Positions 1 to 34,471 of a stretch of DNA of 34,471 bases are shown here, one piece after another (position 1 is the stretch's first letter; every line of letters starts with the position of its first letter). The notes beneath the pieces were generated by a model. That model worked only from the letters and a program-made list of their open reading frames with translations, was not told the origin of the DNA and searched no databases. Where the stretch lies: assembly GCA_964577045.1 (NCBI GenBank), contig CAZNWL010000001.1, positions 1 through 34,471 on the forward strand. The letters run 5' to 3'. Made by a program: the position numbers and the translations under genes. Origin of the DNA: an uncultured Planctomycetia bacterium. Its GTDB lineage: Bacteria; Omnitrophota; Gorgyraeia; Duberdicusellales; 4484-171.

Positions 1-384
1 CCTAAATATATAGTGGGAAGAATAAAGAAATCGCTTAAAGATAAAGGTTTGTCTTTAAAAAGGGCAAAGATTCTGATTTTGGGGGTGACTTATAAGAAAG
101 ACGTAAAAGACTTGCGCGAATCCCCGGCTTTAGATATTATTGAGAAGTTAAGCCAAAGAGCGCAAGTTAACTTTTATGACCCTTTGATTCCTTATTTAAA
201 GATAAACGGCATTAATTTGAGAAGAATGTCTTTAAGCAAAAATAGTTTGAGGCAATATAGCGTGGTAGTCGTGGTTACCGACCATTCAGCATTCGATTAT
301 GATTTTATCAGAAAAAATTCTAAATTCATATTTGATACTCGTAATGCCTACAAGAAAAAATATGCTAATGTAGAGAAGCTATGA
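1..384 (+). CDS. Nucleotide-sugar dehydrogenase (UDP-glucose / UDP-GlcNAc / UDP-ManNAc 6-dehydrogenase family), C-terminal fragment; the 5' end lies outside the window
   Basis: The frame is open from nt 1. The sequence ILILGVTYKKDVKDLRESPALDIIEKL...FYDPLIP matches the conserved C-terminal UDP-binding domain of this family. The stop overlaps the next start (ATGA at 381-384). Confidence 0.75.
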   Translation, partial: PKYIVGRIKKSLKDKGLSLKRAKILILGVTYKKDVKDLRESPALDIIEKLSQRAQVNFYDPLIPYLKINGINLRRMSLSKNSLRQYSVVVVVTDHSAFDYDFIRKNSKFIFDTRNAYKKKYANVEKL

Positions 385-1331
385 TTGAACGGTTGAGGGG
401 AAAGAAAATATTGGTTACCGGTGGAGCAGGGTTTATCGGTTCGCATATCGTGGATAAGCTGGTTGAGTGCGGTGCCGAAGTCGTTGTTTTAGATAATTTG
501 GTGGCCGGGAAATTGGAAAATTTAGAGCATAACCTAGGCAAAATAGAGTTTGTTAAGGGCGATATTACCGATGAGGCATGTTTAGCCAAGGTTTTAAAGG
601 GAGTGGAAATGGTTTCTCATCAGGCAGCCCTGCGCAGTGTGCCTAAGTCAGTCCAAATACCTCAAGAATACCACCGGGTTAATGTCAGCGGGACGCTAGA
701 TCTTTTTCTCAAAGCTAAAGAAGCAGGCGTCCGGCGGATAACTTTTGCTTCCAGCAGTTCTATTTATGGAGAACGCAGTAATTTTCCCGAGCGGGAAACC
801 GATTTGGCTAAGCCCGTTTCTCCTTATGCGGCGACCAAGGTGATGGGTGAAAAATACGCTTATGTTTTCAGCAAGCTCTATGGTTTAGAGGTAGTAAGCT
901 TACGTTACTTTAATGTTTTTGGCCCGCGCCAATCTTTAGAAAACGAATATGCCGTAGTTATACCTAAGTTTATAACCTGTTTGCTGGATAATCAGCGTCC
1001 GCCGATTTACGGCAATGGGAAGCAGGAGCGTGATTTTAGTTATATTGATAATGTGGTTGAAGCAAATCTCTTGGCTTTGACCAAAGAGGGGATAGCCGGA
1101 GAAGTGTTTAATATCGCCAGCGGAACCCCAGAGTCAGTGAATAAGCTTTTAGCGGTTTTGAATAAAATAATGTCCAAAAGAATAAAGGCTGAATATTTGG
1201 CGGTGAGGCCGGGCGATGTTTTAAAAACCCACGCTGATATAAGTAAAGCAAAAAAGGTATTAAGCTGGAAACCTAAAGTTAATTTTTATCAAGGCCTGGA
1301 AAGAACCGTTGCCTGGTTTAAGAAGAGATGA
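381..1331 (+). CDS. NAD-dependent nucleotide-sugar 4-epimerase (extended SDR, WbpP/TviC-like)
   Basis: Carries the N-terminal Rossmann motif VTGGAGFIGSH, an SSSSIYG serine region, the catalytic YxxxK (SPYAATK), and RYFNVFGPRQ. It follows a sugar dehydrogenase, as in TviB/TviC-type pairs. Confidence 0.7.
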   Translation: MIERLRGKKILVTGGAGFIGSHIVDKLVECGAEVVVLDNLVAGKLENLEHNLGKIEFVKGDITDEACLAKVLKGVEMVSHQAALRSVPKSVQIPQEYHRVNVSGTLDLFLKAKEAGVRRITFASSSSIYGERSNFPERETDLAKPVSPYAATKVMGEKYAYVFSKLYGLEVVSLRYFNVFGPRQSLENEYAVVIPKFITCLLDNQRPPIYGNGKQERDFSYIDNVVEANLLALTKEGIAGEVFNIASGTPESVNKLLAVLNKIMSKRIKAEYLAVRPGDVLKTHADISKAKKVLSWKPKVNFYQGLERTVAWFKKR

Positions 1332-2263
1332 ATATTTTAATCACCGGCGGCGCCGGATTTATTGGCTCGCATCTTTGCCGCAAATTCCTTAAGAGGGGAG
1401 ATTCGGTAATCTGTGTGGATAATTTCATTACCGGCTCCCGGGACAACATAAAGGATTTATTCGCTCACCCTAAATTTAAGCTTATCGAGCAGGATATTTC
1501 CAACCCTTTATATATTTTGGAGAGCTTGGATTGGGTTATGCATTTTGCCTCTCTGGCTTCGCCGAAATATTACCTGGCTTACCCTATCAAGACGCTCAAA
1601 TCCGGGCTTTTGGGAACGCATAACTGCTTAGGGATTGCCAAAGCTAAACAAGCTAAATTCTTCTTGGCTTCCACTTCAGAAGTTTATGGCGACCCGCTTA
1701 AACATCCTCAAACCGAGAATTACTGGGGCAACGTTAACCCCATAGGCGTCCGTTCTTGTTATGACGAGAGTAAGCGTGCAGCAGAAAGTTTTACTTACGC
1801 GTATTTACGCCAGCATAAGCTGGATATCCGGGTGGCGCGTATCTTTAATACTTACGGCCCTTATATGCAGGTAGATGACGGCAGAGTAGTTTCTAACTTT
1901 ATTGTTCAGGCTTTAGCCGGCAAAGGCTTGACTGTTTATGGCCGGGGTGGACAAACCCGTTCTTTTTGCTATATTGATGATTTATTGGAAGGCCTTATCA
2001 AACTGATGCAGGTAGATTATAAATATCCAGTGAATTTAGGCAATCCCCGGGAGTTTACCATAAAAAAATTAGCCAGCTTAGTCCTAAAATTGTCCGGTTC
2101 CAAATCAAAGATAACGTATCAACCGCTTCCTGAAGACGACCCCAAGCAGCGGCGGCCGGATATCACTAAAGCTAAAAACCTTCTTTCTTGGCAGCCCGAA
2201 ATCAGTTTAGAAGAAGGGCTTAAAAAAACCATAGGTTATTTTAAAGCAAAACTAAAAGCCTAA
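1328..2263 (+). CDS. uxs: UDP-glucuronate decarboxylase (UDP-xylose synthase)
   Basis: ITGGAGFIGSH, STSEVYGDP, NPIGVRSCYDESKR, ARIFNTYGP and DGRVVSNFIVQAL are hallmark UXS motifs. The 311-aa length is typical. Confidence 0.8.
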   Translation: MNILITGGAGFIGSHLCRKFLKRGDSVICVDNFITGSRDNIKDLFAHPKFKLIEQDISNPLYILESLDWVMHFASLASPKYYLAYPIKTLKSGLLGTHNCLGIAKAKQAKFFLASTSEVYGDPLKHPQTENYWGNVNPIGVRSCYDESKRAAESFTYAYLRQHKLDIRVARIFNTYGPYMQVDDGRVVSNFIVQALAGKGLTVYGRGGQTRSFCYIDDLLEGLIKLMQVDYKYPVNLGNPREFTIKKLASLVLKLSGSKSKITYQPLPEDDPKQRRPDITKAKNLLSWQPEISLEEGLKKTIGYFKAKLKA

Positions 2264-2266
2264 AGC

Positions 2267-3403
2267 ATGTTCATCCCGCTTCTGGATTTAAAAAAAGAAT
2301 ATTCCTTTTTTAAAAAAGAGATTGAGCGTAATCTCCGAAGGTGTTTTAAAAGCCAGCATTGGATTTTGGGCAAAGAGGTTTCTGATTTCCAAGCCAAGAC
2401 AAGCGCTTACTTAGGCGTAAAATATGCGGTGGGCGTATCTTCCGGGACAGAAGCGCTTATCTTGTCTTTGAACGCTCTGGCTCTTAGAATGAAAGGCCGG
2501 GAATATTTTGACAAGAAAGATGAAATCATCACCACGCCTTTTACCTTTATCGCTACCGCTGAAAGCATTATGCGTTCTGGAGCAACTCCGGTATTCGTGG
2601 ATATTGATCCTGATAGTTATAATATCGACCCTTTAAAAATTAAAAAGGCCATTAATAAAAATACCGTGGGCATTATACCGGTGCACCTTTACGGTTTAGC
2701 CGCTGATTTATCCGGTATCCTTAAGCTAGCCAGGGAGAATAATCTTTTCCTAGTAGAAGATGTGGCTCAAGGGTTTGGCGCATCTTTCCGAAATAAAAAA
2801 TTAGGCAGCTTTGGCGACTGCGGAGCTTTCAGCTTTTTCCCTTCTAAAAATTTAGGGGCTTTTGGCGATGGCGGGCTTATTGCCACCAATAATTCTAAAT
2901 TAGCGGAGTTGTTGAAAATATTGCGTAACCACGGACAGATTAACCAATACGACGCTTCCTATATCGGGTATAATTCGCGCCTGGATTCGATTCAGGCAGC
3001 GATTCTTTTAGCCAAGCTTAAACATGTTGATAAGCTGAATGCATTGAGGAAAAAAATTGCCGCAGAATATAACGCCGCTTTTAAATCTATCCGGAGAATT
3101 AAAACGCCTTTTGTGCCCAGGGGCTGCGGGCACGTTTACCACCTTTACAGCTTAAAAGTTTCCGCAAAAAGAGATAAGCTTCTTAACTATTTGAATTCCA
3201 AAGGGATAAGTTCGCGTGTCTATTACCCAGTTTGCCTGCATAAGATGCGCGCTTTTAAGCAGGCTAAAATATCCGGCAGCCTTAAGGCGAGCGAAGATAC
3301 CGCTAAGCGAGTCTTGAGCCTTCCTATCTATCCTTTCTTGAGCGCAAAGCAAGCCGAATTCGTAATCACAGCGGTCAAAAACTTTTATGAAAAAACAAAA
3401 TAG
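2267..3403 (+). CDS. DegT/DnrJ/EryC1/StrS-family PLP-dependent sugar aminotransferase
   Basis: Typical family layout. The PLP-lysine motif is intact (GAFSFFPSKNLGAFGDGG) and the 378-aa length fits. Confidence 0.8.
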   Translation: MFIPLLDLKKEYSFFKKEIERNLRRCFKSQHWILGKEVSDFQAKTSAYLGVKYAVGVSSGTEALILSLNALALRMKGREYFDKKDEIITTPFTFIATAESIMRSGATPVFVDIDPDSYNIDPLKIKKAINKNTVGIIPVHLYGLAADLSGILKLARENNLFLVEDVAQGFGASFRNKKLGSFGDCGAFSFFPSKNLGAFGDGGLIATNNSKLAELLKILRNHGQINQYDASYIGYNSRLDSIQAAILLAKLKHVDKLNALRKKIAAEYNAAFKSIRRIKTPFVPRGCGHVYHLYSLKVSAKRDKLLNYLNSKGISSRVYYPVCLHKMRAFKQAKISGSLKASEDTAKRVLSLPIYPFLSAKQAEFVITAVKNFYEKTK

Positions 3404-5276
3404 CTTTCCGGCTCATGGCGGCAATAACCTGGTCAACAGGATTGTTCCGGAGGTGGAAAGGCAGCCTTTAATCGAAAAGGCTTTGCAATTAAAGATTTAC
3501 CAAATTAGCGAGGCGGATATTTCTGTATTTTACCGCTTAGCCGATGGAGCCCTTTCGCCCTTAGAGGGGCCGATGGAGGAAAAGGAGTTTTATAGTGTTT
3601 TAGATAAGGAATATATAGAAAGAAGCGGAAAGAAATATGCTTGGACAATCCCCTTAGCTTTTCCGGCAGCAAAAAAAGAAGCAAAAAATTTCAAGATAGG
3701 CCAGAGCCTGGCAGTAAAGAACGTTTTCGGGGTCATCATGGGAATTTTGGAAATCTCAAGTATCTATCCTTTTGACAAAGCCAGGTATAACCAGTCAGTA
3801 TACGGCACTAAACGCACTGACCATCCCGGCCCGCGTATTTTTAACGACGACTCCAGGGATTATTTACTCGGCGGAAAAATCTGGGCTTTGCCGCAGTTGA
3901 ATCACCCCGTATACGGAAAATATATGCTCACCCCCCAAGAGTCGCGGATTTTATTCGGAGAAAGGCGTTGGGAAAGAATAGCTGCTTTTCAAACCAGAAA
4001 CGCTTTGCACCGCGCTCATGAATATGCCCTGGTCTATGGGATGGAAAAGTTGACTAAGGAGGGATTTTTCACCGGAATTGTTTTAAATCCTCTGGTGGGG
4101 GCAACTAAATCTGACGATGCGCCGGCGGATGTGCGGATGAAAACTTATGAAGCTTTAATTAAAAGCTCCCTCTTAGGCCATGGCGATAAAGATGATAAGT
4201 TTTGGAAAAGCAAAGATTATGATTTAGCGGATCAACTGATTTTAATCGGTTTGGATATGAAAATGTTTTATGCCGGGCCCAAAGAAGCAATAATGCACGC
4301 TATTTACCGCCAGAACTATGGGTTTACCGATATTATCATCGGGCGCAAGCACGCCGATGCCCATTTTGATGATGACCAGCCGGTTTGGGGCGATTTTGAC
4401 GCCCAGGAAAAGTTCGAAAACCTAAAAGGAGAGCTTAAAATAAAACCGCTGAAAGTTGATTTTGCCGCTTATTTTGAAGAATTAGGCAGGGTAGGTTTAG
4501 TCAATAAATATAAGGATAAAGGCTATAAAATAATTTCTATTTCCGGTAAAGAATTAAGGGCGAAGCTCGAATCTAATCAGGAAGTTGACGAACGGATAAT
4601 GCGTAAACCCGTAGCTGGCATCTTATCCGAATATTATGCCCAAGCCAAACAAACCAGGCAGATAAAAAGCACCAACATTACTTGGCATGAAACGGGTATA
4701 TCCAAACAGGATAGGGAAAAAAGAAACAATCATAAGGGCGCGATTATCTGGCTGACCGGCCTTCCTTGTTCGGGAAAATCCACCATTGCCGTTGAGCTGC
4801 AGGCTTTATTGTTTGAGATGGGGGCAGATACTTATATTTTAGACGGAGACAATATCCGCCACGGCTTAAACAGTAATTTAGGTTTTTCTCCCCAAGACCG
4901 CGAAGAAAATATCCGGCGCATCGGAGAAGTAGCCAAGCTTTTTGCCGATGCCGGATTTTTGGTGATTGCTTCTTTTATTTCTCCCTACCGCAAAGACCGC
5001 GACCGCTCAAGAAGCATCGTGGCCAAGGGGGATTTCATAGAAGTCTTTATTAATACTGATTTGGCTGTATGCGAAGAGAGAGATACTAAAGGCCTTTATA
5101 AAAAAGCCAGGCGCGGTGAAATTAAAGAGTTTACTGGCATTTCTGCCCCCTATGAAAAGCCCCAAAATCCAGAAATAACCATCGATACGGCCAAAAGCAG
5201 CAAAGAAGACTGTGCCAGGCAAATTTTGGGCTACCTGCTTAAAAATGGTTACCTCCGCAACAGATATACTTCATAA
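3387..5276 (+). CDS. sat-cysC: Bifunctional sulfate adenylyltransferase (ATP sulfurylase) / adenylylsulfate kinase, i.e. a PAPS synthase
   Basis: ATP sulfurylase motifs are present (FQTRNALHRAHE, IIGRKHAD). The C-terminal APS kinase has an intact P-loop (WLTGLPCSGKSTIA), plus LDGDNIRHGLN and ISPY. Confidence 0.85.
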   Translation: MKKQNSFPAHGGNNLVNRIVPEVERQPLIEKALQLKIYQISEADISVFYRLADGALSPLEGPMEEKEFYSVLDKEYIERSGKKYAWTIPLAFPAAKKEAKNFKIGQSLAVKNVFGVIMGILEISSIYPFDKARYNQSVYGTKRTDHPGPRIFNDDSRDYLLGGKIWALPQLNHPVYGKYMLTPQESRILFGERRWERIAAFQTRNALHRAHEYALVYGMEKLTKEGFFTGIVLNPLVGATKSDDAPADVRMKTYEALIKSSLLGHGDKDDKFWKSKDYDLADQLILIGLDMKMFYAGPKEAIMHAIYRQNYGFTDIIIGRKHADAHFDDDQPVWGDFDAQEKFENLKGELKIKPLKVDFAAYFEELGRVGLVNKYKDKGYKIISISGKELRAKLESNQEVDERIMRKPVAGILSEYYAQAKQTRQIKSTNITWHETGISKQDREKRNNHKGAIIWLTGLPCSGKSTIAVELQALLFEMGADTYILDGDNIRHGLNSNLGFSPQDREENIRRIGEVAKLFADAGFLVIASFISPYRKDRDRSRSIVAKGDFIEVFINTDLAVCEERDTKGLYKKARRGEIKEFTGISAPYEKPQNPEITIDTAKSSKEDCARQILGYLLKNGYLRNRYTS

Positions 5277-5338
5277 CCTATTCATTAACAGTAGCTTATA
5301 GTTAGTTCACCCCCCTTTTTTAATTTCGATAAAAAAGG

Positions 5339-5366
5339 TTGACAGATTAAAGTAGGGCTTTATAAT
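5339..5366 (+). promoter_or_regulatory. Sigma70-type promoter candidate: TTGACA (5339-5344), 16-nt spacer, TATAAT (5361-5366)
   Basis: Both hexamers match the consensus exactly. The site lies in the 128-nt gap between sat-cysC and the MarR gene, about 39 nt upstream of the ATG at 5405. Confidence 0.5.
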
Positions 5367-5387
5367 ATGTTCAATTAATGAACATAT
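5365..5387. promoter_or_regulatory. Operator-like perfect inverted repeat ATATGTTCA-N5-TGAACATAT, overlapping the -10 box and the predicted transcription start
   Basis: The 9-bp arms are perfectly complementary with a 5-nt spacer. The repeat sits directly upstream of a winged-helix MarR regulator gene. Confidence 0.45.
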
Positions 5388-5404
5388 AGATAAGTCTTTC
5401 TTGA

Positions 5405-5815
5405 ATGACTAAAATCGAAAAACCTACCTTAACCGAGGATATTCTGAATATCCTGCGCCTTTTATCTTCCGGCAGTAACTTAAGCCAGAGGGATGTTTCT
5501 GCCCACCTGGAAATCTCGCTGGGTAAAACCAATTACCTTTTAAAATCGCTGATTAAGAAAAATTTAATCAAAGCCATAAACTTTTCCCGCCATCCCGGTA
5601 AATTAGGAAAAGTCAGGTATATTCTCACCAAAAAAGGTTTGGAAGAAAAACTTAACCTGATGTACCACTTCTTAAAGAAAAAAGAGGCAGAGTATAACCA
5701 TATCCGTGAAGAATTGGCCAAGTTGGAAGGAGAGAAGCCAGCAGCAAATCAACCGAAAGAAGTCGATGGCCATTTGTCTTATCAGTTGAAAGGGGGAGCG
5801 AATGAAAACAAATAA
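5405..5815 (+). CDS. EPS-associated MarR-family winged-helix transcriptional regulator
   Basis: LSQRDVSAHLEISLGKTNYLLKSLIKKNLIKAINF...KVRYILTKKGLEEK matches the HTH and wing of the small MarR-type regulators found in exopolysaccharide loci. Confidence 0.7.
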   Translation: MTKIEKPTLTEDILNILRLLSSGSNLSQRDVSAHLEISLGKTNYLLKSLIKKNLIKAINFSRHPGKLGKVRYILTKKGLEEKLNLMYHFLKKKEAEYNHIREELAKLEGEKPAANQPKEVDGHLSYQLKGGANENK

Positions 5816-6764
5816 GAAAGTTTTAGTGGCCGGCGCCGGCGGCTTTATCGGCCATCATTTGGTTAATTATTTGAAAGCCAAAGGCTATTGGGTGAGAGGA
5901 GTTGACCTGAAGAACCCCGAGTTTGAGGAAACTCGCGCCGATGATTTTAAACTTATGGATTTACGCCTATTTGATAATTGCCGCAAAGCCTGCCAAGGGA
6001 TGGAAGAAGTTTATCAGCTGGCTGCGGATATGGGCGGTATCGGCTATATTACTAAAAATCACGCCGAGATTTTTAAAAACAACGCTCTGATTAACCTGAA
6101 TGTTTTAGAGGCGGCGCGTTTAGCCGGAACAAAGAACTATCTTTATACCAGTTCTGCCTGCATTTATCCCCAGTATTTACAGAAAGATTGCCGGGTTAAG
6201 CCGTTAAAAGAAGAGGATGCTTATCCGGCTGATGCCGAGCCGGGTTATGGGTGGGAAAAACTATTTTCGGAATTAGCCTGCCAGTATTACAGTGAAGATT
6301 TCGGCTTCAAAACCCACGTGGTCAGGTTTCATAATATTTTTGGGCCTCTAGGCACTTATCAGGGCGGAAAAGAAAAATCTCCGGCGGCGATTTGCCGCAA
6401 GATTGCCTTGGCCAAAGACGGAGACGAGATTGAAGTTTGGGGCGATGGAAAACAAACCCGTTCTTATTGCTATATCGATGATTGCGTCGAAGGAATTTAC
6501 CGGCTGATGCAGAGCGGTTATACCCGGCCGCTTAACCTGGGCCAGGACCGTTTAATCAGCGTCGACGAGCTGGTGGATATAGTGGCTAAAATTGCCGGGA
6601 AAAAAATAATCAAACGTTACGATTTAAGCAAGCCCCAGGGGGTCAGAGGAAGAAATAGCGATAACACGCGCCTGCGCCAGGTTCTTAAGTGGGAACCGCA
6701 GGCCAGCCTTGAGCAGGGGCTGGAAAAAACTTATCGCTGGATTAAAAAACAGGTGGGAGGTTAA
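5802..6764 (+). CDS. GDP-mannose 3,5-epimerase-like extended SDR
   Basis: [31 protein letters not shown] (YxxxK) and [25 protein letters not shown] closely resemble GME-type epimerase motifs. An RBS (AGGGGGAG) precedes the ATG. Confidence 0.6.
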
Positions 6765-6765
6765 T

Positions 6766-7647
6766 ATGAAAGGGATAATTTTAGCCGGAGGTTTGGCTAC
6801 GCGGCTTTATCCGGTTACCAAAGGCGTTTGCAAGCAAATGCTTCCGGTTTACGATAAGCCGCTGATTTATTATCCGCTTTCTATTTTAATGCTGGCCGGA
6901 ATCAGGGATATCCTGATAATTTCTACGCCTAAAGATACGCCGCGCTTTAAGGATTTGCTCGGCCAGGGAAAAGATTTAGGGGTCAAGTTTTCTTATCAGG
7001 TTCAGGATAAGCCCGCCGGCATTGCCCAGGCATTTATCCTGGCAGAGGAGTTTATCGGCGGAGAAGAAGTTTGCTTAATCCTCGGCGACAACATCTTATA
7101 CGGGCATAACCTCTCCGAGCTTCTGGAAGAAGCGATGAGCAATTTAGAGGGCGCAGTCATCTTCGGTTATTACGTAAAAGAGCCCCAAAGATATGGCGTT
7201 ATTGAGTTTGATGACCAGCACAATGTTTTGTCCATTCAGGAAAAGCCAAAAAATCCTAAGTCGAATTGGGCGGTAACCGGATTATATTTTTACGATAACC
7301 AGGTAGTTGAGATTGCCAAAGCGCTTAAGCCTTCGTCCCGCGGAGAGCTGGAAATCACCGATGTGAATAACGAGTATTTAAAAAAAGGGAAGTTGAAGAC
7401 TAAACTTTTGAGCCGCGGCTATGCCTGGTTGGATACCGGAACATATGATTCCTTGATTGACGCGGCGATGTTTATTAAGACTTTAGAAGACCGCCAGGGA
7501 TTAAAAGTAGGTTGCATTGAAGAAGTGGCTTTCCGCAAAGGCTATATCAGCGCCCAAGAGTTAAAAAAGCTGGCCCGTCAGTTGAACACTAACTACGGAG
7601 AGTATTTATCGCAAATTTTAGCTGAAGGAGAAGCTGATGCCGTTTGA
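6766..7647 (+). CDS. rfbA: Glucose-1-phosphate thymidylyltransferase
   Basis: [32 protein letters not shown] and YAWLDTGT match RmlA. I chose the ATG at 6766 over the track start at 6709 because it follows an RBS (AGGTGGGAGG) and matches the canonical RmlA N-terminus. Confidence 0.9.
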
Positions 7648-8194
7648 ATTTAAGAAGTTAGAAATCCCCGAGGTTATTTTAATTAAGCCTAAGTTAATCA
7701 GCGATGACCGCGGCTTCTTTATGGAGGCTTACAAGGAAGATGATTTCGCCAAGTTCGGGATTAAGGATAAGTTCGTCCAGGAAAACCACTCTAAATCTTT
7801 CGCTAAAGGGGTAATCCGCGGCCTGCATTTTCAGAAAAAACCCATGGAACAGGCTAAACTAGTGAGAGTAGTTTCCGGAAGCATCATGGATGTAGCTGTA
7901 GATATCAGGCGCGGCTCAAAGACTTTTGGCAAATGGGTTTCCAGCTTACTTTCTACCAAAAACCGGGCCATGCTTTATATACCCGAGGGGTTTGCTCATG
8001 GCTTCTGCACTTTGGAAGAGAACACCGAAGTTCTTTACAGCTGCAGCAATGAATATTCTCCAGCCCATGACCGGGGGATTATTTGGTCGGACAATTTTAT
8101 TAATATCCATTGGCCGGTGCTCGAGCCAATTTTATCCGAGCGGGATAAAAAATGGCCTACTTTGCATGAGGCGGATTTAGGGTTTAATTATTAG
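7637..8194 (+). CDS. rfbC: dTDP-4-dehydrorhamnose 3,5-epimerase
   Basis: Cupin-fold RmlC motifs are present (DDRGFF.E, RGLHFQ, KLVRV.SG...[15 protein letters not shown]). The 185-aa length fits. Confidence 0.9.
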
Positions 8195-8208
8195 TCTATT
8201 TATTAAAT

Positions 8209-8277
8209 GATTACAGCGATTAGGGAAAGATTACAGTGATTGTTAATCTGCGTAATCTATATTAAATCTCTGTAATC
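8209..8277. repeat. Four-copy 13-mer array: GATTACAGCGATT (8209-8221), GATTACAGTGATT (8229-8241), and inverted copies AATCTGCGTAATC (8245-8257) and AATCTCTGTAATC (8265-8277)
   Basis: Read directly from the rfbC-rfbB spacer. Same-orientation copies are 20 nt apart. The outer pair is complementary at 12/13 positions and the inner pair at 10/13, so the copies could form nested hairpins. Confidence 0.55.
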
Positions 8278-8302
8278 AATTTCCGAGAGGAACGAAGAAA
8301 CT

Positions 8303-10363
8303 ATGGCTGAAAATATTTTAGTAACCGGAGGCTGCGGTTTTATCGGCTCGCATTTTGTGCGTTACCTTTTGCAAAACAAAGGCAACTGCAACGTATTTAA
8401 TTTGGATAATTTAAGCTACGCCGGAGACGAGGCCCGTTTAAAAGATATCGCTAAAAATAAAAACTATCATTTCGTCAAAGCAGACCTGCGCAATATCGCT
8501 GATATCGAAGAAGTTTTTTCCCATCCCATAGACACGGTTGTGCATTTGGCGGCCGAAAGCCACGTAGACAATTCCATAAAAGACCCTTTTGTTTTTGAAG
8601 AAGTGAATGTCCGGGGCGCGCTTAACCTTTTATCTTGTACCCATAAATATAAGGTAAAGAAATTTGTTCATATCAGCTGCTACGATGAAACTACGAGAGC
8701 TTTAACCATAAAGGGGTTTAAAACCTATAAAGAACTTCGAAAAGGAGATTTAGTTTTTTCTTTGAATCCTCATACGAAAGAGATAGAACTGAAACCAATA
8801 GAGAAAGTTATTATACAAAAATATAAAGGTTCCATGATTCATTTTAATAACAGGAGGATAGATTTGCTCGTAACTCCTAATCATAATATGTTTATTCTTA
8901 ATAGCGCTAGGAAATTAATTAATGAACCAGCTTGGAAGTCGTGCAAGCGCAGCATTTTTTATATGCCTCGGGGGTGCTGGAAAGGTATAGAAAACGAGTC
9001 TTTCTACGTCAAAAGCTATGGGCGAGTAAATACCAATGATTTATTTTATATTCTAGGTATTTTCATAGGGGATGGTTTTACTGCTTATCAGGAAAAAATT
9101 TCTGAGACAATAACCGGATTGTCGCGAAAAAGTTATCTATTGAAAGCAAGAGATAAAATTAGTGGACGGTTCAAATCAATAGTTAGACAAGGGAGTTATA
9201 AGAGCATAAATCGTGGTTATCGCATATTTTTTGATATTCCAGAAAATGATGCGTGCCGGCCGAAAGTAGAAAGAGCTTTATCGCGAATGGGAATTAAATA
9301 TCACGCCCATAAGGGTAAGGCTGGAACCCATTTATATTTTACATCGAGAGCATTTATGAAATTTTTCAATCAATGTGGCCAAGGAGCGGTTAACAAACAT
9401 ATCCCCCACTGGGTTTTGGCTTATTCACAGGAATACTTAAAATATTTGTTTGAAGGGTTGATGGATTCAGATGGAAGCAAAAATCGTATTTATTTTACAG
9501 TTTCACCAATGTTAGTTTCTAATATTGTTGAACTTTCTATGAAATTAGGTTTAAAGCCCAACATTAATAAACGATACTGTATATCTTATATTCGTTCTAG
9601 AAAGATCGAAGGCGAATCTTATTATATTTCCTTTGGGGAGACAGAAAAATCAATCTCTAGGAATCGGATTAGGGAAGTTAATTATGCTGGCGACATTTGG
9701 TGTTTAAAAGTTAAAGATAATAAAAATTTTATTGTTGAGAGGAACGGAAAAATTGATTTTTGTGGAAATACCGATGAAGTCTACGGCGAAATCAAGCAAG
9801 GTAAATTTACCGAAGAGTCTCCTTTGGCGCCGAATTCGCCCTATTCGGCAAGCAAAGCTGCGGCGGATTTTTTGGTCAGGGCTTATGTGCGCACCTATAA
9901 TTTCCCGGCTGTCATTATCCGTCCTTCCAACAATTACGGCCCCTGGCAATATCCCGAAAAGTTTATTCCTGTGGCTATTTCCAGCGTTCTTTCCGATAAG
10001 AAAATCCCGGTTTACGCTCAAGGCTTGAATTGCCGCGAATGGCTTTATGTCACTGACTGCGCCAAAGGTATTGCTTTAGTGATGGATAAGGGCGTAATCG
10101 GCGAAGTTTACAATTTAGGTTCGGGTATGGAAAAAAGAAATATCGATGTAGCCAGAGAAATTCTTAAACTGCTGGGAAAAGAAGAAAACTTCATTGATTT
10201 TGTCACTGACCGGCCAGGGCACGATTTTCGTTACTCGCTGGATTCGTCAAAGATTAAGGCTTTAGGCTTTAGCCCCCAGATGGATTTTCAAACTGGAATC
10301 AAGAATACCGTGGAATGGTATAAAGAAAAAAGGACTTGGACCGAGGAAAAGTTGGGTATTTAG
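8303..10363 (+). CDS. rfbB: dTDP-glucose 4,6-dehydratase precursor interrupted by an in-frame intein (exteins 8303-8677 and 9770-10363)
   Basis: The N-extein carries VTGGCGFIGSH, HLAAESHVD and ends FVHIS. The C-extein resumes with TDEVYGE and carries SPYSASK, RPSNNYGP.Q.PEK and DRPGHD.RY. The joined exteins total 322 aa, a normal RmlB length. Confidence 0.9.
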   Translation: MAENILVTGGCGFIGSHFVRYLLQNKGNCNVFNLDNLSYAGDEARLKDIAKNKNYHFVKADLRNIADIEEVFSHPIDTVVHLAAESHVDNSIKDPFVFEEVNVRGALNLLSCTHKYKVKKFVHISCYDETTRALTIKGFKTYKELRKGDLVFSLNPHTKEIELKPIEKVIIQKYKGSMIHFNNRRIDLLVTPNHNMFILNSARKLINEPAWKSCKRSIFYMPRGCWKGIENESFYVKSYGRVNTNDLFYILGIFIGDGFTAYQEKISETITGLSRKSYLLKARDKISGRFKSIVRQGSYKSINRGYRIFFDIPENDACRPKVERALSRMGIKYHAHKGKAGTHLYFTSRAFMKFFNQCGQGAVNKHIPHWVLAYSQEYLKYLFEGLMDSDGSKNRIYFTVSPMLVSNIVELSMKLGLKPNINKRYCISYIRSRKIEGESYYISFGETEKSISRNRIREVNYAGDIWCLKVKDNKNFIVERNGKIDFCGNTDEVYGEIKQGKFTEESPLAPNSPYSASKAAADFLVRAYVRTYNFPAVIIRPSNNYGPWQYPEKFIPVAISSVLSDKKIPVYAQGLNCREWLYVTDCAKGIALVMDKGVIGEVYNLGSGMEKRNIDVAREILKLLGKEENFIDFVTDRPGHDFRYSLDSSKIKALGFSPQMDFQTGIKNTVEWYKEKRTWTEEKLGI
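8678..9769 (+). mobile_element. Intein (364 aa) with a LAGLIDADG homing-endonuclease domain, inserted in rfbB
   Basis: It starts with Cys (CYDETTRALT) and has a TxxH block (LLVTPNH). The two dodecapeptide motifs are LGIFIGDGF and LFEGLMDSDGS. It ends IVERNGKIDFCGN, followed by Thr at +1. The insert is AT-rich: I counted 19/60 GC at 8821-8880 versus 30/60 at 9841-9900. Confidence 0.85.
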
Positions 10364-10366
10364 TTT

Positions 10367-11314
10367 ATGGAAAAAACAGCCAGAATTTATATTGCCGGGC
10401 ATTCGGGTTTAATCGGACAGGCCTTGGTGCGCCAATGCAAAGCCAGCGGTTACCATAATCTTTTATTCAGGAGCCATAAGGAGCTGGATCTTAAGCGCGG
10501 GCAAGATGTGGAGGATTTTTTTAAGCAAGAACAGCCCGAATACGTGGTTTTGGCCGCGGCCAGAGTCGGCGGGATTAAGGCCAACTCTAGTTTCCCGGGC
10601 GAATTTATCTATGAAAATTTAGCTATTCAAACCAATGTCATTCATTCAGCTTATTTATGCAAAGTCAAAAAACTTCTCTTTTTCGGGACGGCTTGCAGTT
10701 ATCCCAGAGAGGCCAAACAGCCGCTCAAAGAGGAATATCTGTTCAGCGGAAAATTAGAGCCGACCAATGAGGCTTATGCTGTAGCTAAGCTGGCCGGTAT
10801 GAAGATGATTGAGGCTTACCATAACCAATACGGAATAAATTTTATTTCGGCGCTTTTGACTAATGCTTATGGTTTAGACGACCGTTTTGATTCTCCTGAT
10901 GCGCACGTTATCCCGGCTTTATTGAAAAGGTTTCACCAGGCTAAAGTTTTAAGAGAGCCAATAGTATCTATTTGGGGCTCTGGCCGTCCTCAAAGAGAGT
11001 TCATCTTTGCTGATGATGCTGCCGGAGCAGTAATTTTTTTGATGAATAATTATGACCGCCCAGAAGTGATTAATGTCGGCACCGGACAAAGCACATCGAT
11101 AAAAGAGTTGGCAGAAATAATTAAAACAGTGGTGGGTTATACGGGGGAAGTTAAATTTGACACCTCCAAGCCGGACGGAGCGCCTTGTAAAGTTTTAGAT
11201 GTTTCTAAATTATCCCGCCTTGGCTGGCAGGCAGAAACTTCTTTAAGACAGGGCTTGGAGCAAACTTATAGCTATTATCTTAAACAGTTAGAGGAGGCAG
11301 CGATAGCCAAATGA
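10367..11314 (+). CDS. fcl: GDP-L-fucose synthase (GDP-4-keto-6-deoxymannose 3,5-epimerase/4-reductase)
   Basis: IYIAGHSGLIG, LAAARVGGI.AN, GTACSYP, EPTNEAYAVAK and HVIPALL are typical Fcl/WcaG motifs. It is adjacent to a Gmd-like gene. Confidence 0.8.
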   Translation: MEKTARIYIAGHSGLIGQALVRQCKASGYHNLLFRSHKELDLKRGQDVEDFFKQEQPEYVVLAAARVGGIKANSSFPGEFIYENLAIQTNVIHSAYLCKVKKLLFFGTACSYPREAKQPLKEEYLFSGKLEPTNEAYAVAKLAGMKMIEAYHNQYGINFISALLTNAYGLDDRFDSPDAHVIPALLKRFHQAKVLREPIVSIWGSGRPQREFIFADDAAGAVIFLMNNYDRPEVINVGTGQSTSIKELAEIIKTVVGYTGEVKFDTSKPDGAPCKVLDVSKLSRLGWQAETSLRQGLEQTYSYYLKQLEEAAIAK

Positions 11315-12291
11315 AAGTATTAATTACCGGAATTACCGGGTTTGTGGGCAGCCACTTGGCAGATTATATTTTAGCCGAGCAAAAAGGCACGGAAATTGTA
11401 GGTTTGGTGCGCTGGCGCTCGCCGGCGGATAATGTCCGGCATCTGCAAGGCAAAGTTACACTTTGTTTCGGGGATTTACTGGATTTGCCTTCTTTACGCA
11501 GTTTATTAGCTAAGCACCGGCCAGAAATTATTTTCCACCTGGCTGCCCAAAGCTACGTTGACTTTAGTTTTATCGCGCCGGTAGCTACTCTAGAGGCTAA
11601 TGTGATTGGAACCTGTAACCTTTTAGAGGCAGTTAAAGAGTTAAAATTCAGTTCGGGCTATGACCCAGTAATGCATATTTGTAGCAGTTCGGAAGTTTAT
11701 GGCCAGGTTAAAGAAAACGAAGTCCCTATCACCGAAAATAATCCTTTCCGGCCGGCTTCGCCCTATGCGGTGAGCAAAGTAGCCGAGGATATGCTGGCTG
11801 CGCAATATTGGCTCTCTTGGAAAATCAAAACTATAAGGACGAGGATGTTTACTCACACCGGCCCTCGTCGAGGAGAGTTTTTCGCCGAATCTAATTTTGC
11901 CAAACAGATTGCCGAAATAGAAGCCGGGCTGAAACCCCCGGTGGTCAAGGTCGGTAATTTAAACAGTTTGCGCACCTTTACCGATGTGCGTGATGCAGTC
12001 AGGGCGTATTGGCTTTTAGCCACTAAATGCCCTGCCGGCGAAGTTTACAATATCGGCGGGACAGAAACCATGTTGGTCGGCGAAATGCTGAATAAACTGC
12101 TTAAACTTTCCACACGCAATGATATCAAGATAGAAGTTGACCCGGCGCGATTGCGGCCTTCGGATGTAACTTTACAGATTCCTTCTACGGAGAAATTTCA
12201 TCAAGCCACGGGCTGGAAGCCGGTGATTAAGTTTGAGCAAACCCTTAAGGATTGCCTGGACTACTGGCGCAAATTTTACGGGAGAAGCTGA
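11311..12291 (+). CDS. gmd: GDP-mannose 4,6-dehydratase family enzyme (short Gmd/Rmd type)
   Basis: ITGITGFVGSH, HLAAQSYVD.SF, SSSEVYG, SPYAVSK and FTHTGPRRGE.F match the family. It overlaps the fcl stop (ATGA). Confidence 0.65.
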   Translation: MKVLITGITGFVGSHLADYILAEQKGTEIVGLVRWRSPADNVRHLQGKVTLCFGDLLDLPSLRSLLAKHRPEIIFHLAAQSYVDFSFIAPVATLEANVIGTCNLLEAVKELKFSSGYDPVMHICSSSEVYGQVKENEVPITENNPFRPASPYAVSKVAEDMLAAQYWLSWKIKTIRTRMFTHTGPRRGEFFAESNFAKQIAEIEAGLKPPVVKVGNLNSLRTFTDVRDAVRAYWLLATKCPAGEVYNIGGTETMLVGEMLNKLLKLSTRNDIKIEVDPARLRPSDVTLQIPSTEKFHQATGWKPVIKFEQTLKDCLDYWRKFYGRS

Positions 12292-13280
12292 TGCTGGAAG
12301 AAAATACAGTAACTCTTAAAGAAAAAAGAATTTTAAACCTTAACTTATATAGAAAGCTTTATCTGGCCAGAACGAGCGAGGAAAAAATCATTGAGCATTA
12401 CCCTGCCAATAAGATGAAGACGCCCATGCATATGTCCATGGGTTCAGAAGCTATCGCCTGCGGAGTATGCCAGGCTCTCGCTAAAGAGGACCAGATTTTC
12501 GGCACTTACCGCTCGCATGCTATTTATCTGGCTAAAACCGGAGATATTGACGGTTTTTTCGCTGAAATGTACGGAAAAGACAGCTCAATTATTAAGGGTA
12601 AAGGCGGCTCCATGCATTTGTGCTGCCCGGAATACGGATTCCTGGGGAGTTCAGCCATAGTCGGCAGCGCTATCGCAGTTGCCGTAGGCGCAAGCTTTGC
12701 CAATAAAAGAGCCGAGAATAATAGAATTGTGGCGGTATTTTTCGGTGACGGGGCCACGGACGAAGGCGCTTTTTGGGAAAGCCTAAACCTTGCCTGTTTA
12801 ATGAAACTGCCGATTTTATTTATTTGCGAAGATAACGGTTTGGCTATCCAAACCCGGCCGGCTACGCGCTGCGGTTATAATTCCATTACCGATATTGTTG
12901 CAAAATTTAACTGTAATGTATTTAAAGAGAAGAGCACGGACGCCGAAATTATTTACGAATTGGCTGCTACGGCAATTGAAAAAATGCGTTCTAACCAGAT
13001 GCCCTGCTTTTTGCATTTAAGGTATTACCGTTATTTAGAGCATGTGGGCATAAACAAAGATTTTCATCTGGGATACCGTTCCCAGGAAGAATTTGAAGAG
13101 TGGCTGAAAGCAGACCCGGTAAAAATTCAGAGAGAAAAGCTTCTAGCTTTAGAATACAGCGATGCAGAGTTAAAGAAGCTGGAAAAAGATATTGAAGACA
13201 GGATAAATAAAAGTATAGAGAAAGCGGACAAGGCTCCTTTCTGCTCTGAAGATGAAGCTCATAGAGGAGTATTCGGATGA
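12291..13280 (+). CDS. Thiamine-diphosphate-dependent dehydrogenase E1 alpha-like subunit
   Basis: YRSH, GKGGSMH and the TPP-binding GDGATDEG...ICEDNG motif are present. I prefer the ATG at 12291 over 12252, because its A is the last base of the gmd TGA stop (TGATG overlap). Confidence 0.75.
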   Translation: MLEENTVTLKEKRILNLNLYRKLYLARTSEEKIIEHYPANKMKTPMHMSMGSEAIACGVCQALAKEDQIFGTYRSHAIYLAKTGDIDGFFAEMYGKDSSIIKGKGGSMHLCCPEYGFLGSSAIVGSAIAVAVGASFANKRAENNRIVAVFFGDGATDEGAFWESLNLACLMKLPILFICEDNGLAIQTRPATRCGYNSITDIVAKFNCNVFKEKSTDAEIIYELAATAIEKMRSNQMPCFLHLRYYRYLEHVGINKDFHLGYRSQEEFEEWLKADPVKIQREKLLALEYSDAELKKLEKDIEDRINKSIEKADKAPFCSEDEAHRGVFG

Positions 13281-14314
13281 GGAAGATTACTTATTGCGAA
13301 GCCGTCAAAGAAGCCATGGCCCAGGAGATGGAAAGAGATTCCCGGGTTTTTGTCTACGGCTTGGGCACGCCTGATTTGGGAGTTTTTGGCAGCACTGTGG
13401 GGTTAGAGAAAAGGTTCGGCTCTGCGCGCTGTTTTGATACGCCGATTTCCGAAGACAGCATGGTCGGCTTTGGCCTGGGCGCGGCGATTAACGGCCTGCG
13501 GCCGATTCATGTGCATATCCGTATGGATTTTCTGCTTCTGGCGATGAATCAGCTGGCGAATATGGTTTCCAGCTTCCGTTATTTATCCGGAGGAAAAATC
13601 GATGTGCCTTTGGTGATACGCGCAGTCATCGGAAGGGGCTGGGGCCAGGGCTGCCAGCACAGCAAGAGCGCTTATGCTTCGTTTGCCCATATCCCGGGTT
13701 TAAAATTAGTGATGCCGACTACGCCGCGCGACGCTAAAGGGCTGCTTATTTCAGCTATTCGCGACAATAATCCGGTAATTTGTGTGGAGCACCGCTGGCT
13801 GTATTGGCAGGAAGGCGAAGTGCCCGAGGAGCCTTTTGCTATTCCCATAGGAGAATCAAATGTTTTACACCAGGGAAAAGATATTACCATTATCGCTATT
13901 TCCTGGATGAACGTAGAAGCGCTTAAGGCAGCAGAAATTTTAGCGAAAAGAGGAATCAGCGTGGAGATAGTTGACCCCCGGACAATTTCTCCGTTCAATG
14001 AAGATATAGCGGTTAAATCAGTGGAGAAGACCGGTTATTGTATTGTAGCTGACAATGACTGGCTGCATTGCGGCTTCAGCGCCGAAATAGCGGCGCGGAT
14101 TTCCGAAAAATGTTTTGGCAAATTAAAATATCCGGTGCAGAGAATCGGTTTTGCTCCTACTCCCTGCCCTACAGCCAGGCATTTAGAGAACGAGTTTTAT
14201 CCTAACGCAGCCAAGATTATCCGTGCGGTGGAGAAAATGCTGGATTTAAGCCCTGCGGATTTAGAAGGAGAAGAGTTTTACAGCCACGAAAAGAGGTTCA
14301 AAGGCCCTTTCTAA
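13277..14314 (+). CDS. Thiamine-diphosphate-dependent dehydrogenase E1 beta-like subunit (transketolase-like pyrimidine-binding and C-terminal domains)
   Basis: R.FDTPISE....G.G.GAA..G.RP, the HS/PGLK.V.P...DAKGLL region and a C-terminal transketolase-like domain are present. The start overlaps the alpha subunit stop. Confidence 0.8.
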   Translation: MRKITYCEAVKEAMAQEMERDSRVFVYGLGTPDLGVFGSTVGLEKRFGSARCFDTPISEDSMVGFGLGAAINGLRPIHVHIRMDFLLLAMNQLANMVSSFRYLSGGKIDVPLVIRAVIGRGWGQGCQHSKSAYASFAHIPGLKLVMPTTPRDAKGLLISAIRDNNPVICVEHRWLYWQEGEVPEEPFAIPIGESNVLHQGKDITIIAISWMNVEALKAAEILAKRGISVEIVDPRTISPFNEDIAVKSVEKTGYCIVADNDWLHCGFSAEIAARISEKCFGKLKYPVQRIGFAPTPCPTARHLENEFYPNAAKIIRAVEKMLDLSPADLEGEEFYSHEKRFKGPF

Positions 14315-14326
14315 TTAAAAAAAGCT

Positions 14327-15112
14327 ATGGATTTAGGATTAAAAGGAAAATTTGCTTTAGTCACTGGCGCAAGCCAAGGTATCGGCCGCGCTATTGCTTT
14401 AGCCCTGGCCAAAGAGGGCTGCAATGTCGCTATTTGCGCCCGCCAGCAGGAAAAATTAGAGAGCGTGGTTAAAGAGATAAAGAAAAAAAATGTTTCGGCT
14501 TTAGGATTGCCTTGCGACGTGACGAACCTTTCCGATATTGATAAAACAGTTAAGGCAGCAGCCAATAAATTTAAAACTTTGCATATTCTGGTTAACAATG
14601 CCGGCGGCGGCGGAAGATGGGGCGATGAAGATATCACCAAAACTAAAGACGAAGTCTGGGAAGAAGTTTTCGCCAAAAATGCTTTAGCGGCTGCCCGTTT
14701 TACCGCCAGGGTTTTACCTTATATGCAGAAACAAAAATGGGGCAGAGTAGTTACCAATAGTTCTATAGCCGCCTTGGAAGGTCCGGTCAGGCCTTGGTAT
14801 GGTATGGCTAAATCCGCGGAAATCAGCCTGATGAAAAATCTAGCGATGAAACCTGAACTTTCCGGCTGTGGCATAACTTTTAACACTATTTGCCCGGGCG
14901 CAATTATGGTTCCGGATACGGGCTGGGATTTGGAAAGGAAAAAAAATCCTAAAAAGTTTAAGCAGTGGGCGAAGGCGCATTTTCCTTTAGGCCGGCCGGG
15001 AACGCCCGAAGAAGTTGCAAGTTTAGTTGTTTTTATTTGCTCGGAACAGGCTGGATATTTAAACGGAGCAGCTATTGCCATTGACGGCGCAGAATCCCGA
15101 AGCTACCGATGA
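14327..15112 (+). CDS. Classical short-chain dehydrogenase/reductase (FabG-like)
   Basis: VTGASQGIGRAIA, NNAG, the catalytic YGMAK and a C-terminal G..I..DG motif are present. Confidence 0.8.
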   Translation: MDLGLKGKFALVTGASQGIGRAIALALAKEGCNVAICARQQEKLESVVKEIKKKNVSALGLPCDVTNLSDIDKTVKAAANKFKTLHILVNNAGGGGRWGDEDITKTKDEVWEEVFAKNALAAARFTARVLPYMQKQKWGRVVTNSSIAALEGPVRPWYGMAKSAEISLMKNLAMKPELSGCGITFNTICPGAIMVPDTGWDLERKKNPKKFKQWAKAHFPLGRPGTPEEVASLVVFICSEQAGYLNGAAIAIDGAESRSYR

Positions 15113-16110
15113 TAGAAGATAAAGTTTTAAAAAGTTTTTCCGGCAAAATTTGCCTGGTCACCGGCGGAACCGGATTAATCGGCAGACAGGTGGTGGATAT
15201 TTTAGTTTCTGCCGGGGCCAAGGTGAAAATTGTTTCTCTGGATAAGCTGAAAGTTAATTCTGCGGCCGAACATATCCTGGGCGACCTTTCAGATTTTAGC
15301 TTTTGTAAAACTTTGACTAAAGATATGGATTTTGTTTTTCACGTCGCTGGCATCGGAGCTTCGGTAAAAGCGGCCAAAGCTAAAATTGCCAGCCATTTCG
15401 TGCCGATGTTGATGATGAATACCAATATTCTGGAAGCTTGCCGCTTGAATAAAGTTAAAAAAATAGTCTATACCAGCTCCGTAGGCGCTTATGCTCCGGC
15501 GGAGATTTTTAAAGAGTCAGAGTATAAATTAGCCAGCGAGCCTATGGATTTTGCCGGCTGGGCCAAGCGCATGGCTGAAGCGCAAATCCACGCTTATAAA
15601 ACGGAATACGGCTTAGATAATTTTGCCATTGTGCGGCCTTCTAATGTTTACGGCCCCGGAGACAATTTTCATCCGGAAAATTCCTTGGTCATACCTTCAT
15701 TGATATACCGCATCTACCACAAAGAAGATCCCTTAGTGGTTTGGGGAGACGGCTCGGCAGTGAGAGATTTTGTTTTCAGCCGCGATGCGGCCGAAGGGAT
15801 TATTCTGGCTTTATATTATGGCACCGGCGCAGGATTTGTGAACTTAGGCAGCGGAAAACCCGTATCCATTAAAGAGTTGGTAGAAACATTAAGGTCATTT
15901 ATCGATTTTAACTATGTCTTTGACGCAAAAAAGCCTAAAGGCGCGGATAAAAGAATTATGGATTTAACTAAAGCCAAAGAGCTTATTCACTATGAGCCTT
16001 CTACCAGCTTAAAAGAAGGTTTAAAAAAGACTTGGGAGTGGTTTATCGCTCATCCGGATGAACACACCAAAAAGATGAATTATTTCCAAGAAACTTTGGC
16101 GGCGAAATAA
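15109..16110 (+). CDS. Divergent NAD-dependent epimerase/dehydratase-fold protein (extended SDR)
   Basis: VTGGTGLIG, YTSSVGAY and VRPSNVYGPGDNF are present. By eye, the canonical YxxxK is not obvious; the aligned region reads FAGWAK. Confidence 0.7.
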   Translation: MIEDKVLKSFSGKICLVTGGTGLIGRQVVDILVSAGAKVKIVSLDKLKVNSAAEHILGDLSDFSFCKTLTKDMDFVFHVAGIGASVKAAKAKIASHFVPMLMMNTNILEACRLNKVKKIVYTSSVGAYAPAEIFKESEYKLASEPMDFAGWAKRMAEAQIHAYKTEYGLDNFAIVRPSNVYGPGDNFHPENSLVIPSLIYRIYHKEDPLVVWGDGSAVRDFVFSRDAAEGIILALYYGTGAGFVNLGSGKPVSIKELVETLRSFIDFNYVFDAKKPKGADKRIMDLTKAKELIHYEPSTSLKEGLKKTWEWFIAHPDEHTKKMNYFQETLAAK

Positions 16111-16112
16111 AG

Positions 16113-18083
16113 ATGAATGATAAGAAAATAAAAGTAGGTTTAGTGCAAATCGGCGATAAATTCGGAGAGCAGTATTACCTTCCTTATTCTATCGCCACTT
16201 TGCAGGCTTATGCTCAAAGCTACCTGAAAAACCCGGAGAGTTTTAGTTTTCTCTTACCTATATATAAGCGCTTAAGCCTTAATGAGGCAGTGAGAGAGCT
16301 TCAACCCAGCCAGATTATCTTTTTCAGCGCCTATGTCTGGAATTACGCTTTGAGTTTGGCTATTGCTAAAAAGATTAAACAAAATAATCCGGAAACCATA
16401 ATAGTTTTCGGCGGGCCGCAGATTCCCGAAGAAGTTAAAGCCTTAGAGTTTTTCTTGCGGGAAAACCCCTTTGTGGATTTGACAGTTTACGGAGAAGGGG
16501 AGATCCCGGTTTTAAAGATTTTAGAAAACTTTAAAACTAAAGATTGGAAGAACGTTCCTTCCGTTGGCTTTATCGGCCCCCAGGATAAGTTTAGCTATAA
16601 CCAAAAAATAGAGCGCATTAGCAAGCTCGACCAGATTCCTTCGGCTTATTTAAGCGGAGTTTTTGAGCCTTTGCTTAAGGCTAACCCCAATGAAGAGTGG
16701 TCTGCGCTTTTAGAGACCAACCGCGGCTGCCCGTATGCTTGCAGTTACTGCTATTGGGGGAAAAAAGAGCGCAGTAAAGTTTATCAGTTTGACTGCGAAA
16801 GAGTGTTTAAGGAAATTGACTGGTTCAGCCGCCATAAAATCCAGTTTGTTTTCTGCTGCGACGCTAATTTCGGGCTGTTCAAGCGCGATTTAGATATTGC
16901 TTTGAAAGTTTCCCAGAATAAAAATAAATACGGCTATCCTCAAGGTTTTTCCGTGCAGAATACCAAGAATTCAAGCGCCGATATTTTTAATCTGCAAAAA
17001 GTTTTAACGGAAAATGGCTTACAGCGCGGAGTAAATCTCGCCCTGCAGTCAGTTAATCCCCAGACTTTAAAAAGCATAAACCGCAATAATATCCCGGCGG
17101 CAATGTATAAAGAACTGCAAACTATGTTTTCTAAGGAGAATATCCCGACCTTCAGCGACATTATCATCGGCTTGCCCGAAGAAACTTATGAAAGCTTTAC
17201 CGAGGGTGTTTCCGAGATAATTGCCAGCGGCCAGCATAACCGCATTCAATTTATTAACCTGGCGATTTTAGAAAACTCCCAGATGGCCGAGAAAGCTTAT
17301 CAGGAAAAATATGGTTTAGCGGCCAAAGAAATAAAGAGCATCGCTCATCATACCAGCCTCAATGAGGATTTAGAAGTCAGCGATACGCAAAAGCTGGTGG
17401 TGGCTACCAAAGCTATGCCGGCAAAAGATTGGGTAAGAACGCGGGTATTTTCCTGGATGGTTTCCTTGTTATATTTCAATAAGTTATTGCAGATTCCATT
17501 TTTAGTTTTAAATAAGCTTTCTAATGCGAGCGCTAAAGAGTTGGCCGAGGCTTTTATAGATGAGAAAAAATATCCGATGATTACCCGCGTGGTGGATTTT
17601 TTCAGGGAAAAAGCCAAAGCCATGCAAGCCGGCGGAAATGAATTCGTGGCTGCGCCTGAATACCTGAATATCTGGTGGCCGGCAGACGAATATATGTTTA
17701 TCAAACTTTGCTTGGAAAACTTTGATGAGTTTTATCGGGCTTGCGGCCAGCTGCTGCGTGAGTTTATTGCCGAGAAAAAAATAGAGTTTGCGGACGCGCT
17801 TTTAGTTGAAAGCCTGGCTTTAAATAGAGCTTTGATTAAACTGCCCGGAGAGAATCAGGATTTAGAAATAAACTGCGCTTATAATCTTTATGATTTTTAT
17901 CAAAGCCTTTTAAAAAACGAGGTTTTGCCTTTGAGAAAAGTAAGCTCTAAATATCTTGCGCTACGCAGCCAGAGCCAATGGGATTTAGCCGATTGGTTAA
18001 GAGAAGTGGTCTGGTATGGCACAAAGCGCGGGGCTTACCTTTATGAGTGTAGAGCCAGTAAAATAACAGAAGTGGCGGTTTAA
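16113..18083 (+). CDS. B12-binding-domain radical SAM enzyme (class B), 656 aa with a long C-terminal extension
   Basis: It has an N-terminal Rossmann-like cobalamin-binding-type domain (IIFFSAYVWN...IIVFGGPQ). The CxxxCxxC motif is NRGCPYACSYCYW (Cys codons at 16728-16751). Confidence 0.8.
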   Translation: MNDKKIKVGLVQIGDKFGEQYYLPYSIATLQAYAQSYLKNPESFSFLLPIYKRLSLNEAVRELQPSQIIFFSAYVWNYALSLAIAKKIKQNNPETIIVFGGPQIPEEVKALEFFLRENPFVDLTVYGEGEIPVLKILENFKTKDWKNVPSVGFIGPQDKFSYNQKIERISKLDQIPSAYLSGVFEPLLKANPNEEWSALLETNRGCPYACSYCYWGKKERSKVYQFDCERVFKEIDWFSRHKIQFVFCCDANFGLFKRDLDIALKVSQNKNKYGYPQGFSVQNTKNSSADIFNLQKVLTENGLQRGVNLALQSVNPQTLKSINRNNIPAAMYKELQTMFSKENIPTFSDIIIGLPEETYESFTEGVSEIIASGQHNRIQFINLAILENSQMAEKAYQEKYGLAAKEIKSIAHHTSLNEDLEVSDTQKLVVATKAMPAKDWVRTRVFSWMVSLLYFNKLLQIPFLVLNKLSNASAKELAEAFIDEKKYPMITRVVDFFREKAKAMQAGGNEFVAAPEYLNIWWPADEYMFIKLCLENFDEFYRACGQLLREFIAEKKIEFADALLVESLALNRALIKLPGENQDLEINCAYNLYDFYQSLLKNEVLPLRKVSSKYLALRSQSQWDLADWLREVVWYGTKRGAYLYECRASKITEVAV

Positions 18084-18086
18084 ACT

Positions 18087-19073
18087 ATGGATTTAGCCGG
18101 AAAAAATATTTTGGTTACCGGAGCTGCGGGGATGATGGGAAGCCATGCTTTGCTAGCTCTAAAAGATATGCCGGTGAAAGTGCGGGCAGTGGATTGGCAA
18201 AAAAAGCCGCTAGTGTTTTCTAATAATATCGCGCATTTAGAAGCGGATTTAACCGATGCCAAAGAATGCCAGAAAGCAGTGAGAGGCATGGATTATGTTT
18301 TAAACTTTGCCGCTAAAATTTCGCGCCGGGCAAAAACTTACGACTATTTACTCACTAATTTAAAGATAAACGCGCTGATGCTAGAAGCGGCTTATCAATC
18401 CGGAGTGAAAAAATACCTTTGGCTAAGCAGCAGCGTGGCTTATCCGCCGCAAAATCATCCTTTGAAAGAAGAGGAGATGTTTTTAGCTGACCCGGCGGAT
18501 AATTATTTTGGCATTGGCTGGACTACGCGCTATCTGGAAAACTTATGCCGGATGTATGCCACCAAAGTGAGTAATCCGATGATTACGATTGTGCTTCGGC
18601 CTACGGCGATTTACGGAGAATACGCGGATTTTAACCCGGAAACATCCCATGTTTTACCGGCCTTAATCCGCAAAGTAGTTGAGCGGCAGAGCCCCATAGA
18701 GATTTGGGGAGGCGGCGAGGTGAAAAGGGATTTTGTTTATGCCGGCGACGTGGCCAGAGCCTGCATTTTAGCTTTAGAGAAAACAGATAATTTTAGCGCG
18801 CTGAATATCGGCTTGGGCAAATCATACTCCAGCAAAGAATTATTAGATTCAATTTTAAAAGTTGATGATTATAAGACTGCTAAAGTAGTTTTTGATAAAA
18901 CTAAAGGCAAAAATCTTCATTCCATTGAGGTTGACTGCAGCAAAGCCAAAAAACTTTTAGGCTGGAAGCCCGAAGTTTCGTTGGAAGAAGGCATAAAAAG
19001 AACTATAGCTTGGTATAAGCAAAATAATGAAATTCCAAATCACAAATTCCAAATTACAAATAAATTCCAATGA
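18087..19073 (+). CDS. Divergent NAD-dependent epimerase/dehydratase-fold protein (extended SDR)
   Basis: VTGAAGMMGSH, WLSSSVAYP and LRPTAIYGEY are present. It shares YFGxxWTxxYLExLC with the 20498 paralogue. The last ~13 codons (IPNHKFQITNKFQ) are encoded by the left arm of the palindromic repeat. Confidence 0.7.
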   Translation: MDLAGKNILVTGAAGMMGSHALLALKDMPVKVRAVDWQKKPLVFSNNIAHLEADLTDAKECQKAVRGMDYVLNFAAKISRRAKTYDYLLTNLKINALMLEAAYQSGVKKYLWLSSSVAYPPQNHPLKEEEMFLADPADNYFGIGWTTRYLENLCRMYATKVSNPMITIVLRPTAIYGEYADFNPETSHVLPALIRKVVERQSPIEIWGGGEVKRDFVYAGDVARACILALEKTDNFSALNIGLGKSYSSKELLDSILKVDDYKTAKVVFDKTKGKNLHSIEVDCSKAKKLLGWKPEVSLEEGIKRTIAWYKQNNEIPNHKFQITNKFQ

Positions 19074-19167
19074 CCAAAATTCAAATGACCGAAACAATTA
19101 GTTTTTTTAATTTTGAAAATTTGAATTTGGAATTTATTTGTAATTTGGTGCTTGGAATTTGGAATTT
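19030..19167. repeat. AT-rich palindromic element built from 4 direct plus 4 inverted copies of AAATTC(C)AA, with a perfect 22-bp inverted-repeat core (19049-19070 / 19127-19148)
   Basis: Direct copies start at 19030, 19044, 19062 and 19077. Inverted copies lie at 19120-19128, 19127-19135, 19152-19160 and 19158-19167. The outer 10-mers at 19030-19039 and 19158-19167 are also perfectly complementary. A T7 run (19102-19108) lies near the centre of symmetry. Confidence 0.6.
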
Positions 19168-19184
19168 AAGGAGTAACAACACGA

Positions 19185-20495
19185 ATGGTTAAGGTTGGAA
19201 TAATTATACCTAGTTGGCACTATTGGGTGAATCCCTGCCGGATTCAGCCGATATATGAGATGTATTTTGCTACGCTCATTGCAGCGCGCTTTAAAAAAAG
19301 CGAGGTTGAGGTTGACATTATTGACACTCGCGGCATCCGCAAAGACCAGCAGATTTACCATATCCCCGAAAGGGATCTTTACCTCTATTGGATAGCCAAA
19401 ACCGGCGACTATTCCAGAATCGCGGAGCTGGTCAAAGAAATAAAAGCCAAATACCCGCAAACTAAGCACGCTGCCGGCGGAACGCACATTGATATCTTCG
19501 GCGAAAAGTGCTCAAGAGATTTTGACGCGCTGGTAATTGGCCCGGGAGAAGAGTCGTTTAGCGCGATTATCAAGGATGTCCAGAAAGGCAGCCTGAAAAA
19601 ACTCTATCAGTCCGACTATAAAGATGTGCATTATGCGGATTATCCGTTTATCAAGCGGCATTTTTTGCCGGAGGCGGCAATAGTGAACAACCTTTTGTTT
19701 GAAAAATACGGCGCAAATATCAGGGCTACCTGCGTGCTTTTCTCGCGCGGCTGCAGTTTCCGCTGCCGCTACTGTGTTTACAATGTGCCGGGAAAAGTGC
19801 AGATGAGAAGGCCAGAAGCTATCACCGAAGAAATAGAATATTTGAAGCGAGACTATAAAGTAGAAGCGATTAATTTAAAGGATGAGATTTGCATTCCCGT
19901 AACCAGAGATGTAGCTTTACCTTATTTAGAAGCGATTAAGAAAGCCCGCGTTTTGTGGCGCGGCCAAACCACGGTTTTAGGGGTTACCGAAGAAAAAATC
20001 GCTTTGGCTAAGGAGTCAGGGTGCATGGAACTGGCTACTGGCGTAGAAAGCGTGTCGCAGCAGGTTTTGGATATCATTGATAAGAAGATTACCACCGAAG
20101 ACGTGCGCAATTTTATCCGGCTGTGTAAAAAGTATGCTATCAAGGTCAAGATGTGTTTGGTTTTTGGTCTTCCCGGTGAGCCGCAGACTATTGTTGAGGA
20201 TACCAAAAGGTTTATAGAGGAGGCAAAGCCCGATTATATCAGCCTTTCTGGCCTTGACCCTTTACCCGGCTCGGATATTTACGCCAACAGCGCCTATTAT
20301 GGCATCAAAAACATCGACACTAACTGGGAAAAACACGCGCATTTATTATACCGTTTTTCTGATTACGAAGAAGTGGGTTTACCGTTTGAATACGAGAAAG
20401 CCAACAAATGGGGCAAAACCTTCTCCCGTGAGGAGATAATCTCCAACATCCGCCAAACCCAAACCTATTTCCGTGAAAAACAGATGACGTATTAG
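19185..20495 (+). CDS. B12-binding-domain radical SAM enzyme (class B), 436 aa
   Basis: It has an N-terminal B12-binding-like domain. The CxxxCxxC motif is SRGCSFRCRYCVY (Cys codons at 19752-19775). An AAGGAG RBS lies at 19168-19173. Confidence 0.8.
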   Translation: MVKVGIIIPSWHYWVNPCRIQPIYEMYFATLIAARFKKSEVEVDIIDTRGIRKDQQIYHIPERDLYLYWIAKTGDYSRIAELVKEIKAKYPQTKHAAGGTHIDIFGEKCSRDFDALVIGPGEESFSAIIKDVQKGSLKKLYQSDYKDVHYADYPFIKRHFLPEAAIVNNLLFEKYGANIRATCVLFSRGCSFRCRYCVYNVPGKVQMRRPEAITEEIEYLKRDYKVEAINLKDEICIPVTRDVALPYLEAIKKARVLWRGQTTVLGVTEEKIALAKESGCMELATGVESVSQQVLDIIDKKITTEDVRNFIRLCKKYAIKVKMCLVFGLPGEPQTIVEDTKRFIEEAKPDYISLSGLDPLPGSDIYANSAYYGIKNIDTNWEKHAHLLYRFSDYEEVGLPFEYEKANKWGKTFSREEIISNIRQTQTYFREKQMTY

Positions 20496-20497
20496 AT

Positions 20498-21466
20498 ATG
20501 CTTAAACAAAAACTACTAATCTGTGGGGTGTCGGGGTTTATAGGGAGAAATGTCGCCGAACAGTTCGCGAGACGGGGGGAATTTGAGATTACGGGGACGT
20601 ATTGGAAGGCGCCGGAGCCGAGAATCGCTGGCGTGAAGATGGTGAGGGTGGATTTGACCCGCAGAGAAGACGTAGAGAGAGTGGTGAGGGGGGTGGATGT
20701 GATTGTGCAGGCCGCGGCCACGACTTCGGGATCAAAGGAAATACTGGCAAAGCCCTATTACCATGTGACGGATAACGCTTTGATGAATTCGCTGATTTTC
20801 AGGGCGGCGTTTGAGCAGAAGGTAAAGCAGGTAGTGTTTTTCAGCTGCACAGTAATGTATCAGTCAAGCGAAAAGCCCCTGAAGGAAACGGATTTGGATT
20901 TAAACCAGCCCATGCACGAAAGCTATTTTGGCTCGGCCTGGACTAAACTTTACTTAGAGAAGCTTTGCGAGTTTTATTCTAAAATCAGCGCGACCAAATA
21001 CACGGTAGCCCGGCATTCCAATATCTACGGGCCTTATGATAAGTTTGATTTGGAGCGCTCGCATGTTTTCGGCGCGACCATCGCCAAAGTAATGGAAGCC
21101 CAGCAGGGCGGAAAAATCACGGTTTGGGGTTCAGGCGAAGAAGCCAGAGACCTTTTATATGTTTCGGACTTAGTTAATTTTGTGGAATTGGCTTTGCGAA
21201 AGCAAAAGGAAAAATTTGAAATATTCAATGTGGGTTTAGGCGAGGCGATTTCGGTAAAGGATTTAGTGAAAAAGATAATTGCTCTGTCCGGCAAAAAGCT
21301 GGCTATAGATTTTGACCGCGCCAAGCCCGCGATTAAAACTAAACTTTGCCTTAATTGCCAAAAGGCGCGGGAATTATTAGGCTGGAAGCCCGAAGTCTCT
21401 TTGGAGGATGGAATTAAAAATACGATTAAATGGTACGAAGCCAATAAAGAGAAGGTGAGAGTATGA
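20498..21466 (+). CDS. Divergent NAD-dependent epimerase/dehydratase-fold protein (extended SDR)
   Basis: CGVSGFIGRN, VFFSCTVMY and ARHSNIYGPYDKF are present. It is a paralogue of the 18087 gene. Confidence 0.7.
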   Translation: MLKQKLLICGVSGFIGRNVAEQFARRGEFEITGTYWKAPEPRIAGVKMVRVDLTRREDVERVVRGVDVIVQAAATTSGSKEILAKPYYHVTDNALMNSLIFRAAFEQKVKQVVFFSCTVMYQSSEKPLKETDLDLNQPMHESYFGSAWTKLYLEKLCEFYSKISATKYTVARHSNIYGPYDKFDLERSHVFGATIAKVMEAQQGGKITVWGSGEEARDLLYVSDLVNFVELALRKQKEKFEIFNVGLGEAISVKDLVKKIIALSGKKLAIDFDRAKPAIKTKLCLNCQKARELLGWKPEVSLEDGIKNTIKWYEANKEKVRV

Positions 21467-22533
21467 TTATCTCAAGGACTCCATTCAGGATTTCCTTTTT
21501 CGGCGGCGGCACAGATTATCCGGTCTGGTATAAGGAGAATGAAGGCGCGGTGATTTCCGCTTCCATTAACAAATATTGCTATATCACCTGCCGGTATTTG
21601 CCGCCCTTTTTCGGCTATAAATACCGCATTGTTTATTCGCAGAGAGAAGCCGTGTATGAGCTGAACGAGATTAAGCATCACTCGGTGAGAGAGTGCTTGC
21701 GCTTTATGGATTTAGCCAACGGAGTAGAAGTTCATCATGACGGCGATTTGCCGGCGCGCACCGGCCTCGGCTCAAGCTCAAGCTTTACGGTTGGGCTTTT
21801 AAACGCCTTATACGCTTTAAAAGGAAAAATGGTGACCAAAAAACAGCTGGCCATGGATGCGATAAAAGTAGAGCAGGAGATGATTAAGGAAAACGTCGGC
21901 TCGCAAGACCAGACCATTGCCGCTTTTGGCGGGTTTAATAAGATTACTTTCGGCCGCAATTACAACATTGAAGTCCAGCCTATTACTTTGGACTTTGATA
22001 AGTCCACGCATTTTCAAAAGCATTTGATGCTTTTCTTCACCGGATTTTCGCGCACGGCTTCGGAGATTGCCGGGGAGCAGATTAAAGAAACGGCTAATAA
22101 AACTAAAGAGCTGAAAGCGATGCATGCCATGGTTGAGGCGGCCGCGGATATTTTAAACCAGAGCCGCGATAACTTTGACGCCTTTGGCAAACTGCTGAAC
22201 GAAGCCTGGAAGATAAAGCGCAGCTTGACTTCCAAGATTTCCACTCCTTTTGTTGACGAGATTTACGAAACCGCTTTAAGAGCCGGAGCTTCCGGCGGAA
22301 AACTGCTCGGCGCTGGCGGCGGCGGGTTTATTCTGTTTTTCGTTAAGCCAGAGCGCCAGGCTAAAGTAAGAGCAGCTTTGCGCAAACTCCTTTATGTTCC
22401 TTTTGGCTTTGACACTTTAGGCAGCCAGATAATTTACTATGCGCCTGACCATCATACTTGGTGGGGCATGGATAACCAGCTGAAAACAGCCGAACAAGTG
22501 ATACAGGAAGATTCAACTATTACTGAACAATGA
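21463..22533 (+). CDS. GHMP-family sugar kinase (D-glycero-D-manno-heptose 7-phosphate kinase HddA-like)
   Basis: The GHMP ATP-binding motif PARTGLGSSSSFTVGLLNAL and a C-terminal GAGGGGF motif are present. The architecture matches the galactokinase/mevalonate-kinase-related kinases of GDP-heptose pathways. Confidence 0.7.
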   Translation: MIISRTPFRISFFGGGTDYPVWYKENEGAVISASINKYCYITCRYLPPFFGYKYRIVYSQREAVYELNEIKHHSVRECLRFMDLANGVEVHHDGDLPARTGLGSSSSFTVGLLNALYALKGKMVTKKQLAMDAIKVEQEMIKENVGSQDQTIAAFGGFNKITFGRNYNIEVQPITLDFDKSTHFQKHLMLFFTGFSRTASEIAGEQIKETANKTKELKAMHAMVEAAADILNQSRDNFDAFGKLLNEAWKIKRSLTSKISTPFVDEIYETALRAGASGGKLLGAGGGGFILFFVKPERQAKVRAALRKLLYVPFGFDTLGSQIIYYAPDHHTWWGMDNQLKTAEQVIQEDSTITEQ

Positions 22534-23240
22534 TAGCGCCAAAAACAACGGATGCGGTGATTCTTTGCGGGGGCAAGGGCGAGCGCTTGCAATCAGTGGT
22601 AAGCGATAAGCCCAAAGTTTTGGCGGAGGTGAATGGACAGCCGTTTTTAGAAATTTTGGTAGCTAACCTCAAACGTTTCGGCTTTCAGCGTTTTATTTTA
22701 AGCGTGGGCTATAAAAGAGAAGCCATCATTGATTATTTCAAAAACAGAAAGGAGATAGTTTTTTCCGAAGAAAAAACCGCGCTGGGCACGGGCGGCGGCT
22801 TAAAAAAAGCCCGCAGCCTGATTAAAAGCGATACGTTTCTTGCGCTGAACGGCGACTCTTTTTGCGCCTTGGATTTTAACGAGTTTTTCAGCTTTCATCA
22901 GCAGAAAAAATCCCTTTTAAGCATAGTTTTAACTAAAAGCTTGGAAGTTAAAGATTACGGAACCGTTACTTTAGATGATTCGGGAAGGATAAAAAGCTTT
23001 CAGGAGAAGATAGAGGGAAACAGCGTGCGCTTAGTAAATGCCGGCATTTATTTGATGCAAAAGGAGATTTTCAGCCAGATGCCGGAAAAGTCAGCTTTTT
23101 CTCTGGAATACGATTTTTTCCCTAAAGTAAAAAGCAGTTTTGGCTATATCACTTCAGCCAAACTTTATGATATCGGAACGCCAGAACGTTATCAGATATT
23201 TTTGGGGACAGGTCCCACTCGAATAGGCCCAGTAAAATAA
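22530..23240 (+). CDS. Sugar-1-phosphate nucleotidyltransferase (HddC-like guanylyltransferase)
   Basis: The N-terminal ILCGGKGERL...KPK.LAEVNGQPF signature is present and the 236-aa size fits. It is translationally coupled to the GHMP kinase (ATGA). Confidence 0.65.
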   Translation: MIAPKTTDAVILCGGKGERLQSVVSDKPKVLAEVNGQPFLEILVANLKRFGFQRFILSVGYKREAIIDYFKNRKEIVFSEEKTALGTGGGLKKARSLIKSDTFLALNGDSFCALDFNEFFSFHQQKKSLLSIVLTKSLEVKDYGTVTLDDSGRIKSFQEKIEGNSVRLVNAGIYLMQKEIFSQMPEKSAFSLEYDFFPKVKSSFGYITSAKLYDIGTPERYQIFLGTGPTRIGPVK

Positions 23241-23312
23241 GGCGCTATTCGCTGTGTTTTTCAAAAACTAGAAATAGGTTATATAGAGAAGAAAATTTCG
23301 AAAATTTGAAAA

Positions 23313-24569
23313 ATGGCTAAAAAAATTATTGATAACATTAGGTTTATAAAGCGGGACCTGTCCCCAAAAATGAAGATTCCGTTTGGCACGATTACAGTGA
23401 GCGAGAAGTCAAGGCAGCTGATTAACGCGGCTTTGGATGCAAACCGCCTTTCTTCGGGTAAATACGTGCGCGAGTTTGAAGAGAAGTTTGCCGCGCTGGT
23501 CGGGGTAAAAGAAGCCGTGGCAGTGGCCAGCGGCACTGATGCTTTGGCTTTGGCCTTGGCTGTGCTTTATGATTTCGGCGCCAGAAAAAACGATGAAGTA
23601 ATTATTCCGGCTTTGTCTTTTGTGGCTACGGGTAATGCGGTGCTGCAAGCCGGGTTTAAGCCGGTTTTCGTGGATGTGGATTTAAAAACTTTAAACATCA
23701 TCCCGGAAAAAATAGAAGCGGCAATCAGCGCGAAAACTCGGGCTATTCTTCCGGTACATTTGATGGGAAAGCCCGCGGCTATGGAGGCGATAAACCGCAT
23801 CGCTAAAAAGCGCAAGCTCTATGTGATTGAAGACGCGGCTGAAGCCCATGGCGCAGAATATAAAGGTAAGCGCGCCGGAAGCCTGGCTGATATGGGAGCT
23901 TTCAGCCTTTATGTGGCGCATATTATTACTACTGCCGAAGGCGGGATAGTCACTACTGATAATTCTGCATTCGCCGAAATCTTAAGGTCTTTGCGTTCAC
24001 ACGGCCGGGCTTGTAAATGCAGGAGCTGTGTGTTAAATACTGCCTCCAGTTTTTGCGACAAAAGATTCAAGCAGGGGAAAAATAAAGATATCCGCTTTAT
24101 CTTTGAGCGCATTGGTTTTTCCTGCAAAATGAATGAGCTGGAAGCAGCTATCGGCATCGGCAATTTAGACAACTATCAGCAAATTCTGGATAAAAGAAGG
24201 GCGAATTTGCTTTATTTAATCAATAAGTTTAAAGAGTTTCGGCCATATTTAACCACTATCTGCGAAGAGGCCGGCGAAAAAATCGGGCCGCATGCGTTTC
24301 CTTTTATCGTGGGTAAAAAGGCGAAGTTCAGCCGCGAAGAATTAAGCGGATTTTTAGAAAAGAGAGGAGTGGATACCCGCACTTTGTTTTCCTCAATCCC
24401 TACGCAATGCGCGGGATTTAAATTTTTAGGGCATAAGTTGGGGGATTTTCCTAATGCCGAATATATCGGAGAAAACGGCATACATATCGGGGTGCATCAG
24501 GATTTAAATAAGGGGCACATGGAATATTTTATTAACTTGATTCACGAATTTTTAAAAGCCAATGCCTAA
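23313..24569 (+). CDS. DegT-fold PMP-dependent NDP-4-keto-6-deoxy-sugar 3-dehydratase candidate (E1/RfbH/ColD-like)
   Basis: GAFSLYVAHIITTAEGG aligns residue for residue with GAFSFFPSKNLGAFGDGG of the upstream DegT. This places His203 (23919-23921) where the PLP lysine sits. A Cys cluster CKCRSCVLNTASSFCDKRF follows (24012-24056). Confidence 0.6.
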   Translation: MAKKIIDNIRFIKRDLSPKMKIPFGTITVSEKSRQLINAALDANRLSSGKYVREFEEKFAALVGVKEAVAVASGTDALALALAVLYDFGARKNDEVIIPALSFVATGNAVLQAGFKPVFVDVDLKTLNIIPEKIEAAISAKTRAILPVHLMGKPAAMEAINRIAKKRKLYVIEDAAEAHGAEYKGKRAGSLADMGAFSLYVAHIITTAEGGIVTTDNSAFAEILRSLRSHGRACKCRSCVLNTASSFCDKRFKQGKNKDIRFIFERIGFSCKMNELEAAIGIGNLDNYQQILDKRRANLLYLINKFKEFRPYLTTICEEAGEKIGPHAFPFIVGKKAKFSREELSGFLEKRGVDTRTLFSSIPTQCAGFKFLGHKLGDFPNAEYIGENGIHIGVHQDLNKGHMEYFINLIHEFLKANA

Positions 24570-26952
24570 AACTAAACACGCGATTATTCTCGGCGCCGGA
24601 GCAGTGGGCCTGGTTTCTGCCTGGAAGCTTTTGGATGAAGGCTTTAAGGTGGACATCTATGAAAAAGATAGCCAGGTTGGCGGAATGTGCAAGACCTGGA
24701 AGTGGAAAGAGTTTTTAGTGGATTGCGGCCCGCATATTTATCATACCCCCGATGAAAAATTAGCCGGATTCTGGGAGAAAGAGTTCGGCGACTTATTCGT
24801 GAAAGGGGATTTCTGGTGCAAAAACGTCAAAGGCGATAATTTTAACCAATACTGGGATTACCCGCTTTCCTGGGAAAGCATTTCCCGTTATCCTAAAAAG
24901 CTAAAAGACAAGGTTTTGTCTGAACTGCATAATATCAGCTTTGAAAAAAGAACGCAGGCGAAAAACTATACCGAATATATGGAGGCGCAAGTCGGCCAGA
25001 CTTTACGGGAGATGTTTTTTAAGCAGTTCCCGGAAAAAATCTGGGGCATTTCCACTGACACTATGGCTTGCGAATGGGCGCCTAAGCGCATTGAAGTGCG
25101 CCAGAAGGTCACGCCTTTTTACCACCGGCAGTGGAATGCCGTGGGTAAATTCGGAACCGGCTGTATTTTTGAGCGGATAAAAGAAAAAATTGAAAAATCC
25201 GGCGGGAAAATCCACCTTAACTGCGAAGTGAAAGGCTTTGAAACCAAAGGAAACTTGATTACCGCTGTCAAATTAACCGGAGGAAAAATCAGGAAAGTGG
25301 AACCCGAAGATGTGATAATTTCCAGCTTGCCGATTACTCTGCTGGCTAAATTTTTGGGCTATAACAGCAAGCTGAAGTTCAGGGCTTTGCGCACAGTTTA
25401 TTTAGCCTACGATAAGCCTATGATTCTGCCTCAAGGCATAGACTGGCTTTATTATGATTCGCCAAAAACTTATTTCAGCCGGATTACCGAGCCGAAAAAA
25501 CTTTCCAAAGCTTTAGCGCCTAAAAATAAAACTTACCTTAGCGCAGAAATAACCTGCGCCCAAGGCGATAAGATTTATCAAATGGATAAAAATAAACTGA
25601 TTAAAGAAACAGCCCGACAAGTGGAACTGGTGGGTTTGATAGAAGCAGGCCAGTTAAAAGAGGCAACAGTGCATACCGAAGATTATGTCTATCCTATTCA
25701 AGGCCGGGGCTATCAAGAGGAGCTTTCTAAAACCCGCGCGGTAATTACTAAATACCAACAGCTTTATTCTCTGGGCACCGGCGGAGAGTTCCACTATGCT
25801 GATATTCAGATAATCTTTCATAAAGTTTTTGACTTGGTAGCCGTACTTTGCGGGAAAGATTCAAAAATAAGCCAGACTATTCGTAAAACCCCGCGCTGCC
25901 AGCTGAATACAAGTATTTTTATCGGAAAGCGCGAGATAAGCGAAGCAAAGCCGGCTTATATCATTGCCGAAGCCGGCTTAAACCATAACCAGAGTCTAAC
26001 TATTGCCAAAAAGCTGATTGATGCGGCGAAAGAATCCGGAGCAGACAGCATCAAGTTTCAAAGTTTTAAGCCGGGCAGCCGCGTCTCTAAAAAAGTAAAA
26101 GCCGCGCGTTATGCCGAAACTATTATCGGCACCGAAGAAACTATCGCTGATATGTTTGACCGCTTGAGCTTAAGCTACGCCGACCAGAAAGAGCTTTTTA
26201 ACTACGCCCGTAAAACCGGCATAGAAATATTTTCCACTCCTTTTGATTTTGAAAGCGCTGACTTCTTAAACAGCTTAGGAGTGAATGTTTTTAAAATCGC
26301 TTCTATGGATTTGGTGAACCTGCCTTTGATTAAACATATCGCCGGCTTCGGCAAACCCATGATTCTTTCTACGGGCATGTCCACTTTAGGCCAGATCGAA
26401 GAAGCTTTAGAGACTATCCGCCAGCAGGGAAATCCCAACGTGGCTTTGCTGCATTGTAACTCGGCTTATCCGGCTGCGCCCGAAGAGATGAATTTAAAGG
26501 TGATAGATACTTTGAAGAGCTGTTTTAAAGTTCCGGTCGGGCTTTCTGACCATACTTTCGGCTTGGCAGTTTCCCATACGGCGCTGGCCTTAGGCGCGAA
26601 TTTAATCGAGCGGCATTTTACTTTGGATAGGGCAATGGAAGGCCCTGACCATATCTTATCTTCTACGCCCGAAGAGTTAGCAGAGCTGGTTTCTCTGGCT
26701 AAAAAAATCCCGCTGATTTTAGGCGACGGAATAAAACGCATCCAGCCTAATGAGTATGATACTTTGAATATGCAGCGAAAAAGCCTTTACGCCGCGCGCA
26801 ATATTAAAAAAGGCGCGGTGATTACTTCGGATATGATTGTCATTAAAGGCCCGGGAGGCGGTTTGTTACCGCGCTATTTAGAAGTAGTTACCGGAAGAGT
26901 GGCGCGCGCGGATATTGAAGAGGACCATCCGATTACCTGGGATGTGATTTAA
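24562..26952 (+). CDS. Fusion protein: N-terminal FAD-dependent oxidoreductase (amine-oxidase / UDP-galactopyranose-mutase-like fold, aa 1 to ~435) plus C-terminal NeuB-type ulosonic-acid synthase with a SAF domain (aa ~451-796, nt ~25912-26949)
   Basis: The N-terminus carries the dinucleotide motif ILGAGAVGL...DIYEKDSQVGG. The C-terminus carries YIIAEAGLNHNQS, KFQSF, FSTPFD, KIASMD, STGMS, LLHCNSAYPA, LSDHT and a SAF-like tail. It is one continuous 796-aa ORF. Confidence 0.8.
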   Translation: MPKTKHAIILGAGAVGLVSAWKLLDEGFKVDIYEKDSQVGGMCKTWKWKEFLVDCGPHIYHTPDEKLAGFWEKEFGDLFVKGDFWCKNVKGDNFNQYWDYPLSWESISRYPKKLKDKVLSELHNISFEKRTQAKNYTEYMEAQVGQTLREMFFKQFPEKIWGISTDTMACEWAPKRIEVRQKVTPFYHRQWNAVGKFGTGCIFERIKEKIEKSGGKIHLNCEVKGFETKGNLITAVKLTGGKIRKVEPEDVIISSLPITLLAKFLGYNSKLKFRALRTVYLAYDKPMILPQGIDWLYYDSPKTYFSRITEPKKLSKALAPKNKTYLSAEITCAQGDKIYQMDKNKLIKETARQVELVGLIEAGQLKEATVHTEDYVYPIQGRGYQEELSKTRAVITKYQQLYSLGTGGEFHYADIQIIFHKVFDLVAVLCGKDSKISQTIRKTPRCQLNTSIFIGKREISEAKPAYIIAEAGLNHNQSLTIAKKLIDAAKESGADSIKFQSFKPGSRVSKKVKAARYAETIIGTEETIADMFDRLSLSYADQKELFNYARKTGIEIFSTPFDFESADFLNSLGVNVFKIASMDLVNLPLIKHIAGFGKPMILSTGMSTLGQIEEALETIRQQGNPNVALLHCNSAYPAAPEEMNLKVIDTLKSCFKVPVGLSDHTFGLAVSHTALALGANLIERHFTLDRAMEGPDHILSSTPEELAELVSLAKKIPLILGDGIKRIQPNEYDTLNMQRKSLYAARNIKKGAVITSDMIVIKGPGGGLLPRYLEVVTGRVARADIEEDHPITWDVI

Positions 26953-28008
26953 ATGCCTTACAAAGAAAAAATAGAGGGTTTGCTGGCAGAAATTCTTAAA
27001 CGCGCCAAGGATAAAGGCAAGTTGAGCGGATTTACCATCGGTAACACCGCCAAGATAGACCACTACGGCCTTTATTGCACGCCTTTACGCGAAACCACTA
27101 TTATGGTCACTGCCGGCGCGATTGTTTACAGCGAAGAGCAGGCCATTGATATCGCCAGAATCGTGGACGGAAAAGTAGATTATATTTTAGTGGATGCGGA
27201 AAAAAAGATTCCCAATGAGCGCGACCCGCAGGAGCTGGCTAATATTGAGCGGGCAGTGCGGGAAAATACCAAAAACTCTACGCTTTGGATTTATAAGGGC
27301 AATGACTTATGTGTGGATGCAGTGGACGGGCTGCTCGCCCAGCTTACTAAAAAATCAGTCCGAGGAATCGGCGGAAAAAAGGTGGCTATTTTGGGCGCCG
27401 GAAACATCGGCTTTAAATTAGCGCTGCGTTTGGTTGAGCGGGGAGCAGAAGTAGTGATTACCCGCAGGAATAAAGAGGCTCTGGAGATTTTAACCCAGGC
27501 CATTAATACTATCAAGCCGCAATACACTAAAGCCAAAGTAATGGGGACAACTGATAACGCAGAAGCAGCCCGCGGCATAGAAATTCTCATCGGTGCAAGC
27601 CACGGGACTCCGGTCATCACTCAAGAGATGGTTAAGAACTTAAACCCGCAGGCAGTTATCATCGATGTCGGCAAAGGCTCGCTGTATCCGGAGGCCATCA
27701 GCGAGGCAAGGGCGAGAGAGATTAGCATTTACCGTTTGGATATCAGCGCAGCTTTTGAAGGGTTGATTCATCATCTCTGGGCCGCAGAAAGAAATATAGA
27801 AAAAAGGTTAGGCAGCCGTAAGCTCGGCAACGAAGCCATTGTTTCCGGAGGGCTCCTGGGCCAGAAAGGCGAAATTATCGTGGATAATGTCTGGGACCCC
27901 AAGGCTATTTATGGCATCGCCGACGGCGCCGGCGATTTTTTAAGAGAATTATCTACCGAAGATAAAGAGCGTTTAGAGAAAATACAGAAAATAATCGAGG
28001 GGAATTAA
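26953..28008 (+). CDS. NAD(P)-binding Rossmann-fold dehydrogenase, family unassigned (amino-acid/shikimate-dehydrogenase-like layout)
   Basis: The central motif is KKVAILGAGNIGFKLALRLVERGAEVVITRR, followed by IIDVGKG. The ~140-aa N-terminal domain is not recognised. The start codon immediately follows the upstream stop. Confidence 0.4.
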   Translation: MPYKEKIEGLLAEILKRAKDKGKLSGFTIGNTAKIDHYGLYCTPLRETTIMVTAGAIVYSEEQAIDIARIVDGKVDYILVDAEKKIPNERDPQELANIERAVRENTKNSTLWIYKGNDLCVDAVDGLLAQLTKKSVRGIGGKKVAILGAGNIGFKLALRLVERGAEVVITRRNKEALEILTQAINTIKPQYTKAKVMGTTDNAEAARGIEILIGASHGTPVITQEMVKNLNPQAVIIDVGKGSLYPEAISEARAREISIYRLDISAAFEGLIHHLWAAERNIEKRLGSRKLGNEAIVSGGLLGQKGEIIVDNVWDPKAIYGIADGAGDFLRELSTEDKERLEKIQKIIEGN

Positions 28009-28011
28009 CTT

Positions 28012-28722
28012 ATGAAAACAGCGATAGTTACCGGTTGTGCAGGTCAGTTAGGCAGAGTTTTTACGGAAAAGCTTTTAGCTTTAGGGTATGAGGTGATAGG
28101 TTTTGACCTTACAGATAAAACTCAAAATGAGCGGATTGCTTATTATAAAGTAGATGTCAGCAAACCTACGCAAATCAGCAAAGCTTTAGCTAAAGTTAAT
28201 CAAGCTGACCTTTTACTGAATAATGCCGGAAGTTTTATCTTTACTCCTCTTGAAGAAAGGACAGAGGAAGAGCTGGATTCTTTAATTGATTCCCACCTTA
28301 AGGGAACGATTTTTATGACCCGGGAAGTTTTCACCCGCTTTTTTAAGCCGAATAAAAAAGGCTGTATTGTCAATATCGGCTCTATCTACGGAGTAGTCGC
28401 GGCAGATATGAGTATTTACCGCGATGGCGACCGCCGGGCTCCGGAGATTTACGGCGCAGTGAAAGCGGCAATCATTAACCTGACCAAATATTTCGCCAGC
28501 TACATGGCTGCTTATAATGTGCGGGTGAACTGCATTTCGCCGGGCGGAATTTTTAACCATCAGGATCCGGATTTCGTAAAAAAATATTCGGCGAAAGTGC
28601 CTTTAAAGAGGATGGGCAAGGATAAAGAGCTCACCAGCACCTTAGAATATTTAATTTCCGATGATTCCGGTTATTTAACCGGACAGAATATTATAGTGGA
28701 TGGGGGATTAACCTTATGGTAA
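28012..28722 (+). CDS. Classical short-chain dehydrogenase/reductase
   Basis: VTGCAGQLG, NNAG, YGAVK (YxxxK) and a C-terminal GQNIIVDGG motif are present. Confidence 0.75.
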   Translation: MKTAIVTGCAGQLGRVFTEKLLALGYEVIGFDLTDKTQNERIAYYKVDVSKPTQISKALAKVNQADLLLNNAGSFIFTPLEERTEEELDSLIDSHLKGTIFMTREVFTRFFKPNKKGCIVNIGSIYGVVAADMSIYRDGDRRAPEIYGAVKAAIINLTKYFASYMAAYNVRVNCISPGGIFNHQDPDFVKKYSAKVPLKRMGKDKELTSTLEYLISDDSGYLTGQNIIVDGGLTLW

Positions 28723-30530
28723 TGAAGCACTTTGGGTTTATTAAAAAATACTGGTGGTTGTTTGTGCTGATGATTAGCGCGGGATTAGTGGCTTCCCTCT
28801 TAGAAGGCCTGGGCGTTACTTTGATTATTCCGGTAGTAAAGGGGCCGCAAGTTTCAGACCTATCGCAAATACCTGCACCCTTAAACCAGCTGGTTAAACT
28901 TTTTATCGGTCTGGATTTAAGCCAGCGGCTTAAACTGGCAGCCTTGCTTTTGATCGCCATCTCTTTAGTGAAAGGCATCATGCTTTATATTAACGAGGTA
29001 TCGTCAGGTAAGATGATGGTTATTTCTGAAAAGCATTTCCGCATGCTTTGCCTGCGCCAGCTGATGCGCACTGGCATGAGTTATTTTACCAAGCAGAAAG
29101 GCTCGGATATACATACTATCTGCGACTTCTACGTAAGAAATTTCGGCTCCTTAGTCAATATCATTGGTTTAGATTTACCCAAAGTTTTTCAGGTGATTGT
29201 TCTTTTCGTCATCATGCTTTTACTTTCTTGGAAGATAACCTTTCTTTCGGTGGGGCTTTTGGCCATCGCTTCTTTGATTTTGCGCTTTTTAGCGGTGCGC
29301 ATTCAAAAGATGGGTAAAAAATTCGCCGAGGCCAATAAAACTATCAACGCCGCTATTTTTGACGCTATTTTAGGGATGAAAGTCATCCGGATTTTCAACC
29401 GCGAAAAGGAAACCATTAATAATTTCGAAAAAGAGCAGGACAATTTAAACAGCATCCATATGAAGATGGTGGGAATCCGTTCTATTGTCAAACCTTTGTT
29501 TGAATTTATCGGTTCAGCCTGCCTGGGGATTATTATGATTGTTTGGTCTTATTTAGTCTTACGTTCAAGCAACATGGGATTAGAATTTCTTTTTGCTTTT
29601 ATCCTTATCTTTTACCGGATTTCCACGCCGGTAATGTACATTAACCATTCTAGGGTGGCAATTATGGGAGATGTGGCTTCATATAAGGAAGTTTTTAATT
29701 TTCTCAAGAGTGAGGACAAGAATTATTTAGCTAACGGCAAAAAAGAGTTTAAAGGCTTAAAAGATTCTTTGGAGTTTAAAGGAGTAAGTTTTAACTATGA
29801 ACCGGGTTTGCCCTTAGTGTTGAAAGACGCCTCTTTCACCATCAAACGGGGGATGAAAGTAGGCTTTGTCGGCGCATCCGGAGCCGGCAAATCCACGATT
29901 ACCGAGTTGCTTTTACGTTTTTATGACCCGCAAAAGGGAGAAATTGTTGTGGATGGGGTTAATTTGAAAGAGTTCAGAGTAGAGTCCTGGCGCAAACATA
30001 TCGGCATAGTTTCACAGGAGATATTTTTGTTTAATGATACGGTCAGGAATAATATTGCTTACGCTAAAGACGAAGCAACCAGCCAGGGCGTGGAGTTTGC
30101 CGCAAAAATGGCCCATGCCGAGCAGTTCATTAAGGAACTGCCCGCGGGTTTTGATACTTTAATCGGCGACCGGGGAGTACTTTTATCCGGCGGTCAGCGC
30201 CAGAGATTGGCCATTGCCCGGGCAATTATCAATAAGCCCGACATCCTGATTTTTGACGAGGCCACTTCGGCCTTGGATTCAGAGTCGGAAAAAATAGTGC
30301 AGGAGGCTTTAGATGAAGTCGGCCAGGGCCGGACAGTGATTGCCATTGCCCACCGGCTTTCTACGGTGTTTGACGCTGACCTGATTTTAGTTATTGATAA
30401 AGGAAAGATTATGGAGCAGGGAACGCACGAACAGTTAAAAACCAGGAGCGAAATTTATAAGCGGCTGTTATCCATGCAGGGGTATTTCGACGAAACTTTT
30501 AAGGCCGAAGAACCAGAAATAGTGGCTTAA
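28716..30530 (+). CDS. ABC exporter with fused transmembrane and ATPase domains (MsbA/PglK type)
   Basis: A hydrophobic N-terminal half is followed by Walker A (GASGAGKST), the ABC signature (LSGGQRQR), Walker B (ILIFDEATSALD) and an H-loop (IAHRLST). Confidence 0.85.
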   Translation: MVMKHFGFIKKYWWLFVLMISAGLVASLLEGLGVTLIIPVVKGPQVSDLSQIPAPLNQLVKLFIGLDLSQRLKLAALLLIAISLVKGIMLYINEVSSGKMMVISEKHFRMLCLRQLMRTGMSYFTKQKGSDIHTICDFYVRNFGSLVNIIGLDLPKVFQVIVLFVIMLLLSWKITFLSVGLLAIASLILRFLAVRIQKMGKKFAEANKTINAAIFDAILGMKVIRIFNREKETINNFEKEQDNLNSIHMKMVGIRSIVKPLFEFIGSACLGIIMIVWSYLVLRSSNMGLEFLFAFILIFYRISTPVMYINHSRVAIMGDVASYKEVFNFLKSEDKNYLANGKKEFKGLKDSLEFKGVSFNYEPGLPLVLKDASFTIKRGMKVGFVGASGAGKSTITELLLRFYDPQKGEIVVDGVNLKEFRVESWRKHIGIVSQEIFLFNDTVRNNIAYAKDEATSQGVEFAAKMAHAEQFIKELPAGFDTLIGDRGVLLSGGQRQRLAIARAIINKPDILIFDEATSALDSESEKIVQEALDEVGQGRTVIAIAHRLSTVFDADLILVIDKGKIMEQGTHEQLKTRSEIYKRLLSMQGYFDETFKAEEPEIVA

Positions 30531-30533
30531 GCT

Positions 30534-31832
30534 ATGGAAAATAAGCAGAAAGCGCGGATTTTGATGTATTGCGGAAACGGCTATTCTTTCAGCGAATACT
30601 TTAAGCCGCTTATTGAGGAATTGGCTGATGATTGTGAGATAGAGCTGCTTCAGGGCGACTATCATCTTGGCCAGACAACCAAAGGGTTAATCCAAGAATT
30701 AACCGCCAAAAATAACTTTGCTTACCAGATTATACCGGTATTTACCTGGAACAGGTCAGTTTTAGAATATCACCGTAGCATGGCGCAATTAACAAACAAC
30801 TTAAAGGATAAACCCTTTGATTTATTCGTAGTCAGCAGTGATTCCAGTTTAACTGACCGCTATTTAGTTGATTTAGCCAAGTCTTTAGGGGCTAAAGTGG
30901 TCGTGATTTATGCCAGCGTATTTTTTGTGAAACTTTTTAATCTTTATAGAAAGCTTATAGGAGTTGATAAAAAATCCTATCTGGAAAAAGCTAAAGACAA
31001 AGTAGCGACAGTTAAAAATATGAAGCAAAGGAAGGTTTCGTTTTTAAATTATTTCTGGTGGCGGGTTAAATGGTTAAAAGAAAAAATAGCTAAGGACTTT
31101 AAAATTTTTATGAATTACTATATCCTGCCCTATATTTTTTCAAGGAGAACCTTTCCTCGGAATAAATATGATACCTTTAGCCATGTTTCTGGTCGCGCAG
31201 ACACATTTATTTGTTATAATTTTAGGGAAGCGGATGCGATAAGAAAAGTAGTTATTCCGGCTAAAGATGTGCGTTTGGCAAAACATCCGGCTGTTTTATA
31301 TTGCCGCAGCCCTAAAGAGGCAACCCGCAAACTGCTATTGCTTTTGGGGGATCAGGTTGACGAATTACGTGATGACCAGATTAGTTTTTGGGTTGAGGTT
31401 ATAAAAGAAGCAGTTAAGGCGGAAGGTTTAAATGAGGTTCATTTTCGTTTTCATCCCCGTACAGATAAAAATCTTCCTCAACCTAAGAAATTAATAGCTT
31501 CTGTGGCAAAGCTTAATTTAAAGACAGAGATAATTGATGCCAATACAGTGCCTTTAGTCCAAATCTTAGGTGATTATCTCGGTGTAATTGGCGTACTTTC
31601 CGGCTCCTTACGTACAGCCAGGGCTGTATCCAAAGGTTTTGTTATCGGGTTGCTGGATGCTTGTGGGAATTTTCCTGATGAAGATTGGATGTTAGGAGAT
31701 CCCGAAGGCATTATTTGGATTCGTAATGGCCAAAAGATACAAGCCGAGCATTTTGCTGTGCCGCCGCTTTACGGTGAGGATAGGCCGAAGGTATCGGAGA
31801 TACTAAAAGAATTAGTATGCAGTCAACGATAA
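30534..31832 (+). CDS. Hypothetical protein, 432 aa; possibly a two-Rossmann-domain (GT-B-like) surface-carbohydrate transferase
   Basis: It is a long ORF in the operon frame context. By eye it shows alternating beta-alpha character in both halves, with no diagnostic motif. Its position between the exporter and a cytidylyltransferase is the only functional hint. Confidence 0.3.
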   Translation: MENKQKARILMYCGNGYSFSEYFKPLIEELADDCEIELLQGDYHLGQTTKGLIQELTAKNNFAYQIIPVFTWNRSVLEYHRSMAQLTNNLKDKPFDLFVVSSDSSLTDRYLVDLAKSLGAKVVVIYASVFFVKLFNLYRKLIGVDKKSYLEKAKDKVATVKNMKQRKVSFLNYFWWRVKWLKEKIAKDFKIFMNYYILPYIFSRRTFPRNKYDTFSHVSGRADTFICYNFREADAIRKVVIPAKDVRLAKHPAVLYCRSPKEATRKLLLLLGDQVDELRDDQISFWVEVIKEAVKAEGLNEVHFRFHPRTDKNLPQPKKLIASVAKLNLKTEIIDANTVPLVQILGDYLGVIGVLSGSLRTARAVSKGFVIGLLDACGNFPDEDWMLGDPEGIIWIRNGQKIQAEHFAVPPLYGEDRPKVSEILKELVCSQR

Positions 31833-32617
31833 GAAAAGGAAAAATCGCCGCGATTATTCAAGCCCGGATGGGCTCAACCCGCTTGCCGGGAAAAATCCTG
31901 ATGGAGGTAAACTATCGTCCGCTATTGGATTATATGGTGGAGCGGGTAAAAAGGAGCAAATATATCAAGCAGGTGATTATCGCTACCACTGTTTCTCACC
32001 AAGACCAGCCGATAGTTGACTGGTGCAAAGCTAATCAGGTGGAATTCTGCCGCGGCGATGAGGAAGATGTTTTGGCCCGTTATTACTATGCTGCCAAGGA
32101 GTTTAAAGTTTCCGTAATCGTGAGAGTTACTTCAGACTGCCCGTTAATGGATCCGGAAGTTATTGATAAAACCATTGAGGCTTTTCTTGGCGATTCGCAT
32201 CTCGATTTTGCCTCAAGTACTACGCCGCTGCCTTGTTTATATCCTGACGGCATGGACGTGGATGTTTTTAATTTTAACCTTTTAGAGAAAACTCATTACG
32301 AAGCCAAACTTCCTTCGGAAAGAGAGCATGTAACCTTTTATATGTGGAAGACTGGAAAATTTAAAGTGAAAAGAATCGACCCTAAAGAGGATTTGTCTTC
32401 TTATCGTTTTTGCATTGACTATCCTCAAGATTTTACCGTGATACAGGAAGTGTTGACTAAACTTTACCCAAAAAATCCTAAGTTTTCCGTGTATGAATTG
32501 ATAGATTTTATGAAAGCTAACCCCCGGCTTTTAGCCTTGCAGAAAGGCATTAAGCGCAATGCCGGCTGGCAAAGGGCTTTGGATAAAGACTTAAAATATT
32601 TGGAGCAAAACAAATGA
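31817..32617 (+). CDS. SpsF-like cytidylyltransferase (CMP-ulosonic-acid synthetase family)
   Basis: KIAAIIQARMGSTRLPGK.L, the VIIATT motif and RVTSDCPL are typical of the SpsF/NeuA-like cytidylyltransferase family. Confidence 0.75.
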   Translation: MQSTIRKGKIAAIIQARMGSTRLPGKILMEVNYRPLLDYMVERVKRSKYIKQVIIATTVSHQDQPIVDWCKANQVEFCRGDEEDVLARYYYAAKEFKVSVIVRVTSDCPLMDPEVIDKTIEAFLGDSHLDFASSTTPLPCLYPDGMDVDVFNFNLLEKTHYEAKLPSEREHVTFYMWKTGKFKVKRIDPKEDLSSYRFCIDYPQDFTVIQEVLTKLYPKNPKFSVYELIDFMKANPRLLALQKGIKRNAGWQRALDKDLKYLEQNK

Positions 32618-34471
32618 AACCGCCAAAAAAGAGTTTAGCTTTACAGGAAAAAGGAAAAAAGTTTATTCCCGGCTTAACCCAGCTTCTTTCTAAAAGGCCT
32701 GACCAGTTTGCTCCCGGGCTTTGGCCGGGATATTTTGAAAAAGCCAAAGGCATAGAAGTCTGGGATTTGGACGGAAACCGTTATCTGGATATGAGTATCA
32801 GCGGCATCGGAGCAGTAATTTTAGGTTATTGTGATCCTGATGTGGATAAGGCAGTTAGAGAAGTAATCAAGAAAGGCAATTTTTCTTCGCTCAATTGCCC
32901 GGAAGAAGTCGAACTTGCAGAGTTACTTTGCGAAATCCATCCCTGGGCGAAGCTTGTGCGTTATGGCCGCGGCGGCGGAGAAGTTATGGCTATTGCCGTG
33001 CGCATTGCCCGCGCCTTTACTGGCCGCGATAAAATAGCTTTTTGTTATGACGAAACAACAGAAATACTCACAAGAGATGGTTTTAAAAGAATCAAAGATA
33101 TAGATAAACAAGAAGTAGTAGCTACTCTCAATCCCACTACAAATCAATTAGAATACAAACAGATTGAAAGAAAGCTGAGGTATCGCTTTTCAGGGAAAAT
33201 GATACATTTCAAAGGGCAAAGGGTTGATTTAATGGTGACTCCTGAACATAAAATATATAGGAAGTTTCGCTTAAGAAAGGGTTATCATTTTAAATTAGTG
33301 GAAGCCAGAAGTGCTTTAAGATCTAAAGTAATGACTCAAATGACTTCTGTATGTGAGTGGAAAGGTGAAGTTAAGAAAGAGATTGTTATTCCTCAAATAG
33401 TTGGTCAAACTCGGCCAACAAAGGGCATTTGTTCATTTTCCGCGAAAGCTTTTGTTAGATTTATGGGTTGGTACTTATCCGAGGGTTGTTGCGTGGAACA
33501 GAAGAGAAGGAGATATGAAGTAAGTATAGCTCAAGATAGAAAGAATTTCAATAAGAGCAGGGAAATATTCTCAACGATTAGAAAATTGGGATTTGCTCCT
33601 TACCGGAACGGGCATCATATTTGTTTTAGCTCTAAAGAGTTGGTGCAATATTTAAAACAATTTGGAAAGTGCAAAGATAAGTATATTCCAGATTGGATAA
33701 AAAATTTGTCCACTAACTATATTTCTATTTTTGTAGACGCTATGATAAAAGGAGATGGCACTTTTGAGAAAGGTAAAATACGCAAATTCTATTCTACCTC
33801 TAAAAGATTGATAGATGGTATGCAAGAGATATTATTGAAAATTGGTTATTCTACCACAGTTTCAGAGCACACCAACATTGGATTTTCTAAAGATAAAGTA
33901 TATCATTTATATATAAGTAAGGAGAATATTTTAGGAAGTTGGCCAGAAGAGGAATATTACGATGGTTACGTATATTGCGTAACTGTGCCTAACCATATCG
34001 TTCTCGTGAGACGAAATGGAAAATTAGCCTGGTCAGGAAATTGCGGCTACCACGGTTGGTGTGACTGGTATTTAGCCGCTAATTTAAGTTCGGATAAGTC
34101 GCTGGAGGGGCACCTGTTACCGGGATTAGAGCCACGGGGTGTCCCCAGAGGCTTATTGGGGACGGCTTTGCCGTTTCGTTACAACAATATAGAAGAGTTG
34201 GAAAAGATTGTTCGGAATACTAAAGGCAATTTGGCAGCAATCGTGATGGAGCCGATTAGAAACGACCCCCCCCAGAAAGGATTTTTAGAGGCCGTGCGTA
34301 AAATTGCCGATAAAACCGGCGCGGTTTTAATTTTTGATGAGGTATCTTGCGGCTTTCGGATGAATTCCGGCGGCGCGCATCTTTTATTCGGCGTTACGCC
34401 GGATATCGCTGCTTTTGCTAAAGGCATGAGCAACGGTTATCCGATGGGAGCAGTCATAGGCAGAGAAAAGG
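32614..34471 (+). CDS. Class-III (glutamate-1-semialdehyde aminomutase-like) PLP aminotransferase precursor interrupted by an intein; the 3' end lies outside the window. It is not in the supplied ORF track.
   Basis: I translated this frame by hand and it is open from the ATG at 32614 (ATGA overlap with the upstream stop) to nt 34471. The N-extein carries GIEVWDLDGNRYLD and ends RAFTGRDKIAF. The C-extein resumes CGYHGW and carries AAIVMEPI, LIFDEV..GFR and the PLP lysine motif AFAKGMSNGYP. Confidence 0.85.
   Translation, partial: MKPPKKSLALQEKGKKFIPGLTQLLSKRPDQFAPGLWPGYFEKAKGIEVWDLDGNRYLDMSISGIGAVILGYCDPDVDKAVREVIKKGNFSSLNCPEEVELAELLCEIHPWAKLVRYGRGGGEVMAIAVRIARAFTGRDKIAFCYDETTEILTRDGFKRIKDIDKQEVVATLNPTTNQLEYKQIERKLRYRFSGKMIHFKGQRVDLMVTPEHKIYRKFRLRKGYHFKLVEARSALRSKVMTQMTSVCEWKGEVKKEIVIPQIVGQTRPTKGICSFSAKAFVRFMGWYLSEGCCVEQKRRRYEVSIAQDRKNFNKSREIFSTIRKLGFAPYRNGHHICFSSKELVQYLKQFGKCKDKYIPDWIKNLSTNYISIFVDAMIKGDGTFEKGKIRKFYSTSKRLIDGMQEILLKIGYSTTVSEHTNIGFSKDKVYHLYISKENILGSWPEEEYYDGYVYCVTVPNHIVLVRRNGKLAWSGNCGYHGWCDWYLAANLSSDKSLEGHLLPGLEPRGVPRGLLGTALPFRYNNIEELEKIVRNTKGNLAAIVMEPIRNDPPQKGFLEAVRKIADKTGAVLIFDEVSCGFRMNSGGAHLLFGVTPDIAAFAKGMSNGYPMGAVIGREK
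33043..34041 (+). mobile_element. Intein (333 aa) with a LAGLIDADG homing-endonuclease domain, inserted in the class-III aminotransferase
   Basis: It starts CYDETTEILT and has a TxxH block (LMVTPEH). The dodecapeptide motifs are MGWYLSEGC and IFVDAMIKGDGT. It ends LVRRNGKLAWSGN, followed by Cys at +1. The insert is AT-rich: I counted 17/60 GC at 33241-33300 versus 38/60 at 32941-33000. Confidence 0.85.

Follow-up and report, generated by a model that had tools for sequence, protein, structure and literature searches.

The 686-aa rmlB open reading frame of an uncultured, probably Omnitrophota, bacterium encodes a dTDP-glucose 4,6-dehydratase that is interrupted by an intein directly before its catalytic Thr; the insert is very probably a selfish, mobile LAGLIDADG intein of the class 1 type. 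Dozens of public genomes carry the same element at this site, which makes it one more ordinary representative of a known kind rather than a rarity. The gene occupies 8303..10363 on the forward strand of the window (the whole 34,471-nucleotide stretch of DNA analyzed here), and its frame is open across 2058 nt. A sequence-only reading of the window had proposed a 364-codon insert at 8678-9769 in this 686-aa frame, with RmlB-like sequence stopping at FVHIS and resuming at TDEVYGE. We confirmed both points: the insert (precursor residues 126-489, nt 8678..9769, 364 codons) is in frame, contains zero stop codons, and lies between Ser125 (...KKFVHIS) and Thr490 (TDEVYGE). The features are given below; clade counts refer to 67 complete inteins.

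8303..8677, + strand: N-extein of rmlB (residues 1-125), the Rossmann half with the NAD-binding GGCGFIGS, up to ...KKFVHIS; TIGR01181 and PDB RmlB chains match up to the junction.
8675..8677, + strand: Ser-1 codon AGC (AGY type), which travels with the close intein subclade.
8678..9769, + strand: intein of 364 aa, a HINT splicing domain with an inserted LAGLIDADG homing endonuclease, from profile and fold matches.
8678..8716, + strand: block A, CYDETTRALTIKG, with the Cys1 nucleophile (Cys126), which is Cys in 67/67 clade inteins.
8855..8896, + strand: block B, RIDLLVTPNHNMFI, with Thr66 (B:7), His69 (B:10), and Met71 (B:12), from clade conservation.
9041..9082, + strand: LAGLIDADG motif 1 (block C), LFYILGIFIGDGFT, GIFIGDG, with catalytic Asp132, acidic in 65/67 clade inteins.
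9392..9415, + strand: block D, NKHIPHWV, with conserved Lys240 and Pro243; Lys in 64/67 clade inteins.
9437..9478, + strand: LAGLIDADG motif 2 (block E), LKYLFEGLMDSDGS, GLMDSDG, with catalytic Asp265, which is Asp in 60/67 clade inteins.
9689..9739, + strand: block F, GDIWCLKVKDNKNFIVE, with Cys342 at F:4 (precursor Cys467), where Asp is usual; Cys in 67/67 clade inteins.
9740..9769, + strand: block G, RNGKIDFCGN, with Cys362 (G:5), Gly363 (G:6, penultimate), and the cyclizing Asn364 (G:7), from clade conservation.
9770-9772, + strand: Thr+1 codon ACC, the first C-extein codon and the start of the catalytic TDE motif.
9770..10363, + strand: C-extein of rmlB, residues 490-686 plus the stop codon, from TIGR01181 and PDB RmlB matches.

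Removal of the insert gives a single unbroken match to TIGR01181 (419.6 bits; cutoff 365.1), compared with 396.3 bits for the unspliced precursor. The spliced RmlB aligns without gaps to the structures 6bi4 and 2hun across vSTDEVYG, the sequence that PDB RmlB chains carry at the junction. The junction expected of intein-free homologs was likewise found: among the 120 matches listed, 78 read exactly HIS-TDEVYG (the hyphen marks the insertion point here and below) and 105 read xxS-T(D/E)EVYG. According to a review, the catalytic triad and acid/base pair of dTDP-glucose 4,6-dehydratases make up the motif [ST]DE...Yx3K (PMC8987622); by this definition the Thr+1, Asp, and Glu of the window's RmlB are catalytic, which bears out the earlier claim that the +1 Thr is the first residue of the TDE active-site motif. 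The C-extein carries the Yx3K motif as YSASK (Tyr514), and the NAD site (GxxGxxG criterion) is present as GGCGFIGS. S-TDE is contiguous only after splicing. The unspliced precursor should be inactive, because the first 125 residues, which bind NAD, are parted by the insert from the catalytic Thr, Asp, and Glu, and it is reasonable to suppose that sugar supply should depend on splicing.

The base composition of the insert sets it apart from its surroundings. As had been remarked from the letters, it is more AT-rich than the exteins, with a GC content of 0.338 (N-extein, 0.405; C-extein, 0.446; window, 0.432) and a GC3 of 0.294 (N-extein, 0.44; C-extein, 0.477). Only 0.09% of 1092-bp segments are equally GC-poor, and measured against segments that overlap neither of the window's two inteins the insert has a z of -4.6. 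An assembly artifact was considered and is ruled out by the same architecture in 27 other genomes, together with an identical protein on a JGI metagenome contig that is possibly not independent of the window.

The matches that identify host and insert (TIGR01181, the intein family profile, and Foldseek) are far beyond chance. For the AF2 model of the intein (pLDDT 92.8), the best Foldseek matches in the PDB are PI-PkoII (2cw7), PI-PfuI (1dq3), the Tli and Pho VMA inteins, and PI-SceI, followed by I-DmoI; the solved inteins are matched with E = 2e-14 to 6e-12 and a probability of 1.0, and the matches include the HINT domains of Prp8 and BIL. Foldseek matches to I-DmoI (E ~5e-5, probability 1.0) and to the endonuclease domains of PI-SceI and PI-PfuI support the LAGLIDADG alpha-beta-beta-alpha-beta-beta-alpha fold. 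A profile of the intein family matches PI-PkoII, the Tli VMA intein, and PI-SceI (E 1.8e-12 to 2e-6); in this alignment block D (NKHIPHWV) pairs with NKRIPEFV of PI-PkoII, and the F:4 Cys with the Asp of YVYDLSV in the same protein. The comparison with HINT and LAGLIDADG families that had been suggested earlier thus returned both profile and fold matches, with Pfam PF14890 (Intein_splicing) falling just below its gathering score (32.8 bits vs. 35.8; E = 7.5e-8); three relatives (P0001, P0009, and P0010) have a precomputed PF14890 match. Pfam Hom_end was also below its gathering score on the intein (14.7 bits vs. a cutoff of 21.1; E = 0.034), and PF14528 (LAGLIDADG_3) was absent on it at E ≤ 1 in the Pfam search; the second intein of the window and relatives exceed the PF14528 gathering score. 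A single-sequence phmmer search of the intein against the PDB gave a marginal HINT-like match only (E = 0.82), and NCBIfam on the intein alone gave weak matches only, to models of intein-bearing RpoA'' and PolII; the relationship to solved inteins called for the family profile and the fold comparison.

The hallmarks of splicing that had been read from the sequence are all present: Cys1 in CYDETT, the TxxH block VTPNH (intein residues 65-69), two dodecapeptide endonuclease motifs (nt 9041-9082 and 9437-9478), and a terminal Asn followed by a Thr nucleophile (...FCGN-Thr). Across the 67 complete clade inteins, B:10 is always His, G:6 always Gly, and G:7 always Asn, and B:7 is Thr in all except one (66/67). 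The +1 residue is Thr in 50, Ser in 13, and Cys in 4, and G:5 is Cys in 47, Ser in 17, and Thr in 3. B:12 is M in 50, L in 9, V and I in 3 each, F and Y in 1 each, and Trp in none (0/67). In the endonuclease domain K240, P243, and Asp265 are invariant in intein alignment A2. Two usually helpful residues are missing, the penultimate His being replaced by Gly and the F:4 Asp by Cys; a penultimate His is common in inteins and Asp is the commonest F:4 residue, but neither is obligatory.

These two absences, along with the Intein_splicing score below the gathering value, might indicate a degenerate, non-splicing intein, in which case rmlB would effectively be a pseudogene or the insert a permanent inactive domain. 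We consider this very unlikely indeed. Both supposed defects are invariant traits of a clade under purifying selection (intein vs. intein dN/dS ~0.09-0.13), every nucleophile is preserved, and no stop interrupts the 2058-nt frame. The exteins have a dN/dS of 0.073/1.02 (~0.07) against an intein-free homolog, and the neighboring rmlA and rmlC are intact. The penultimate Gly, already pointed out as a departure from the usual His, is indeed present but is no defect, because it is invariant in the clade and because a phage intein with a penultimate Gly splices efficiently and completely (PMC5050341).

The residues shared by the clade also bear on the choice of splicing pathway. Class 3 inteins use a Cys-His-Thr triad (PMC7664689), which the F:4, G:5, and +1 features of the clade recall, and in a class-3-like or hybrid route Cys F:4 would serve, besides Cys1, as a nucleophile at the N-terminal junction and relay the N-extein to Thr+1. 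An invariant F:4 Cys, a thiol or hydroxyl at G:5 (Cys, Ser, or Thr), and a +1 residue that is mostly Thr or Ser would suit such a relay, and three known WCT inteins retain an N-terminal Ser or Cys (PMC2807308). Such a route is nonetheless decidedly unlikely here, given that the defining B:12 Trp is absent throughout the clade, that Cys1 is invariant and the TxxH block canonical, and that Cys is the second commonest F:4 residue in inteins generally, according to a review (PMC4031507). Membership of class 3 itself was considered and rejected, with the B:12 Trp absent and Cys1 present.

Intein disulfide "redox traps" are documented, and splicing of the window's intein might likewise be conditional, with a disulfide, formed under oxidizing conditions between Cys1 and F:4 Cys467 and/or the G:5 Cys, pausing both splicing and the supply of dTDP-6-deoxyhexose to the glycan cluster. 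Cys at position 1 and at F:4 in 67/67 inteins and at G:5 in 47/67 would be compatible with such a switch, as would the position of F:4, which in known inteins is adjacent to the two splice junctions (PMC2807308), and the occurrence of two clade inteins within one glycan gene cluster of the window. We regard this as unlikely, however; the clade inhabits many unrelated host proteins and viruses, which a selfish element fits better than a host-tuned sensor, and the closest extein relatives do without the intein. Our default expectation is fast, constitutive splicing rather than regulation. A broader proposal makes the clade a mechanistic intermediate between classes 1 and 3, with Cys F:4 either serving as a second nucleophile in a relay or exerting redox control over Cys1. 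It draws on three features in combination, namely invariant Cys1 and TxxH, invariant Cys F:4, and an invariant penultimate Gly next to a G:5 residue that is Cys, Ser, or Thr; we judge it improbable. The absence of a "missing link" has been used to argue for a convergent origin of class 3 inteins (PMC7664689). If the proposal were true, the clade would be that link between classes 1 and 3, and the dehydratase and aminotransferase steps of the glycan pathway would be coupled to the cellular redox state.

The preferred reading, a selfish and mobile class-1-type intein, is consistent with the distribution of the clade. Among the 80 best loci from GTDB species genomes the same rmlB site carries an intein 27 times, with occupied loci in over 10 bacterial phyla and in 3 archaeal groups. 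Same-site rmlB inteins include P0001 (candidate division WS2/Ca. Psychracetigena, 66% identity), L001-L012, L052, and P0009, the last of which carries the JGI annotation [quoted passage not shown]. They share with the window's intein the xxS-TDEVYG insertion point, the architecture, and the CYDExT...(C/S)GN ends, and they differ from it in host lineage and extein (39-62% identity); at the same rmlB site, P0022 is a mini-intein without an endonuclease. Sister alleles of the clade reside in other host enzymes and have 24-47% intein identity to the window; they are found in other SDR sugar enzymes (at the equivalent catalytic [ST]), NadE, NrdD, ThyX, and DNA methylases, and in Gmd-like (QAS-SSEMFG) and GalE-like (x-SSANVYG) proteins the insertion position is structurally equivalent. 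Loci of the clade number 445 in GTDB, at least 497 clade members lie on viral contigs, and large viral contigs bear S-TDE..G alleles of the clade. The InBase entry "Ter Ndse" is an intein in a Trichodesmium nucleoside-diphosphate-sugar enzyme. A search of the accessible literature for an intein in rmlB, an NDP-sugar enzyme, or an SDR returned nothing relevant and no paper on a same-site allele, and the main text of the intein census of Novikova (2016) mentions neither dehydratases nor epimerases.

Mobility is supported, at the level of sequence comparison, by the intein-free state of the closest exteins, by inteins that are more alike than their hosts, and by the codon pattern of Ser-1. The closest extein relatives (87, 81, and 79% identity) lack the intein and lie in syntenic loci. 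Within the close subclade, intein identity to the window is 54-69%, extein identity is 39-49% for the N-extein and 49-62% for the C-extein, and the intein value exceeds the extein value in every locus (n = 13). The GC content of the intein is 0.29-0.35 in 12 of these 13 loci regardless of host GC, with L012 at 0.435. The identical inteins of L004 and L005 were considered as a very recent transfer; this was rejected, as their exteins are also near-identical except for an indel, which makes them close relatives.

The Ser codon directly upstream of the intein is of the AGY type in all 14 alleles of the close subclade (the window and 13 loci) and in 0/12 alleles of the distant one (close vs. distant, Fisher p = 1e-7), and in intein-free alleles it is TCN in 74/75 and AGT in 1/75. 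A longer co-conversion tract was sought in the flanking codons; the signal is at the Ser-1 codon only, and the others vary freely. The pattern could instead stem from a target preference of the endonuclease or from shared intein ancestry rather than from repeated co-conversion. Read as hitch-hiking, an AGY Ser codon that moves across phyla and domains would be an unusually clear DNA-level trace of homing.

The likeliest mechanism is the following scheme, which takes its chemical steps from known intein chemistry. The 686-aa precursor would be translated and its HINT domain would fold, whereupon Cys126 (Cys1), aided by block B Thr191 and His194, would convert the Ser125-Cys126 bond into a thioester. 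The hydroxyl of Thr490 (+1) would attack this thioester to form a branched ester, and cyclization of Asn489 would then free the intein; this step is expected to need no penultimate His, Gly being the normal state of the clade. An O-to-N acyl shift would rebuild the Ser-Thr bond, and the resulting RmlB of 322 aa would have its S-TDE...YSASK active site intact. The freed 364-aa intein would act as a site-specific endonuclease that cuts intein-free rmlB alleles, probably at the highly conserved ...AT(H) TCN-ACN GAY GAR GTN TAY GG..., and recombinational repair would copy the intein gene with at least the adjacent Ser codon.

Another intein of the clade is present at 33043..34041, and both inteins of the window lie in one glycan gene cluster, where rmlA and rmlC stand beside rmlB. 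An NCBIfam scan of ten ORFs recognized no canonical rmlD; the pathway may accordingly end in L-rhamnose or in a related dTDP-6-deoxyhexose. An Rfam search of an upstream hairpin gave no match.

For annotation, the "double-length" RmlB of 686 aa is to be read as a normal dehydratase plus a removable element and not as a fusion or a pseudogene. It provides a clean textbook example of an intein whose host is a metabolic enzyme instead of one of replication and whose target is the single most conserved catalytic codon there. The clade has hundreds of members across uncultured bacteria, archaea, and viruses, and its chemistry, which combines Cys1, Cys F:4, and a penultimate Gly, appears to be biochemically uncharacterized; it could serve protein engineering as a source of Thr+1 and Ser+1 inteins.

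PI-PkoII (2cw7), PI-PfuI (1dq3), the Tli and Pho VMA inteins (7qsu and 7qst), and PI-SceI (1vde) have the same HINT horseshoe with an inserted two-motif LAGLIDADG endonuclease as the window's intein. These solved archaeal and yeast inteins have only 10-14% sequence identity to the window's intein and reside in DNA polymerase, RNR, and V-ATPase rather than RmlB, and PI-PkoII has Asp at F:4 where the window's clade has Cys. Class 3 inteins (MP-Be DnaB and Mch DnaB1) share with it the F:4 Cys, a +1 residue that is usually Thr or Ser, and a hydroxyl or thiol at G:5, but they have no N-terminal nucleophile and carry a B:12 Trp and a G:5 Thr, whereas the window's intein has Cys1, Met, and Cys at these positions. 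The intein of Mycobacteriophage Bethlehem gp51 (RDF) is, like the window's, of class 1, has Gly as its penultimate residue, and comes with an endonuclease (PMC5050341). It sits in a different host protein, and any sequence relationship to the window's intein is distant (mycobacteriophage inteins matched by tblastn have ~21% identity to it). The Bethlehem intein splices to completion, and replacing its Gly with His slows splicing (Kelley et al. 2016, PMC5050341).

The sequence-only reading had placed a LAGLIDADG intein inside the catalytic S-TDEVYG motif of the dTDP-glucose 4,6-dehydratase RmlB, and its coordinates and residue numbers proved exact; every intein motif it listed was found in the insert. 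The RmlB-like part ends in KKFVHIS (residue 125) and picks up again at TDEVYGE (residue 490), the 364 intervening codons beginning with CYDETT and finishing with FCGN.

Features of the rmlB ORF (ORF listing; motif mapping on the rmlB intein)
8303..10363, + strand: rmlB ORF with insert, 686 aa
8678..9769: insert, 364 codons
+ strand: block B, VTPNH
9041-9082, + strand: LAGLIDADG motif 1, LFYILGIFIGDGFT
9437-9478, + strand: LAGLIDADG motif 2, LKYLFEGLMDSDGS
+ strand: block F, GDIWCLKVKDNKNFIVE
+ strand: block G, RNGKIDFCGN

As had also been reported, the insert is AT-rich: its GC content is 0.338 against 0.405 and 0.446 in the exteins and 0.432 in the window, and its GC3 0.294 against 0.44 and 0.477. 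Equal-sized windows are as GC-poor in 0.09% of cases (z = -4.6 versus non-intein sequence).

Deletion of the insert yields a 322-aa product with a single unbroken match to TIGR01181, the NCBIfam equivalog for dTDP-glucose 4,6-dehydratase (419.6 bits; cutoff 365.1), and alignment with the RmlB crystal structures 6bi4 and 2hun is gapless across vSTDEVYG. Among the 120 matches listed for the spliced protein, the junction expected of intein-less homologues reads exactly HIS-TDEVYG in 78 and xxS-T(D/E)EVYG in 105 (hyphens mark insertion points throughout). Since [ST]DE...Yx3K provides the catalytic triad and Asp/Glu acid-base pair of dTDP-glucose 4,6-dehydratases (review of nucleotide-sugar dehydratases, PMC8987622), the intein lies directly before the catalytic Thr, which is predicted to serve as the +1 splicing nucleophile as well; YSASK is found downstream of TDE in the C-extein.

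The insert matches Pfam Intein_splicing at E = 7.5e-8 (32.8 bits, under the gathering score of 35.8) and, weakly, Hom_end. With sequence as the sole input, a family profile of 11 clade members detects PI-PkoII, the Tli VMA intein and PI-SceI (E 1.8e-12 to 2e-6). The AlphaFold2 model, for which 21 homologues were used, is confident (pLDDT 92.8, pTM 0.86), and its best PDB matches are intein-endonucleases without exception (PI-PkoII, PI-PfuI, the Tli and Pho VMA inteins and PI-SceI; E 2e-14 to 6e-12), followed by the free-standing LAGLIDADG enzyme I-DmoI and then by HINT-only domains. Profiles and predicted fold together support the interpretation of the insert as an intein.

By analogy with standard intein chemistry (PMC4031507), splicing would proceed through an N-to-S acyl shift at Ser125-Cys126, transesterification onto the Thr490 hydroxyl, Asn489 cyclisation and an O-to-N acyl shift. 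This would leave a 322-aa RmlB whose S-TDE site is intact and release the 364-aa intein as a free endonuclease, which could then cut empty rmlB alleles at the same highly conserved sequence. With the insert lying between its NAD-binding half and the catalytic residues Thr, Asp and Glu, the unspliced precursor is expected to lack activity. No second ORF in the 34-kb window reaches the RmlB threshold, and in that sense dTDP-6-deoxyhexose synthesis would depend on splicing; no sign that splicing is regulated was seen in this analysis.

Positions 381-32617 form one co-directional nucleotide-sugar and glycan biosynthesis cluster, with at least nine SDR epimerase/dehydratase paralogues, two DegT aminotransferases, sat/cysC (PAPS synthesis), fcl, a Gmd-like gene, transketolase-like subunits, two radical-SAM enzymes, a CMP-sugar cytidylyltransferase and an ABC exporter. 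It also holds an unusual 796-aa fusion (24562-26952, + strand) of an N-terminal FAD/NAD(P)-binding amine-oxidase/UDP-galactopyranose-mutase-like domain to C-terminal NeuB (nonulosonic acid synthase) and SAF domains. No canonical rmlD was recognised in an NCBIfam scan of ten ORFs of the window, so the final sugar is not certain.

Neighbouring genes and the second intein
6709-7647: rmlA, adjoining rmlC
7637-8194: rmlC, near rmlB
33043-34041, + strand: second clade intein, 333 aa, within a 3'-truncated ORF (~32611 to 34471)

The listed TTG start of rmlA gives a 19-residue N-terminal extension overlapping the preceding ORF (5802-6764). Because similarity to TIGR01207 starts at residue 21, translation probably begins at an internal ATG (MKGIILAGG). 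The 108-nt rmlC-rmlB spacer (8195-8302) contains GATTACAG(Y)GATT three times, twice in direct and once in inverted orientation (chance expectation 0.06), and folds into a nested hairpin of ~70 nt at about 8208-8278 (MFE -25.8 kcal/mol, z = -3.45) with no Rfam match. The spacer is specific to this locus, since the two genes overlap by 8 nt in the intein-free syntenic loci L082 and L083.

A six-frame family-HMM scan found no more than two inteins in the window, so that of the cluster's genes just rmlB and the terminal aminotransferase carry one. The second begins CYDETTEILT, finishes RNGKLAWSGN-CGYHGW and cuts a class-III (GSA-aminomutase-like) aminotransferase at its conserved GYHG motif. Its identity to the rmlB intein is 24% (E = 5e-27); it scores above threshold for Pfam LAGLIDADG_3 and has a GC content of 0.341 versus 0.46-0.50 in its exteins. 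An allele resembling it (...-SGFHGWHDWY) is present on a viral contig, L193.

The rmlB intein has 27 database relatives at E <= 1e-3; scans found 445 confirmed clade loci in GTDB (one genome per species) and at least 497 loci in IMG/VR. Of the best 80 of the 445 GTDB loci, 27 have the intein at the insertion point xxS-TDEV[YF]G, and hosts with this site filled include Planctomycetia, Omnitrophica, Clostridia, WS2/Ca. Psychracetigena, NPL-UPA2, Patescibacteria, Actinomycetota, Gammaproteobacteria, Armatimonadota and Chloroflexota among bacteria, and Diapherotrites, an Asgard archaeon and Thermoplasmata among archaea. Among the matches listed, the nearest relatives of the window's extein are intein-free 322-aa proteins (87, 81 and 79% identity), those named being Candidatus Omnitrophota; two of the nearest intein-free genes are syntenic (rmlC-rmlB-fcl), L083 with sat/cysC upstream too. 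At every close-subclade locus the intein (54-69% identity to the window) is better conserved than the N-extein (39-49%) and C-extein (49-62%), and its GC content is 0.29-0.35 at 12 of 13 loci regardless of host GC (0.435 at L012).

The codon of Ser-1, the last N-extein residue, is AGY in the window and all 13 close-subclade loci versus TCN in all 12 distant-subclade loci (Fisher p = 1e-7); it is TCA in both syntenic intein-free relatives and TCN in 74 of 75 intein-free metagenomic alleles. Passing from TCN to AGY takes at least two substitutions and leaves the protein unchanged. The pattern is most simply explained if the AGY codon came in with the intein through co-conversion in homing; alternatively, this lineage of endonucleases may prefer such targets. 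A ~170-aa mini-intein at the identical rmlB site (P0022, 508 aa), its endonuclease deleted from just past the start of LAGLIDADG motif 1 (DLMYLIG|KKGK...), fits the homing cycle as an expected decay stage.

Clade members also occupy the equivalent catalytic [ST] of other SDR nucleotide-sugar enzymes, in Gmd-like proteins at QAS-SSEMFG (L027, L032, L042) and GalE-like proteins at -SSANVYG (L025, L036). RmlB-like S-TDE..G alleles lie on viral contigs of 406 and 239 kb (L164-L168), making viruses plausible vectors. These distributions suggest spread between paralogous SDR sites and virus-borne transfer. Further hosts include NrdD, ThyX, methylases and, most commonly, NadE (NAD+ synthase), one more metabolic, non-replication target, cut at GY(F/Y)-TK(Y/F)GDGG (many of L028-L051; P0014-P0020) in Archaeoglobaceae, Nitrososphaerota, Bipolaricaulota, Chloroflexota and Omnitrophota.

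The rmlB insert is a known kind of intein at a site already filled in many deposited genomes, and at least one relative is so annotated (P0009, labelled by JGI 'nucleoside-diphosphate-sugar epimerase/intein/homing endonuclease'). In the literature that could be searched, no paper on an rmlB intein was found. The allele may therefore be unpublished, but it would still not count as an element of a new kind.

Residues at motif-block positions in 67 GTDB and IMG/VR clade inteins, each covered end to end by one profile match
A:1: Cys 67/67
B:7: Thr 66/67
B:10: His 67/67
B:12: Met 50, Leu 9, Val 3, Ile 3, Phe 1, Tyr 1, Trp 0
F:4: Cys 67/67
G:5: Cys 47, Ser 17, Thr 3
G:6 (penultimate): Gly 67/67
G:7: Asn 67/67
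+1: Thr 50, Ser 13, Cys 4

The block D Lys and the two acidic residues of the endonuclease are each retained in 60 to 65 of the 67. dN/dS between close inteins is ~0.09-0.13, and that of the host extein against an intein-free homologue 0.073/1.02; inteins and host extein alike are under purifying selection. The penultimate Gly, flagged earlier in place of the usual His, is indeed present, but as a worry it falls away: like Cys F:4 it is invariant, and both are therefore clade traits rather than decay. A literature search found no published characterisation of Cys1/Cys F:4/Gly G:6 chemistry; a redox gate or class-3-like relay via Cys F:4 is possible but unsupported. Class 3 inteins by definition have no N-terminal nucleophile and carry Trp(B:12)-Cys(F:4)-Thr(G:5) (PMC2807308); of these features the clade has Cys F:4 alone, and class 3 membership was rejected. 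One naturally occurring intein that has Gly as its penultimate residue splices to completion, and more slowly once that Gly is replaced by His (PMC5050341). A review ranks Cys second among the residues found at F:4 in inteins (PMC4031507). At F:4, in the alignment from the family profile search, this clade has Cys whereas PI-PkoII has Asp.

Follow-up and report, generated by a model that had tools for sequence, protein, structure and literature searches.

Two distantly related LAGLIDADG inteins in the sugar-pathway genes of one bacterial gene cluster

A stretch of 34,471 nucleotides (the window) from a bacterium of probable Omnitrophota affiliation carries two inteins, I1 in a dTDP-glucose 4,6-dehydratase gene and I2 in a class-III aminotransferase gene. 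These are, with high probability, two distantly related members of one large, site-promiscuous intein family, each acquired independently at its own site. The initial annotation had proposed ectopic spread of one intein lineage between the two sites, a reading that is contradicted by the absence of a sister grouping in any of 100 bootstraps, by codon identity at chance level and by unrelated target sites. Its alternative, repeated invasion from a common intein pool, is upheld by the grouping of each intein with own-site inteins found elsewhere. Since I1 and I2 are only distant cousins that arrived separately, we regard the pair as a neat but unexceptional instance of intein invasion that provides additional members of an already known kind of intein.

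The inserts and their host genes

I1 and I2 are real, in-frame inteins and empty, contiguous alleles exist for both sites. The coordinates first assigned to them were exact (Table 1). The dehydratase open reading frame with I1 inside spans 8303..10363, and its Pfam Epimerase/GDP_Man_Dehyd matches are broken into two by the insert; the spliced dehydratase aligns without gaps to solved RmlB structures (6bi4, E 9e-101). In a syntenic Omnitrophota locus (L012; extein 85% identical) the I1 site is contiguous and precisely empty. The aminotransferase open reading frame with I2 starts at 32614, with an ATG that shares bases with the stop codon of the preceding cytidylyltransferase gene (ATGA), and continues past the end of the window. 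Its N-extein is 85% identical to an intein-free homologue (P0098), and in another syntenic locus (L071) the site is precisely empty, lacking exactly the 999 nt of I2. None of the 120 aminotransferase homologues nearest in sequence (68-85% identity) carries an intein, since at 281-455 aa (median 438) they are too short to hold one; the FCGYHGW motif is intact in most of them, the 12 commonest variants covering 111.

Table 1. Features of the two inteins and their host genes (window coordinates)
Feature	Position	Strand	Remarks
N-extein of dTDP-glucose 4,6-dehydratase (RmlB/RfbB), residues 1-125, end ...KKFVHIS	8303..8677	+	Pfam Epimerase/GDP_Man_Dehyd matches
Intein I1, 364 aa, CYDETT...VERNGKIDFCGN then TDEVYG	8678..9769	+	before Thr of STDEVYG
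I1 block B, LLVTPNH	8864..8884	+	
I1 first LAGLIDADG motif, LGIFIGDGF	9053..9079	+	
I1 second LAGLIDADG motif, LFEGLMDSDGS	9446..9478	+	
I1 block F, DIWCLKV, Cys at F:4	9692..9712	+	
I1 C-terminal VERNGKIDFCGN	9734..9769	+	
C-extein of dTDP-glucose 4,6-dehydratase, start TDEVYGE	9770..10363	+	Pfam and alignment to RmlB structures
N-extein of class-III (glutamate-1-semialdehyde aminomutase-like) aminotransferase, end ...GRDKIAF	32614..33042	+	
Intein I2, 333 aa, CYDETT...VRRNGKLAWSGN then CGYHGW	33043..34041	+	before CGYHGW
I2 block B, LMVTPEH	33229..33249	+	
I2 first LAGLIDADG motif, FMGWYLSEGC	33460..33489	+	
I2 second LAGLIDADG motif, FVDAMIKGDGT	33730..33762	+	
I2 block F, YVYCVTV	33967..33987	+	
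I2 C-terminal VRRNGKLAWSGN	34006..34041	+	
C-extein of class-III aminotransferase, start CGYHGW (Cys+1), cut by window end	34042..34471	+	

Both hosts are nucleotide-sugar/glycan genes of one co-directional cluster. That the two genes belong to the same operon, as had been supposed, is plausible given their shared direction and the tight packing of the cluster, although the cluster also contains gaps and, at 5339..5366, a perfect promoter consensus.

Splicing residues and endonuclease domains

From their conserved residues, I1 and I2 are predicted to be canonical inteins of the class-1 type that are able to splice and, through a two-motif LAGLIDADG homing endonuclease embedded in each, to cleave DNA. 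Both contain the class-1 nucleophile set of Cys1, a block B Thr-x-x-His, a terminal Asn and a +1 Thr or Cys: I1 combines C1 and LLVTPNH with a GN end followed by Thr, and I2 combines C1 and LMVTPEH with a GN end followed by Cys. The proposal that the two share the same chemical type is therefore sound as regards Cys1 and the Gly-Asn end but not as regards the +1 nucleophile. The LAGLIDADG motifs (GIFIGDG and GLMDSDG in I1, GWYLSEG and AMIKGDG in I2) all end in an acidic catalytic residue. In an alignment of 22 sequences (A1) C1, the block B His, the Asp of the second LAGLIDADG motif and the terminal Gly and Asn were invariant, and in an alignment of 71 the acidic residues were D or E in 69/71 and D in 70/71.

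Pfam Intein_splicing and LAGLIDADG_3 matches were found for the inserts, with I2 scoring 38.6 bits against LAGLIDADG_3 (cutoff 22.5), and the Pfam endonuclease scores of I1 lay below cutoff (Hom_end 14.7 bits). Profile searches matched PI-PkoII (2e-21), VMA inteins and PI-SceI. An AlphaFold model of I1 (pLDDT 94.3) gave as its best PDB matches the intein endonucleases PI-PfuI, PI-PkoII, TliVMA and PI-SceI (Foldseek E 1e-14 to 1e-9), and its central domain matched I-DmoI and the endonuclease domains of PI-PfuI and PI-SceI. I2 presumably adopts the Hint fold as well, since along its whole length it is homologous to I1 and to the family profile. The solved structures are of archaeal or yeast inteins (PI-PfuI, 1dq3; PI-PkoII, 2cw7; Tli and Pho VMA, 7qsu and 7qst; PI-SceI, 1vde), and by profile and fold they share with I1 and I2 a Hint splicing domain into which a two-motif LAGLIDADG endonuclease is inserted, although sequence identity is only 10-15%. 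They end in His-Asn and are sited in replication or ATPase genes, whereas the window inteins have a Gly-Asn end, a Cys at F:4 and sugar-pathway hosts.

Textbook inteins end in His-Asn. The penultimate His (G:6), which assists Asn cyclisation, is absent from I1 and I2, both of which have Gly at this position. An intein commonly has this His but is not defined by it; inteins with a Gly-Asn end have been described (PMC1635734), and the references of PMC4031507 include a paper on splicing that does without this His. Goodwin et al. (2006) described a diverse Gly-Asn group comprising the Ceu ClpP, Candida ThrRS, Pno RPA2 and Cre RPB2 inteins and some prokaryotic ones; non-allelic members of this group cluster, and the authors suggested possible ancient ectopic movement without flank similarity (PMC1635734). 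Compared by inspection only, I1 and I2 share with this group the Gly-Asn terminus and a LAGLIDADG domain, but the family to which they belong is far larger. Membership of class 3 was considered and ruled out. Class 3 (WCT) inteins have Trp at B:12, Cys at F:4 and Thr at G:5 and lack an N-terminal nucleophile (numbering as in PMC4031507), whereas I1 and I2 both have Cys1 and carry Met and Ile, respectively, at B:12 and Cys and Ser at G:5, the F:4 Cys being the only one of these features that they share with class 3.

Splicing would proceed by an acyl shift at Cys1, transesterification to Thr+1 in the dehydratase or Cys+1 in the aminotransferase, cyclisation of the terminal Asn and an acyl rearrangement, and would restore the active-site motif split by each intein. 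In the dehydratase the predicted nucleophile Thr+1 also opens the conserved active-site motif. The endonucleases, in which the acidic catalytic residues are kept, would each cleave only their own site, in alleles that lack the intein.

Family, relatives and horizontal movement

The CYD start, VTPxH, RNGK and the Gly-Asn end all characterise a very large and widespread family of LAGLIDADG inteins. A family profile search returned 53,143, 27,267 and 9,185 clusters at E<=1e-3, 1e-10 and 1e-30, respectively, and about 40 insertion sites were represented among 71 sampled members. The family is marked by a Cys-Tyr/Phe start, VTPxH in block B, usually a Cys at F:4, an RNGK stretch and a Gly-Asn terminus. 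A sample of 71 full-length relatives contained 69 with a GN end, 58 with a CY start and 52 with VTPxH, and a GN end was present in 238/258 full-length copies from the best 150 profile matches. The description of Gly-Asn as unusual thus holds against the textbook His-Asn but not within the family, where it is the rule.

The closest relatives of I1 are dehydratase inteins at the identical site (61-67% identity in L003-L008, 40-48% in others), followed by NAD-synthase inteins at 36-39%. For I2 the closest are aminotransferase-site inteins, at 44% identity for a full-length sequence and 74-78% for partial ones. In a neighbour-joining tree of 71 sequences drawn from a word-based prefilter, in which the deep family branches have no firm order, I1 formed a clade with same-site dehydratase inteins and NAD-synthase inteins (100% bootstrap) and I2 paired with an aminotransferase-site intein (P0028; 97%), while I1 and I2 were sisters in 0/100 bootstraps. 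A tree of the splicing domain only gave 76% and 60% for these groupings and again 0/100 for I1 and I2 as sisters. Each intein therefore groups with inteins from orthologous sites, which the initial annotation had named as the outcome refuting ectopic spread. Intein-free and intein-containing alleles were found for both genes, with an intein at the dehydratase site in 7/68 related dehydratase loci.

Public sequences place dehydratase-site inteins in Omnitrophica GWA2_41_15 MAGs, a WS2 bacterium, a Nitrososphaeraceae archaeon and Staskawiczbacteria/Nealsonbacteria (L003-L009, P0001-P0011), and aminotransferase-site inteins in Rokubacteria (P0028) and Omnitrophota (P0037). These allelic inteins share the insertion sites (S then TDEVYG, or before CGYHGW), the architecture and the terminal motifs of I1 and I2, at 40-67% identity to I1 and 44-78% to I2; none is the window sequence, and their host exteins have diverged more than the inteins. 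Relatives of I1 that are 61-67% identical sit in exteins of about 38-44% (N) and 50-62% (C) identity, and relatives of I2 that are 74-78% identical sit in exteins of 53-58%. Both inteins are also AT-rich islands, with a GC content of 0.338 for I1 against 0.430 in the dehydratase exteins and 0.341 for I2 against 0.481 in the aminotransferase exteins. At the level of sequence comparison, this greater conservation of the inteins than of their hosts, together with their composition, demonstrates horizontal movement. Our literature search found no paper on either intein allele.

It is likely that an allele already occupied at the same site was the donor of each intein, through homing or horizontal transfer. 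The source of I1 would be the lineage at the S then TDEVYG site of dTDP-glucose 4,6-dehydratase, whose next relatives would be the occupants of the GYF then TKYGDG site of NAD synthase, and that of I2 would be the lineage at the AF then CGYHGW site of class-III aminotransferases. As a general rule, inteins at the same site in distant species resemble each other more than do non-allelic inteins of one species, and genomes and genes with several inteins are known, such as Methanococcus jannaschii with 19 and RFC with three (PMC1635734). I1 and I2, as co-resident non-allelic inteins, match this rule exactly, although the hosts here are glycan-biosynthesis enzymes of a probable Omnitrophota bacterium and not archaeal replication or transcription proteins.

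Resemblance between I1 and I2 and rival explanations

The relatedness of the two inteins is confirmed by full-length homology (BLASTP 25% identity, 105 bits, E 2e-30). Both start with CYDETT, and an ungapped alignment of the first 72 residues gives exactly the 34/72 identities (47%) counted earlier. Of the motifs listed as shared, LNP, GxMIHF and RNGK...GN are present in both, and RxDLxVTPxH is borne out for its VTPxH part. The N-terminal 80 aa align with E 9e-26 and the C-terminal 38 aa with E 1e-6. The similarity is not confined to the splicing blocks, as the endonuclease region alone gives E 8e-11 (18% identity; Smith-Waterman z 15 against shuffles). The likeness is thus far above chance and extends into the endonuclease domains, but it is a resemblance at the level of the family and does not speak for a jump from one gene to the other. 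In order of overall identity to I1, I2 comes 38th of 70, and in the order for I2, I1 comes 60th of 70.

In a ranking of 660 cross-clade pairs the N-terminal identity falls at the 99.2nd percentile, which could hint at some exchange. Partial gene conversion, in which the inteins arrived separately and their N-terminal splicing lobes then swapped sequence while co-resident, would account for this value and for the rise in mutual ranks to 13 and 10 in the first 72 residues. We nevertheless consider it very unlikely. The codon is the same at 15 of the 34 identical residues, where host codon usage would give 15.0, and at the nucleotide level this region is 57% identical, its longest common run being 11 nt. 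Other, unrelated samples supply inteins that match just as well: 3/60 non-clade inteins reach or exceed the I1-I2 value against I1, namely I2 itself, P0030 (50%) and P0040 (47%), and I2 is 46% identical to P0009, which is related to I1 but comes from a different sample. Bootstraps of the splicing-domain-only tree place I2 with the I1 clade in just 2 of 100 replicates. Such a pattern is consistent with two sequences that each stay close to the family consensus.

A second possibility is that the inteins are domesticated switches, whose redox- or temperature-gated splicing co-regulates two branches of surface-glycan synthesis. Since an active-site motif is interrupted in each host, the precursors should have no activity before splicing; Cys1 and Cys+1 of I2 could in principle form a disulfide, and a Cys at F:4 is common in the family. 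This role is very unlikely in view of the lack of each intein in the closest syntenic relatives, the 120/120 intein-free aminotransferase homologues and the low occupancy of the dehydratase site. Selfish mobility would account for the intact endonuclease motifs and the AT-rich composition. As the +1 nucleophiles differ, a common redox trap is unavailable to both.

Direct ectopic transposition in this genome, by which one intein would have been copied between the dehydratase and aminotransferase sites 23 kb apart to give true paralogues, draws on their co-residence in one gene cluster, the common family motifs and first six residues and the high N-terminal identity, but it is extremely unlikely and, as spread inside the cluster, is refuted because each intein groups with own-site inteins and not with the other; their low overall identity, the allelic relatives in other organisms (44-78% identity), syntenic relatives with one or other site empty and DNA target sites with only 6/42 nt in common all point the same way.

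Two inteins in one gene cluster

Intein I1 (364 aa) interrupts a dTDP-glucose 4,6-dehydratase (RmlB/RfbB) and intein I2 (333 aa) a class-III aminotransferase; these are the only 2 interrupted genes among the 28 of the window. The initial annotation had placed both inserts exactly (8678..9769 and 33043..34041). Every motif that it listed as common to the two was found, and 34 of their first 72 residues are identical in an ungapped alignment. Over their full length I1 and I2 align with 25% identity (105 bits, E 2e-30). Such similarity might have been confined to the universal splicing blocks, but the N-terminal lobe alone (E 9e-26), the endonuclease region alone (E 8e-11; Smith-Waterman z = 15 against shuffles) and the C-terminal lobe alone (E 1e-6) are each significant, which indicates that I1 and I2 are homologous beyond those blocks.

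Features of the window, with the basis of each assignment
Feature	Coordinates	Strand	Basis and remarks
Dehydratase ORF with I1	8303..10363 (686 aa)	+	Pfam matches split by 364-aa insert 8678..9769
I1 junctions		+	...FVHIS -> CYDETT...FCGN -> TDEVYG; read from ORF
Aminotransferase ORF with I2	start 32614, past window end	+	class-III (Pfam); 333-aa insert 33043..34041
I2 junctions		+	...KIAF -> CYDETT...WSGN -> CGYHGW; read from ORF
dTDP-rhamnose pathway genes RmlA, RmlC, RmlB and many other SDR epimerases/dehydratases	window	+	Pfam
DegT-type aminotransferases	window	+	Pfam
NeuB fused to FAD-oxidoreductase domain	24562..26952	+	Pfam
Cytidylyltransferases; ABC exporter	window	+	Pfam
ATP-sulfurylase/APS-kinase fusion; TPP-dependent E1 alpha/beta pair; two B12-binding radical-SAM enzymes	3387..5276, 12252..14314, 16113..18083, 19185..20495	+	Pfam

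Without I1 the dehydratase aligns gap-free across the ...STDEVYG... stretch to solved RmlB structures (6bi4, E 9e-101). L012, a syntenic Omnitrophota MAG locus with 85% extein identity and neighbouring genes of 70-80% nucleotide identity to the window, is contiguous exactly at the position of the 1,092 nt of I1. The syntenic metagenome locus L071 shares the gene order of the window (NeuB-fusion, dehydrogenase, ABC, cytidylyltransferase, aminotransferase) and is shorter by precisely the 999 nt of I2: window positions 33044 and 34042 join at one point of L071, and the flanks of this empty site, GGCCGNGANANAATAGCTTTY and TGCGGNTACCAYGG on either side of the join, are nearly identical to those in the window. 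Clean pairs of filled and empty sites are thus at hand for homing and splicing experiments.

A PDB search with I1 or I2 as a single sequence gave no match, and matches to PI-PkoII (2e-21), VMA inteins and PI-SceI were obtained only with a family profile. The AlphaFold model of I1 (pLDDT 94.3) matches PI-PfuI, PI-PkoII, the Tli and Pho VMA inteins and PI-SceI, with I-DmoI as a further match of the central domain. Cys1, the block B Thr-x-x-His, the terminal Asn and the +1 nucleophile are kept in both inteins, as are two LAGLIDADG motifs with their acidic residues, and from these conserved residues both splicing and endonuclease activity are predicted for I1 and I2. The two had been described as being of the same chemical type; this holds for Cys1 and for the Gly-Asn end but not for the +1 nucleophile, which is Thr in the dehydratase and Cys in the aminotransferase, and a Cys1-Cys+1 disulfide trap is therefore conceivable for I2 only.

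Relatives, phylogeny and arrival in the hosts

Two explanations had been offered for the likeness of I1 and I2: repeated invasion from a shared intein pool, or the ectopic spread of one lineage between sites 23 kb apart. The first is supported by the allelic relatives of each intein, by the tree and by the better conservation of the inteins than of their hosts. I1 is most similar to inteins that interrupt dehydratase orthologues at this very S↓TDEVYG position (arrows mark junctions): those of two Omnitrophica GWA2_41_15 MAGs, of an archaeal MAG and of MAGs labelled as Clostridia or Gammaproteobacteria are 61-67% identical to it, and those of Nitrososphaeraceae, Staskawiczbacteria and Nealsonbacteria 40-48%; inteins of NAD synthase at GYF↓TKYGDG follow at 36-39%. 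For I2, too, the best matches share its insertion point, ↓CGYHGW in class-III aminotransferases: partial Omnitrophota and metagenome sequences reach 74-78% identity and the intein of a Rokubacteria protein 44% along its full length, followed by many inteins at other sites at 30-38%. Among 70 other family members, I2 ranks 38th for I1 and I1 60th for I2 by whole-intein identity; by the endonuclease region, in which the two are 18% identical, the ranks are 62 and 66.

In a neighbour-joining tree (314 columns, 100 bootstraps) I1 falls with the dehydratase-site inteins, the NAD-synthase-site inteins and those of one further site in a clade with 100% bootstrap support, I2 joins the Rokubacteria aminotransferase intein at 97%, and I1 and I2 are sisters in 0% of replicates. 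From splicing-domain columns only, the corresponding values are 76%, 60% and 0%, and 2% of replicates place I2 inside the I1 clade. L002, a long-read contig with an I2-like intein and fragmented gene calls, was left aside. Each intein thus groups with those of orthologous sites, which is the result that the initial annotation had given as a refutation, and ectopic spread as the origin of a paralogous I1/I2 pair is refuted. It is established that, as a rule, allelic inteins resemble each other more across distant species than non-allelic inteins do within one species (PMC1635734), and the pattern of I1 and I2 agrees with this. The main value of this result is as a correction: terminal motifs common to co-resident inteins are no proof of a local jump, since such motifs may mark an entire large family, and I1 and I2 obey the allelic-first rule of intein phylogeny.

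The high N-terminal identity of I1 and I2 (47% over the first 72 residues against a family median of 40%, at the 99th percentile of 660 cross-clade pairs) prompted us to consider gene conversion between them. This was rejected on the chance level of identical codons (15 observed among the 34 shared residues, 15.0 expected from host codon usage), on equal matches elsewhere (50% and 47% to I1 for P0030 and P0040, unrelated inteins from other samples) and on the splicing-domain tree. The N-terminal regions share 57% nucleotide identity, the longest nucleotide run common to I1 and I2 is 11 and out of register, and a relative of I1 from another metagenome shows 46% N-terminal identity to I2. Both sequences simply lie close to the family consensus. 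The DNA target sites of I1 and I2 are alike at only 6/42 positions and therefore no single endonuclease specificity would serve both.

Among the relatives of I1 intein identity is 61-67% against about 38-44% (N) and 50-62% (C) for the exteins, the flanking host-protein parts, and among those of I2 it is 74-78% against 53-58%. An intein occupies the I1 site in 7/68 related dehydratase loci (L003-L009 only, that of L012 being at a different site). Matches of 1.4-2.9 kb in many genome loci, considered as further intein-bearing alleles, proved by tblastn to be mostly adjacent paralogous SDR genes that the search had merged. All 120 of the closest aminotransferases (68-85% identity) are 281-455 aa long (median 438) and therefore too short to hold an intein, most of them with the FCGYHGW motif intact. 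The GC content of I1 and I2 is 0.34 against 0.43-0.48 in their own exteins, and inteins are AT-rich relative to exteins in every host checked (0.29-0.35 against 0.31-0.48; window, L003-L009 and L012). Conserved inteins, intein-free near hosts and AT-richness are together the classical mark of inteins that home and move horizontally. Because the inteins outconserve their hosts, the near hosts are intein-free and the inteins form AT-rich islands, the best reading is of two independent invasions, which would have come from one shared and very large intein pool.

The I1 clade, with three non-homologous insertion sites at 100% bootstrap, records actual ectopic switching of site within the lineage, between genomes and older than the window pair, and it is here that a genuine ectopic move could be investigated. 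The NAD synthase inteins at GYF↓TKYGDG are P0014-P0020, one of them named Archaeoglobus sp., and P0010 lies at ILG↓CTLET.

A different, unrelated intein of about 335 aa (Ser1 ... Cys-His-Asn↓Thr) was found in L012, the closest syntenic relative, at 10259..11263 (JAHKAJ010000015, corresponding to about window 8560). It sits at AAE↓(S/T)HVD of the same dehydratase, where the window is empty, as L012 is at the I1 site, and these reciprocally filled and empty sites therefore make the dehydratase gene an intein hot spot. Broader I2-like inteins were also seen in other SDR nucleotide-sugar enzymes (P0053, P0071, P0073 and P0076 at RS↓CYDEGKR; P0056 at MGP↓CGSWN), which together with the two dehydratase sites gives at least four intein sites in the SDR superfamily.

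Size and promiscuity of the family

Searches of 5.8 billion proteins with I1 and with I2 gave 97 relatives, of which 69 together with I1 and I2 form a full-length set of 71. The Gly-Asn end had been called unusual; it is indeed present in both I1 and I2 but also in 69/71 of this set. Goodwin et al. had earlier reported Gly-Asn ends and described diverse non-allelic inteins sharing them (PMC1635734). In the set of 71 the preceding residue is Ser in 43, Cys in 26 and Thr in 2. A Cys-Tyr start is found in 58/71 and Cys-Tyr-Asp in 44/71, and VTPxH and an NG(K/R/I/H) stretch ahead of the C-terminus in 52/71 each. The features common to I1 and I2 are not specific to that pair. At block F position 4 (window 9698..9700 in I1, 33973..33975 in I2) Cys is found in 59/71 and Asp in 8/71; Cys has been reported as the second commonest residue at this position (PMC4031507). 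The F:4 Cys raised the question of a class 3 intein, which was ruled out by the presence of Cys1 and the absence of the Trp and Thr of the class 3 WCT motif, both in the two inteins and across the F:4-Cys family alignment.

Junctions of the 71 inteins define about 40 insertion sites. Among the hosts, as assigned by Pfam, are GTP cyclohydrolase I, ThyX, thymidylate synthase and both ribonucleotide reductase subunits, as well as DNA methyltransferases, metallophosphoesterases, RuvC, RNase HII, NAD synthase, peptidases and several SDR sugar enzymes. A 22-member family profile scored on 1.84 billion cluster representatives matched 53,143 at E 1e-3, 27,267 at E 1e-10 and 9,185 at E 1e-30. The top 150 matches hold 258 full-length copies, 238 of them with a Gly-Asn end, and 101 of these proteins carry two or three copies, so that several family members per gene or genome are common. 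Some of these top matches (P0218-P0367) have up to 11 matched stretches.

It is possible rather than probable that I1 and I2 represent a superfamily that is for the most part undescribed and exceptionally site-promiscuous (Gly-Asn end, F:4 Cys, tens of thousands of clusters, frequent change of site), with glycan clusters of Omnitrophota-like bacteria as recurrent targets and the I1 clade representing comparatively recent ectopic jumps. Of greater interest as a lead is the Gly-Asn / F:4-Cys family itself, with its size and its site promiscuity, and a family so large and many-sited is a good system in which to ask how inteins gain new targets. No relevant paper was found on inteins in dTDP-glucose dehydratase/RmlB, in glutamate-1-semialdehyde-type aminotransferases or in Omnitrophica, and the main text of the survey by Novikova et al. 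mentions neither host gene, but allelic sequences at both sites are already in public databases. They represent recurrent intein alleles in metabolic, non-replication genes of uncultivated lineages.

Host enzymes and gene cluster

Each intein splits a conserved host motif. We take Thr+1 of the dehydratase to stand at the start of the conserved S-T-D-E-V-Y-G active-site stretch, and the I2 insertion point presumably lies two residues ahead of the aromatic residue in the Y-H-G motif of the aminotransferase. As these motifs are split, both precursors should be inactive until spliced. Inactivity of the precursor is true for most inteins and is not a sign of regulation. Conditional splicing of I1 and I2 as a means of gating glycan synthesis, put forward as speculation in the initial annotation, is unsupported: the sporadic presence of the alleles, the empty sites in syntenic relatives and the intact endonuclease motifs argue instead for selfish elements.

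The 28 genes, all in one direction, fill the 34.5-kb window and nearly all encode nucleotide-sugar or glycan-pathway enzymes (Pfam). The sulfurylase/APS-kinase, E1 pair and B12-radical-SAM genes hint that the sugar made may be sulfated and C-branched or methylated. Candidatus Omnitrophota MAGs are the origin of the syntenic L012 and of the closest dehydratase exteins, so that, by best matches only, the window probably comes from an Omnitrophota-like bacterium. JGI metagenome 3300022556 contains an identical dehydratase precursor, on a contig of 6 kb. Promoter and terminator sites in the window are no more numerous than in shuffled sequence. A perfect sigma-70 consensus (TTGACA, 16 nt, TATAAT) lies at 5339..5366, within the 525 nt that separate the sulfurylase/APS-kinase gene from the SDR gene after it, and the cluster may therefore comprise more than one transcription unit. 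The 796-aa NeuB fusion consists of an FAD amine-oxidase/UDP-galactopyranose-mutase-like domain, NeuB and SAF, and is kept in L071 (2650..5046, 798 aa). At window 30534..32617 a 432-aa protein without a Pfam match and a 266-aa cytidylyltransferase are encoded by two overlapping ORFs, the counterpart of which in L071 is a single 697-aa ORF (7911..10004).

Follow-up and report, generated by a model that had tools for sequence, protein, structure and literature searches.

In the stretch of DNA analysed here (the window, 34,471 nucleotides), a pair of E1 alpha- and E1 beta-like genes is read, with moderate confidence, as encoding an E2-independent, alphaKADH2-type ThDP carboligase that acts on a nucleotide sugar in the pathway described below. 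Most likely, the pair would add a two-carbon branch to a GDP-linked keto-heptose. If this is true, the product is a heptose analogue of yersiniose, made by an alphaKADH2-type rather than a YerE-type enzyme. In published work, sugar branching by alphaKADH2 enzymes is confined to secondary metabolites (actinomycete antibiotic sugars).

The E1 pair and its operon

The gene calls are collected in Table 1. The start of E1 alpha was taken as the ATG at 12291; a TTG at 12252 marks merely the longest ORF. That the pair is complete, as the earlier note had claimed, was confirmed by the ORFs, by the E1_dh, Transket_pyr and Transketolase_C domains and by the ThDP motif of E1 alpha (GDGATDEG...EDN), which lies in the ThDP/Mg sequence FFGDGATDEG...LFICEDNG. 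The stop codon of the upstream 4,6-dehydratase overlaps the E1 alpha start (TGATG, with GGGAGAAG shortly 5' of the overlap), and the alpha and beta genes overlap in ATGA. Twelve bases separate the beta gene from that of the classical SDR, whose stop overlaps the ATG of the next gene.

Table 1. Predicted genes of the operon, with positions in the window.
Positions	Strand	Predicted product	Remarks
10367..11314	+	Fcl-like extended SDR (GDP-keto-sugar epimerase/reductase type)	NF047922 match
11311..12291	+	NDP-sugar 4,6-dehydratase, closest to GDP-D-glycero-D-manno-heptose 4,6-dehydratase	best PDB match 7US5
12291..13280	+	E1 alpha-like ThDP subunit (alphaKADH2 type)	329 aa from ATG; E1_dh 173 bits
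13277..14314	+	E1 beta-like subunit	345 aa; Transket_pyr and Transketolase_C
14327..15112	+	Classical SDR ketoreductase, candidate acetyl-branch reducer	261 aa; adh_short_C2 178 bits
15109..16110	+	Fcl-like extended SDR conserved with the module	Epimerase family
16113..18083	+	B12-binding radical SAM enzyme, KedN5-like C-methyltransferase family	NF033712, 252 bits (cut-off 700)
18087..19073	+	Fcl-like extended SDR	homologues in 14/33 related loci
19185..20495	+	Second B12-binding radical SAM enzyme	homologues in L001 and L009, 55-69% identity
20498..21466	+	Fcl-like extended SDR	homologues in L001 and L013
21463..22533	+	HddA-like GHMP sugar-phosphate kinase	best PDB: heptose-phosphate kinases 3K85, 4USK, 4N3O
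22530..23240	+	HddC-like sugar-1-phosphate nucleotidyltransferase	best PDB: HddC 5XHW
23313..24569	+	E1/ColD-type PMP-dependent NDP-4-keto-6-deoxy-sugar 3-dehydratase	best PDB: 3BCX/3BB8 E1 dehydrase, ColD

The two genes upstream had been called gmd and fcl, with the pair translationally coupled to the former. The coupling held, but the dehydratase was rejected as a canonical Gmd (157.5 bits to the Gmd model, cut-off 415). Its best solved relative was the Campylobacter GDP-D-glycero-D-manno-heptose 4,6-dehydratase 7US5 (296 bits, 47% identity, with the motif HICSSSEVYG in common), versus 212 bits for Rmd (2PK3) and 136 bits for Gmd. The other gene is indeed Fcl-like, although on NF047922 (GDP-L-fucose synthase) it reached 428 of the required 500 bits.

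The FabG-like reductase reported after the pair was recovered as a classical SDR with TGASQGIG, YGMAK and an Arg after beta2; it matched FabG, acetoin-reductase and BudC-type models, above none of their cut-offs. The best NCBIfam models of the kinase and nucleotidyltransferase were HddA (145 bits, cut-off 600) and HddC (155 bits, cut-off 300), respectively. The 3-dehydratase contains the sequence SLYVAH, with His where the Schiff-base Lys is expected, and a Cys-rich CKCRSC...C segment. Assignment of this protein as an aminotransferase was rejected on the basis of that replacement and of its closest solved relatives, E1 dehydrase and ColD. A MarR_EPS regulator and a HepA-type ABC exporter place the operon in a surface- or exopolysaccharide context, and AglB/STT3 was found in related loci.

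Related loci and the search for E2 and E3

The comparison set consisted of 33 non-redundant loci with an E1 alpha of at least 40% identity. The pair is a member of an extensive, conserved family (E1 alpha homologues 63-78% identical across phyla) seen exclusively within nucleotide-sugar loci, and its arrangement among such genes, as described in the earlier note, recurs in the 33. These loci come from uncultivated phyla of fresh water and groundwater, CPR included. A dehydratase or HddA-like kinase was present in 28 of the loci, and a candidate for branch processing (SDR, aldo-keto reductase or DegT-type gene) in 24. Taken singly, a dehydratase homologue occurred in 18 loci, in 10 of them immediately 5' of E1 alpha; an HddA-like kinase in 20 (48-81% identity); and cupin epimerases in 15. 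A homologue of the classical SDR adjoined the pair in only 7 loci, and an aldo-keto reductase in 9. Homologues of the Fcl-like SDR at 15109-16110 were found in 12 (46-68% identity, mostly 60-68%), and those of the radical SAM enzyme at 16113-18083 were 40-47% identical. In nine of nine 3-dehydratase homologues adjoining E1 pairs elsewhere, His again replaced Lys.

The relatives of E1 alpha are also tied to sugar-activating enzymes because natural fusions exist: NTP_transferase::E1 alpha (P0124, P0178), GHMP::E1 alpha (P0219), B12-rSAM::E1 alpha (P0232) and SDR::E1 alpha (P0149). The fusion partners are homologous to genes of the present operon; the Fcl-like gene at 10367-11314, for example, shares 42% identity with the SDR portion of P0149.

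The statement that the window holds no E2 or E3 was borne out by two approaches. A domain search of its 29 plus-strand ORFs detected no 2-oxoacid_dh, Biotin_lipoyl or E3-type domain, and a motif scan of the window yielded no E2 or E3 motif. Likewise, no E2 or E3 was found in eight Pfam-annotated related contexts, no E2/E3 motif across ca. 585 kb of close related loci, and neither gene in any of the 33 loci. The same scan did pick up a genuine PDH's lipoyl motif, in locus L071.

The pair shares its fold families, the ThDP/Mg motif and beta Glu59 and His128 with the E1 components of pyruvate, branched-chain 2-oxo acid and acetoin dehydrogenases. It differs from them in lacking E2/E3 partners, in reading GDGAxxEG and CEDNG rather than GDGAANQG and CENN, and in its scores, which fall under the curated cut-offs (for E1 alpha, under every PDH E1 alpha cut-off). 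E1 alpha reached only ca. 116 bits against the best solved E1 alpha and is ca. 34% identical to the alpha subunit of an annotated acetoin:DCPIP oxidoreductase. The beta subunit and G. stearothermophilus PDH E1 beta share ca. 40% identity, but the former bears a conserved 22-residue C-terminal tail, ending ...EEFYSHEKRFKGPF, that the latter does not have. Stand-alone pairs of Azospirillum and Streptomyces also carry a tail ending F-x-G-P-F/Y.

Predicted pathway and alternatives

From the gene content, we infer the following route. The HddA-like kinase and HddC-like nucleotidyltransferase would supply GDP-heptose, and the DmhA-like 4,6-dehydratase directly upstream of the pair, which probably makes the keto-sugar acceptor, would convert it to GDP-6-deoxy-4-keto-heptose. 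The E1/ColD-type 3-dehydratase may then form the 3,6-dideoxy-4-keto derivative. Pyruvate would be decarboxylated by the E1 pair to hydroxyethyl-ThDP, whose addition to the sugar ketone would leave a tertiary alcohol with a C-acetyl branch, and the classical SDR would reduce this acetyl group to 1-hydroxyethyl. After possible further tailoring by the Fcl-like SDRs and B12 radical SAM methylases, the branched sugar would enter a surface polysaccharide or exopolysaccharide. For the operon's four Fcl-like SDRs to act, the 4-keto group would have to be unoccupied, which hints either at unbranched routes that compete with this one or at a branch placed on a different carbon.

The earlier note had proposed GDP-4-keto-6-deoxymannose as the acceptor. 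Since the dehydratase, kinase and nucleotidyltransferase best match the GDP-heptose pathway, this is probably incorrect; the non-canonical Gmd, the HddA/HddC-like genes and the 3-dehydratase together point to GDP-6-deoxy- or 3,6-dideoxy-4-keto-heptose as the likely acceptor. The sugar is a candidate identity only, because the HddA, HddC, Gmd and Fcl cut-offs were missed and the window encodes neither GmhA nor GmhB.

It is rather unlikely that the dehydratase uses GDP-mannose and that a branched 6-deoxyhexose arises by action of the pair on GDP-4-keto-6-deoxymannose, or on the 3-deoxy product that a ColD-type enzyme makes from it. Heptose 4,6-dehydratases also take GDP-mannose; the score of the adjacent Fcl-like gene, the fact that ColD is one of the 3-dehydratase's best matches and the second model of the nucleotidyltransferase (mannose-1-phosphate guanylyltransferase, 140 bits versus 155 for HddC) agree with such a route. 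The dehydratase's preference for the heptose enzyme over Gmd argues against it, as do the conserved HddA-like kinase, which has no role in GDP-mannose synthesis, the SIS/GmhA-like and HAD genes that adjoin the module in loci L006 and L093, and the failure to find ManB or ManC in the window.

Kinase linkage, about as frequent as dehydratase linkage (20 versus 18 loci), would fit action at the sugar-phosphate stage too. The pair would then join a 2-oxo-acid-derived unit to a free aldose phosphate, as a DXS- or transketolase-like enzyme, and the resulting unusual sugar phosphate would precede the nucleotide-sugar stage. The GHMP kinase and nucleotidyltransferase would activate that product. This proposal is unlikely: the kinase does sometimes occur without a dehydratase (L014, L016, L023-25, L031-32, L088, L091), a GHMP kinase is fused to E1 alpha in P0219, and L006 and L094 have split transketolases after the pair; however, the start of the pair overlaps the stop of an NDP-sugar dehydratase, a dehydratase is immediately 5' in 10 loci, P0149 joins E1 alpha to an extended SDR of the Fcl-like family, whose members act on NDP-sugars, the adjoining His-type 3-dehydratases require an NDP-4-keto-6-deoxy sugar, and published alphaKADH2 enzymes accept ketones (PMC12247030).

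Transfer of a ThDP-borne acyl group from another donor (e.g. hydroxypyruvate or 2-oxobutyrate) or to another position (e.g. C3 after ketoisomerisation), or mere keto-acid decarboxylation for an O- or N-linked substituent, is very doubtful. The alphaKADH2 enzymes described so far place the branch at C3 or C4 (PMC12247030), YerE-type relatives use C4-C8 donors, and two E1 pairs in L019 and L021 and the added transketolase in L006 and L094 hint at several different transfers; against this, alphaKADH2 enzymes appear to be specialised for pyruvate-derived C2 units (review, PMC12247030), and no aldolase for a longer donor was found in the window.

It is highly improbable that the pair is a true E1 of a 2-oxo acid or acetoin dehydrogenase with E2 and E3 encoded elsewhere, serving acetyl-CoA supply for glycan acetylation or acetoin/pyruvate catabolism: PDH E1 alpha and beta were the best named models, relatives are auto-annotated as pyruvate or acetoin dehydrogenase, and alpha His251 and beta His128, active-site residues that true E1s use, are conserved, but the sub-cut-off scores, the low identity to the acetoin enzyme, the E2/E3 count of zero in 33 loci, the exclusive embedding in sugar operons, the fusions to sugar enzymes and a beta tail that runs past the C-terminus (which in G. 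stearothermophilus E1 presumably helps to bind E2) all oppose it.

Relation to known sugar-branching and heptose pathways

The preferred reading, a carboligase for a GDP-keto-heptose, was compared with the alphaKADH2 enzymes of actinomycete antibiotics (AviB1/B2, AlmDI/DII, TxnB3/B4, KstD7/D8, Pau11/12 and KbDH-alpha/beta), the likeness being one of architecture and description. In both, separate E1 alpha and beta subunits occur without E2/E3, among NDP-sugar genes and adjoining a 4,6-dehydratase, and a processor of the branch ketone follows (an SDR here, an aldo-keto reductase of the Pau7 class in relatives). In vitro, KbDH-alpha/beta joins pyruvate to analogues of deoxy-keto-sugars, and the branch is lost when the aldgamycin or trioxacarcin pathway carries a knock-out; in known cases the next step reduces, methylates or transaminates the branch ketone (PMC12247030, PMC5659172, PMC4753412). 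The pair fits these published enzymes because it lacks E2/E3, follows a 4,6-dehydratase and is succeeded by a ketoreductase; to this extent the C2-branching role put forward earlier is supported, with a different probable acceptor. Unlike the antibiotic systems, the present genes lie in a surface/exopolysaccharide operon rather than a PKS or secondary-metabolite cluster, and the carrier is probably GDP-heptose instead of a dTDP or UDP sugar.

The C. jejuni GDP-6-deoxy- and GDP-3,6-dideoxy-heptose pathways resemble the operon in their dehydratase (7US5), in the kinase and nucleotidyltransferase, in a PLP/PMP 3-dehydratase and Fcl-like reductases and, in the 15 related loci noted above, in cupin epimerases. 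The route to GDP-3,6-dideoxy-4-keto-heptose is proven in C. jejuni (PMC10440746). The inventory in the abstract of PMC10680097 comprises HddA, HddC, a 4,6-dehydratase, a C3-dehydratase, C3/C5 epimerases and C4 reductases; a ThDP enzyme and a B12 radical SAM enzyme, both present here, do not appear in it. The operon also differs in missing the curated HddA/HddC cut-offs and in having no GmhA/GmhB within the window.

The yersiniose pathway (YerE/YerF; also ErwE, MMAR_2332 and MygE) likewise serves a cell-surface glycan and has the logic predicted here: 4,6-dehydratase, E1/ColD-type 3-dehydratase, ThDP-dependent addition at the 4-keto group and NAD(P)H-dependent reduction of the branch. YerE, however, is a single-chain, acetolactate-synthase-like flavoprotein of the decarboxylase superfamily, a different ThDP superfamily from the present pair, and it branches CDP-3,6-dideoxy-4-keto-glucose; in the present operon GDP-heptose is the probable carrier. 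In size, the pair (329 and 345 aa) matches TxnB3/B4 (327 and 345 aa).

The E1-type pair and its operon

The genes for E1 alpha, E1 beta and a classical SDR were found as the earlier note had described them, both the open reading frames and the domains having been checked. The coupling that it had proposed to the upstream gene was borne out as well: the ATG of E1 alpha (12291) overlaps the stop codon of the dehydratase gene as TGATG. This start is preceded by a Shine-Dalgarno-like GGGAGAAG, and the starts of homologous E1 alpha genes agree with it. The alpha/beta junction is an ATGA overlap, and the SDR gene lies 12 bases 3' of that for beta. The pair has the two-subunit E1 architecture of the alphaKADH2 enzymes (ThDP-dependent sugar-branching enzymes that lack E2 and E3, such as AviB and AlmD), and its Pfam families are E1_dh and Transket_pyr. 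The ThDP/Mg motif of E1 alpha is intact (FFGDGATDEG...LFICEDNG), and Glu59 and His128 are retained in E1 beta.

The operon, of at least 29 genes on the + strand, spans the window, and nearly all of its genes are for nucleotide-sugar metabolism (see table). An ATP sulfurylase/APS kinase is encoded inside it, and thus a sulfated polysaccharide product is suggested. No PKS or NRPS genes were found in the window; a MarR_EPS regulator, an ABC exporter and NeuB/CMP-sugar genes were found instead. The window sequence was detected in freshwater metagenome runs, exclusively DNA runs.

Principal features of the window and their coordinates
Feature	Coordinates	Strand	Remarks
UDP-sugar genes and Lys-type DegT aminotransferase		+	first in gene order
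Bifunctional ATP sulfurylase/APS kinase (PAPS synthesis)	3387-5276	+	within glycan operon
MarR_EPS regulator		+	TIGR04176 cut-off exceeded
RmlA and RmlC		+	equivalog cut-offs exceeded by both
RmlB, intein-split	8303-10363	+	TIGR01181 still passed by interrupted protein
RmlB intein	ca. 8678-9769		364 residues
Fcl-like SDR	10367-11314	+	
4,6-Dehydratase	11311-12291	+	
E1 alpha	12291-13280	+	
E1 beta	13277-14314	+	
Classical SDR	14327-15112	+	
Three further Fcl-like SDRs alternating with two B12 radical SAM enzymes	16113-18083 and 19185-20495 (B12 radical SAM)	+	one of the two B12 enzymes KedN5-like
GHMP kinase, then nucleotidyltransferase		+	
Second DegT-family gene	23313-24569	+	E1/ColD-type 3-dehydratase match
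FAD::NeuB fusion	24562-26952	+	796 aa
Two oxidoreductases, then HepA-type ABC exporter		+	
Gene of unknown function	30534-31832	+	432 aa; no Pfam or NCBIfam match
CMP-sugar synthetase-like gene	31817-32617	+	
Window end	32618-34471		ca. 1.85 kb; no convincing ORF, tRNA, Rfam family or repeat

The intein in RmlB is inserted inside the catalytic S|TDEVYG motif (...FVHIS/CYDETT...DFCGN/TDEVYG). Its first residue is Cys and its last two are Gly-Asn, not His-Asn; it contains the LAGLIDADG-like motifs ILGIFIGDG and LFEGLMDSDGS (the latter identified by eye); the predicted spliced extein has 322 aa. In the FAD::NeuB fusion, the FAD-binding domain is amine-oxidase/UDP-galactopyranose-mutase-like, and the other part is a NeuB-type nonulosonic acid synthase that scored 382 bits (cut-off 400). 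Searches of the window for tRNAs, Rfam families and meaningful repeats gave none, and its final ca. 1.5 kb is A+T-rich (G+C 0.35 over 33001-34000).

Gene context of related E1 pairs

The best 120 homologues of E1 alpha are 63-78% identical to it, and their named members belong to Omnitrophota, Planctomycetes, Chloroflexota and Dehalococcoidia. Among the matches listed in species-representative genomes, further lineages were Phycisphaerales, Magnetococcales, Syntrophales, Nitrospira, Gemmatimonadetes, Verrucomicrobia and Proteobacteria, together with the CPR groups Peribacteria, Microgenomates, Levybacteria, Saccharibacteria and Staskawiczbacteria. Synteny was counted over 33 non-redundant loci with an E1 alpha at least 40% identical. 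E1 beta was present in 29 of these, a homologue of the dehydratase in 18 (directly upstream in 10) and an HddA-like kinase in 20; either the dehydratase or the kinase was found in 28. A B12 radical SAM enzyme (16/33), a cupin epimerase (15/33) and a DegT-family gene (9/33) recurred as well. A homologue of the SDR occurred in seven loci and an aldo-keto reductase in nine, with one or the other in 15. The pair belongs to a large family dedicated to sugar loci.

Fusion proteins were sought among 50%-identity representatives, and the fused E1 alpha relatives are 36-51% identical to that of the window. The partners were NTP_transferase (P0124, P0178), GHMP kinase (P0219), an Fcl-like SDR (P0149), B12 radical SAM (P0232), a cytidylyltransferase-like domain (P0199) and a CoA_binding_3 domain (P0251). 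The first three kinds of partner are 31-48% identical to the operon's own nucleotidyltransferase, kinase and Fcl-like gene. Errors in gene calling might explain some of the fusions; the six independent kinds point the same way, tying E1 alpha relatives to sugar enzymes.

Several related loci have additional features. In two of them, a split transketolase pair and an aldo-keto reductase directly follow E1 beta, so that two ThDP systems stand consecutively (L006, 11988-15904; L094, 11994-14885). For miharamycin and amipurimycin, it has been proposed that split transketolases install hydroxyacetyl branches. An AglB/STT3-type oligosaccharyltransferase is encoded a few genes from the module in L006 (2070-4472) and L093 (4686-7055), one of which is from a MAG of Dehalococcoidia; its proximity is a hint that an N-linked protein glycan may be the destination of the sugar. 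Two distinct E1 alpha/beta pairs occupy each of the sugar loci L019 and L021, their alphas being ca. 40-42% and 46-49% identical to that of the window. Between E1 beta and the SDR, L003 (11997-12716; 239 aa, with a homologue in L018) and L093 (12010-12960; 316 aa) have a gene without a Pfam match, unlike the window, and gaps of similar size suggest that L012 and L030 carry the same extra gene.

The acceptor sugar and the proposed reaction

The upstream gene had been called gmd in the earlier note. This name was not upheld: the product scored 157.5 against the TIGR01472 cut-off of 415, and its closest solved relative is the GDP-D-glycero-D-manno-heptose 4,6-dehydratase of C. jejuni (7US5; 47% identity, 296 bits). 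It scored 212 bits against Rmd and 136 bits against Gmd. The best solved matches of the kinase were heptose-phosphate kinases and that of the nucleotidyltransferase was HddC; the curated HddA and HddC cut-offs were missed. The window encodes neither GmhA nor GmhB; SIS and HAD genes are present in the related loci L006 and L093.

The product of the second DegT-family gene best matched the E1 dehydrase and ColD. It has His at the position of the Schiff-base Lys of DegT aminotransferases (SLYVAH, aligned to SFYPAH of the E1 dehydrase) and a Cys-rich segment resembling that enzyme's. The His was also found in 9/9 homologues next to E1 pairs of other loci. DegT genes beside E1 pairs were considered as branch-ketone transaminases and rejected, because in all of them His stands where the catalytic Lys would be. 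In C. jejuni, GDP-3,6-dideoxy-4-keto-heptose is formed by the successive action of a 4,6-dehydratase and a PLP-dependent C3-dehydratase (PMC10440746; PMC10680097). Among GDP-heptoses, this compound corresponds to CDP-3,6-dideoxy-4-keto-glucose, which serves YerE as acceptor when yersiniose is made (PMC9306805).

The known alphaKADH2 enzymes were the subject of a 2025 review (PMC12247030). Their role in branching has feeding and knock-out evidence for aldgamycin and is proposed for kosinostatin, avilamycin, paulomycin and trioxacarcin; in vitro, KbDH-alpha/beta coupled pyruvate, its sole donor, to ketones that included deoxy-keto-sugar analogues (PMC12247030). The branches are C2 units at C3 or C4, and the branch ketone is later reduced, methylated, oxidised or transaminated (PMC12247030). 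Deletion of txnB4 abolished the branched octose (PMC5659172), and the aldo-keto reductase Pau7 reduces the acetyl branch of paulomycose (PMC4753412). Like these enzymes, the pair sits among NDP-sugar genes beside a 4,6-dehydratase that would make a keto-sugar (as seen in the gene overlap, the synteny and the fusions) and has no cognate E2/E3 in its cluster, the comparison being one of architecture and gene context.

The best reading is that the pair is an alphaKADH2-type carboligase acting on a keto-heptose nucleotide, every chemical step of which we infer. The adjacent dehydratase would supply the acceptor, possibly followed by 3-deoxygenation; the pair would add an acetyl unit from pyruvate, and the SDR would then reduce the branch. 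Candidates for tailoring of the branch ketone near the pair are this SDR and the B12 radical SAM enzymes. The latter may C-methylate the sugar or its branch, and with the Fcl-like SDRs would tailor the product further.

Among the main rivals is a hexose acceptor, GDP-4-keto-6-deoxymannose, as the earlier note had proposed; it is probably not the substrate, since the dehydratase, kinase and nucleotidyltransferase are all nearest to heptose enzymes. Further rivals are that the pair acts at the sugar-phosphate stage, or that its donor, or the position it attacks, is a different one. On the keto-heptose nucleotide reading, we consider it possible, if rather doubtful as a whole, that the module makes GDP-activated 3,6-dideoxyheptoses with an acetyl or hydroxyethyl branch at C4 and C-methylation by B12 radical SAM enzymes. 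Such an undescribed class ("hepto-yersiniose") would occur widely among the surface glycans of uncultivated phyla (CPR, Omnitrophota, Chloroflexota, Nitrospira, Planctomycetota) and, in some lineages, attached to protein by the AglB/STT3 oligosaccharyltransferase. Erwiniose and caryophyllose were considered as heptose-derived products of such a module and rejected, since the published work accounts for them by YerE-type enzymes that add long keto-acid donors to CDP-3,6-dideoxy-4-keto-glucose.

All of the ca. 120 known alphaKADH2 gene clusters are assigned to secondary metabolites, and the review places E1-type branching there only, giving that of lipopolysaccharide sugars to YerE-like enzymes (PMC12247030). 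These have a single-chain TPP_enzyme_N/M/C (acetolactate-synthase-like) fold, in contrast to the two Pfam families of the pair. Unlike all described alphaKADH2 members, the pair lies outside any secondary-metabolite cluster; it differs from them in context, in host range and in its probable carrier nucleotide and sugar. The locus and its relatives suggest that a placement in secondary metabolism alone is too narrow. E1-type branching appears to be common in cell-surface glycan loci of many phyla, tiny-genome candidate phyla included, and an E1-type pair appears to act on GDP-heptose chemistry, in which, to our knowledge, no step has been assigned to C-C branching. Should this be confirmed, it would add a reaction to the GDP-heptose toolkit, predict undescribed branched higher sugars for environmental bacteria, and correct the frequent misannotation of such MAG genes as "pyruvate/acetoin dehydrogenase E1". 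It would also open up a large pool of ketone-accepting ThDP carboligases, which make chiral tertiary alcohols and are sought-after biocatalysts.

Dehydrogenase E1 components and more distant pairs

The curated cut-offs for PDH, BCKDH and acetoin dehydrogenase E1 were missed by alpha (248 vs 394, 142 vs 411) and by beta (300 vs 321, 286 vs 454), and every curated PDH E1 cut-off exceeds the scores of both subunits. The best solved match of E1 alpha was human PDH, at only 116 bits; E1 beta is 40% identical to G. stearothermophilus PDH E1 beta. As the earlier note had stated, the window encodes no E2 or E3, with zero such domains among its ORFs. No E2/E3 families were present in eight Pfam-annotated related contexts, and a motif scan of 585 kb of related loci, which picked up the lipoyl motif of a genuine PDH in L071, detected neither an E3 disulphide nor an E2 catalytic motif. 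With both subunits below the PDH E1 cut-offs and partners found neither in the window nor in related loci, a true dehydrogenase E1 is the least likely reading.

E1 beta ends in a 22-residue tail (...EEFYSHEKRFKGPF) that is nearly invariant in the family and missing from G. stearothermophilus PDH E1 beta. In PDH E1 beta, the free C-terminus contributes to the site where E2 binds; if this holds, the tail would change that surface. Tails ending in F-x-G-P-F/Y also occur in stand-alone pairs from Azospirillum and Streptomyces.

Searches with the window's E1 alpha, a profile of G+C-rich relatives and one such relative (P0153) returned environmental proteins only. Near more distant E1 pairs (27-36% identity; Alphaproteobacteria, Nonomuraea, Microbispora), tblastn detected no sugar genes, and these pairs were excluded as belonging to other families; some lie in polyketide-type contexts. 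As sugar references, the pairs of Kitasatospora (L069) and S. griseofuscus (L089) were rejected for their ketosynthase, ACP or condensation-domain contexts, and that of S. albogriseolus (L090) for its lack of nearby sugar genes. A related gene set occurs in the cultured Azospirillum thermophilum (plasmid NZ_CP029359, 71200-100126), comprising E1 alpha (40% identical), E1 beta (47%), a His-type DegT, an SDR and, ca. 8 kb downstream, an HddA-like kinase (54%); its neighbours are rfaE1 and large surface-protein genes.

What the first reader, a model, noticed from the sequence alone, without database searches (positions are those of the whole stretch)
15109..21466. Alternating array SDR - B12 radical SAM - SDR - B12 radical SAM - SDR, with atypical SDR active sites
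Five consecutive genes alternate between divergent extended-SDR-fold proteins (15109, 18087, 20498) and cobalamin-domain radical SAM enzymes (16113 and 19185), both with intact CxxxCxxC motifs.

By eye, I cannot find the catalytic YxxxK in any of the three SDRs. The 18087 and 20498 proteins share a YFGxxWTxxYLExLC block where it should be, and the 15109 protein has FAGWAK.

Class B radical SAM enzymes acting on sugars are known mainly from antibiotic pathways, for example C-methylations such as GenK. A duplicated SDR/rSAM module inside a surface-glycan locus suggests iterative radical tailoring of a nucleotide sugar, by C-methylation, epimerisation or rearrangement. The SDR-fold proteins may act as nucleotide-sugar-binding partners or as non-canonical redox enzymes. 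The 656-aa rSAM also has an unassigned C-terminal extension of about 200 aa.
Basis: partly seen in the sequence, partly recalled or inferred. Interest (0 to 1): 0.7.

Follow-up and report, generated by a model that had tools for sequence, protein, structure and literature searches.

The report
Tyrosine-less sugar reductases paired with radical SAM enzymes
Five adjacent genes in a cell-surface sugar locus pair two different radical SAM enzymes, one a close structural relative of the TokK cobalamin methylase, with three sugar-nucleotide SDR proteins that lack the usual catalytic tyrosine, and the arrangement recurs across many phyla with no described function.

Summary
Genes at 15109, 18087 and 20498 are extended-SDR proteins. 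Genes at 16113 and 19185 are radical SAM enzymes with intact CxxxCxxC motifs.

None of the three SDRs has YxxxK on the catalytic helix. In about 190 relatives from more than 15 phyla the canonical Tyr column is A, P, V, L or I.

This is not a duplicated module. The two radical SAM enzymes are only remote homologues (hhalign E 6e-9, 21% identity). The three SDRs are old, separately conserved paralogue groups (29-39% identity).

The 656-aa enzyme is a TokK/CysS-type cobalamin-dependent C-methyltransferase. It scores 257 bits against TokK and keeps Trp76 and Trp215. Its "unassigned" C-terminal 200 aa is the TokK-type third domain (TM 0.84 over the full length).

The 436-aa enzyme belongs to a separate, tightly conserved family of unknown reaction. 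An SDR that lacks both Tyr and Lys almost always lies immediately upstream of it.

Two SDR groups carry Tyr one helical turn earlier (YxxΦxxxK, where Φ is a hydrophobic residue). That is the spacing of FabI-type enoyl reductases.

The conserved neighbours are an NDP-sugar 4,6-dehydratase, E1-like TPP enzymes, a GHMP kinase and a nucleotidyltransferase. They point to tailoring of a branched-chain nucleotide sugar.

I found no literature on the pairing. The chemistry is inferred, not shown.

The parts
15109..16110 (+). aSDR1: an extended SDR derived from GDP-fucose-synthase-like proteins. It has GGTGLIG and FAGWAK. The canonical Tyr is Ala, Lys is kept, and the His179 equivalent is Leu or Met.
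   Evidence: PF01370 151 bits; NF047922 144 bits against a cut-off of 500. The orthologous group in 14 loci has K-4 = P or A, G-W-A-K-R-M-A-E invariant, and no conserved Tyr.
16113..18083 (+). rSAM1: a TokK/CysS-type cobalamin-dependent radical SAM C-methyltransferase with three domains. The Cys motif spans nt 16728-16751.
   Evidence: TokK (7kdx) 257 bits, E 2.5e-75, aligned 19-454 to 19-452; CysS 175 bits. Trp76 and Trp215 are conserved and TokK Arg280 is Ser here. AF2 pLDDT 89.9; Foldseek to TokK TMq 0.84 over 656 columns. NF033712 KedN5 family 252 bits against a cut-off of 700.
18087..19073 (+). aSDR2: an extended SDR lacking both the canonical Tyr (Ile143) and Lys (Thr147). Motif YFGIGWTTR spans nt 18504-18530. 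This group lies directly upstream of rSAM2 in most loci.
   Evidence: PF01370 150 bits. AF2 pLDDT 93.4 with a continuous helix 138-159. Foldseek TM 0.86 to GDP-mannose 3,5-epimerase and 0.83-0.84 to a C. jejuni heptose 4-reductase. An aSDR2-type gene is the upstream neighbour of 16 of 28 rSAM2 homologues. In all listed cases, the copy next to rSAM2 has S, T, N, V or A at the Lys column.
19185..20495 (+). rSAM2: a 436-aa radical SAM enzyme with a divergent B12-type N-terminal domain. It belongs to a tightly conserved family of unknown reaction. The Cys motif spans nt 19752-19775.
   Evidence: PF04055 63.4 bits and PF02310 28.0 bits (below cut-off). No NCBIfam family is near its cut-off. The family alignment has 63% mean column identity. 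The best solved structure is AprD4 at 64.7 bits, core only. hhalign to the rSAM1 family gives 95.9% probability. 1680 representatives score E<=1e-30 and about 13 are full-length close ones. More distant relatives have strong PF02310 hits.
20498..21466 (+). aSDR3: an extended SDR with YFGSAWTK (nt 20924-20947), giving Y-x6-K spacing. The Ser107 equivalent is Cys and the His179 equivalent is kept.
   Evidence: PF01370 148 bits; NF047922 152 bits against a cut-off of 500. The group is conserved in 11 loci, with Y at K-7 in 11/11, W at K-2 in 11/11, K in 11/11 and C at K+7 in 11/11. The FFSC motif is shown.
11311..12291 (+). Context: a canonical NDP-sugar 4,6-dehydratase (SSSEVYG, YAVSK). It co-occurs with the module.
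   Evidence: PF16363 260 bits. dTDP, GDP and CDP dehydratase models score similarly. A homologue is present in 15 of 24 related loci.
12252..14314 (+). Context: pyruvate-dehydrogenase-E1-like TPP enzyme, alpha subunit (12252-13280) and beta subunit (13277-14314).
   Evidence: PF00676 173 bits; PF02779 and PF02780. NCBIfam PDH E1 alpha 248 bits and beta 300 bits. Present in 15-17 of 24 related loci.
14327..15112 (+). Context: a classical SDR resembling acetoin/butanediol reductase or FabG, placed directly between the E1 genes and aSDR1.
   Evidence: PF13561 178 bits; NCBIfam. Conserved in 7 of 24 loci.
21463..23240 (+). Context: a GHMP sugar kinase (21463-22533) and a sugar-1-phosphate nucleotidyltransferase (22530-23240). 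These are the likely activation steps.
   Evidence: HddA model 145 bits against 600; HddC model 155 bits against 300. The GHMP kinase is present in 15 of 24 loci. L035 adds a GmhA-like SIS gene.
23313..24569 (+). Context: a DegT/RfbH-like PLP enzyme (sugar aminotransferase or 3-dehydratase).
   Evidence: PF01041 327 bits; RfbH model 274 bits against 423.

Best explanation
The five genes are the core of an old, widely transferred operon that tailors a nucleotide-activated sugar for a surface glycan.

**Shown by homology.**
- rSAM1 is a three-domain TokK/CysS-type cobalamin-dependent radical SAM C-methyltransferase.
- rSAM2 is a separate class-B-like radical SAM family.
- The three SDRs have the GDP-fucose-synthase / GDP-mannose-epimerase fold and keep the dinucleotide-binding glycine motif. 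The canonical catalytic Tyr is replaced in all three. Lys is also replaced in aSDR2.

**Inferred from conserved neighbours.**
- A GHMP kinase and a nucleotidyltransferase activate the sugar.
- A canonical 4,6-dehydratase makes an NDP-4-keto-6-deoxy sugar.
- The E1-like TPP enzyme adds a two-carbon (acetyl) branch, as proposed for eurekanate and yersiniose.

**Proposed mechanism.**
- rSAM1 abstracts a hydrogen with 5'-deoxyadenosyl radical and transfers methyl from methylcobalamin, possibly more than once. The likely target is an unactivated carbon next to a carbonyl: the ring carbon beside C-4, or the acetyl branch.
- rSAM2 carries out a second radical step on the same scaffold.
- aSDR3 and its Lys-containing relatives have Tyr moved one helical turn (YxxΦxxxK, where Φ is a hydrophobic residue, as in FabI). 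I propose they deliver NAD(P)H hydride to a position other than the ring C-4 carbonyl, either a branch carbonyl or an enone.
- aSDR2 has lost Tyr, Lys and further substrate-site residues. I propose it is the dedicated partner of rSAM2 and prepares or presents its substrate.
For: **rSAM1.**
- It scores 257 bits (E 2.5e-75) against TokK and 175 bits against CysS.
- Trp76 and Trp215, which the TokK paper names as the residue under cobalamin and the active-site Trp, are conserved.
- The full-length fold matches TokK at TM 0.84.

**SDRs.**
- Fold TM to GME and GFS is 0.83-0.86.
- The Tyr column is V, L, A or I in 114 of 119 relatives, with the Gly motif, Ser and His kept.
- Tyr sits at K-7 in 108 of 119 and Trp at K-2 in 118 of 119.
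- YxxMxxxK is the published motif of enoyl-reducing "divergent" SDRs.
- The AF2 helix 138-159 is continuous, which fixes the register.

**Pairing and context.**
- An aSDR lies next to 19 of 28 rSAM2 homologues and within two genes of 22 of 28.
- Of seven aSDR relatives looked up independently of the radical SAM search, six lie beside a B12 radical SAM gene of one family or another.
- The 4,6-dehydratase, E1 alpha/beta, transketolase, aldo-keto reductase, RmlC-like and GHMP kinase genes each occur in 13-17 of 24 loci. These loci include Omnitrophota, Nitrospirota, SAR11, SAR324, CPR phyla and archaea.
- E1-like heterodimers are the proposed acetyl-branching enzymes acting on 4-keto sugars.
Against: - No substrate, product or activity is known for any member.
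- The kinase and nucleotidyltransferase score far below the curated cut-offs of the heptose enzymes they resemble, so the sugar is unidentified.
- TokK and CysS act on pantetheinylated substrates, not nucleotide sugars. TokK's substrate-binding Arg280 is Ser here.
- rSAM2's B12 domain is below the Pfam cut-off. TokK's Trp76 aligns to Gly in rSAM2. Its best solved relative is AprD4, a dehydratase rather than a methylase.
- The FabI resemblance is a matter of motif spacing only. The cofactor motif and fold class differ.
- One aSDR relative (L037) has E1 genes but no radical SAM gene within 8 kb. The SDR link may therefore be as much to the TPP step as to the radical step.
- No SDR-rSAM fusion was found.
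- The loci were gathered starting from these same proteins, so the co-occurrence counts are not an unbiased census.
Confidence: 0.45

Rival explanations
1. The Tyr-less SDRs are not enzymes. They act as nucleotide-sugar-binding subunits that hold the substrate for the radical SAM enzymes. This applies above all to aSDR2, which also lacks Lys. It is the first reader's "binding partner" idea.
For: aSDR2-type proteins directly upstream of rSAM2 always lack both Tyr and Lys. They also lose an Asn (A174 column) and an Arg (I280 column) that their Lys-containing relatives conserve at 88-95%. The aSDR2 and rSAM2 genes are tightly adjacent and often overlap.
Against: The GxxGxxG motif, Ser115, His188 and about 40 other positions stay at least 90% conserved in the Lys-less subgroup. 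That indicates a constrained ligand site. No gene fusions were found. Relatives occur without a radical SAM gene. No complex prediction could be run.
Confidence: 0.2
2. rSAM2 and aSDR2 form an AprD4/AprD3-like deoxygenation pair. In this reading rSAM2 is a cobalamin-independent radical dehydratase that converts a diol to a ketone, and the SDR reduces that ketone.
For: AprD4 is the best solved-structure match for the rSAM2 family profile (64.7 bits, E 6.5e-17). The rSAM2 B12 domain falls below the Pfam cut-off. The family occurs in SAR11 genomes, a group generally held to lack B12 metabolism (my own knowledge, not tested here).
Against: The AprD4 family model scores only 51.7 bits against a cut-off of 500. 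The PhpK, BzaD, HpnJ and BchE models score higher, at 82-92 bits. The AprD4 match covers only the radical SAM core. Relatives at 170-200 bits have strong B12 domains. An SDR without Tyr and Lys is an odd ketoreductase.
Confidence: 0.15
3. The radical SAM enzymes, at least rSAM1, act on a pantetheine-, CoA- or carrier-linked acyl group and not on a nucleotide sugar. That acyl group would be made by the E1 enzyme and the FabG-like SDR and later attached to an amino sugar.
For: Both solved homologues, TokK and CysS, use pantetheinylated substrates, and the shared C-terminal domain binds the pantetheine arm in TokK. E1 alpha/beta and a FabG-like SDR lie immediately upstream, and an aminotransferase lies downstream.
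Against: No carrier protein, CoA ligase or N-acyltransferase was identified in the window. The rSAM genes are interleaved with nucleotide-sugar-type SDRs. The conserved partners are a 4,6-dehydratase, an RmlC-like protein and a sugar kinase.
Confidence: 0.12
4. The SDRs are ordinary epimerase/reductases, and the missing triad is an alignment artefact.
For: One pairwise phmmer alignment, to 4zrm, places Tyr140 of aSDR2 on the catalytic Tyr.
Against: In that same alignment Lys falls on Gly. MAFFT with canonical SDRs, the family profile against GDP-fucose synthase and the continuous predicted helix all leave no Tyr-x3-Lys. aSDR1 has no conserved Tyr at all in this segment.
Confidence: 0.03

Closest known systems
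TokK / ThnK (carbapenem C-6 alkylation) and CysS (cystobactamid), with the KedN5 family: cobalamin-dependent radical SAM iterative C-methyltransferases
   Same: rSAM1 shares the three-domain architecture, the CxxxCxxC motif, Trp76 beneath the corrin and the active-site Trp215. The full-length fold matches at TM 0.84 to TokK and 0.75 to CysS.
   Different: Identity is only about 26%. It scores 252 bits against the KedN5-family cut-off of 700. TokK's carboxylate-binding Arg280 is Ser. The C-terminal domain is unrecognisable by sequence. The gene sits in a surface-glycan operon and not in an antibiotic cluster. The known substrates are pantetheinylated.
GDP-L-fucose synthase, GDP-mannose 3,5-epimerase and C. 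jejuni GDP-6-deoxy-4-keto-heptose 4-reductase (extended SDRs)
   Same: These are the best sequence and fold matches for the three SDRs. The profile scores 166 bits to GFS, and TM is 0.86 to GME and 0.83-0.84 to 8ewu. The Gly motif, the Ser107 equivalent and, in aSDR2 and aSDR3, the His179 equivalent (SHV motif) are kept.
   Different: Scores are 144-152 bits against a cut-off of 500. The Tyr136 column is hydrophobic. The Cys109 column is G, T or V. Lys140 is lost in aSDR2, His179 is lost in aSDR1, and Ser107 is Cys in aSDR3.
"Divergent" SDRs: FabI/InhA enoyl-ACP reductases and dienoyl-CoA reductase
   Same: The active-site spacing is Tyr-x-x-hydrophobic-x-x-x-Lys (YxxMxxxK). aSDR3 has YFGSAWTK and many relatives have YF.VGW.K. 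This spacing goes with hydride addition to a C=C bond next to a carbonyl.
   Different: The fold subclass differs: two-domain extended versus single-domain. The cofactor motif differs: GxxGxxG versus GxxxxxSxA. There is no specific homology. This is a lead for mechanism and not evidence of family membership.
AprD4/AprD3 (apramycin C-3 deoxygenation): a radical SAM diol dehydratase with an NADPH reductase
   Same: A radical SAM enzyme is paired with a nicotinamide-dependent partner acting on a sugar. AprD4 is the top solved match for the rSAM2 family.
   Different: The match is weak and covers the core only (64.7 bits; the family model scores 51.7 against 500). The substrate there is a pseudodisaccharide and not a nucleotide sugar.
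TPP-dependent acetyl branching of 4-keto sugars: YerE in yersiniose, and E1-like EvdU5/EvdS3 (proposed) in eurekanate
   Same: A 4,6-dehydratase followed by a pyruvate-dehydrogenase-E1-like heterodimer and a reductase lies directly upstream of the array.
   Different: Those pathways contain no radical SAM enzymes or Tyr-less SDRs. The E1 role is itself only proposed in the literature.
Class B radical SAM sugar methylases of aminoglycoside pathways (GenK, GenD1), Fom3 acting on a CMP-linked substrate, and the TunA (SDR)/TunB (radical SAM) pair of tunicamycin
   Same: These are radical SAM chemistry on carbohydrate or nucleotide-linked substrates, in one case alongside an extended SDR. This comes from my own knowledge and was not tested here.
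   Different: None appeared among the sequence or structure matches. All belong to antibiotic pathways. None is reported with SDRs that lack the catalytic Tyr.

Membership tests
Extended SDR (PF01370; "extended" class of Kavanagh et al. 2008) | Rossmann fold with [ST]GxxGxxG | tested here: met
   The motifs are TGGTGLIG, TGAAGMMG and CGVSGFIG. PF01370 scores 148-151 bits.
Extended SDR (PF01370; "extended" class of Kavanagh et al. 2008) | Two-domain fold with a C-terminal substrate domain | tested here: met
   The aSDR2 AF2 model has pLDDT 93.4 and TM 0.80-0.86 to GME, GFS and GalE structures over about 320 columns. The other two SDRs rest on Pfam coverage only.
Extended SDR (PF01370; "extended" class of Kavanagh et al. 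2008) | YxxxK active-site motif | tested here: not met
   The Tyr and Lys columns read A/K, I/T and S/K for the three proteins. No YxxxK lies on the catalytic helix.
GDP-L-fucose synthase (NCBIfam NF047922) | Score at or above the curated cut-off of 500 bits | tested here: not met
   The three SDRs score 144, 147 and 152 bits. A real family-like member in the same window (10367-11314) scores 428 bits.
GDP-L-fucose synthase (NCBIfam NF047922) | Ser107/Tyr136/Lys140 plus the epimerisation pair Cys109/His179 | tested here: not met
   Tyr and Cys are absent in all three. Lys is absent in aSDR2, His is absent in aSDR1, and Ser is Cys in aSDR3.
"Divergent" SDR (FabI/InhA type) | Active-site motif YxxMxxxK | tested here: inconclusive
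   The spacing is met in aSDR3 (YFGSAWTK) and in Lys-type relatives. In aSDR2 Lys is missing, and in aSDR1 Tyr is missing.
"Divergent" SDR (FabI/InhA type) | Cofactor motif GxxxxxSxA and single-domain architecture | tested here: not met
   The proteins have GxxGxxG and a two-domain extended fold.
TokK/ThnK/CysS/KedN5 cobalamin-dependent radical SAM methylases (rSAM1) | CxxxCxxC cluster motif in a radical SAM core | tested here: met
   Cys206, Cys210 and Cys213; PF04055 51.8 bits.
TokK/ThnK/CysS/KedN5 cobalamin-dependent radical SAM methylases (rSAM1) | N-terminal cobalamin Rossmann domain with Trp76 under the corrin, and active-site Trp215 | tested here: met
   Both Trp residues align identically in a gap-free stretch and are invariant in 30 family members. 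PF02310 alone scores 28.7 bits, below its 32.1 cut-off.
TokK/ThnK/CysS/KedN5 cobalamin-dependent radical SAM methylases (rSAM1) | Third, C-terminal substrate domain | tested here: met
   Foldseek to 7kdx gives TMq 0.84 over 656 columns. There is no sequence-level match.
TokK/ThnK/CysS/KedN5 cobalamin-dependent radical SAM methylases (rSAM1) | KedN5-family curated cut-off (NF033712, 700 bits) | tested here: not met
   252 bits. rSAM1 is a relative outside the curated subfamily.
TokK/ThnK/CysS/KedN5 cobalamin-dependent radical SAM methylases (rSAM1) | Cobalamin binding and methyl transfer | not testable with these tools
   This needs protein chemistry.
Class B (B12-binding) radical SAM (rSAM2) | B12-binding domain (PF02310, at least 32.1 bits) N-terminal to the radical SAM core | tested here: inconclusive
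   PF02310 scores 28.0 bits. hhalign to the TokK-like family gives 95.9% probability from column 55 onward, but Trp76 aligns to Gly74. Relatives at 170-200 bits have PF02310 at 35-108 bits.
AprD4-family radical SAM diol dehydratase (NF033070) (rSAM2) | Curated cut-off of 500 bits | tested here: not met
   51.7 bits. The profile against AprD4 (6fd2) scores 64.7 bits over the core only.

The most novel reading that the evidence does not exclude
A widespread, uncharacterised route to alkyl-branched or chain-extended sugars in the surface glycans of many mostly uncultured phyla, including SAR11, CPR bacteria and some archaea. In this route, TokK-like iterative cobalamin methylases work on nucleotide sugars. 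A new clade of extended SDRs has also swapped the universal YxxxK centre for a FabI-like YxxΦxxxK centre (Φ = hydrophobic residue), or lost it altogether. These SDRs would act as nucleotide-sugar ene- or branch-carbonyl reductases, or as obligate partners of the radical SAM enzymes.
Probability: 0.35. Interest if true: 0.8.

Novelty: new variant of a known kind. Interest (0 to 1): 0.62.

Why it matters
Cobalamin-dependent radical SAM methylases acting on sugars are known almost only from antibiotic pathways. Here a TokK-type enzyme and a second radical SAM family sit in ordinary cell-surface glycan operons of very many environmental lineages. That implies a class of C-alkylated or rearranged sugars that nobody has yet seen in glycan structures.

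The accompanying SDR clade contradicts the textbook rule that nucleotide-sugar SDRs use Ser-Tyr-Lys. It offers a natural experiment on how hydride chemistry is redirected within the SDR fold.

One carrier, Rhodospirillum sp. A1_3_36 (locus L027), is an isolate and not a metagenome bin. Both the glycan and the enzymes could therefore be studied directly.

Tried and rejected
- **Source of the window.** Exact look-ups of window proteins found no contig record. The organism stays unknown. The nearest locus is an unnamed MAG (L002/L006).
- **C-terminal region of rSAM1.** Searched alone against PDB sequences, it gave only noise. The domain was assigned by fold comparison instead.
- **Gene fusions.** I looked for SDR-rSAM fusions among long relatives of rSAM2. 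The extra length came from inteins, tandem radical SAM domains or a methyltransferase domain, with no SDR.
- **Literature.** Four full-text searches and one targeted look-up in a paper found nothing on this pairing. They covered radical SAM with nucleotide sugars, O-antigen, heptose, nonulosonic acid, GHMP kinase and epimerase, plus one SAR11 genome paper. A review of cobalamin domains does not mention AprD4 or GenK.
- **\"The triad is there but misaligned.\"** Considered and rejected. See the fourth rival.
- **\"Recent tandem duplication.\"** Considered and rejected on 21-25% identity between the rSAMs and on separate orthologous groups for the SDRs.
- **\"GDP-heptose is the substrate.\"** Considered as a firm call and not adopted. 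A GmhA-like SIS gene occurs in only 2 of 24 loci, and the kinase and transferase scores are far below cut-off.
- **RNA elements.** No tRNA or Rfam family lies in the window.
- **Not possible with these tools.** Residue-level structural superposition and complex prediction could not be run.

Full report
**What is there**

The window is one long + strand glycan-biosynthesis operon. The five genes of the finding sit at the stated coordinates. They are separated by 2, 3, 111 and 2 nt, and the last overlaps the next gene by 4 nt.

In Pfam, 15109, 18087 and 20498 are NAD-dependent epimerase/dehydratase-family proteins (148-151 bits). 16113 and 19185 are radical SAM proteins with weak B12-domain hits: 28.7 and 28.0 bits against a cut-off of 32.1. 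Both have CxxxCxxC, at residues 206-213 and 190-197. No NCBIfam model comes near its curated cut-off for any of the five. The SDRs score 144-152 bits on GDP-fucose synthase (cut-off 500). The 656-aa enzyme scores 252 bits on the KedN5 family (cut-off 700). The 436-aa enzyme scores at most 92 bits on several class B families.

**The missing YxxxK is real and ancient**

I aligned the three SDRs with five canonical extended SDRs from the same window. The canonical Tyr and Lys columns read A/K (aSDR1), I/T (aSDR2) and S/K (aSDR3), and all canonical proteins show Y/K.

I repeated this with about 60 SDRs taken from 30 related loci. The SDRs fall into three orthologous groups, each with its own conserved pattern:

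- aSDR1: P or A at the Tyr column, Lys kept, and His179 of GDP-fucose synthase replaced by Met or Leu.
- aSDR2: V, L or I at the Tyr column and S, T, N, V or A at the Lys column.
- aSDR3: a small or hydrophobic residue at the Tyr column, Lys kept, and the catalytic Ser replaced by Cys.

Among 119 database relatives of aSDR2, the Tyr column is V79, L21, A8, I6 and Y1. The glycine motif, the Ser and the His of the SHV motif are kept in at least 117 of 119.

Different alignment methods place the two- to three-residue length difference in different spots. None restores Tyr-x3-Lys. The AlphaFold model of aSDR2 (pLDDT 93.4) has one continuous helix from 138 to 159. Counting back from the conserved LC..Y end puts Ile143 and Thr147 at the canonical Tyr and Lys positions. 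The model superposes on GDP-mannose 3,5-epimerase (TM 0.86), GDP-fucose synthases, and the C. jejuni GDP-6-deoxy-4-keto-heptose 4-reductase (TM 0.83-0.84).

**A shifted tyrosine**

Counting from the Lys column, Tyr occupies K-7 in 108 of 119 relatives and in 11 of 11 aSDR3-group proteins. A hydrophobic residue sits at K-4, Trp at K-2, Arg at K+1 (in the aSDR1 and aSDR2 groups and the database relatives; aSDR3 has I, L or V there) and Glu at K+4.

Y-x-x-hydrophobic-x-x-x-K (written YxxΦxxxK below, Φ = hydrophobic residue) is the motif that defines the "divergent" SDRs. Those are the FabI/InhA-type enoyl reductases, which add hydride to a C=C bond next to a carbonyl and do not reduce the carbonyl itself. 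The resemblance is in spacing only. The cofactor motif and fold class remain those of extended SDRs. I treat it as a mechanistic lead, and it applies to aSDR3 and the Lys-type relatives. aSDR2 has the Tyr but no Lys, and aSDR1 has the Lys but no conserved Tyr.

**The 656-aa enzyme**

It matches TokK (7kdx) at 257 bits (E 2.5e-75), residues 19-454 to 19-452, and CysS at 175 bits. TokK carries out three sequential methylations on a carbapenam. Its paper names Trp76, beneath the cobalamin, and Trp215, in the active site, as key residues, and describes a third C-terminal domain that binds the substrate's pantetheine arm.

Both Trp residues are identical in the window protein and invariant in 30 relatives. 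TokK's substrate-binding Arg280 is Ser here, so the substrate differs.

The C-terminal 200 aa give no sequence match, but they are well conserved within the family. The full-length model (pLDDT 89.9) superposes on TokK with TM 0.84 over 656 columns, and on CysS with TM 0.75. The "unassigned extension" is therefore the TokK/CysS-type third domain.

**The 436-aa enzyme**

It belongs to a tightly conserved family: 63% mean column identity across phyla, with lengths of 433-447 aa among the aligned members. Exhaustive profile search finds about 13 full-length close representatives at 50% clustering and 1680 relatives at E<=1e-30.

Relatives at 170-200 bits carry strong B12 domains. Profile-profile comparison links the family to the TokK-like family at 95.9% probability, E 5.7e-9 and 21% identity, although TokK's Trp76 aligns to Gly. 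The best solved match is AprD4, a radical dehydratase, but only over the core (64.7 bits).

Its reaction is unknown. It is not a recent copy of the 656-aa enzyme.

**Conserved neighbourhood**

Relatives of rSAM2 in one-genome-per-species contigs come from many lineages:

- Omnitrophota, Saganbacteria, Elusimicrobia and Victivallales
- Phycisphaerales, Nitrospirota and Gemmatimonadota
- Deltaproteobacteria and SAR324
- several Pelagibacterales, and a Rhodospirillum isolate
- three CPR phyla
- two archaeal bins

An atypical SDR lies next to 19 of 28 rSAM2 homologues and within two genes of 22. The aSDR2 type is the upstream neighbour in 16, often with overlapping stop and start codons. In all listed cases the copy next to rSAM2 is of the Lys-less type. 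The Lys-type copies instead follow an RmlC-like gene.

I also looked up seven aSDR relatives independently of the radical SAM search. Six lie next to a B12 radical SAM gene, of four different size classes. One (L037) has E1 genes but no radical SAM gene within 8 kb.

Across 24 non-redundant loci of at least 12 kb, the recurring partners are:

| Partner gene | Loci (of 24) |
|---|---|
| Canonical NDP-sugar 4,6-dehydratase | 15 |
| E1-like TPP enzyme, alpha / beta | 15 / 17 |
| Split transketolase | 14 |
| Aldo-keto reductase | 15 |
| RmlC-like protein | 13 |
| GHMP kinase | 15 |

Nucleotidyltransferases, NUDIX hydrolases, methyltransferases and PhyH-like oxygenases are less regular partners. 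Two loci add a GmhA-like isomerase, which hints at a heptose.

In the window the array is preceded by the dehydratase, E1 alpha/beta and an acetoin-reductase-like SDR. It is followed by the kinase, a nucleotidyltransferase, an RfbH/DegT-like enzyme, a NeuB fusion and a CMP-sugar synthetase-like gene.

**Most likely mechanism**

The homology assignments above are shown. The following steps are inferred. The kinase and transferase activate a sugar. The dehydratase makes the NDP-4-keto-6-deoxy intermediate. The E1-like enzyme adds an acetyl branch, as proposed for E1-like EvdU5/EvdS3 and shown for YerE.

I then propose four steps:

- rSAM1 methylates, possibly repeatedly, a carbon next to a carbonyl, as TokK does.
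- rSAM2 performs a second radical step.
- The Lys-type SDRs with the shifted Tyr reduce a position other than the ring C-4 carbonyl.
- aSDR2, which has also lost an Asn and an Arg that its Lys-type relatives conserve, serves rSAM2 as a dedicated partner.

My confidence in this package is about 0.45. The sugar-tailoring frame and the methylase call for rSAM1 are much firmer than the individual steps.

**Rivals**

- The SDRs are non-catalytic binding subunits.
- rSAM2 and aSDR2 are an AprD4/AprD3-like deoxygenation pair.
- rSAM1 acts on a pantetheine-linked acyl substrate.
- The missing triad is an alignment artefact.

The evidence for and against each is given in the rival section. The fourth is effectively excluded.

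**Novelty**

NCBIfam (June 2026) has no model for any of the five proteins. Full-text searches found no description of the pairing. The components belong to known superfamilies, so this is a new variant and not a new kind of system. It is nonetheless widespread and chemically unexplained.

**Limits**

No coordinates were available for residue-level superposition, and no complex prediction could be run. The loci were collected starting from these proteins, so the co-occurrence counts are not an unbiased census. The source organism is unknown.

Noticed in passing
window 8303-10363 (+): A dTDP-glucose-4,6-dehydratase-like gene is interrupted by a full-size intein of about 350 aa. The intein is inserted inside the catalytic HIS|TDEVYG motif. 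It starts with Cys, ends in ...FCGN followed by Thr, and carries two LAGLIDADG-type blocks (ILGIFIGDGF and LFEGLMDSDGS). The Pfam intein hit is 30.5 bits, below the 35.8-bit cut-off.
   Followed up: partly
window 24562-26952 (+): A single 796-aa ORF fuses an FAD amine-oxidase / UDP-galactopyranose-mutase-like domain (residues 1-415) to a NeuB-type nonulosonic acid synthase with a SAF domain. A CMP-sugar synthetase-like gene at 31817-32617 suggests that a sialic-acid-like sugar is also made here.
   Followed up: no
window 3387-5276 (+): A fused ATP sulfurylase / APS kinase sits inside the glycan locus, pointing to a sulfated glycan. Sulfotransferases occur in a related locus, L004.
   Followed up: no
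window 5802-6764 (+): This is a canonical extended SDR with the motif YGWEK. It shares the Gly-Trp pair after the Tyr position with the Tyr-less clade (AGWAK, IGWTT), so it may resemble the ancestor of that clade.
   Followed up: partly
proteins P0418, P0438, P0442, P0472, P0478 (relatives of rSAM2): Several B12 radical SAM relatives carry inteins with LAGLIDADG endonucleases between the B12 domain and the radical SAM core.
   Followed up: no
window 32618-34471: The last 1.9 kb has no ORF of 80 aa or more on the + strand. GC falls to 0.35, against about 0.43 elsewhere. No tRNA or Rfam match was found. This may mark the end of the locus.
   Followed up: partly
window 19074-19184: This is the only sizeable gap in the array: 111 nt, AT-rich, with three copies of TTGGAATTT-like words ahead of a GGAG ribosome-binding site for rSAM2. 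In relatives the two genes usually overlap.
   Followed up: no
loci L019, L023, L024, L025 (Pelagibacterales): The rSAM2 family and the atypical SDRs occur in SAR11 single-cell and metagenome genomes. SAR11 is generally thought not to use cobalamin (my own knowledge). This raises the question of whether rSAM2 needs cobalamin at all.
   Followed up: no
L034 and L036, positions about 1000-6600 and 1-4600: Some Omnitrophota loci stack up to four radical SAM genes (two B12-type, one SPASM-type) around one atypical SDR, alongside a carbamoyltransferase and an SxtJ-like gene.
   Followed up: no

What the first reader, a model, noticed from the sequence alone, without database searches (positions are those of the whole stretch)
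24562..26952. Single-polypeptide fusion of an FAD oxidoreductase and a NeuB-type ulosonic-acid synthase
One uninterrupted 796-aa ORF joins two domains. The first is a ~435-aa FAD/NAD(P)-binding oxidoreductase (GxGxxG...E...GG; amine-oxidase / galactopyranose-mutase-like). The second is a complete NeuB-like PEP-condensing synthase with a SAF domain, carrying AEAGLNHNQS, KFQSF, KIASMD, HCNSAYP and SDHT.

Sialic, legionaminic and pseudaminic acid synthases are normally stand-alone proteins of about 340 aa. The fusion implies channelling between a flavin-dependent step and the aldol-type condensation. The flavin step could be oxidation of a sugar or amino sugar to the aldehyde/keto acceptor, or a ring contraction.

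Downstream lie an unassigned dehydrogenase, an SDR, an SpsF-like cytidylyltransferase and a class-III aminotransferase. Together these look like a non-canonical nonulosonic or octulosonic acid pathway. It lacks the usual 2-epimerase/hydrolase and N-acetyltransferase genes, at least within this window.
Basis: partly seen in the sequence, partly recalled or inferred. Interest (0 to 1): 0.65.

Follow-up and report, generated by a model that had tools for sequence, protein, structure and literature searches.

The report
UGM-like flavoenzyme fused to NeuB synthase
This is a real, widespread but uncharacterised two-domain enzyme that joins a UDP-galactopyranose-mutase-like flavin domain to a sialic-acid-type synthase, and it probably starts an undescribed route to a CMP-activated acidic sugar in environmental bacteria.

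Summary
The 796-aa ORF at 24562-26952 is real. It has no stops, and an identical copy sits in an independent JGI assembly. Unitigs from three freshwater metagenomes cross the domain junction without indels. More than 600 full-length (~795 aa) relatives at 59-77% identity occur in many phyla.

The N-terminal half is not a generic oxidoreductase. By profile and by fold (TM 0.81) it belongs to the UDP-galactopyranose mutase (UGM) family. It keeps the His loop, both essential diphosphate-binding arginines, the uridine-stacking Trp and the active-site tyrosines.

The C-terminal half keeps all metal, PEP and catalytic residues of NeuB. However, the Arg (NmNeuB Arg314) that holds the N-acetyl group of ManNAc is invariably Gly.

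The gene is translationally coupled to a novel NAD(P) dehydrogenase found beside it in 10 of 11 loci. It travels with a cytidylyltransferase, an SDR, an aminotransferase, a glycosyltransferase-like unknown and an ABC exporter. No NeuC/LegG/PseG-type hydrolase appears in any context.

My favoured, inferred mechanism is that reduced flavin displaces the nucleotide from an NDP-sugar and hands the aldose to the synthase. I found no literature on this. I rate it a new variant of a known kind, of moderate to high interest.

The parts
24562..26952 (+). Fusion gene, 796 aa: UGM-like flavin domain, fixed linker, NeuB TIM barrel, SAF domain
   Evidence: The ORF is confirmed and its domains. There are 606 homologues with the same architecture. 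Its start overlaps the upstream gene by 8 nt (ATGCCTAA), and its stop abuts the next start (TAAATG).
24562..25866 (+). N-terminal domain (residues 1-435): FAD-binding, UDP-galactopyranose-mutase-family fold
   Evidence: The AF2 model has pLDDT 92.5. Foldseek top hits are UGMs: 4dsg at E 1.3e-27 and TM 0.81, and 3ukk at TM 0.82. The profile against PDB gives 4dsg at 4e-29 over the full length and KpUGM at 1.4e-28. Conserved residues are G11xG13xxG16, E34, G40-G41, G56-P57-H58 (His loop), F152-F153...K159...W161, R176, R307, Y377 and Y412/D414.
25867..25956 (+). Inter-domain linker (residues 436-465), of constant length and moderately conserved
   Evidence: In the 28-sequence alignment this stretch is almost gap-free (one- or two-residue gaps only), with mean column identity 0.5-0.7. 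Independent unitigs cross it without differences.
25957..26736 (+). NeuB-type PEP-condensing TIM barrel (residues 466-725)
   Evidence: Pfam NeuB scores 5e-90. TIGR03569 scores 382 bits against a cut-off of 399.65. The mapping onto NmNeuB from the alignment is: E470, K498, Q500, T559, K578, S581, D583 (for E134), S603, Y636, S662, H664, E683, H685, D696. All are invariant in the family.
26779..26946 (+). SAF / antifreeze-like domain (residues 740-795). The position of NmNeuB Arg314 is Gly763 (nt 26848-26850) in the invariant motif K-G-P-G-G-G.
   Evidence: Pfam SAF scores 8e-11. K762, G763, P764 and G766 are invariant and G765 nearly so. The role of Arg314 is described in PMC11339185.
26953..28008 (+). 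DH351: a novel two-domain NAD(P)-binding dehydrogenase and the obligate genomic partner of the fusion
   Evidence: It lies next to the fusion in 10 of 11 loci, mostly at 53-76% identity. It has 431 homologues, all unnamed or 'NAD(P)-binding domain-containing protein'. The AF2 model has pLDDT 93.1. No close PDB fold was found: TM is at most 0.45, with DpaA, MtdA and 2-hydroxyacid or amino-acid dehydrogenases as the nearest.
28012..28722 (+). Short-chain dehydrogenase/reductase (236 aa)
   Evidence: Pfam adh_short_C2 scores 6e-34, and NCBIfam gives PRK09186 plus a weak PtmA-like match. It is conserved in L001, L005, L009 and L010 at 53-75% identity.
28716..30530 (+). Fused TMD-NBD ABC exporter (HepA/MsbA/PglK-like)
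   Evidence: Identified. It is present in 7 of 11 loci.
30534..31832 (+). 432-aa unknown protein, a candidate sialyltransferase-like glycosyltransferase
   Evidence: It has no Pfam or PDB match. It is homologous to L006 19072-20376 (2e-25) and is present in L003, L009 and L010. The N-terminus is weakly similar to the 450-aa protein of L005, which hits PF07388 polysialyltransferase at 24.1 bits against a cut-off of 23.3.
31817..32617 (+). CTP_transf_3 cytidylyltransferase (KdsB/NeuA family, divergent)
   Evidence: Pfam scores 1.2e-28, but the protein is below all NCBIfam cut-offs. It is present in 9 of 11 loci. In L001, L003, L006, L007 and L008 it is fused to a second, SAF-less NeuB domain.
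32614..34471 (+). Class-III aminotransferase (runs off the window), interrupted by a LAGLIDADG intein at residues 144-476
   Evidence: Pfam gives Aminotran_3 plus LAGLIDADG_3. The sequence reads KIAF|CYDETT...WSGN|CGYHGW. The L009 orthologue is 86% identical.
21463..24569 (+). Upstream genes shared only with close relatives: a GHMP sugar kinase (21463-22533), a sugar-1-P nucleotidyltransferase (22530-23240), and an E1/ColD-like PMP 3-dehydrase (23313-24569)
   Evidence: Identified. The DegT-family protein best matches the PDB 3-dehydrases 3bcx and ColD. It has His in place of the catalytic Lys, plus a Cys cluster. These genes are present in L001, L003, L004, L006 and L009, and absent from L005, L007, L008, L010 and L011.

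Best explanation
The gene encodes a bifunctional enzyme that starts a conserved, undescribed CMP-ulosonic-acid pathway.

Shown:
- The N-domain is an FAD-binding member of the UDP-galactopyranose mutase family. It has an intact nucleotide-diphosphate and uridine pocket next to the flavin.
- The C-domain is a catalytically complete NeuB-type synthase that condenses PEP with an aldose. Its acceptor pocket lacks the N-acetyl-binding arginine.
- The two domains are joined by a fixed linker.
- The gene is translationally coupled to a novel NAD(P) dehydrogenase.

Inferred mechanism:
1. The reduced flavin N5 attacks C1 of a UDP- or NDP-sugar and expels the nucleotide, as in UGM.
2. Instead of re-closing to a furanose, the acyclic flavin-iminium is hydrolysed.
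3. This delivers the open-chain aldose directly to the NeuB active site, which condenses it with PEP to a 3-deoxy-2-ulosonic acid.

On this reading the flavin domain replaces the NeuC/LegG/PseG hydrolase of canonical pathways.

Inferred downstream steps:
- DH351, the SDR and an aminotransferase tailor the acid.
- The cytidylyltransferase activates it.
- The 432-aa glycosyltransferase-like protein transfers it.
- The ABC exporter moves the glycoconjugate.
For: - The architecture is real and ancient. There are 606 homologues. In the exhaustive search with the N-domain, essentially every complete hit above ~215 bits is 780-830 aa, that is, fused. Rare split forms keep NeuB and DH351 adjacent.
- UGM membership of the N-domain rests. 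The residue map is as follows.
  - KpUGM H60/H63 correspond to H58/H61, within an identical GPHIxHT motif.
  - W160 corresponds to W161.
  - FFKxYTxKxWG corresponds to FFKQFPEKIWG.
  - R174 corresponds to R176, and R280 (YTRITEHK) to R307 (FSRITEPK).
  - Y314 corresponds to Y377, and Y349/D351 to Y412/D414.
  - All of these are invariant or nearly so.
- The NeuB machinery is intact but Arg314 is Gly763 in every member. The role of Arg314 is documented in PMC11339185.
- No Epimerase_2 (NeuC/LegG) or PseG-type gene occurs in the window or in L001-L013.
- In L010 the module begins directly at the fusion, with no sugar-nucleotide genes upstream. That context implies a common NDP-sugar substrate.
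- In the window, L006 and L009, a sugar kinase and a nucleotidyltransferase lie just upstream. They lie directly upstream in L006; a DegT-family gene intervenes in the window and L009.
- The linker is conserved and of constant length, and the genes are tightly coupled.
- From established knowledge: UGM catalysis passes through a covalent flavin-sugar adduct and an acyclic iminium, and NeuB acts on the open-chain aldehyde.
Against: - No biochemical data exist for any member.
- The hydrolytic outcome is an inference. No UGM-family enzyme is known to act as a net nucleotide-sugar hydrolase.
- The protein scores far below the UGM equivalog cut-off (53.6 against 303.75 bits).
- Two UGM residues differ. 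KpUGM Y185 is an invariant Phe here, and R343 is Thr.
- The fold is shared with protoporphyrinogen and amine oxidases (TM 0.71-0.75), so redox chemistry is not excluded.
- Some loci carry a second NeuB domain fused to the cytidylyltransferase. This complicates the assignment of which synthase makes the activated acid.
- The absence of Arg314 also occurs in animal Neu5Ac-9-P synthases, so a phosphorylated acceptor is possible.
- I could not measure the distance between the two active sites.
Confidence: 0.4

Rival explanations
1. The N-domain is a true pyranose/furanose mutase. It makes an NDP-furanose donor for the same glycan, and the NeuB domain independently makes the ulosonic acid from a free or phosphorylated sugar. 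On this reading the fusion only ensures co-expression or complex formation.
For: All UGM substrate-binding residues are kept and the fold is UGM. Every characterised member of the family is a mutase (established knowledge). The window is a very large glycan locus with many other sugar-nucleotide enzymes.
Against: - The fusion is near-obligate across deep divergence, and the linker is fixed. Both fit functional coupling better than co-expression.
- No furanosyltransferase-like gene is recognisable in the conserved module.
- A free-sugar source for NeuB (a NeuC/LegG/PseG type or a phosphatase) is missing in all 13 contexts.
- The score is far below the UGM equivalog cut-off.
Confidence: 0.2
2. 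This is the first reader's reading: the N-domain is a redox flavoenzyme (oxidase or dehydrogenase). It oxidises a sugar alcohol, an amino sugar or a sugar position to create the aldehyde or keto acceptor, or it works with DH351 as an oxidation-reduction (epimerisation) pair. The NeuB domain then condenses the acceptor with PEP.
For: Pfam Amino_oxidase matches at 2e-15. Protoporphyrinogen oxidases are the next-best folds (TM 0.71-0.75). A dedicated NAD(P) dehydrogenase is always adjacent. The wider PRK07208-like family is uncharacterised, and some remote members are fused to lipid-linked-sugar membrane domains (GtrA, LPG_synthase_TM).
Against: UGMs beat the oxidases in profile searches by about 15 or more orders of magnitude (UGM 4e-29, against the nearest desaturase at 6.5e-14 and protoporphyrinogen oxidase at 1.2e-10). 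The two arginines, the His loop and the uridine-binding motif that define the UGM nucleotide-sugar site are invariant, which an oxidase of free sugars would not need.
Confidence: 0.15
3. The N-domain acts after the synthase. It isomerises the ring form of the free or CMP-activated ulosonic acid, for example from pyranose to furanose.
For: The cytidylyltransferase is part of the core module. A nucleotide-binding pocket is conserved in the N-domain.
Against: The anomeric carbon of a CMP-ulosonate is quaternary, and the leaving group is a monophosphate. The conserved Arg pair matches a diphosphate binder. No precedent exists.
Confidence: 0.08
4. The single ORF is an artefact: a mis-assembly or frameshift has merged two genes.
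For: Two low-coverage contigs show split forms (L012, L013).
Against: There is an independent identical assembly. Unitigs from three runs cross the junction cleanly. Hundreds of full-length homologues exist in many phyla, including a RefSeq isolate protein.
Confidence: 0.01

Closest known systems
Bacterial nonulosonic acid synthases: NeuB (N. meningitidis, 1XUZ), PseI (8H2C), SpsE (1VLI), LegI
   Same: The C-terminal 330 residues align end to end with them (E 7e-56 to 8e-50). The fold is a TIM barrel plus a SAF domain. The metal ligands (H664, H685), the PEP-binding Lys and Ser residues, and the catalytic Glu/Asp residues are conserved.
   Different: - It is fused to a 435-aa flavin domain.
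- Arg314 is replaced by an invariant Gly, and Asn74 is not kept.
- Glu134 is replaced by Asp, and Asn184 by Ser.
- It scores below the NeuB (382 against 399.65) and PseI (307 against 340) equivalog cut-offs.
- No hydrolysing epimerase, PseG or N-acetyltransferase accompanies it.
UDP-galactopyranose mutase (Glf/UGM; e.g. K. pneumoniae 3GF4, T. cruzi 4DSG, A. fumigatus 3UKK) and its relatives, such as C. jejuni UNGM (4MO2)
   Same: UGMs are the best structural and profile matches. The FAD Rossmann motif, the His loop, both essential Arg residues, the uridine-stacking Trp and helix motif, and two active-site Tyr residues are conserved.
   Different: Identity is only 15-19%. The score is far below the UGM equivalog cut-off. 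KpUGM Y185 is Phe here, and R343 is Thr. It is fused to a synthase, and its activity is unknown.
PRK07208-type 'hypothetical' FAD-dependent oxidoreductases (NCBIfam NF005547/NF005548), stand-alone proteins of 430-480 aa in glycan loci
   Same: These are the closest sequence family for the N-domain (216 bits). They are 25-32% identical over the full length. One tested member (P0173) keeps the UGM-like residues.
   Different: The score is below the family cut-offs (216 against 380). These relatives are not fused to NeuB. Some are fused to GtrA, LPG_synthase_TM or EamA membrane domains instead. None is characterised, to my knowledge.
Kdo8N pathway of Shewanella (KdnB oxidase plus KdnA DegT-type aminotransferase, PDB 5K8B)
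   Same: It offers a precedent for amination after the ulosonic acid has been made. The module here carries dehydrogenases plus an aminotransferase, without NDP-sugar 4,6-dehydratase logic in some loci.
   Different: The enzymes are different: a NeuB-type synthase rather than KdsA, and a novel DH351 rather than a metal-dependent alcohol dehydrogenase. This is an analogy only.

Membership tests
NeuB / nonulosonic acid synthase (PF03102 + PF08666) | NeuB TIM-barrel domain followed by a SAF (antifreeze-like) domain | tested here: met
   Pfam NeuB scores 301.5 bits over model positions 1-241 of 241, and SAF scores 42.7 bits. Both exceed their cut-offs.
NeuB / nonulosonic acid synthase | Metal ligands His215 and His236, and PEP-binding Lys53, Lys129, Ser132, Ser154 and Ser213 | tested here: met
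   The counterparts H664, H685, K498, K578, S581, S603 and S662 come from the alignment. All are invariant in the 28 members.
NeuB / nonulosonic acid synthase | Catalytic Glu25, Glu134 and Glu234 | tested here: inconclusive
   E470 and E683 are kept, but Glu134 is an invariant Asp583. The same E134D change is reported in archaeal, eukaryotic and many environmental synthases (PMC8208679).
Bacterial Neu5Ac synthase (NeuS) specifically | Arg314 from the SAF domain contacting the N-acetyl group, and Asn74 contacting C6-OH of ManNAc | tested here: not met
   Arg314 is replaced by Gly763, invariant within KGPGGG. Asn74 is replaced by Thr524, which is variable. The roles of both residues are given in PMC11339185.
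NCBIfam equivalogs TIGR03569 (NeuB_NnaB) and TIGR03586 (PseI) | Score above the curated cut-off | tested here: not met
   The scores are 382.3 against 399.65 and 306.6 against 340.25.
UDP-galactopyranose mutase family (PF03275 GLF) | Three-domain UGM fold with an FAD Rossmann motif (GxGxxG...E...GG) | tested here: met
   The AF2 model has pLDDT 92.5. TM is 0.81-0.82 to eukaryotic UGMs and 0.83-0.87 (target-normalised) to bacterial UGMs. Pfam GLF scores 36.0 against a cut-off of 26.3. G11, G13, G16, E34, G40 and G41 are conserved.
UDP-galactopyranose mutase family | Two essential arginines that bind the UDP diphosphate (KpUGM R174 and R280) | tested here: met
   The counterparts R176 and R307 are invariant and aligned.
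UDP-galactopyranose mutase family | Histidine loop at the flavin N5 (KpUGM P59-H60; TcUGM G60-G61-H62) | tested here: met
   G56-P57-H58 is invariant, and the motif GPHIxHT is identical to that of bacterial UGM.
UDP-galactopyranose mutase family | Uridine pocket (KpUGM F151, F152, Y155, T156, W160) and the phosphate- and sugar-binding tyrosines (Y185, Y314, Y349) | tested here: inconclusive
   F152, F153, W161, Y377 and Y412 are conserved. The Y155 position is F156 here (the family consensus is Y). Y185 is an invariant F186.
UDP-galactopyranose mutase (NCBIfam TIGR00031 equivalog) | Score above the curated cut-off, and pyranose/furanose mutase activity | tested here: not met
   The score is 53.6 against 303.75 bits. 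Activity cannot be tested with these tools.
Flavin amine oxidase (PF01593) | Pfam match, and a redox-active site acting on amines | tested here: inconclusive
   The Pfam score is 57.4 against a cut-off of 19.8, but the model covers a broad superfold. Amine oxidases match only the dinucleotide-binding N-terminus in profile searches. Catalytic residues were not tested.
Canonical NulO pathway (Neu, Leg or Pse) | Co-located NDP-sugar hydrolase or 2-epimerase (NeuC/LegG PF02350, or PseG) and an N-acetyltransferase | tested here: not met
   None was found in the window or in L001-L013. Only about ±10 kb around each gene was examined.

The most novel reading that the evidence does not exclude
A UGM-family flavoenzyme has been repurposed from ring contraction to 'unmasking' a nucleotide sugar. 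Covalent flavin catalysis releases the nucleotide and passes the acyclic aldose, across a fixed interface, to a fused PEP-condensing synthase.

Together with a fold-novel NAD(P) dehydrogenase, this would define a third logic for making sialic-acid-like sugars. There would be no hydrolysing epimerase or nucleotidase, and possibly late-stage amination. It would yield an as yet undescribed CMP-ulosonic acid (C8-C10) on the surfaces of Omnitrophota, Marinimicrobia, Bdellovibrionota, Magnetococcales and other environmental bacteria.
Probability: 0.3. Interest if true: 0.8.

Novelty: new variant of a known kind. Interest (0 to 1): 0.6.

Why it matters
Sialic-acid-like sugars shape cell surfaces, phage and predator recognition, and biofilm matrices. 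All three textbook bacterial routes begin by hydrolysing a nucleotide sugar with a NeuC/LegG/PseG-type enzyme.

This protein family is large, with hundreds of sequence clusters across many phyla in freshwater and marine metagenomes. It shows a different, strictly conserved solution in which a UGM-like flavin domain is welded to the synthase and paired with an unknown dehydrogenase.

If the proposed hand-over mechanism holds, three things follow:
- It adds a new reaction outcome to the small set of non-redox flavoenzymes.
- It explains how these organisms make an acidic sugar without the usual genes.
- It warns that current annotation ('N-acetylneuraminate synthase family protein', 'legionaminate synthase') predicts the wrong product, because the N-acetyl-binding arginine is absent.

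A cultured host is available for direct tests: Halobacteriovorax sp. HLS, WP_127717834.1.

Tried and rejected
- The assembly or frameshift artefact reading was tested and rejected.
- The 'generic amine oxidase' reading was considered. It ranks below UGM because the profile and fold rankings and the UGM-specific residues favour UGM.
- The genome-contig scan with the single protein returned only 3 loci, because the patterns were too specific. I obtained contexts through the look-up of encoding contigs instead. One look-up (P0089) found no record, and one (P0173) returned genes but no DNA.
- Four literature searches and targeted reading found no description of a NeuB-flavoenzyme fusion. The large NulO-synthase phylogeny paper (PMC8208679) does not mention fusions.
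- A structure search for DH351 gave no informative close relative. A sequence search of the PDB for the 432-aa unknown found nothing.
- I first assumed the upstream DegT-family protein was the pathway's aminotransferase. It has His in place of the Schiff-base Lys and is E1/ColD-like, and it is not part of the conserved core.
- I did not model the full-length protein.

Full report
**1. The observation**

An ATG-to-TAA ORF of 796 codons occupies 24562-26952 on the + strand. Pfam places NAD_binding_8 (9-72), Amino_oxidase (16-358) and GLF (152-345) in the first ~435 residues. It places a full-length NeuB domain (485-725, 5e-90) and a SAF domain (740-795) in the rest.

Three independent lines settle it:
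- The identical protein, with identical neighbours, is on a separately assembled 9.6-kb JGI contig (L004).
- Logan unitigs from three freshwater metagenome runs of three different studies tile the gene. Two of them cross the junction (25760-26015 and 25778-25928) with no mismatch or gap, and no indel is seen anywhere in 24400-27100.
- 606 database proteins match. Nearly all of the best 120 are ~790-820 aa with the same domains and 59-77% identity over 95-100% of the length. They are labelled Omnitrophota, Margulisiibacteriota, Marinimicrobia, Thermodesulfobacteriota, Magnetococcales, Gammaproteobacteria and Halobacteriovorax sp. HLS (WP_127717834.1, an isolate), plus one bin labelled Nitrososphaerales.

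The closest named relatives (75-77%) are Omnitrophota, so the window is probably from a freshwater Omnitrophota genome.

**2. The N-terminal domain is a UGM-family flavin domain, and it is not degenerate**

Conservation across 28 members is as high in the N-half as in the C-half. The 30-residue linker is almost free of gaps, of essentially constant length, and moderately conserved.

An AlphaFold model of residues 1-440 is confident (pLDDT 92.5, pTM 0.90). Its best PDB matches are UDP-galactopyranose mutases:
- T. cruzi 4DSG: E 1.3e-27, TM 0.81.
- A. fumigatus: TM 0.82.
- Bacterial UGMs: target-normalised TM 0.83-0.87.
- Protoporphyrinogen oxidases come next, at TM 0.71-0.75.

A profile of the N-domain alone finds 4DSG over its full length (4e-29) and K. 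pneumoniae UGM (1.4e-28). The nearest desaturase scores 6.5e-14, and protoporphyrinogen and amine oxidases score 1e-10 or worse. These match only the dinucleotide-binding start.

Reading the printed alignments against the family's invariant columns gives this map:

| KpUGM residue or motif | Fusion residue or motif |
|---|---|
| P59-H60...H63 (GPHIFHT) | P57-H58...H61 (GPHIYHT) |
| FFKGYTIKQW(160)G | FFKQFPEKIW(161)G |
| R174 | R176 |
| R280 (YTRITEHK) | R307 (FSRITEPK) |
| Y314 (YYP) | Y377 (VYP) |
| Y349/D351 | Y412/D414 |

Two positions differ: KpUGM Y185 is an invariant Phe186 here, and R343 is Thr406. That R174 and R280 are the essential diphosphate binders and that the His loop sits at flavin N5 is established UGM knowledge, which I recalled from memory. 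The alignment itself is a tool result.

The domain therefore has what it needs to hold a nucleotide-diphospho-sugar against a flavin. It is not a UGM orthologue by score (TIGR00031: 53.6 against 303.75). Its nearest sequence family is the uncharacterised PRK07208 group (216 bits, also below cut-off).

**3. The fusion is near-obligate**

An exhaustive HMMER search of 1.84 billion representatives with the N-domain found 4538 relatives. Essentially every complete protein scoring above ~215 bits (about 30% identity or more) is 780-830 aa, meaning fused. Stand-alone proteins of 425-485 aa begin only at 25-32% identity.

Two rare split forms, both on low-coverage contigs, still have NeuB and the partner dehydrogenase as immediate neighbours (L012, L013). 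Remote relatives are sometimes fused to GtrA, LPG_synthase_TM or EamA membrane domains. This links the wider family to glycan assembly.

**4. The synthase half is competent but not canonical**

It aligns end to end with SpsE, PseI and N. meningitidis NeuB.

These positions are kept, using NmNeuB numbering (4IPI index minus 2): E25→E470, K53→K498, Q55→Q500, T110→T559, K129→K578, S132→S581, S154→S603, Y186→Y636, S213→S662, H215→H664, E234→E683, H236→H685, D247→D696. All are invariant.

The differences are:
- E134→D583. This change is common in environmental, archaeal and eukaryotic synthases (PMC8208679).
- N184→S634.
- N74→T524, which is variable in the family.
- R314→G763, within an invariant K-G-P-G-G-G motif. 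This is the most telling difference.

Arg314 contacts the N-acetyl carbonyl of ManNAc. It is reported as completely conserved in bacterial NeuS enzymes with the antifreeze-like domain and as essential, and it is absent from animal Neu5Ac-9-P synthases (PMC11339185). SpsE and PseI also have Arg at that position.

The protein falls just below the NeuB/LegI equivalog cut-off (382 against 399.65) and below the PseI cut-off. The database names 'N-acetylneuraminate synthase' and 'N,N'-diacetyllegionaminate synthase' are therefore unlikely to describe the product.

**5. Genomic context**

The fusion's start overlaps the upstream stop by 8 nt (ATGCCTAA). Its stop is followed immediately by the start of the next gene (TAAATG).

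That next gene, DH351 (26953-28008), lies next to the fusion in 10 of 11 related loci, mostly at 53-76% identity. Its confident model (pLDDT 93) has no close PDB relative. TM is at most 0.45, and only the two-domain NAD(P) architecture resembles DpaA, MtdA and the 2-hydroxyacid or amino-acid dehydrogenases.

A CTP_transf_3 cytidylyltransferase is present in 9 of 11 loci. Two module variants emerge:
- **Variant A** (window, L009, L010, L005): fusion, DH351, SDR, a short cytidylyltransferase, an aminotransferase, a ~430-aa unknown and an MsbA/HepA/PglK-like ABC exporter. The aminotransferase is Lys-type DegT in L005 and L010, and class III in the window and L009.
- **Variant B** (L001, L003, L006, L007, L008): fusion, DH351, a SAF-less NeuB domain fused to the cytidylyltransferase, and often an asparagine-synthase-like amidotransferase.

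The 432-aa unknown of the window is homologous to its counterparts in L006, L009, L010 and L003. The similarly placed L005 protein is only weakly similar at its N-terminus, and it touches the polysialyltransferase model PF07388 at 24.1 bits against a 23.3 cut-off. This is a weak hint that it is the transferase.

A sugar kinase and a nucleotidyltransferase (HddA/HddC-like, well below cut-offs) precede the fusion only in the window's closer relatives. In L010 the module starts directly at the fusion, after unrelated housekeeping genes.

In none of the contexts examined (the window plus L001-L013, about ±10 kb each) is there a PF02350 NeuC/LegG-type epimerase/hydrolase or a PseG-type nucleotidase.

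**6. Mechanism**

Shown:
- A nucleotide-sugar-type pocket sits on a flavin.
- A complete PEP-condensing site lacks the N-acetyl clamp.
- The two are rigidly joined and always accompanied by a novel dehydrogenase and usually by a CMP-transferase.
- The hydrolase that normally frees the sugar is missing.

Inferred (about 0.4): reduced flavin N5 displaces the nucleotide as in UGM. The acyclic flavin-iminium is hydrolysed instead of re-closing. The open-chain aldose, which is the form NeuB uses, is handed to the synthase. DH351, the SDR and the aminotransferase then tailor the acid. Kdo8N biosynthesis in Shewanella is a precedent for late amination. The acid is then CMP-activated, transferred and exported.

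Rivals:
- A genuine mutase making a furanose donor, co-fused for stoichiometry (about 0.2).
- Action on the ulosonate or its CMP ester (about 0.08).
- Artefact (about 0.01).

The sugar's identity is open. The loss of Arg314 argues against a 2-acetamido acceptor bound in the NeuB manner and leaves a non-acetylated or phosphorylated acceptor possible. The second NeuB domain in variant B is unexplained.

**7. Novelty**

The architecture is visible in databases under automatic names. Four full-text searches and targeted reading found no paper describing or testing it.

It is best called a new variant of a known kind. It is a NeuB-type synthase pathway with a UGM-family front end and a fold-novel dehydrogenase partner. 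The finding is interesting because the module is widespread and strictly conserved, and because it yields a sharp, testable mechanistic hypothesis in a culturable organism.

Noticed in passing
window 8303-10363 (+): The dTDP-glucose 4,6-dehydratase-like gene (686 aa) is interrupted by a ~364-aa intein with LAGLIDADG-type blocks (residues 126-489). The intein sits inside the catalytic motif, which reads ...FVHIS|CYDETT...FCGN|TDEVYG.
   Followed up: partly
window 32614-34471 (+), and L009 18157-20475: The class-III aminotransferase carries a second intein (residues 144-476, Pfam LAGLIDADG_3). It begins with the same CYDETT sequence as the dehydratase intein, so two related inteins sit in one glycan locus. 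The L009 orthologue has one too.
   Followed up: partly
window 23313-24569 (+): This DegT-family protein has His in place of the Schiff-base Lys (VAHIITTAEGG) and a CxCxxC...C cluster. Its best PDB matches are the E1 and ColD 3-dehydrases. It is therefore a PMP-dependent 3-deoxygenase and not an aminotransferase, which implies a 3,6-dideoxy-type sugar is made in the same locus.
   Followed up: partly
window 3387-5276 (+): A fused ATP sulfurylase and APS kinase (PAPS synthesis) sits inside the glycan locus. The Halobacteriovorax locus L005 also has PAPS genes plus a sulfotransferase next to the module. This hints at a sulfated glycan.
   Followed up: no
window 12252-14314 and 16113-20495 (+): TPP-dependent E1 alpha/beta (transketolase-like) subunits and two B12-binding radical SAM enzymes are interleaved with SDR epimerases. 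Similar sets occur in L003, L006 and L009. This suggests C-branching or C-methylation of sugars.
   Followed up: no
L001 8275-10029; L003 13506-15263; L006 13472-15223; L007 8068-9840; L008 7484-9256: A second fusion recurs just downstream of DH351: a SAF-less NeuB domain joined to a CTP_transf_3 cytidylyltransferase (583-590 aa). These loci therefore carry two NeuB domains. The role of the second is unexplained.
   Followed up: partly
proteins P0260, P0289, P0288 (remote relatives of the N-domain): Stand-alone PRK07208/UGM-like flavoproteins are fused to LPG_synthase_TM, GtrA/DPMS or EamA membrane domains. This suggests the wider family acts on lipid-linked or nucleotide sugars at the membrane.
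   Followed up: no
window 5405-5815 (+) and L010 9438-10022: A small winged-helix (HTH_24/MarR_2) protein lies in the window's locus, and a similar one lies immediately upstream of the fusion in L010. It may be a dedicated regulator.
   Followed up: no

Follow-up and report, generated by a model that had tools for sequence, protein, structure and literature searches.

The window analyzed here, the whole 34,471-nucleotide stretch, ends in an open frame that raises two questions: which enzyme it encodes, and what the long insert within that enzyme is. The original prediction described an ORF at 32614-34471 (+) that is missing from the supplied track, and both statements are borne out. Translation from the ATG at 32614 gives 619 codons with no stop up to the window end, while the track, which leaves out any ORF running off an end, has nothing but short ORFs after 32617. 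The other five frames of this stretch are each broken by 22-49 stops. Given the base composition, the full stretch would stay open by chance with a probability of ~2e-20, and the A+T-rich insert by itself with ~2e-13. The ATG shares bases with the TGA that ends the upstream cytidylyltransferase gene (ATGA), and a GGAG at 32602..32605 (+), read from the sequence 9 nt 5′ of the ATG, is a likely ribosome-binding site.

The precursor gene (32614..34471, +) is partial and lacks its 3′ end. The window is the entire contig, and the gene therefore really runs off it. Full-length intein-bearing homologues are 747-824 aa, and comparison with full-length homologues of 760-790 aa suggests that ~153 C-terminal residues are missing. 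A separately recorded 4,355-nt JGI metagenome contig matches window positions 30110-34464 with 0 mismatches, and the JGI gene caller selects the identical start on it (gene at 2505-4355 there). A search for the 3′ extension through contigs encoding the upstream neighbor returned only this JGI contig, which ends 7 nt earlier, and a record look-up of the ABC-transporter protein found no record. Two contigs that both end inside the aminotransferase gene, within 7 nt of each other, are what an assembly chimera or sequencing artefact might leave behind. However, the identical sequence stands in the JGI record as a separate contig, and ~20 other genomes or metagenomes have the same architecture with the same junctions, which makes an artefact scarcely credible.

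By its sequence, the gene product is assigned to the pyridoxal phosphate (PLP)-dependent class-III aminotransferases (fold-type I), in the glutamate-1-semialdehyde (GSA)-aminomutase-like subfamily, as originally proposed. When the exteins are joined, residues 41-286 match positions 13-275 of 403 in Pfam Aminotran_3 (PF00202) in a single stretch (E 9e-39; 133.7 bits against a cut-off of 30.5), and the NCBIfam PRK06209, GntE, and HemL-type models also match in single stretches (1e-60 to 1e-52). If the insert is left in, the family-model match splits into two stretches. The exteins are colinear with solved GSA-aminomutase (GSAM) structures across the junction and over their whole available length (E ~1e-41), and the alignment to class-III aminotransferases that had been called for is thus continuous where the insert is removed.

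Profile matches together with alignment to homologues and GSAM define an N-extein at 32614..33042 (+; aa 1-143), which ends in ...DKIAF, and alignment defines a partial C-extein at 34042..34471 (+; aa 477-619), which begins with CGYHGW. The remaining active-site assignments also come from alignment, with residue roles in GSAM, including those of the pyridine-N Asp and Schiff-base Lys, taken from PMC7338781. GGGEVMA at 32971-32991 (+) lies where GSAM has its S-G-T-E-A interface-helix and cofactor-phosphate segment. CGYHGW corresponds to the start of the gating loop; in GSAM, Tyr150-His151-Gly152 is directly coupled to the catalytic intermediate and starts this loop (PMC7338781). FDEV at 34330-34344 (+) contains Asp575, equivalent to the pyridine-N-binding Asp245 of GSAM, and FAKGMSNG at 34414-34437 (+) contains the Schiff-base Lys603, which aligns to GSAM Lys273. 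Asp575 and Lys603 are both invariant in the alignment of aminotransferase homologues.

The exteins thus keep the Y-H-G gating-loop start, pyridine-N Asp, and Schiff-base Lys found in HemL/GSAM, PRK06209, and GntE. Locally, they read F-C-G-Y-H-G-W where HemL/GSAM has F-E-G-C-Y-H-G-H. The insertion does fall in the conserved segment that was first described as G-C/S-YHG; the HemL form of that motif does not hold here, and the insert lies between F and C. The gene is directly 3′ of a CMP-type cytidylyltransferase gene in a nonulosonic-acid/nucleotide-sugar cluster, and some aminotransferase homologues are fused to CTP_transf_3. This NeuB/cytidylyltransferase/DegT/radical-SAM glycan context is unlike the tetrapyrrole context of HemL. 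A true HemL was considered and rejected on this context and on scores of 178.7 against 527 bits for TIGR00713 and 205 against 486 bits for PRK06209, both obtained with a partial sequence. Literature linking GSAM-like enzymes, cytidylyltransferases, and NeuB yielded nothing useful on the substrate of the aminotransferase.

The insert at 33043..34041 (+; aa 144-476 of the precursor) is confirmed as an intein with a two-motif LAGLIDADG homing endonuclease. Its 333 aa run from CYDETT... to ...WSGN, with boundaries set by motifs, profiles, homologues, and a structural model, and its architecture is a HINT splicing domain split by the endonuclease domain. The G+C content of the intein is 34%, against 46-50% in the exteins. 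Homologues bear out the predicted 333-codon insertion at DKIAF/CGYHGW, as they either have the insert or lack it precisely: in 19 aligned homologues it sits at the very same position, and those free of the intein run straight through as ...AF-CGYHGW... Every motif named in the original prediction (CYDETT, VTPEH, two LAGLIDADG motifs, and ...WSGN followed by Cys+1) is found.

Intein blocks are numbered according to PMC2807308. Block A, CYDETTEILTRDG (33043..33081, +), begins with Cys1, which aligns as the N-terminal nucleophile and is present in 126/126 family members. Block B, RVDLMVTPEHKIYR (33220..33261, +), contains VTPEH, with Thr at B:7, His at B:10, and Ile rather than Trp at B:12. These Thr66 and His69 residues are invariant in the aligned aminotransferase inteins and occur in 125-126 of the 126 clade members. 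Alignment and the model both locate the first LAGLIDADG motif, FVRFMGWYLSEGC, at 33451..33489 (+; intein aa 137-149) and the second, ISIFVDAMIKGDGT, at 33721..33762 (+; intein aa 227-240). In the model the first is a helix (intein aa 134-147) that ends in the conserved acidic Glu147, and the second is a helix (intein aa 224-238) that ends in the invariant Asp238-Gly239. Block F, DGYVYCVTVPNHIVLV (33961..34008, +), has Cys at F:4 and His at F:13, as assigned from family statistics and an alignment to PI-PkoII that sets VYC opposite VYD; most inteins have Asp at F:4. Block G, NGKLAWSGN followed by Cys+1 (34015..34044, +), has the terminal Asn but Gly in place of the penultimate His. The +1 Cys is the host’s own conserved residue, as 100/101 intein-free homologues have Cys at this position.

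The profile searches that had been suggested are positive in part. Pfam LAGLIDADG_3 (PF14528) clears its cut-off of 22.5 with 38.6 bits, and the family profile built here reaches solved inteins (PI-PkoII 6e-8, VMA inteins 1e-6). Pfam Intein_splicing (PF14890), however, gives 17.1 bits (E 0.005), below its gathering score of 35.8, and a single-sequence PDB search with the intein found nothing significant. The AlphaFold (AF2) model of the intein (pLDDT 93.8, pTM 0.91) indicates that the insert has the HINT fold. Its top Foldseek matches are all intein-endonucleases, led by TliVMA (2.5e-18, TM 0.66) and followed by PI-PkoII, PI-SceI, and PI-PfuI; further matches include Hedgehog autoprocessing domains, BIL domains, and I-DmoI and I-OnuI-type enzymes.

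TliVMA/PhoVMA, PI-PkoII, PI-PfuI, and PI-SceI are the best structural (Foldseek E 2.5e-18 to 2e-11, TM 0.6-0.67) and profile matches, and in them, too, a two-motif LAGLIDADG endonuclease splits the HINT domain. Like the aminotransferase intein, they have Cys1, T-x-x-H, and a terminal Asn with a nucleophile after it, and they likewise occupy conserved sites that matter for the function of their hosts. In sequence they are no more than 10-16% identical to it. Their hosts are replication or ATPase proteins rather than a glycan-pathway PLP aminotransferase, and they have Asp at F:4 and a penultimate His where this intein has Cys and Gly. At 454-537 aa they are also longer; the 333-aa intein lacks an additional DNA-recognition region as large as that of PI-SceI or PI-PkoII.

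A second intein in the window, as originally claimed, is present in the rfbB-like (dTDP-glucose 4,6-dehydratase-like) gene (ORF 8303-10363). It occupies 8678..9769 (+; aa 126-489), starts with CYDETT, ends in ...FCGN followed by T, and sits directly before the conserved motif T-D-E-V-Y-G. It is homologous to the aminotransferase intein over the full length (24% identity, E 4e-26), and the two share the CYDETT start, Cys at F:4, the ...GN end, and a nucleotide-sugar enzyme as host. They differ in gene and insertion site, in length (364 against 333 aa), and in the +1 residue (Thr against Cys). A recent duplication of the rfbB intein into the aminotransferase gene was considered and ruled out, since at 24% identity the two are too divergent to be recent copies.

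Both inteins belong to a large clade that is found in many host proteins and is characterized by Cys at F:4 and by Gly before the terminal Asn. All 126 members have this Asn, the +1 residue is always C, S, or T, B:12 is Ile, Leu, or Met and never Trp, and G:5 is Ser or Cys. The signature of this proposed, so far unnamed clade is Cys1 ... T-x-x-H ... Cys(F:4) ... His(F:13) ... W-[S/C]-G-N. Much of it is associated with viruses, and with GenBank phage inteins the identity stays under 30%. The clade may be very common on contigs classed as viral by IMG/VR, in DPANN archaea, and in CPR bacteria, and it may invade metabolic genes, such as those of glycan pathways, as readily as replication genes.

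Very probably, the contig ends in a gene for a class-III aminotransferase precursor with a 333-aa class-1-type intein that splices, carries an endonuclease, and spreads by homing. The intein is inserted in frame after Phe143, ahead of the conserved host Cys in F-C-G-Y-H-G-W and two residues short of the Tyr-His-Gly that, in GSAM, contacts the cofactor and opens the active-site gating loop; with the insert at this position, the unspliced precursor should therefore be inactive. After translation, Cys1 would form a thioester at the N-junction and the N-extein would be passed to Cys+1. The terminal Asn would then cyclize, probably with help from the block-F His, given that Gly stands in the penultimate position, and ligation of the exteins would give a mature enzyme of ~439 aa.

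Splicing is predicted here from sequence, and the usual assisting residues are absent, with Gly for the penultimate His (G:6) and Cys for Asp at F:4; His at F:13 is present. The penultimate His and F:4 Asp are usual but not obligatory, and documented exceptions splice (PMC5050341, PMC4031507). One such exception is the RDF intein of mycobacteriophage Bethlehem gp51, a virus-associated intein with a class-1 layout, Cys1, and Gly before the terminal Asn, as here, although its hosts and insertion sites differ. The Bethlehem intein splices fully, and changing its Gly to His slows splicing (PMC5050341), which makes the penultimate Gly compatible with efficient splicing.

The two non-canonical residues, splicing that is predicted rather than observed, and the truncation of the gene in the assembly are all consistent with a non-splicing domain or dead element and a locus that is effectively a pseudogene. 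An insert in the active site would inactivate an unspliced protein, yet the frame through it is intact at a chance of ~2e-13, and the exteins retain the invariant PLP residues. In addition, no splice-junction residue varies among ~20 hosts, even though extein identity has fallen to 34-70%. A dead element is accordingly very improbable.

The block-F Cys may have a role of its own, either in a class-3-like branched intermediate or in an F:4 disulfide with Cys1 or Cys+1 that makes splicing redox-dependent; in the latter case, aminotransferase production would be conditional. This Cys is present in all 20 aminotransferase inteins and in 105/126 clade members, G:5 is Ser or Cys and thus close to the Thr of the class 3 WCT triplet, and F:4 adjoins both splice junctions in solved inteins (PMC2807308). 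Class 3 inteins, for example MP-Be DnaB, similarly combine Cys at F:4 with a small hydroxyl residue at G:5. However, they have Trp at B:12, Thr at G:5, and usually no N-terminal nucleophile, compared with Ile, Ser, and an invariant Cys1 here. Assignment to class 3 was therefore considered and ruled out, as Cys1 is present throughout the clade and B:12 is never Trp. Because 11 clade members have Asp and 9 have Ser at F:4, Cys is not obligatory, and across inteins only one other residue is more common at F:4 (PMC4031507). A used or regulatory block-F Cys is consequently doubtful. Similarly speculative is the broader reading that the two inteins of the window represent an unnamed clade in which this Cys could make splicing redox-dependent or route it through an unusual intermediate, so that surface-glycan synthesis would be gated post-translationally. 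Conventional class-1-type splicing is the preferred reading.

Once excised, the intein would retain an intact-looking LAGLIDADG endonuclease that presumably cuts intein-free alleles and spreads by homing. The presumed cut site is the conserved ...ATAGCTTT(T/C)|TGCGG(A/C/T)TA(C/T)CA(C/T)GG..., and the DNA at the empty site is indeed conserved. Homing would explain the presence of the intein in very divergent hosts. Approximately 20 public homologues have the same intein at exactly the same site, and the carriers include DPANN archaea, CPR bacteria, and one contig classed as viral by IMG/VR. The intein is absent from hundreds of other aminotransferase homologues, including the one with the nearest exteins (85% identity, syntenic cluster). 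Falkowbacteria alleles are 46-48% identical to the window in their exteins and 70-71% in their inteins, and inteins with 69% identity are found in both a Micrarchaeota MAG and a Falkowbacteria MAG. Overall, in 58/190 pairs intein similarity exceeds extein similarity by 10 points or more. This disagreement between intein and extein identities points to horizontal spread.

Many inteins contain decayed endonucleases, and it is possible, if unlikely, that this one still splices but no longer has an active endonuclease, so that the element is fixed and only vertically inherited in its lineage. Cleavage and its target are predicted from sequence, and the LAGLIDADG_3 match covers the region of the second motif only. 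Against decay, all 19 aligned inteins keep the two LAGLIDADG helices and the acidic residues that end them (Glu147 nearly invariant, Asp238-Gly239 invariant), and the endonuclease domain is modelled with high confidence. The extein-intein discordance and the intein-free syntenic allele also point to movement on an evolutionary timescale. An intein with a functional endonuclease is favored.

The aminotransferase intein is genuine, but it is an ordinary instance of an established type of element and does not overturn current understanding. It matters for annotation: the gene and its ~20 public homologues are labelled only as “aminotransferase class III” or “hypothetical” at ~770 aa, far from the length of the mature enzyme, and describe a precursor that should be inactive. 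The expectation that annotation would miss or fragment the gene was overstated, as the JGI caller found it and homologues are annotated as aminotransferases, but the intein is never mentioned. No description of this insertion site was found in literature on inteins, aminotransferases, or glutamate-1-semialdehyde. The main text of a large intein survey makes no mention of aminotransferases, and the insertion sites it describes are dominated by replication, recombination, and ATPase proteins (PMC4760082). The active-site segment of a PLP aminotransferase is an addition to the list of intein insertion sites.

The locus also provides a clear case of one intein lineage common to bacteria, archaea, and putative viruses, and it places a pair of related inteins within a single glycan gene cluster. 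With its compact 333 aa, natural Cys+1, and penultimate Gly, the aminotransferase intein might be of some interest for protein engineering, although its value is modest. Elsewhere on the contig, the sulfate adenylyltransferase/APS kinase has its closest named relatives in Omnitrophota MAGs, at 66-70% identity.

The partial aminotransferase ORF at 32614-34471 (+) is interrupted at nt 33043-34041 by a genuine intein, large and of class-1 type, that carries a LAGLIDADG endonuclease; the gene, which resembles that of glutamate-1-semialdehyde 2,1-aminomutase (GSAM, HemL), lies in a glycan cluster. The original prediction of this element is correct in both observation and interpretation. As it claimed, the unlisted frame runs open from the ATG at 32614 to nt 34471, giving 619 stop-free codons on translation against 22-49 stops in the other five frames. 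Given the base composition, a frame would stay open by chance with a probability of ~2e-20 over the whole stretch and of ~2e-13 over just its A+T-rich central 333 codons. The ATG shares bases with the stop codon of the preceding cytidylyltransferase gene (TGA, within ATGA), and a GGAG lies 5′ of the ATG at 32602. A JGI metagenome contig (sample 3300022556) is identical to window positions 30110-34464, and the aminotransferase gene is called there with the same start. The ORF is missing from the track only because the ORF listing omits ORFs that cross an end; since the window is the complete NCBI contig of 34,471 nt, the gene truly exceeds the contig. The NCBI and identical JGI contigs end no more than 7 nt apart inside the C-extein (34464-34471), which suggests a systematic assembly break, for example from strain variation, a paralogue, or a drop in coverage.

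Removal of nt 33043-34041 leaves joined exteins of 286 residues, which match Pfam Aminotran_3 in one stretch (residues 41-286 to profile positions 13-275, 9e-39). Single-stretch matches are also obtained to the GSA-aminomutase-like NCBIfam models PRK06209 (1e-60) and GntE (5e-61) and to HemL-type NCBIfam models (1e-52 to 1e-56); with the insert retained, the same aminotransferase models match as two pieces. The joined exteins align to solved GSAM structures through the junction (~1e-41), and the predicted colinearity and class-III, GSA-aminomutase-like identity are thereby borne out. The pyridine-nitrogen Asp (FDEV, 34330-34344, +) and the Schiff-base Lys (FAKGMSNG, 34414-34437, +), whose roles in GSAM are described (PMC7338781), are present and invariant among homologues. 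The enzyme is not HemL itself, an assignment that was rejected because the extein scores fall far under the equivalog cut-offs. It is concluded that the gene product is a glycan-pathway aminotransferase.

The 333-residue insert begins with CYDETTEILT and contains block B VTPEH (T-x-x-H), two LAGLIDADG motifs (FVRFMGWYLSEGC and ISIFVDAMIKGDGT), block F YVYCVTVPNH, and a C-terminal LAWSGN followed by Cys, and its motifs read as originally proposed. Pfam LAGLIDADG_3 exceeds its threshold; Intein_splicing reaches 17.1 bits, under its threshold of 35.8 bits. NCBIfam matches are without exception models of intein-bearing archaeal proteins. A profile built from 19 related inserts and searched against the PDB matches PI-PkoII (6e-8), VMA inteins (1e-6), the AceL NrdHF intein, and the MJ0781/KlbA intein. 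The AlphaFold2 model from the 19-insert alignment is confident, with a pLDDT of 93.8 and a pTM of 0.91, and its top Foldseek matches are all intein-endonucleases: TliVMA (2.5e-18, TM 0.66), PhoVMA, PI-PkoII, PI-SceI, and PI-PfuI. Lower-ranking matches include free-standing LAGLIDADG enzymes, mini-inteins, and Hedgehog domains.

In the GSAM structure alignment, the junction lies two residues upstream of a Tyr-His-Gly that matches GSAM Tyr150-His151-Gly152. In GSAM, this segment couples directly to the catalytic intermediate and begins the active-site gating loop (PMC7338781). By analogy with GSAM, a 333-residue insertion at the start of this loop should block aminotransferase activity until it is spliced out. 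Inteins generally occupy conserved functional sites, a rule that this active-site insertion fits. Literature searches turned up no account of an intein at the aminotransferase AF / CGYHGW site, which by that measure is a new insertion site for a well-understood type of element. Intein-bearing aminotransferase sequences are already public, unremarked, and the finding can help annotation and is moderately interesting for those who study inteins.

Searching with the full ORF returns ~20 proteins of 747-824 aa (99% query coverage, 41-72% identity) and hundreds of ~438-aa homologues that match the exteins only and are uninterrupted at the insert position in the alignment. The insert position is identical in 19 of the ~20 long homologues (...A-F / C/S-G-Y/F-H-G-W...). 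The +1 position is occupied by Cys in 100 of 101 intein-free homologues; the intein thus takes a conserved native Cys as its +1 residue. The nearest exteins of all, those of homologues P0016 and P0017 (85% and 84% identity), have no intein. P0016 is encoded in a cluster with the window's gene order, on the syntenic JGI contig L004; its lineage is not very close to the window, since identity is just 41% in the 432-aa protein next to it. Another homologue, P0032 (747 aa; alignment columns 190-610), has an intein of this family inserted 10 residues further downstream (...R-G-Y-H-G-W-H-E-W-Y / intein / S-I-A-S-E-R...) and has Arg in place of the +1 Cys of other homologues; its alignment suggests that the aminotransferase family has a second insertion site close to the usual one.

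The intein and its host protein have discordant similarities. Falkowbacteria alleles are 46-48% identical to the window in the exteins and 70-71% in the inteins; in 58 of 190 pairs of intein-bearing proteins, intein similarity exceeds extein similarity by 10 points or more, and the two identities correlate weakly across such pairs (Spearman 0.21). A genome search finds 69% identical inteins in one Micrarchaeota MAG and one Falkowbacteria MAG, and a 68.6-kb contig classed as viral by IMG/VR (IMGVR_UViG_3300033145_002563) encodes at 2536-4854 the same aminotransferase with an intein of 56% identity at the unchanged site. On this contig the aminotransferase neighbours a NUMOD3-motif protein, a family-2 glycosyltransferase, and a methyltransferase. 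G+C content is 34% in the intein and 46-50% in the exteins, and the surrounding DNA is well conserved at empty and occupied sites alike. Together, G+C, conserved site DNA, extein/intein discordance, and host spread indicate a mobile intein transferred among very different hosts, and its own endonuclease would have spread it by homing.

Block F reads VYC where PI-PkoII has VYD, which puts Cys at F:4 in place of the Asp found in most inteins, and the penultimate residue is Gly, not His. Both features recur in the 364-aa intein (8678-9769, +; CYDETT... to ...FCGN / T) of the 686-aa rfbB-like dTDP-glucose 4,6-dehydratase ORF (8303-10363, +), a member of the same clade that is 24% identical over its full length (E 4e-26); the aminotransferase element is thus, as predicted, a second intein beside that of rfbB. 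The rfbB +1 Thr is the first residue of T-D-E-V-Y-G, part of the RmlB catalytic motif, so two related inteins occupy active-site segments in one glycan cluster.

A profile search finds 379 relatives, whose host proteins include family-2 glycosyltransferases, epimerases/dehydratases, metallophosphoesterases, carbamoyltransferase, PAPS reductase, C1 peptidases, AAA ATPases, ThyX, thymidylate synthase, dCTP deaminase, GTP cyclohydrolase I, DNA methylases, and RuvC. IMG/VR contigs carry at least 558 clade relatives, and relatives at <30% identity also occur in the terminase, methylase, and thymidylate synthase genes of GenBank phages, Lak megaphages among them. Among 126 full-length members, Cys1 and G:7 Asn are universal (100% each), and G:6 Gly (96%), F:4 Cys (83%), and F:13 His (81%) predominate. 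Since Cys1 is invariant and none of the 126 has Trp at B:12, these frequencies do not fit the class-3 signature (PMC2807308), and assignment to class 3 was rejected. Among inteins, Cys ranks second in frequency at F:4 (PMC4031507), and a phage intein whose penultimate residue is Gly shows complete splicing, which becomes slower when that Gly is changed to His (PMC5050341); therefore, neither residue speaks against splicing. That the conserved F:4 Cys has a special role is possible but unsupported.

The aminotransferase gene lies in a long nucleotide-sugar/nonulosonic-acid cluster, entirely plus-strand, that contains a NeuB fusion protein, DegT aminotransferases, B12/radical-SAM enzymes, epimerases/dehydratases, an ABC exporter, and a CTP_transf_3 cytidylyltransferase. 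Several aminotransferase homologues are fused to CTP_transf_3, and the neighbours recur in a Falkowbacteria genome and in L004. In the window, a 432-aa protein of unknown function without a Pfam match (30534-31832, +) and the 266-aa cytidylyltransferase (31817-32617, +) are separate ORFs overlapping by 16 nt; in L004 they form one 697-aa protein (7911-10004), which could be a gene fusion/fission or a frameshift. The 432-aa part is the 41%-identical segment and adjoins the 85%-identical exteins.

A 796-aa protein (24562-26952) fuses an amine-oxidase/UDP-galactopyranose-mutase-like flavoprotein domain to NeuB and SAF, an unusual combination for a nonulosonic-acid synthase that also occurs in L004 (798 aa). 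A 629-aa bifunctional sulfate adenylyltransferase/APS kinase (3387-5276) within the cluster suggests that its glycan is sulfated; its nearest named relatives are Omnitrophota MAG proteins (66-70% identity), which weakly hints at an Omnitrophota host. Two B12-binding radical-SAM proteins (16113-18083, 656 aa; 19185-20495, 436 aa), similar to products of genes flanking the L004 aminotransferase, may be sugar C-methyltransferases.
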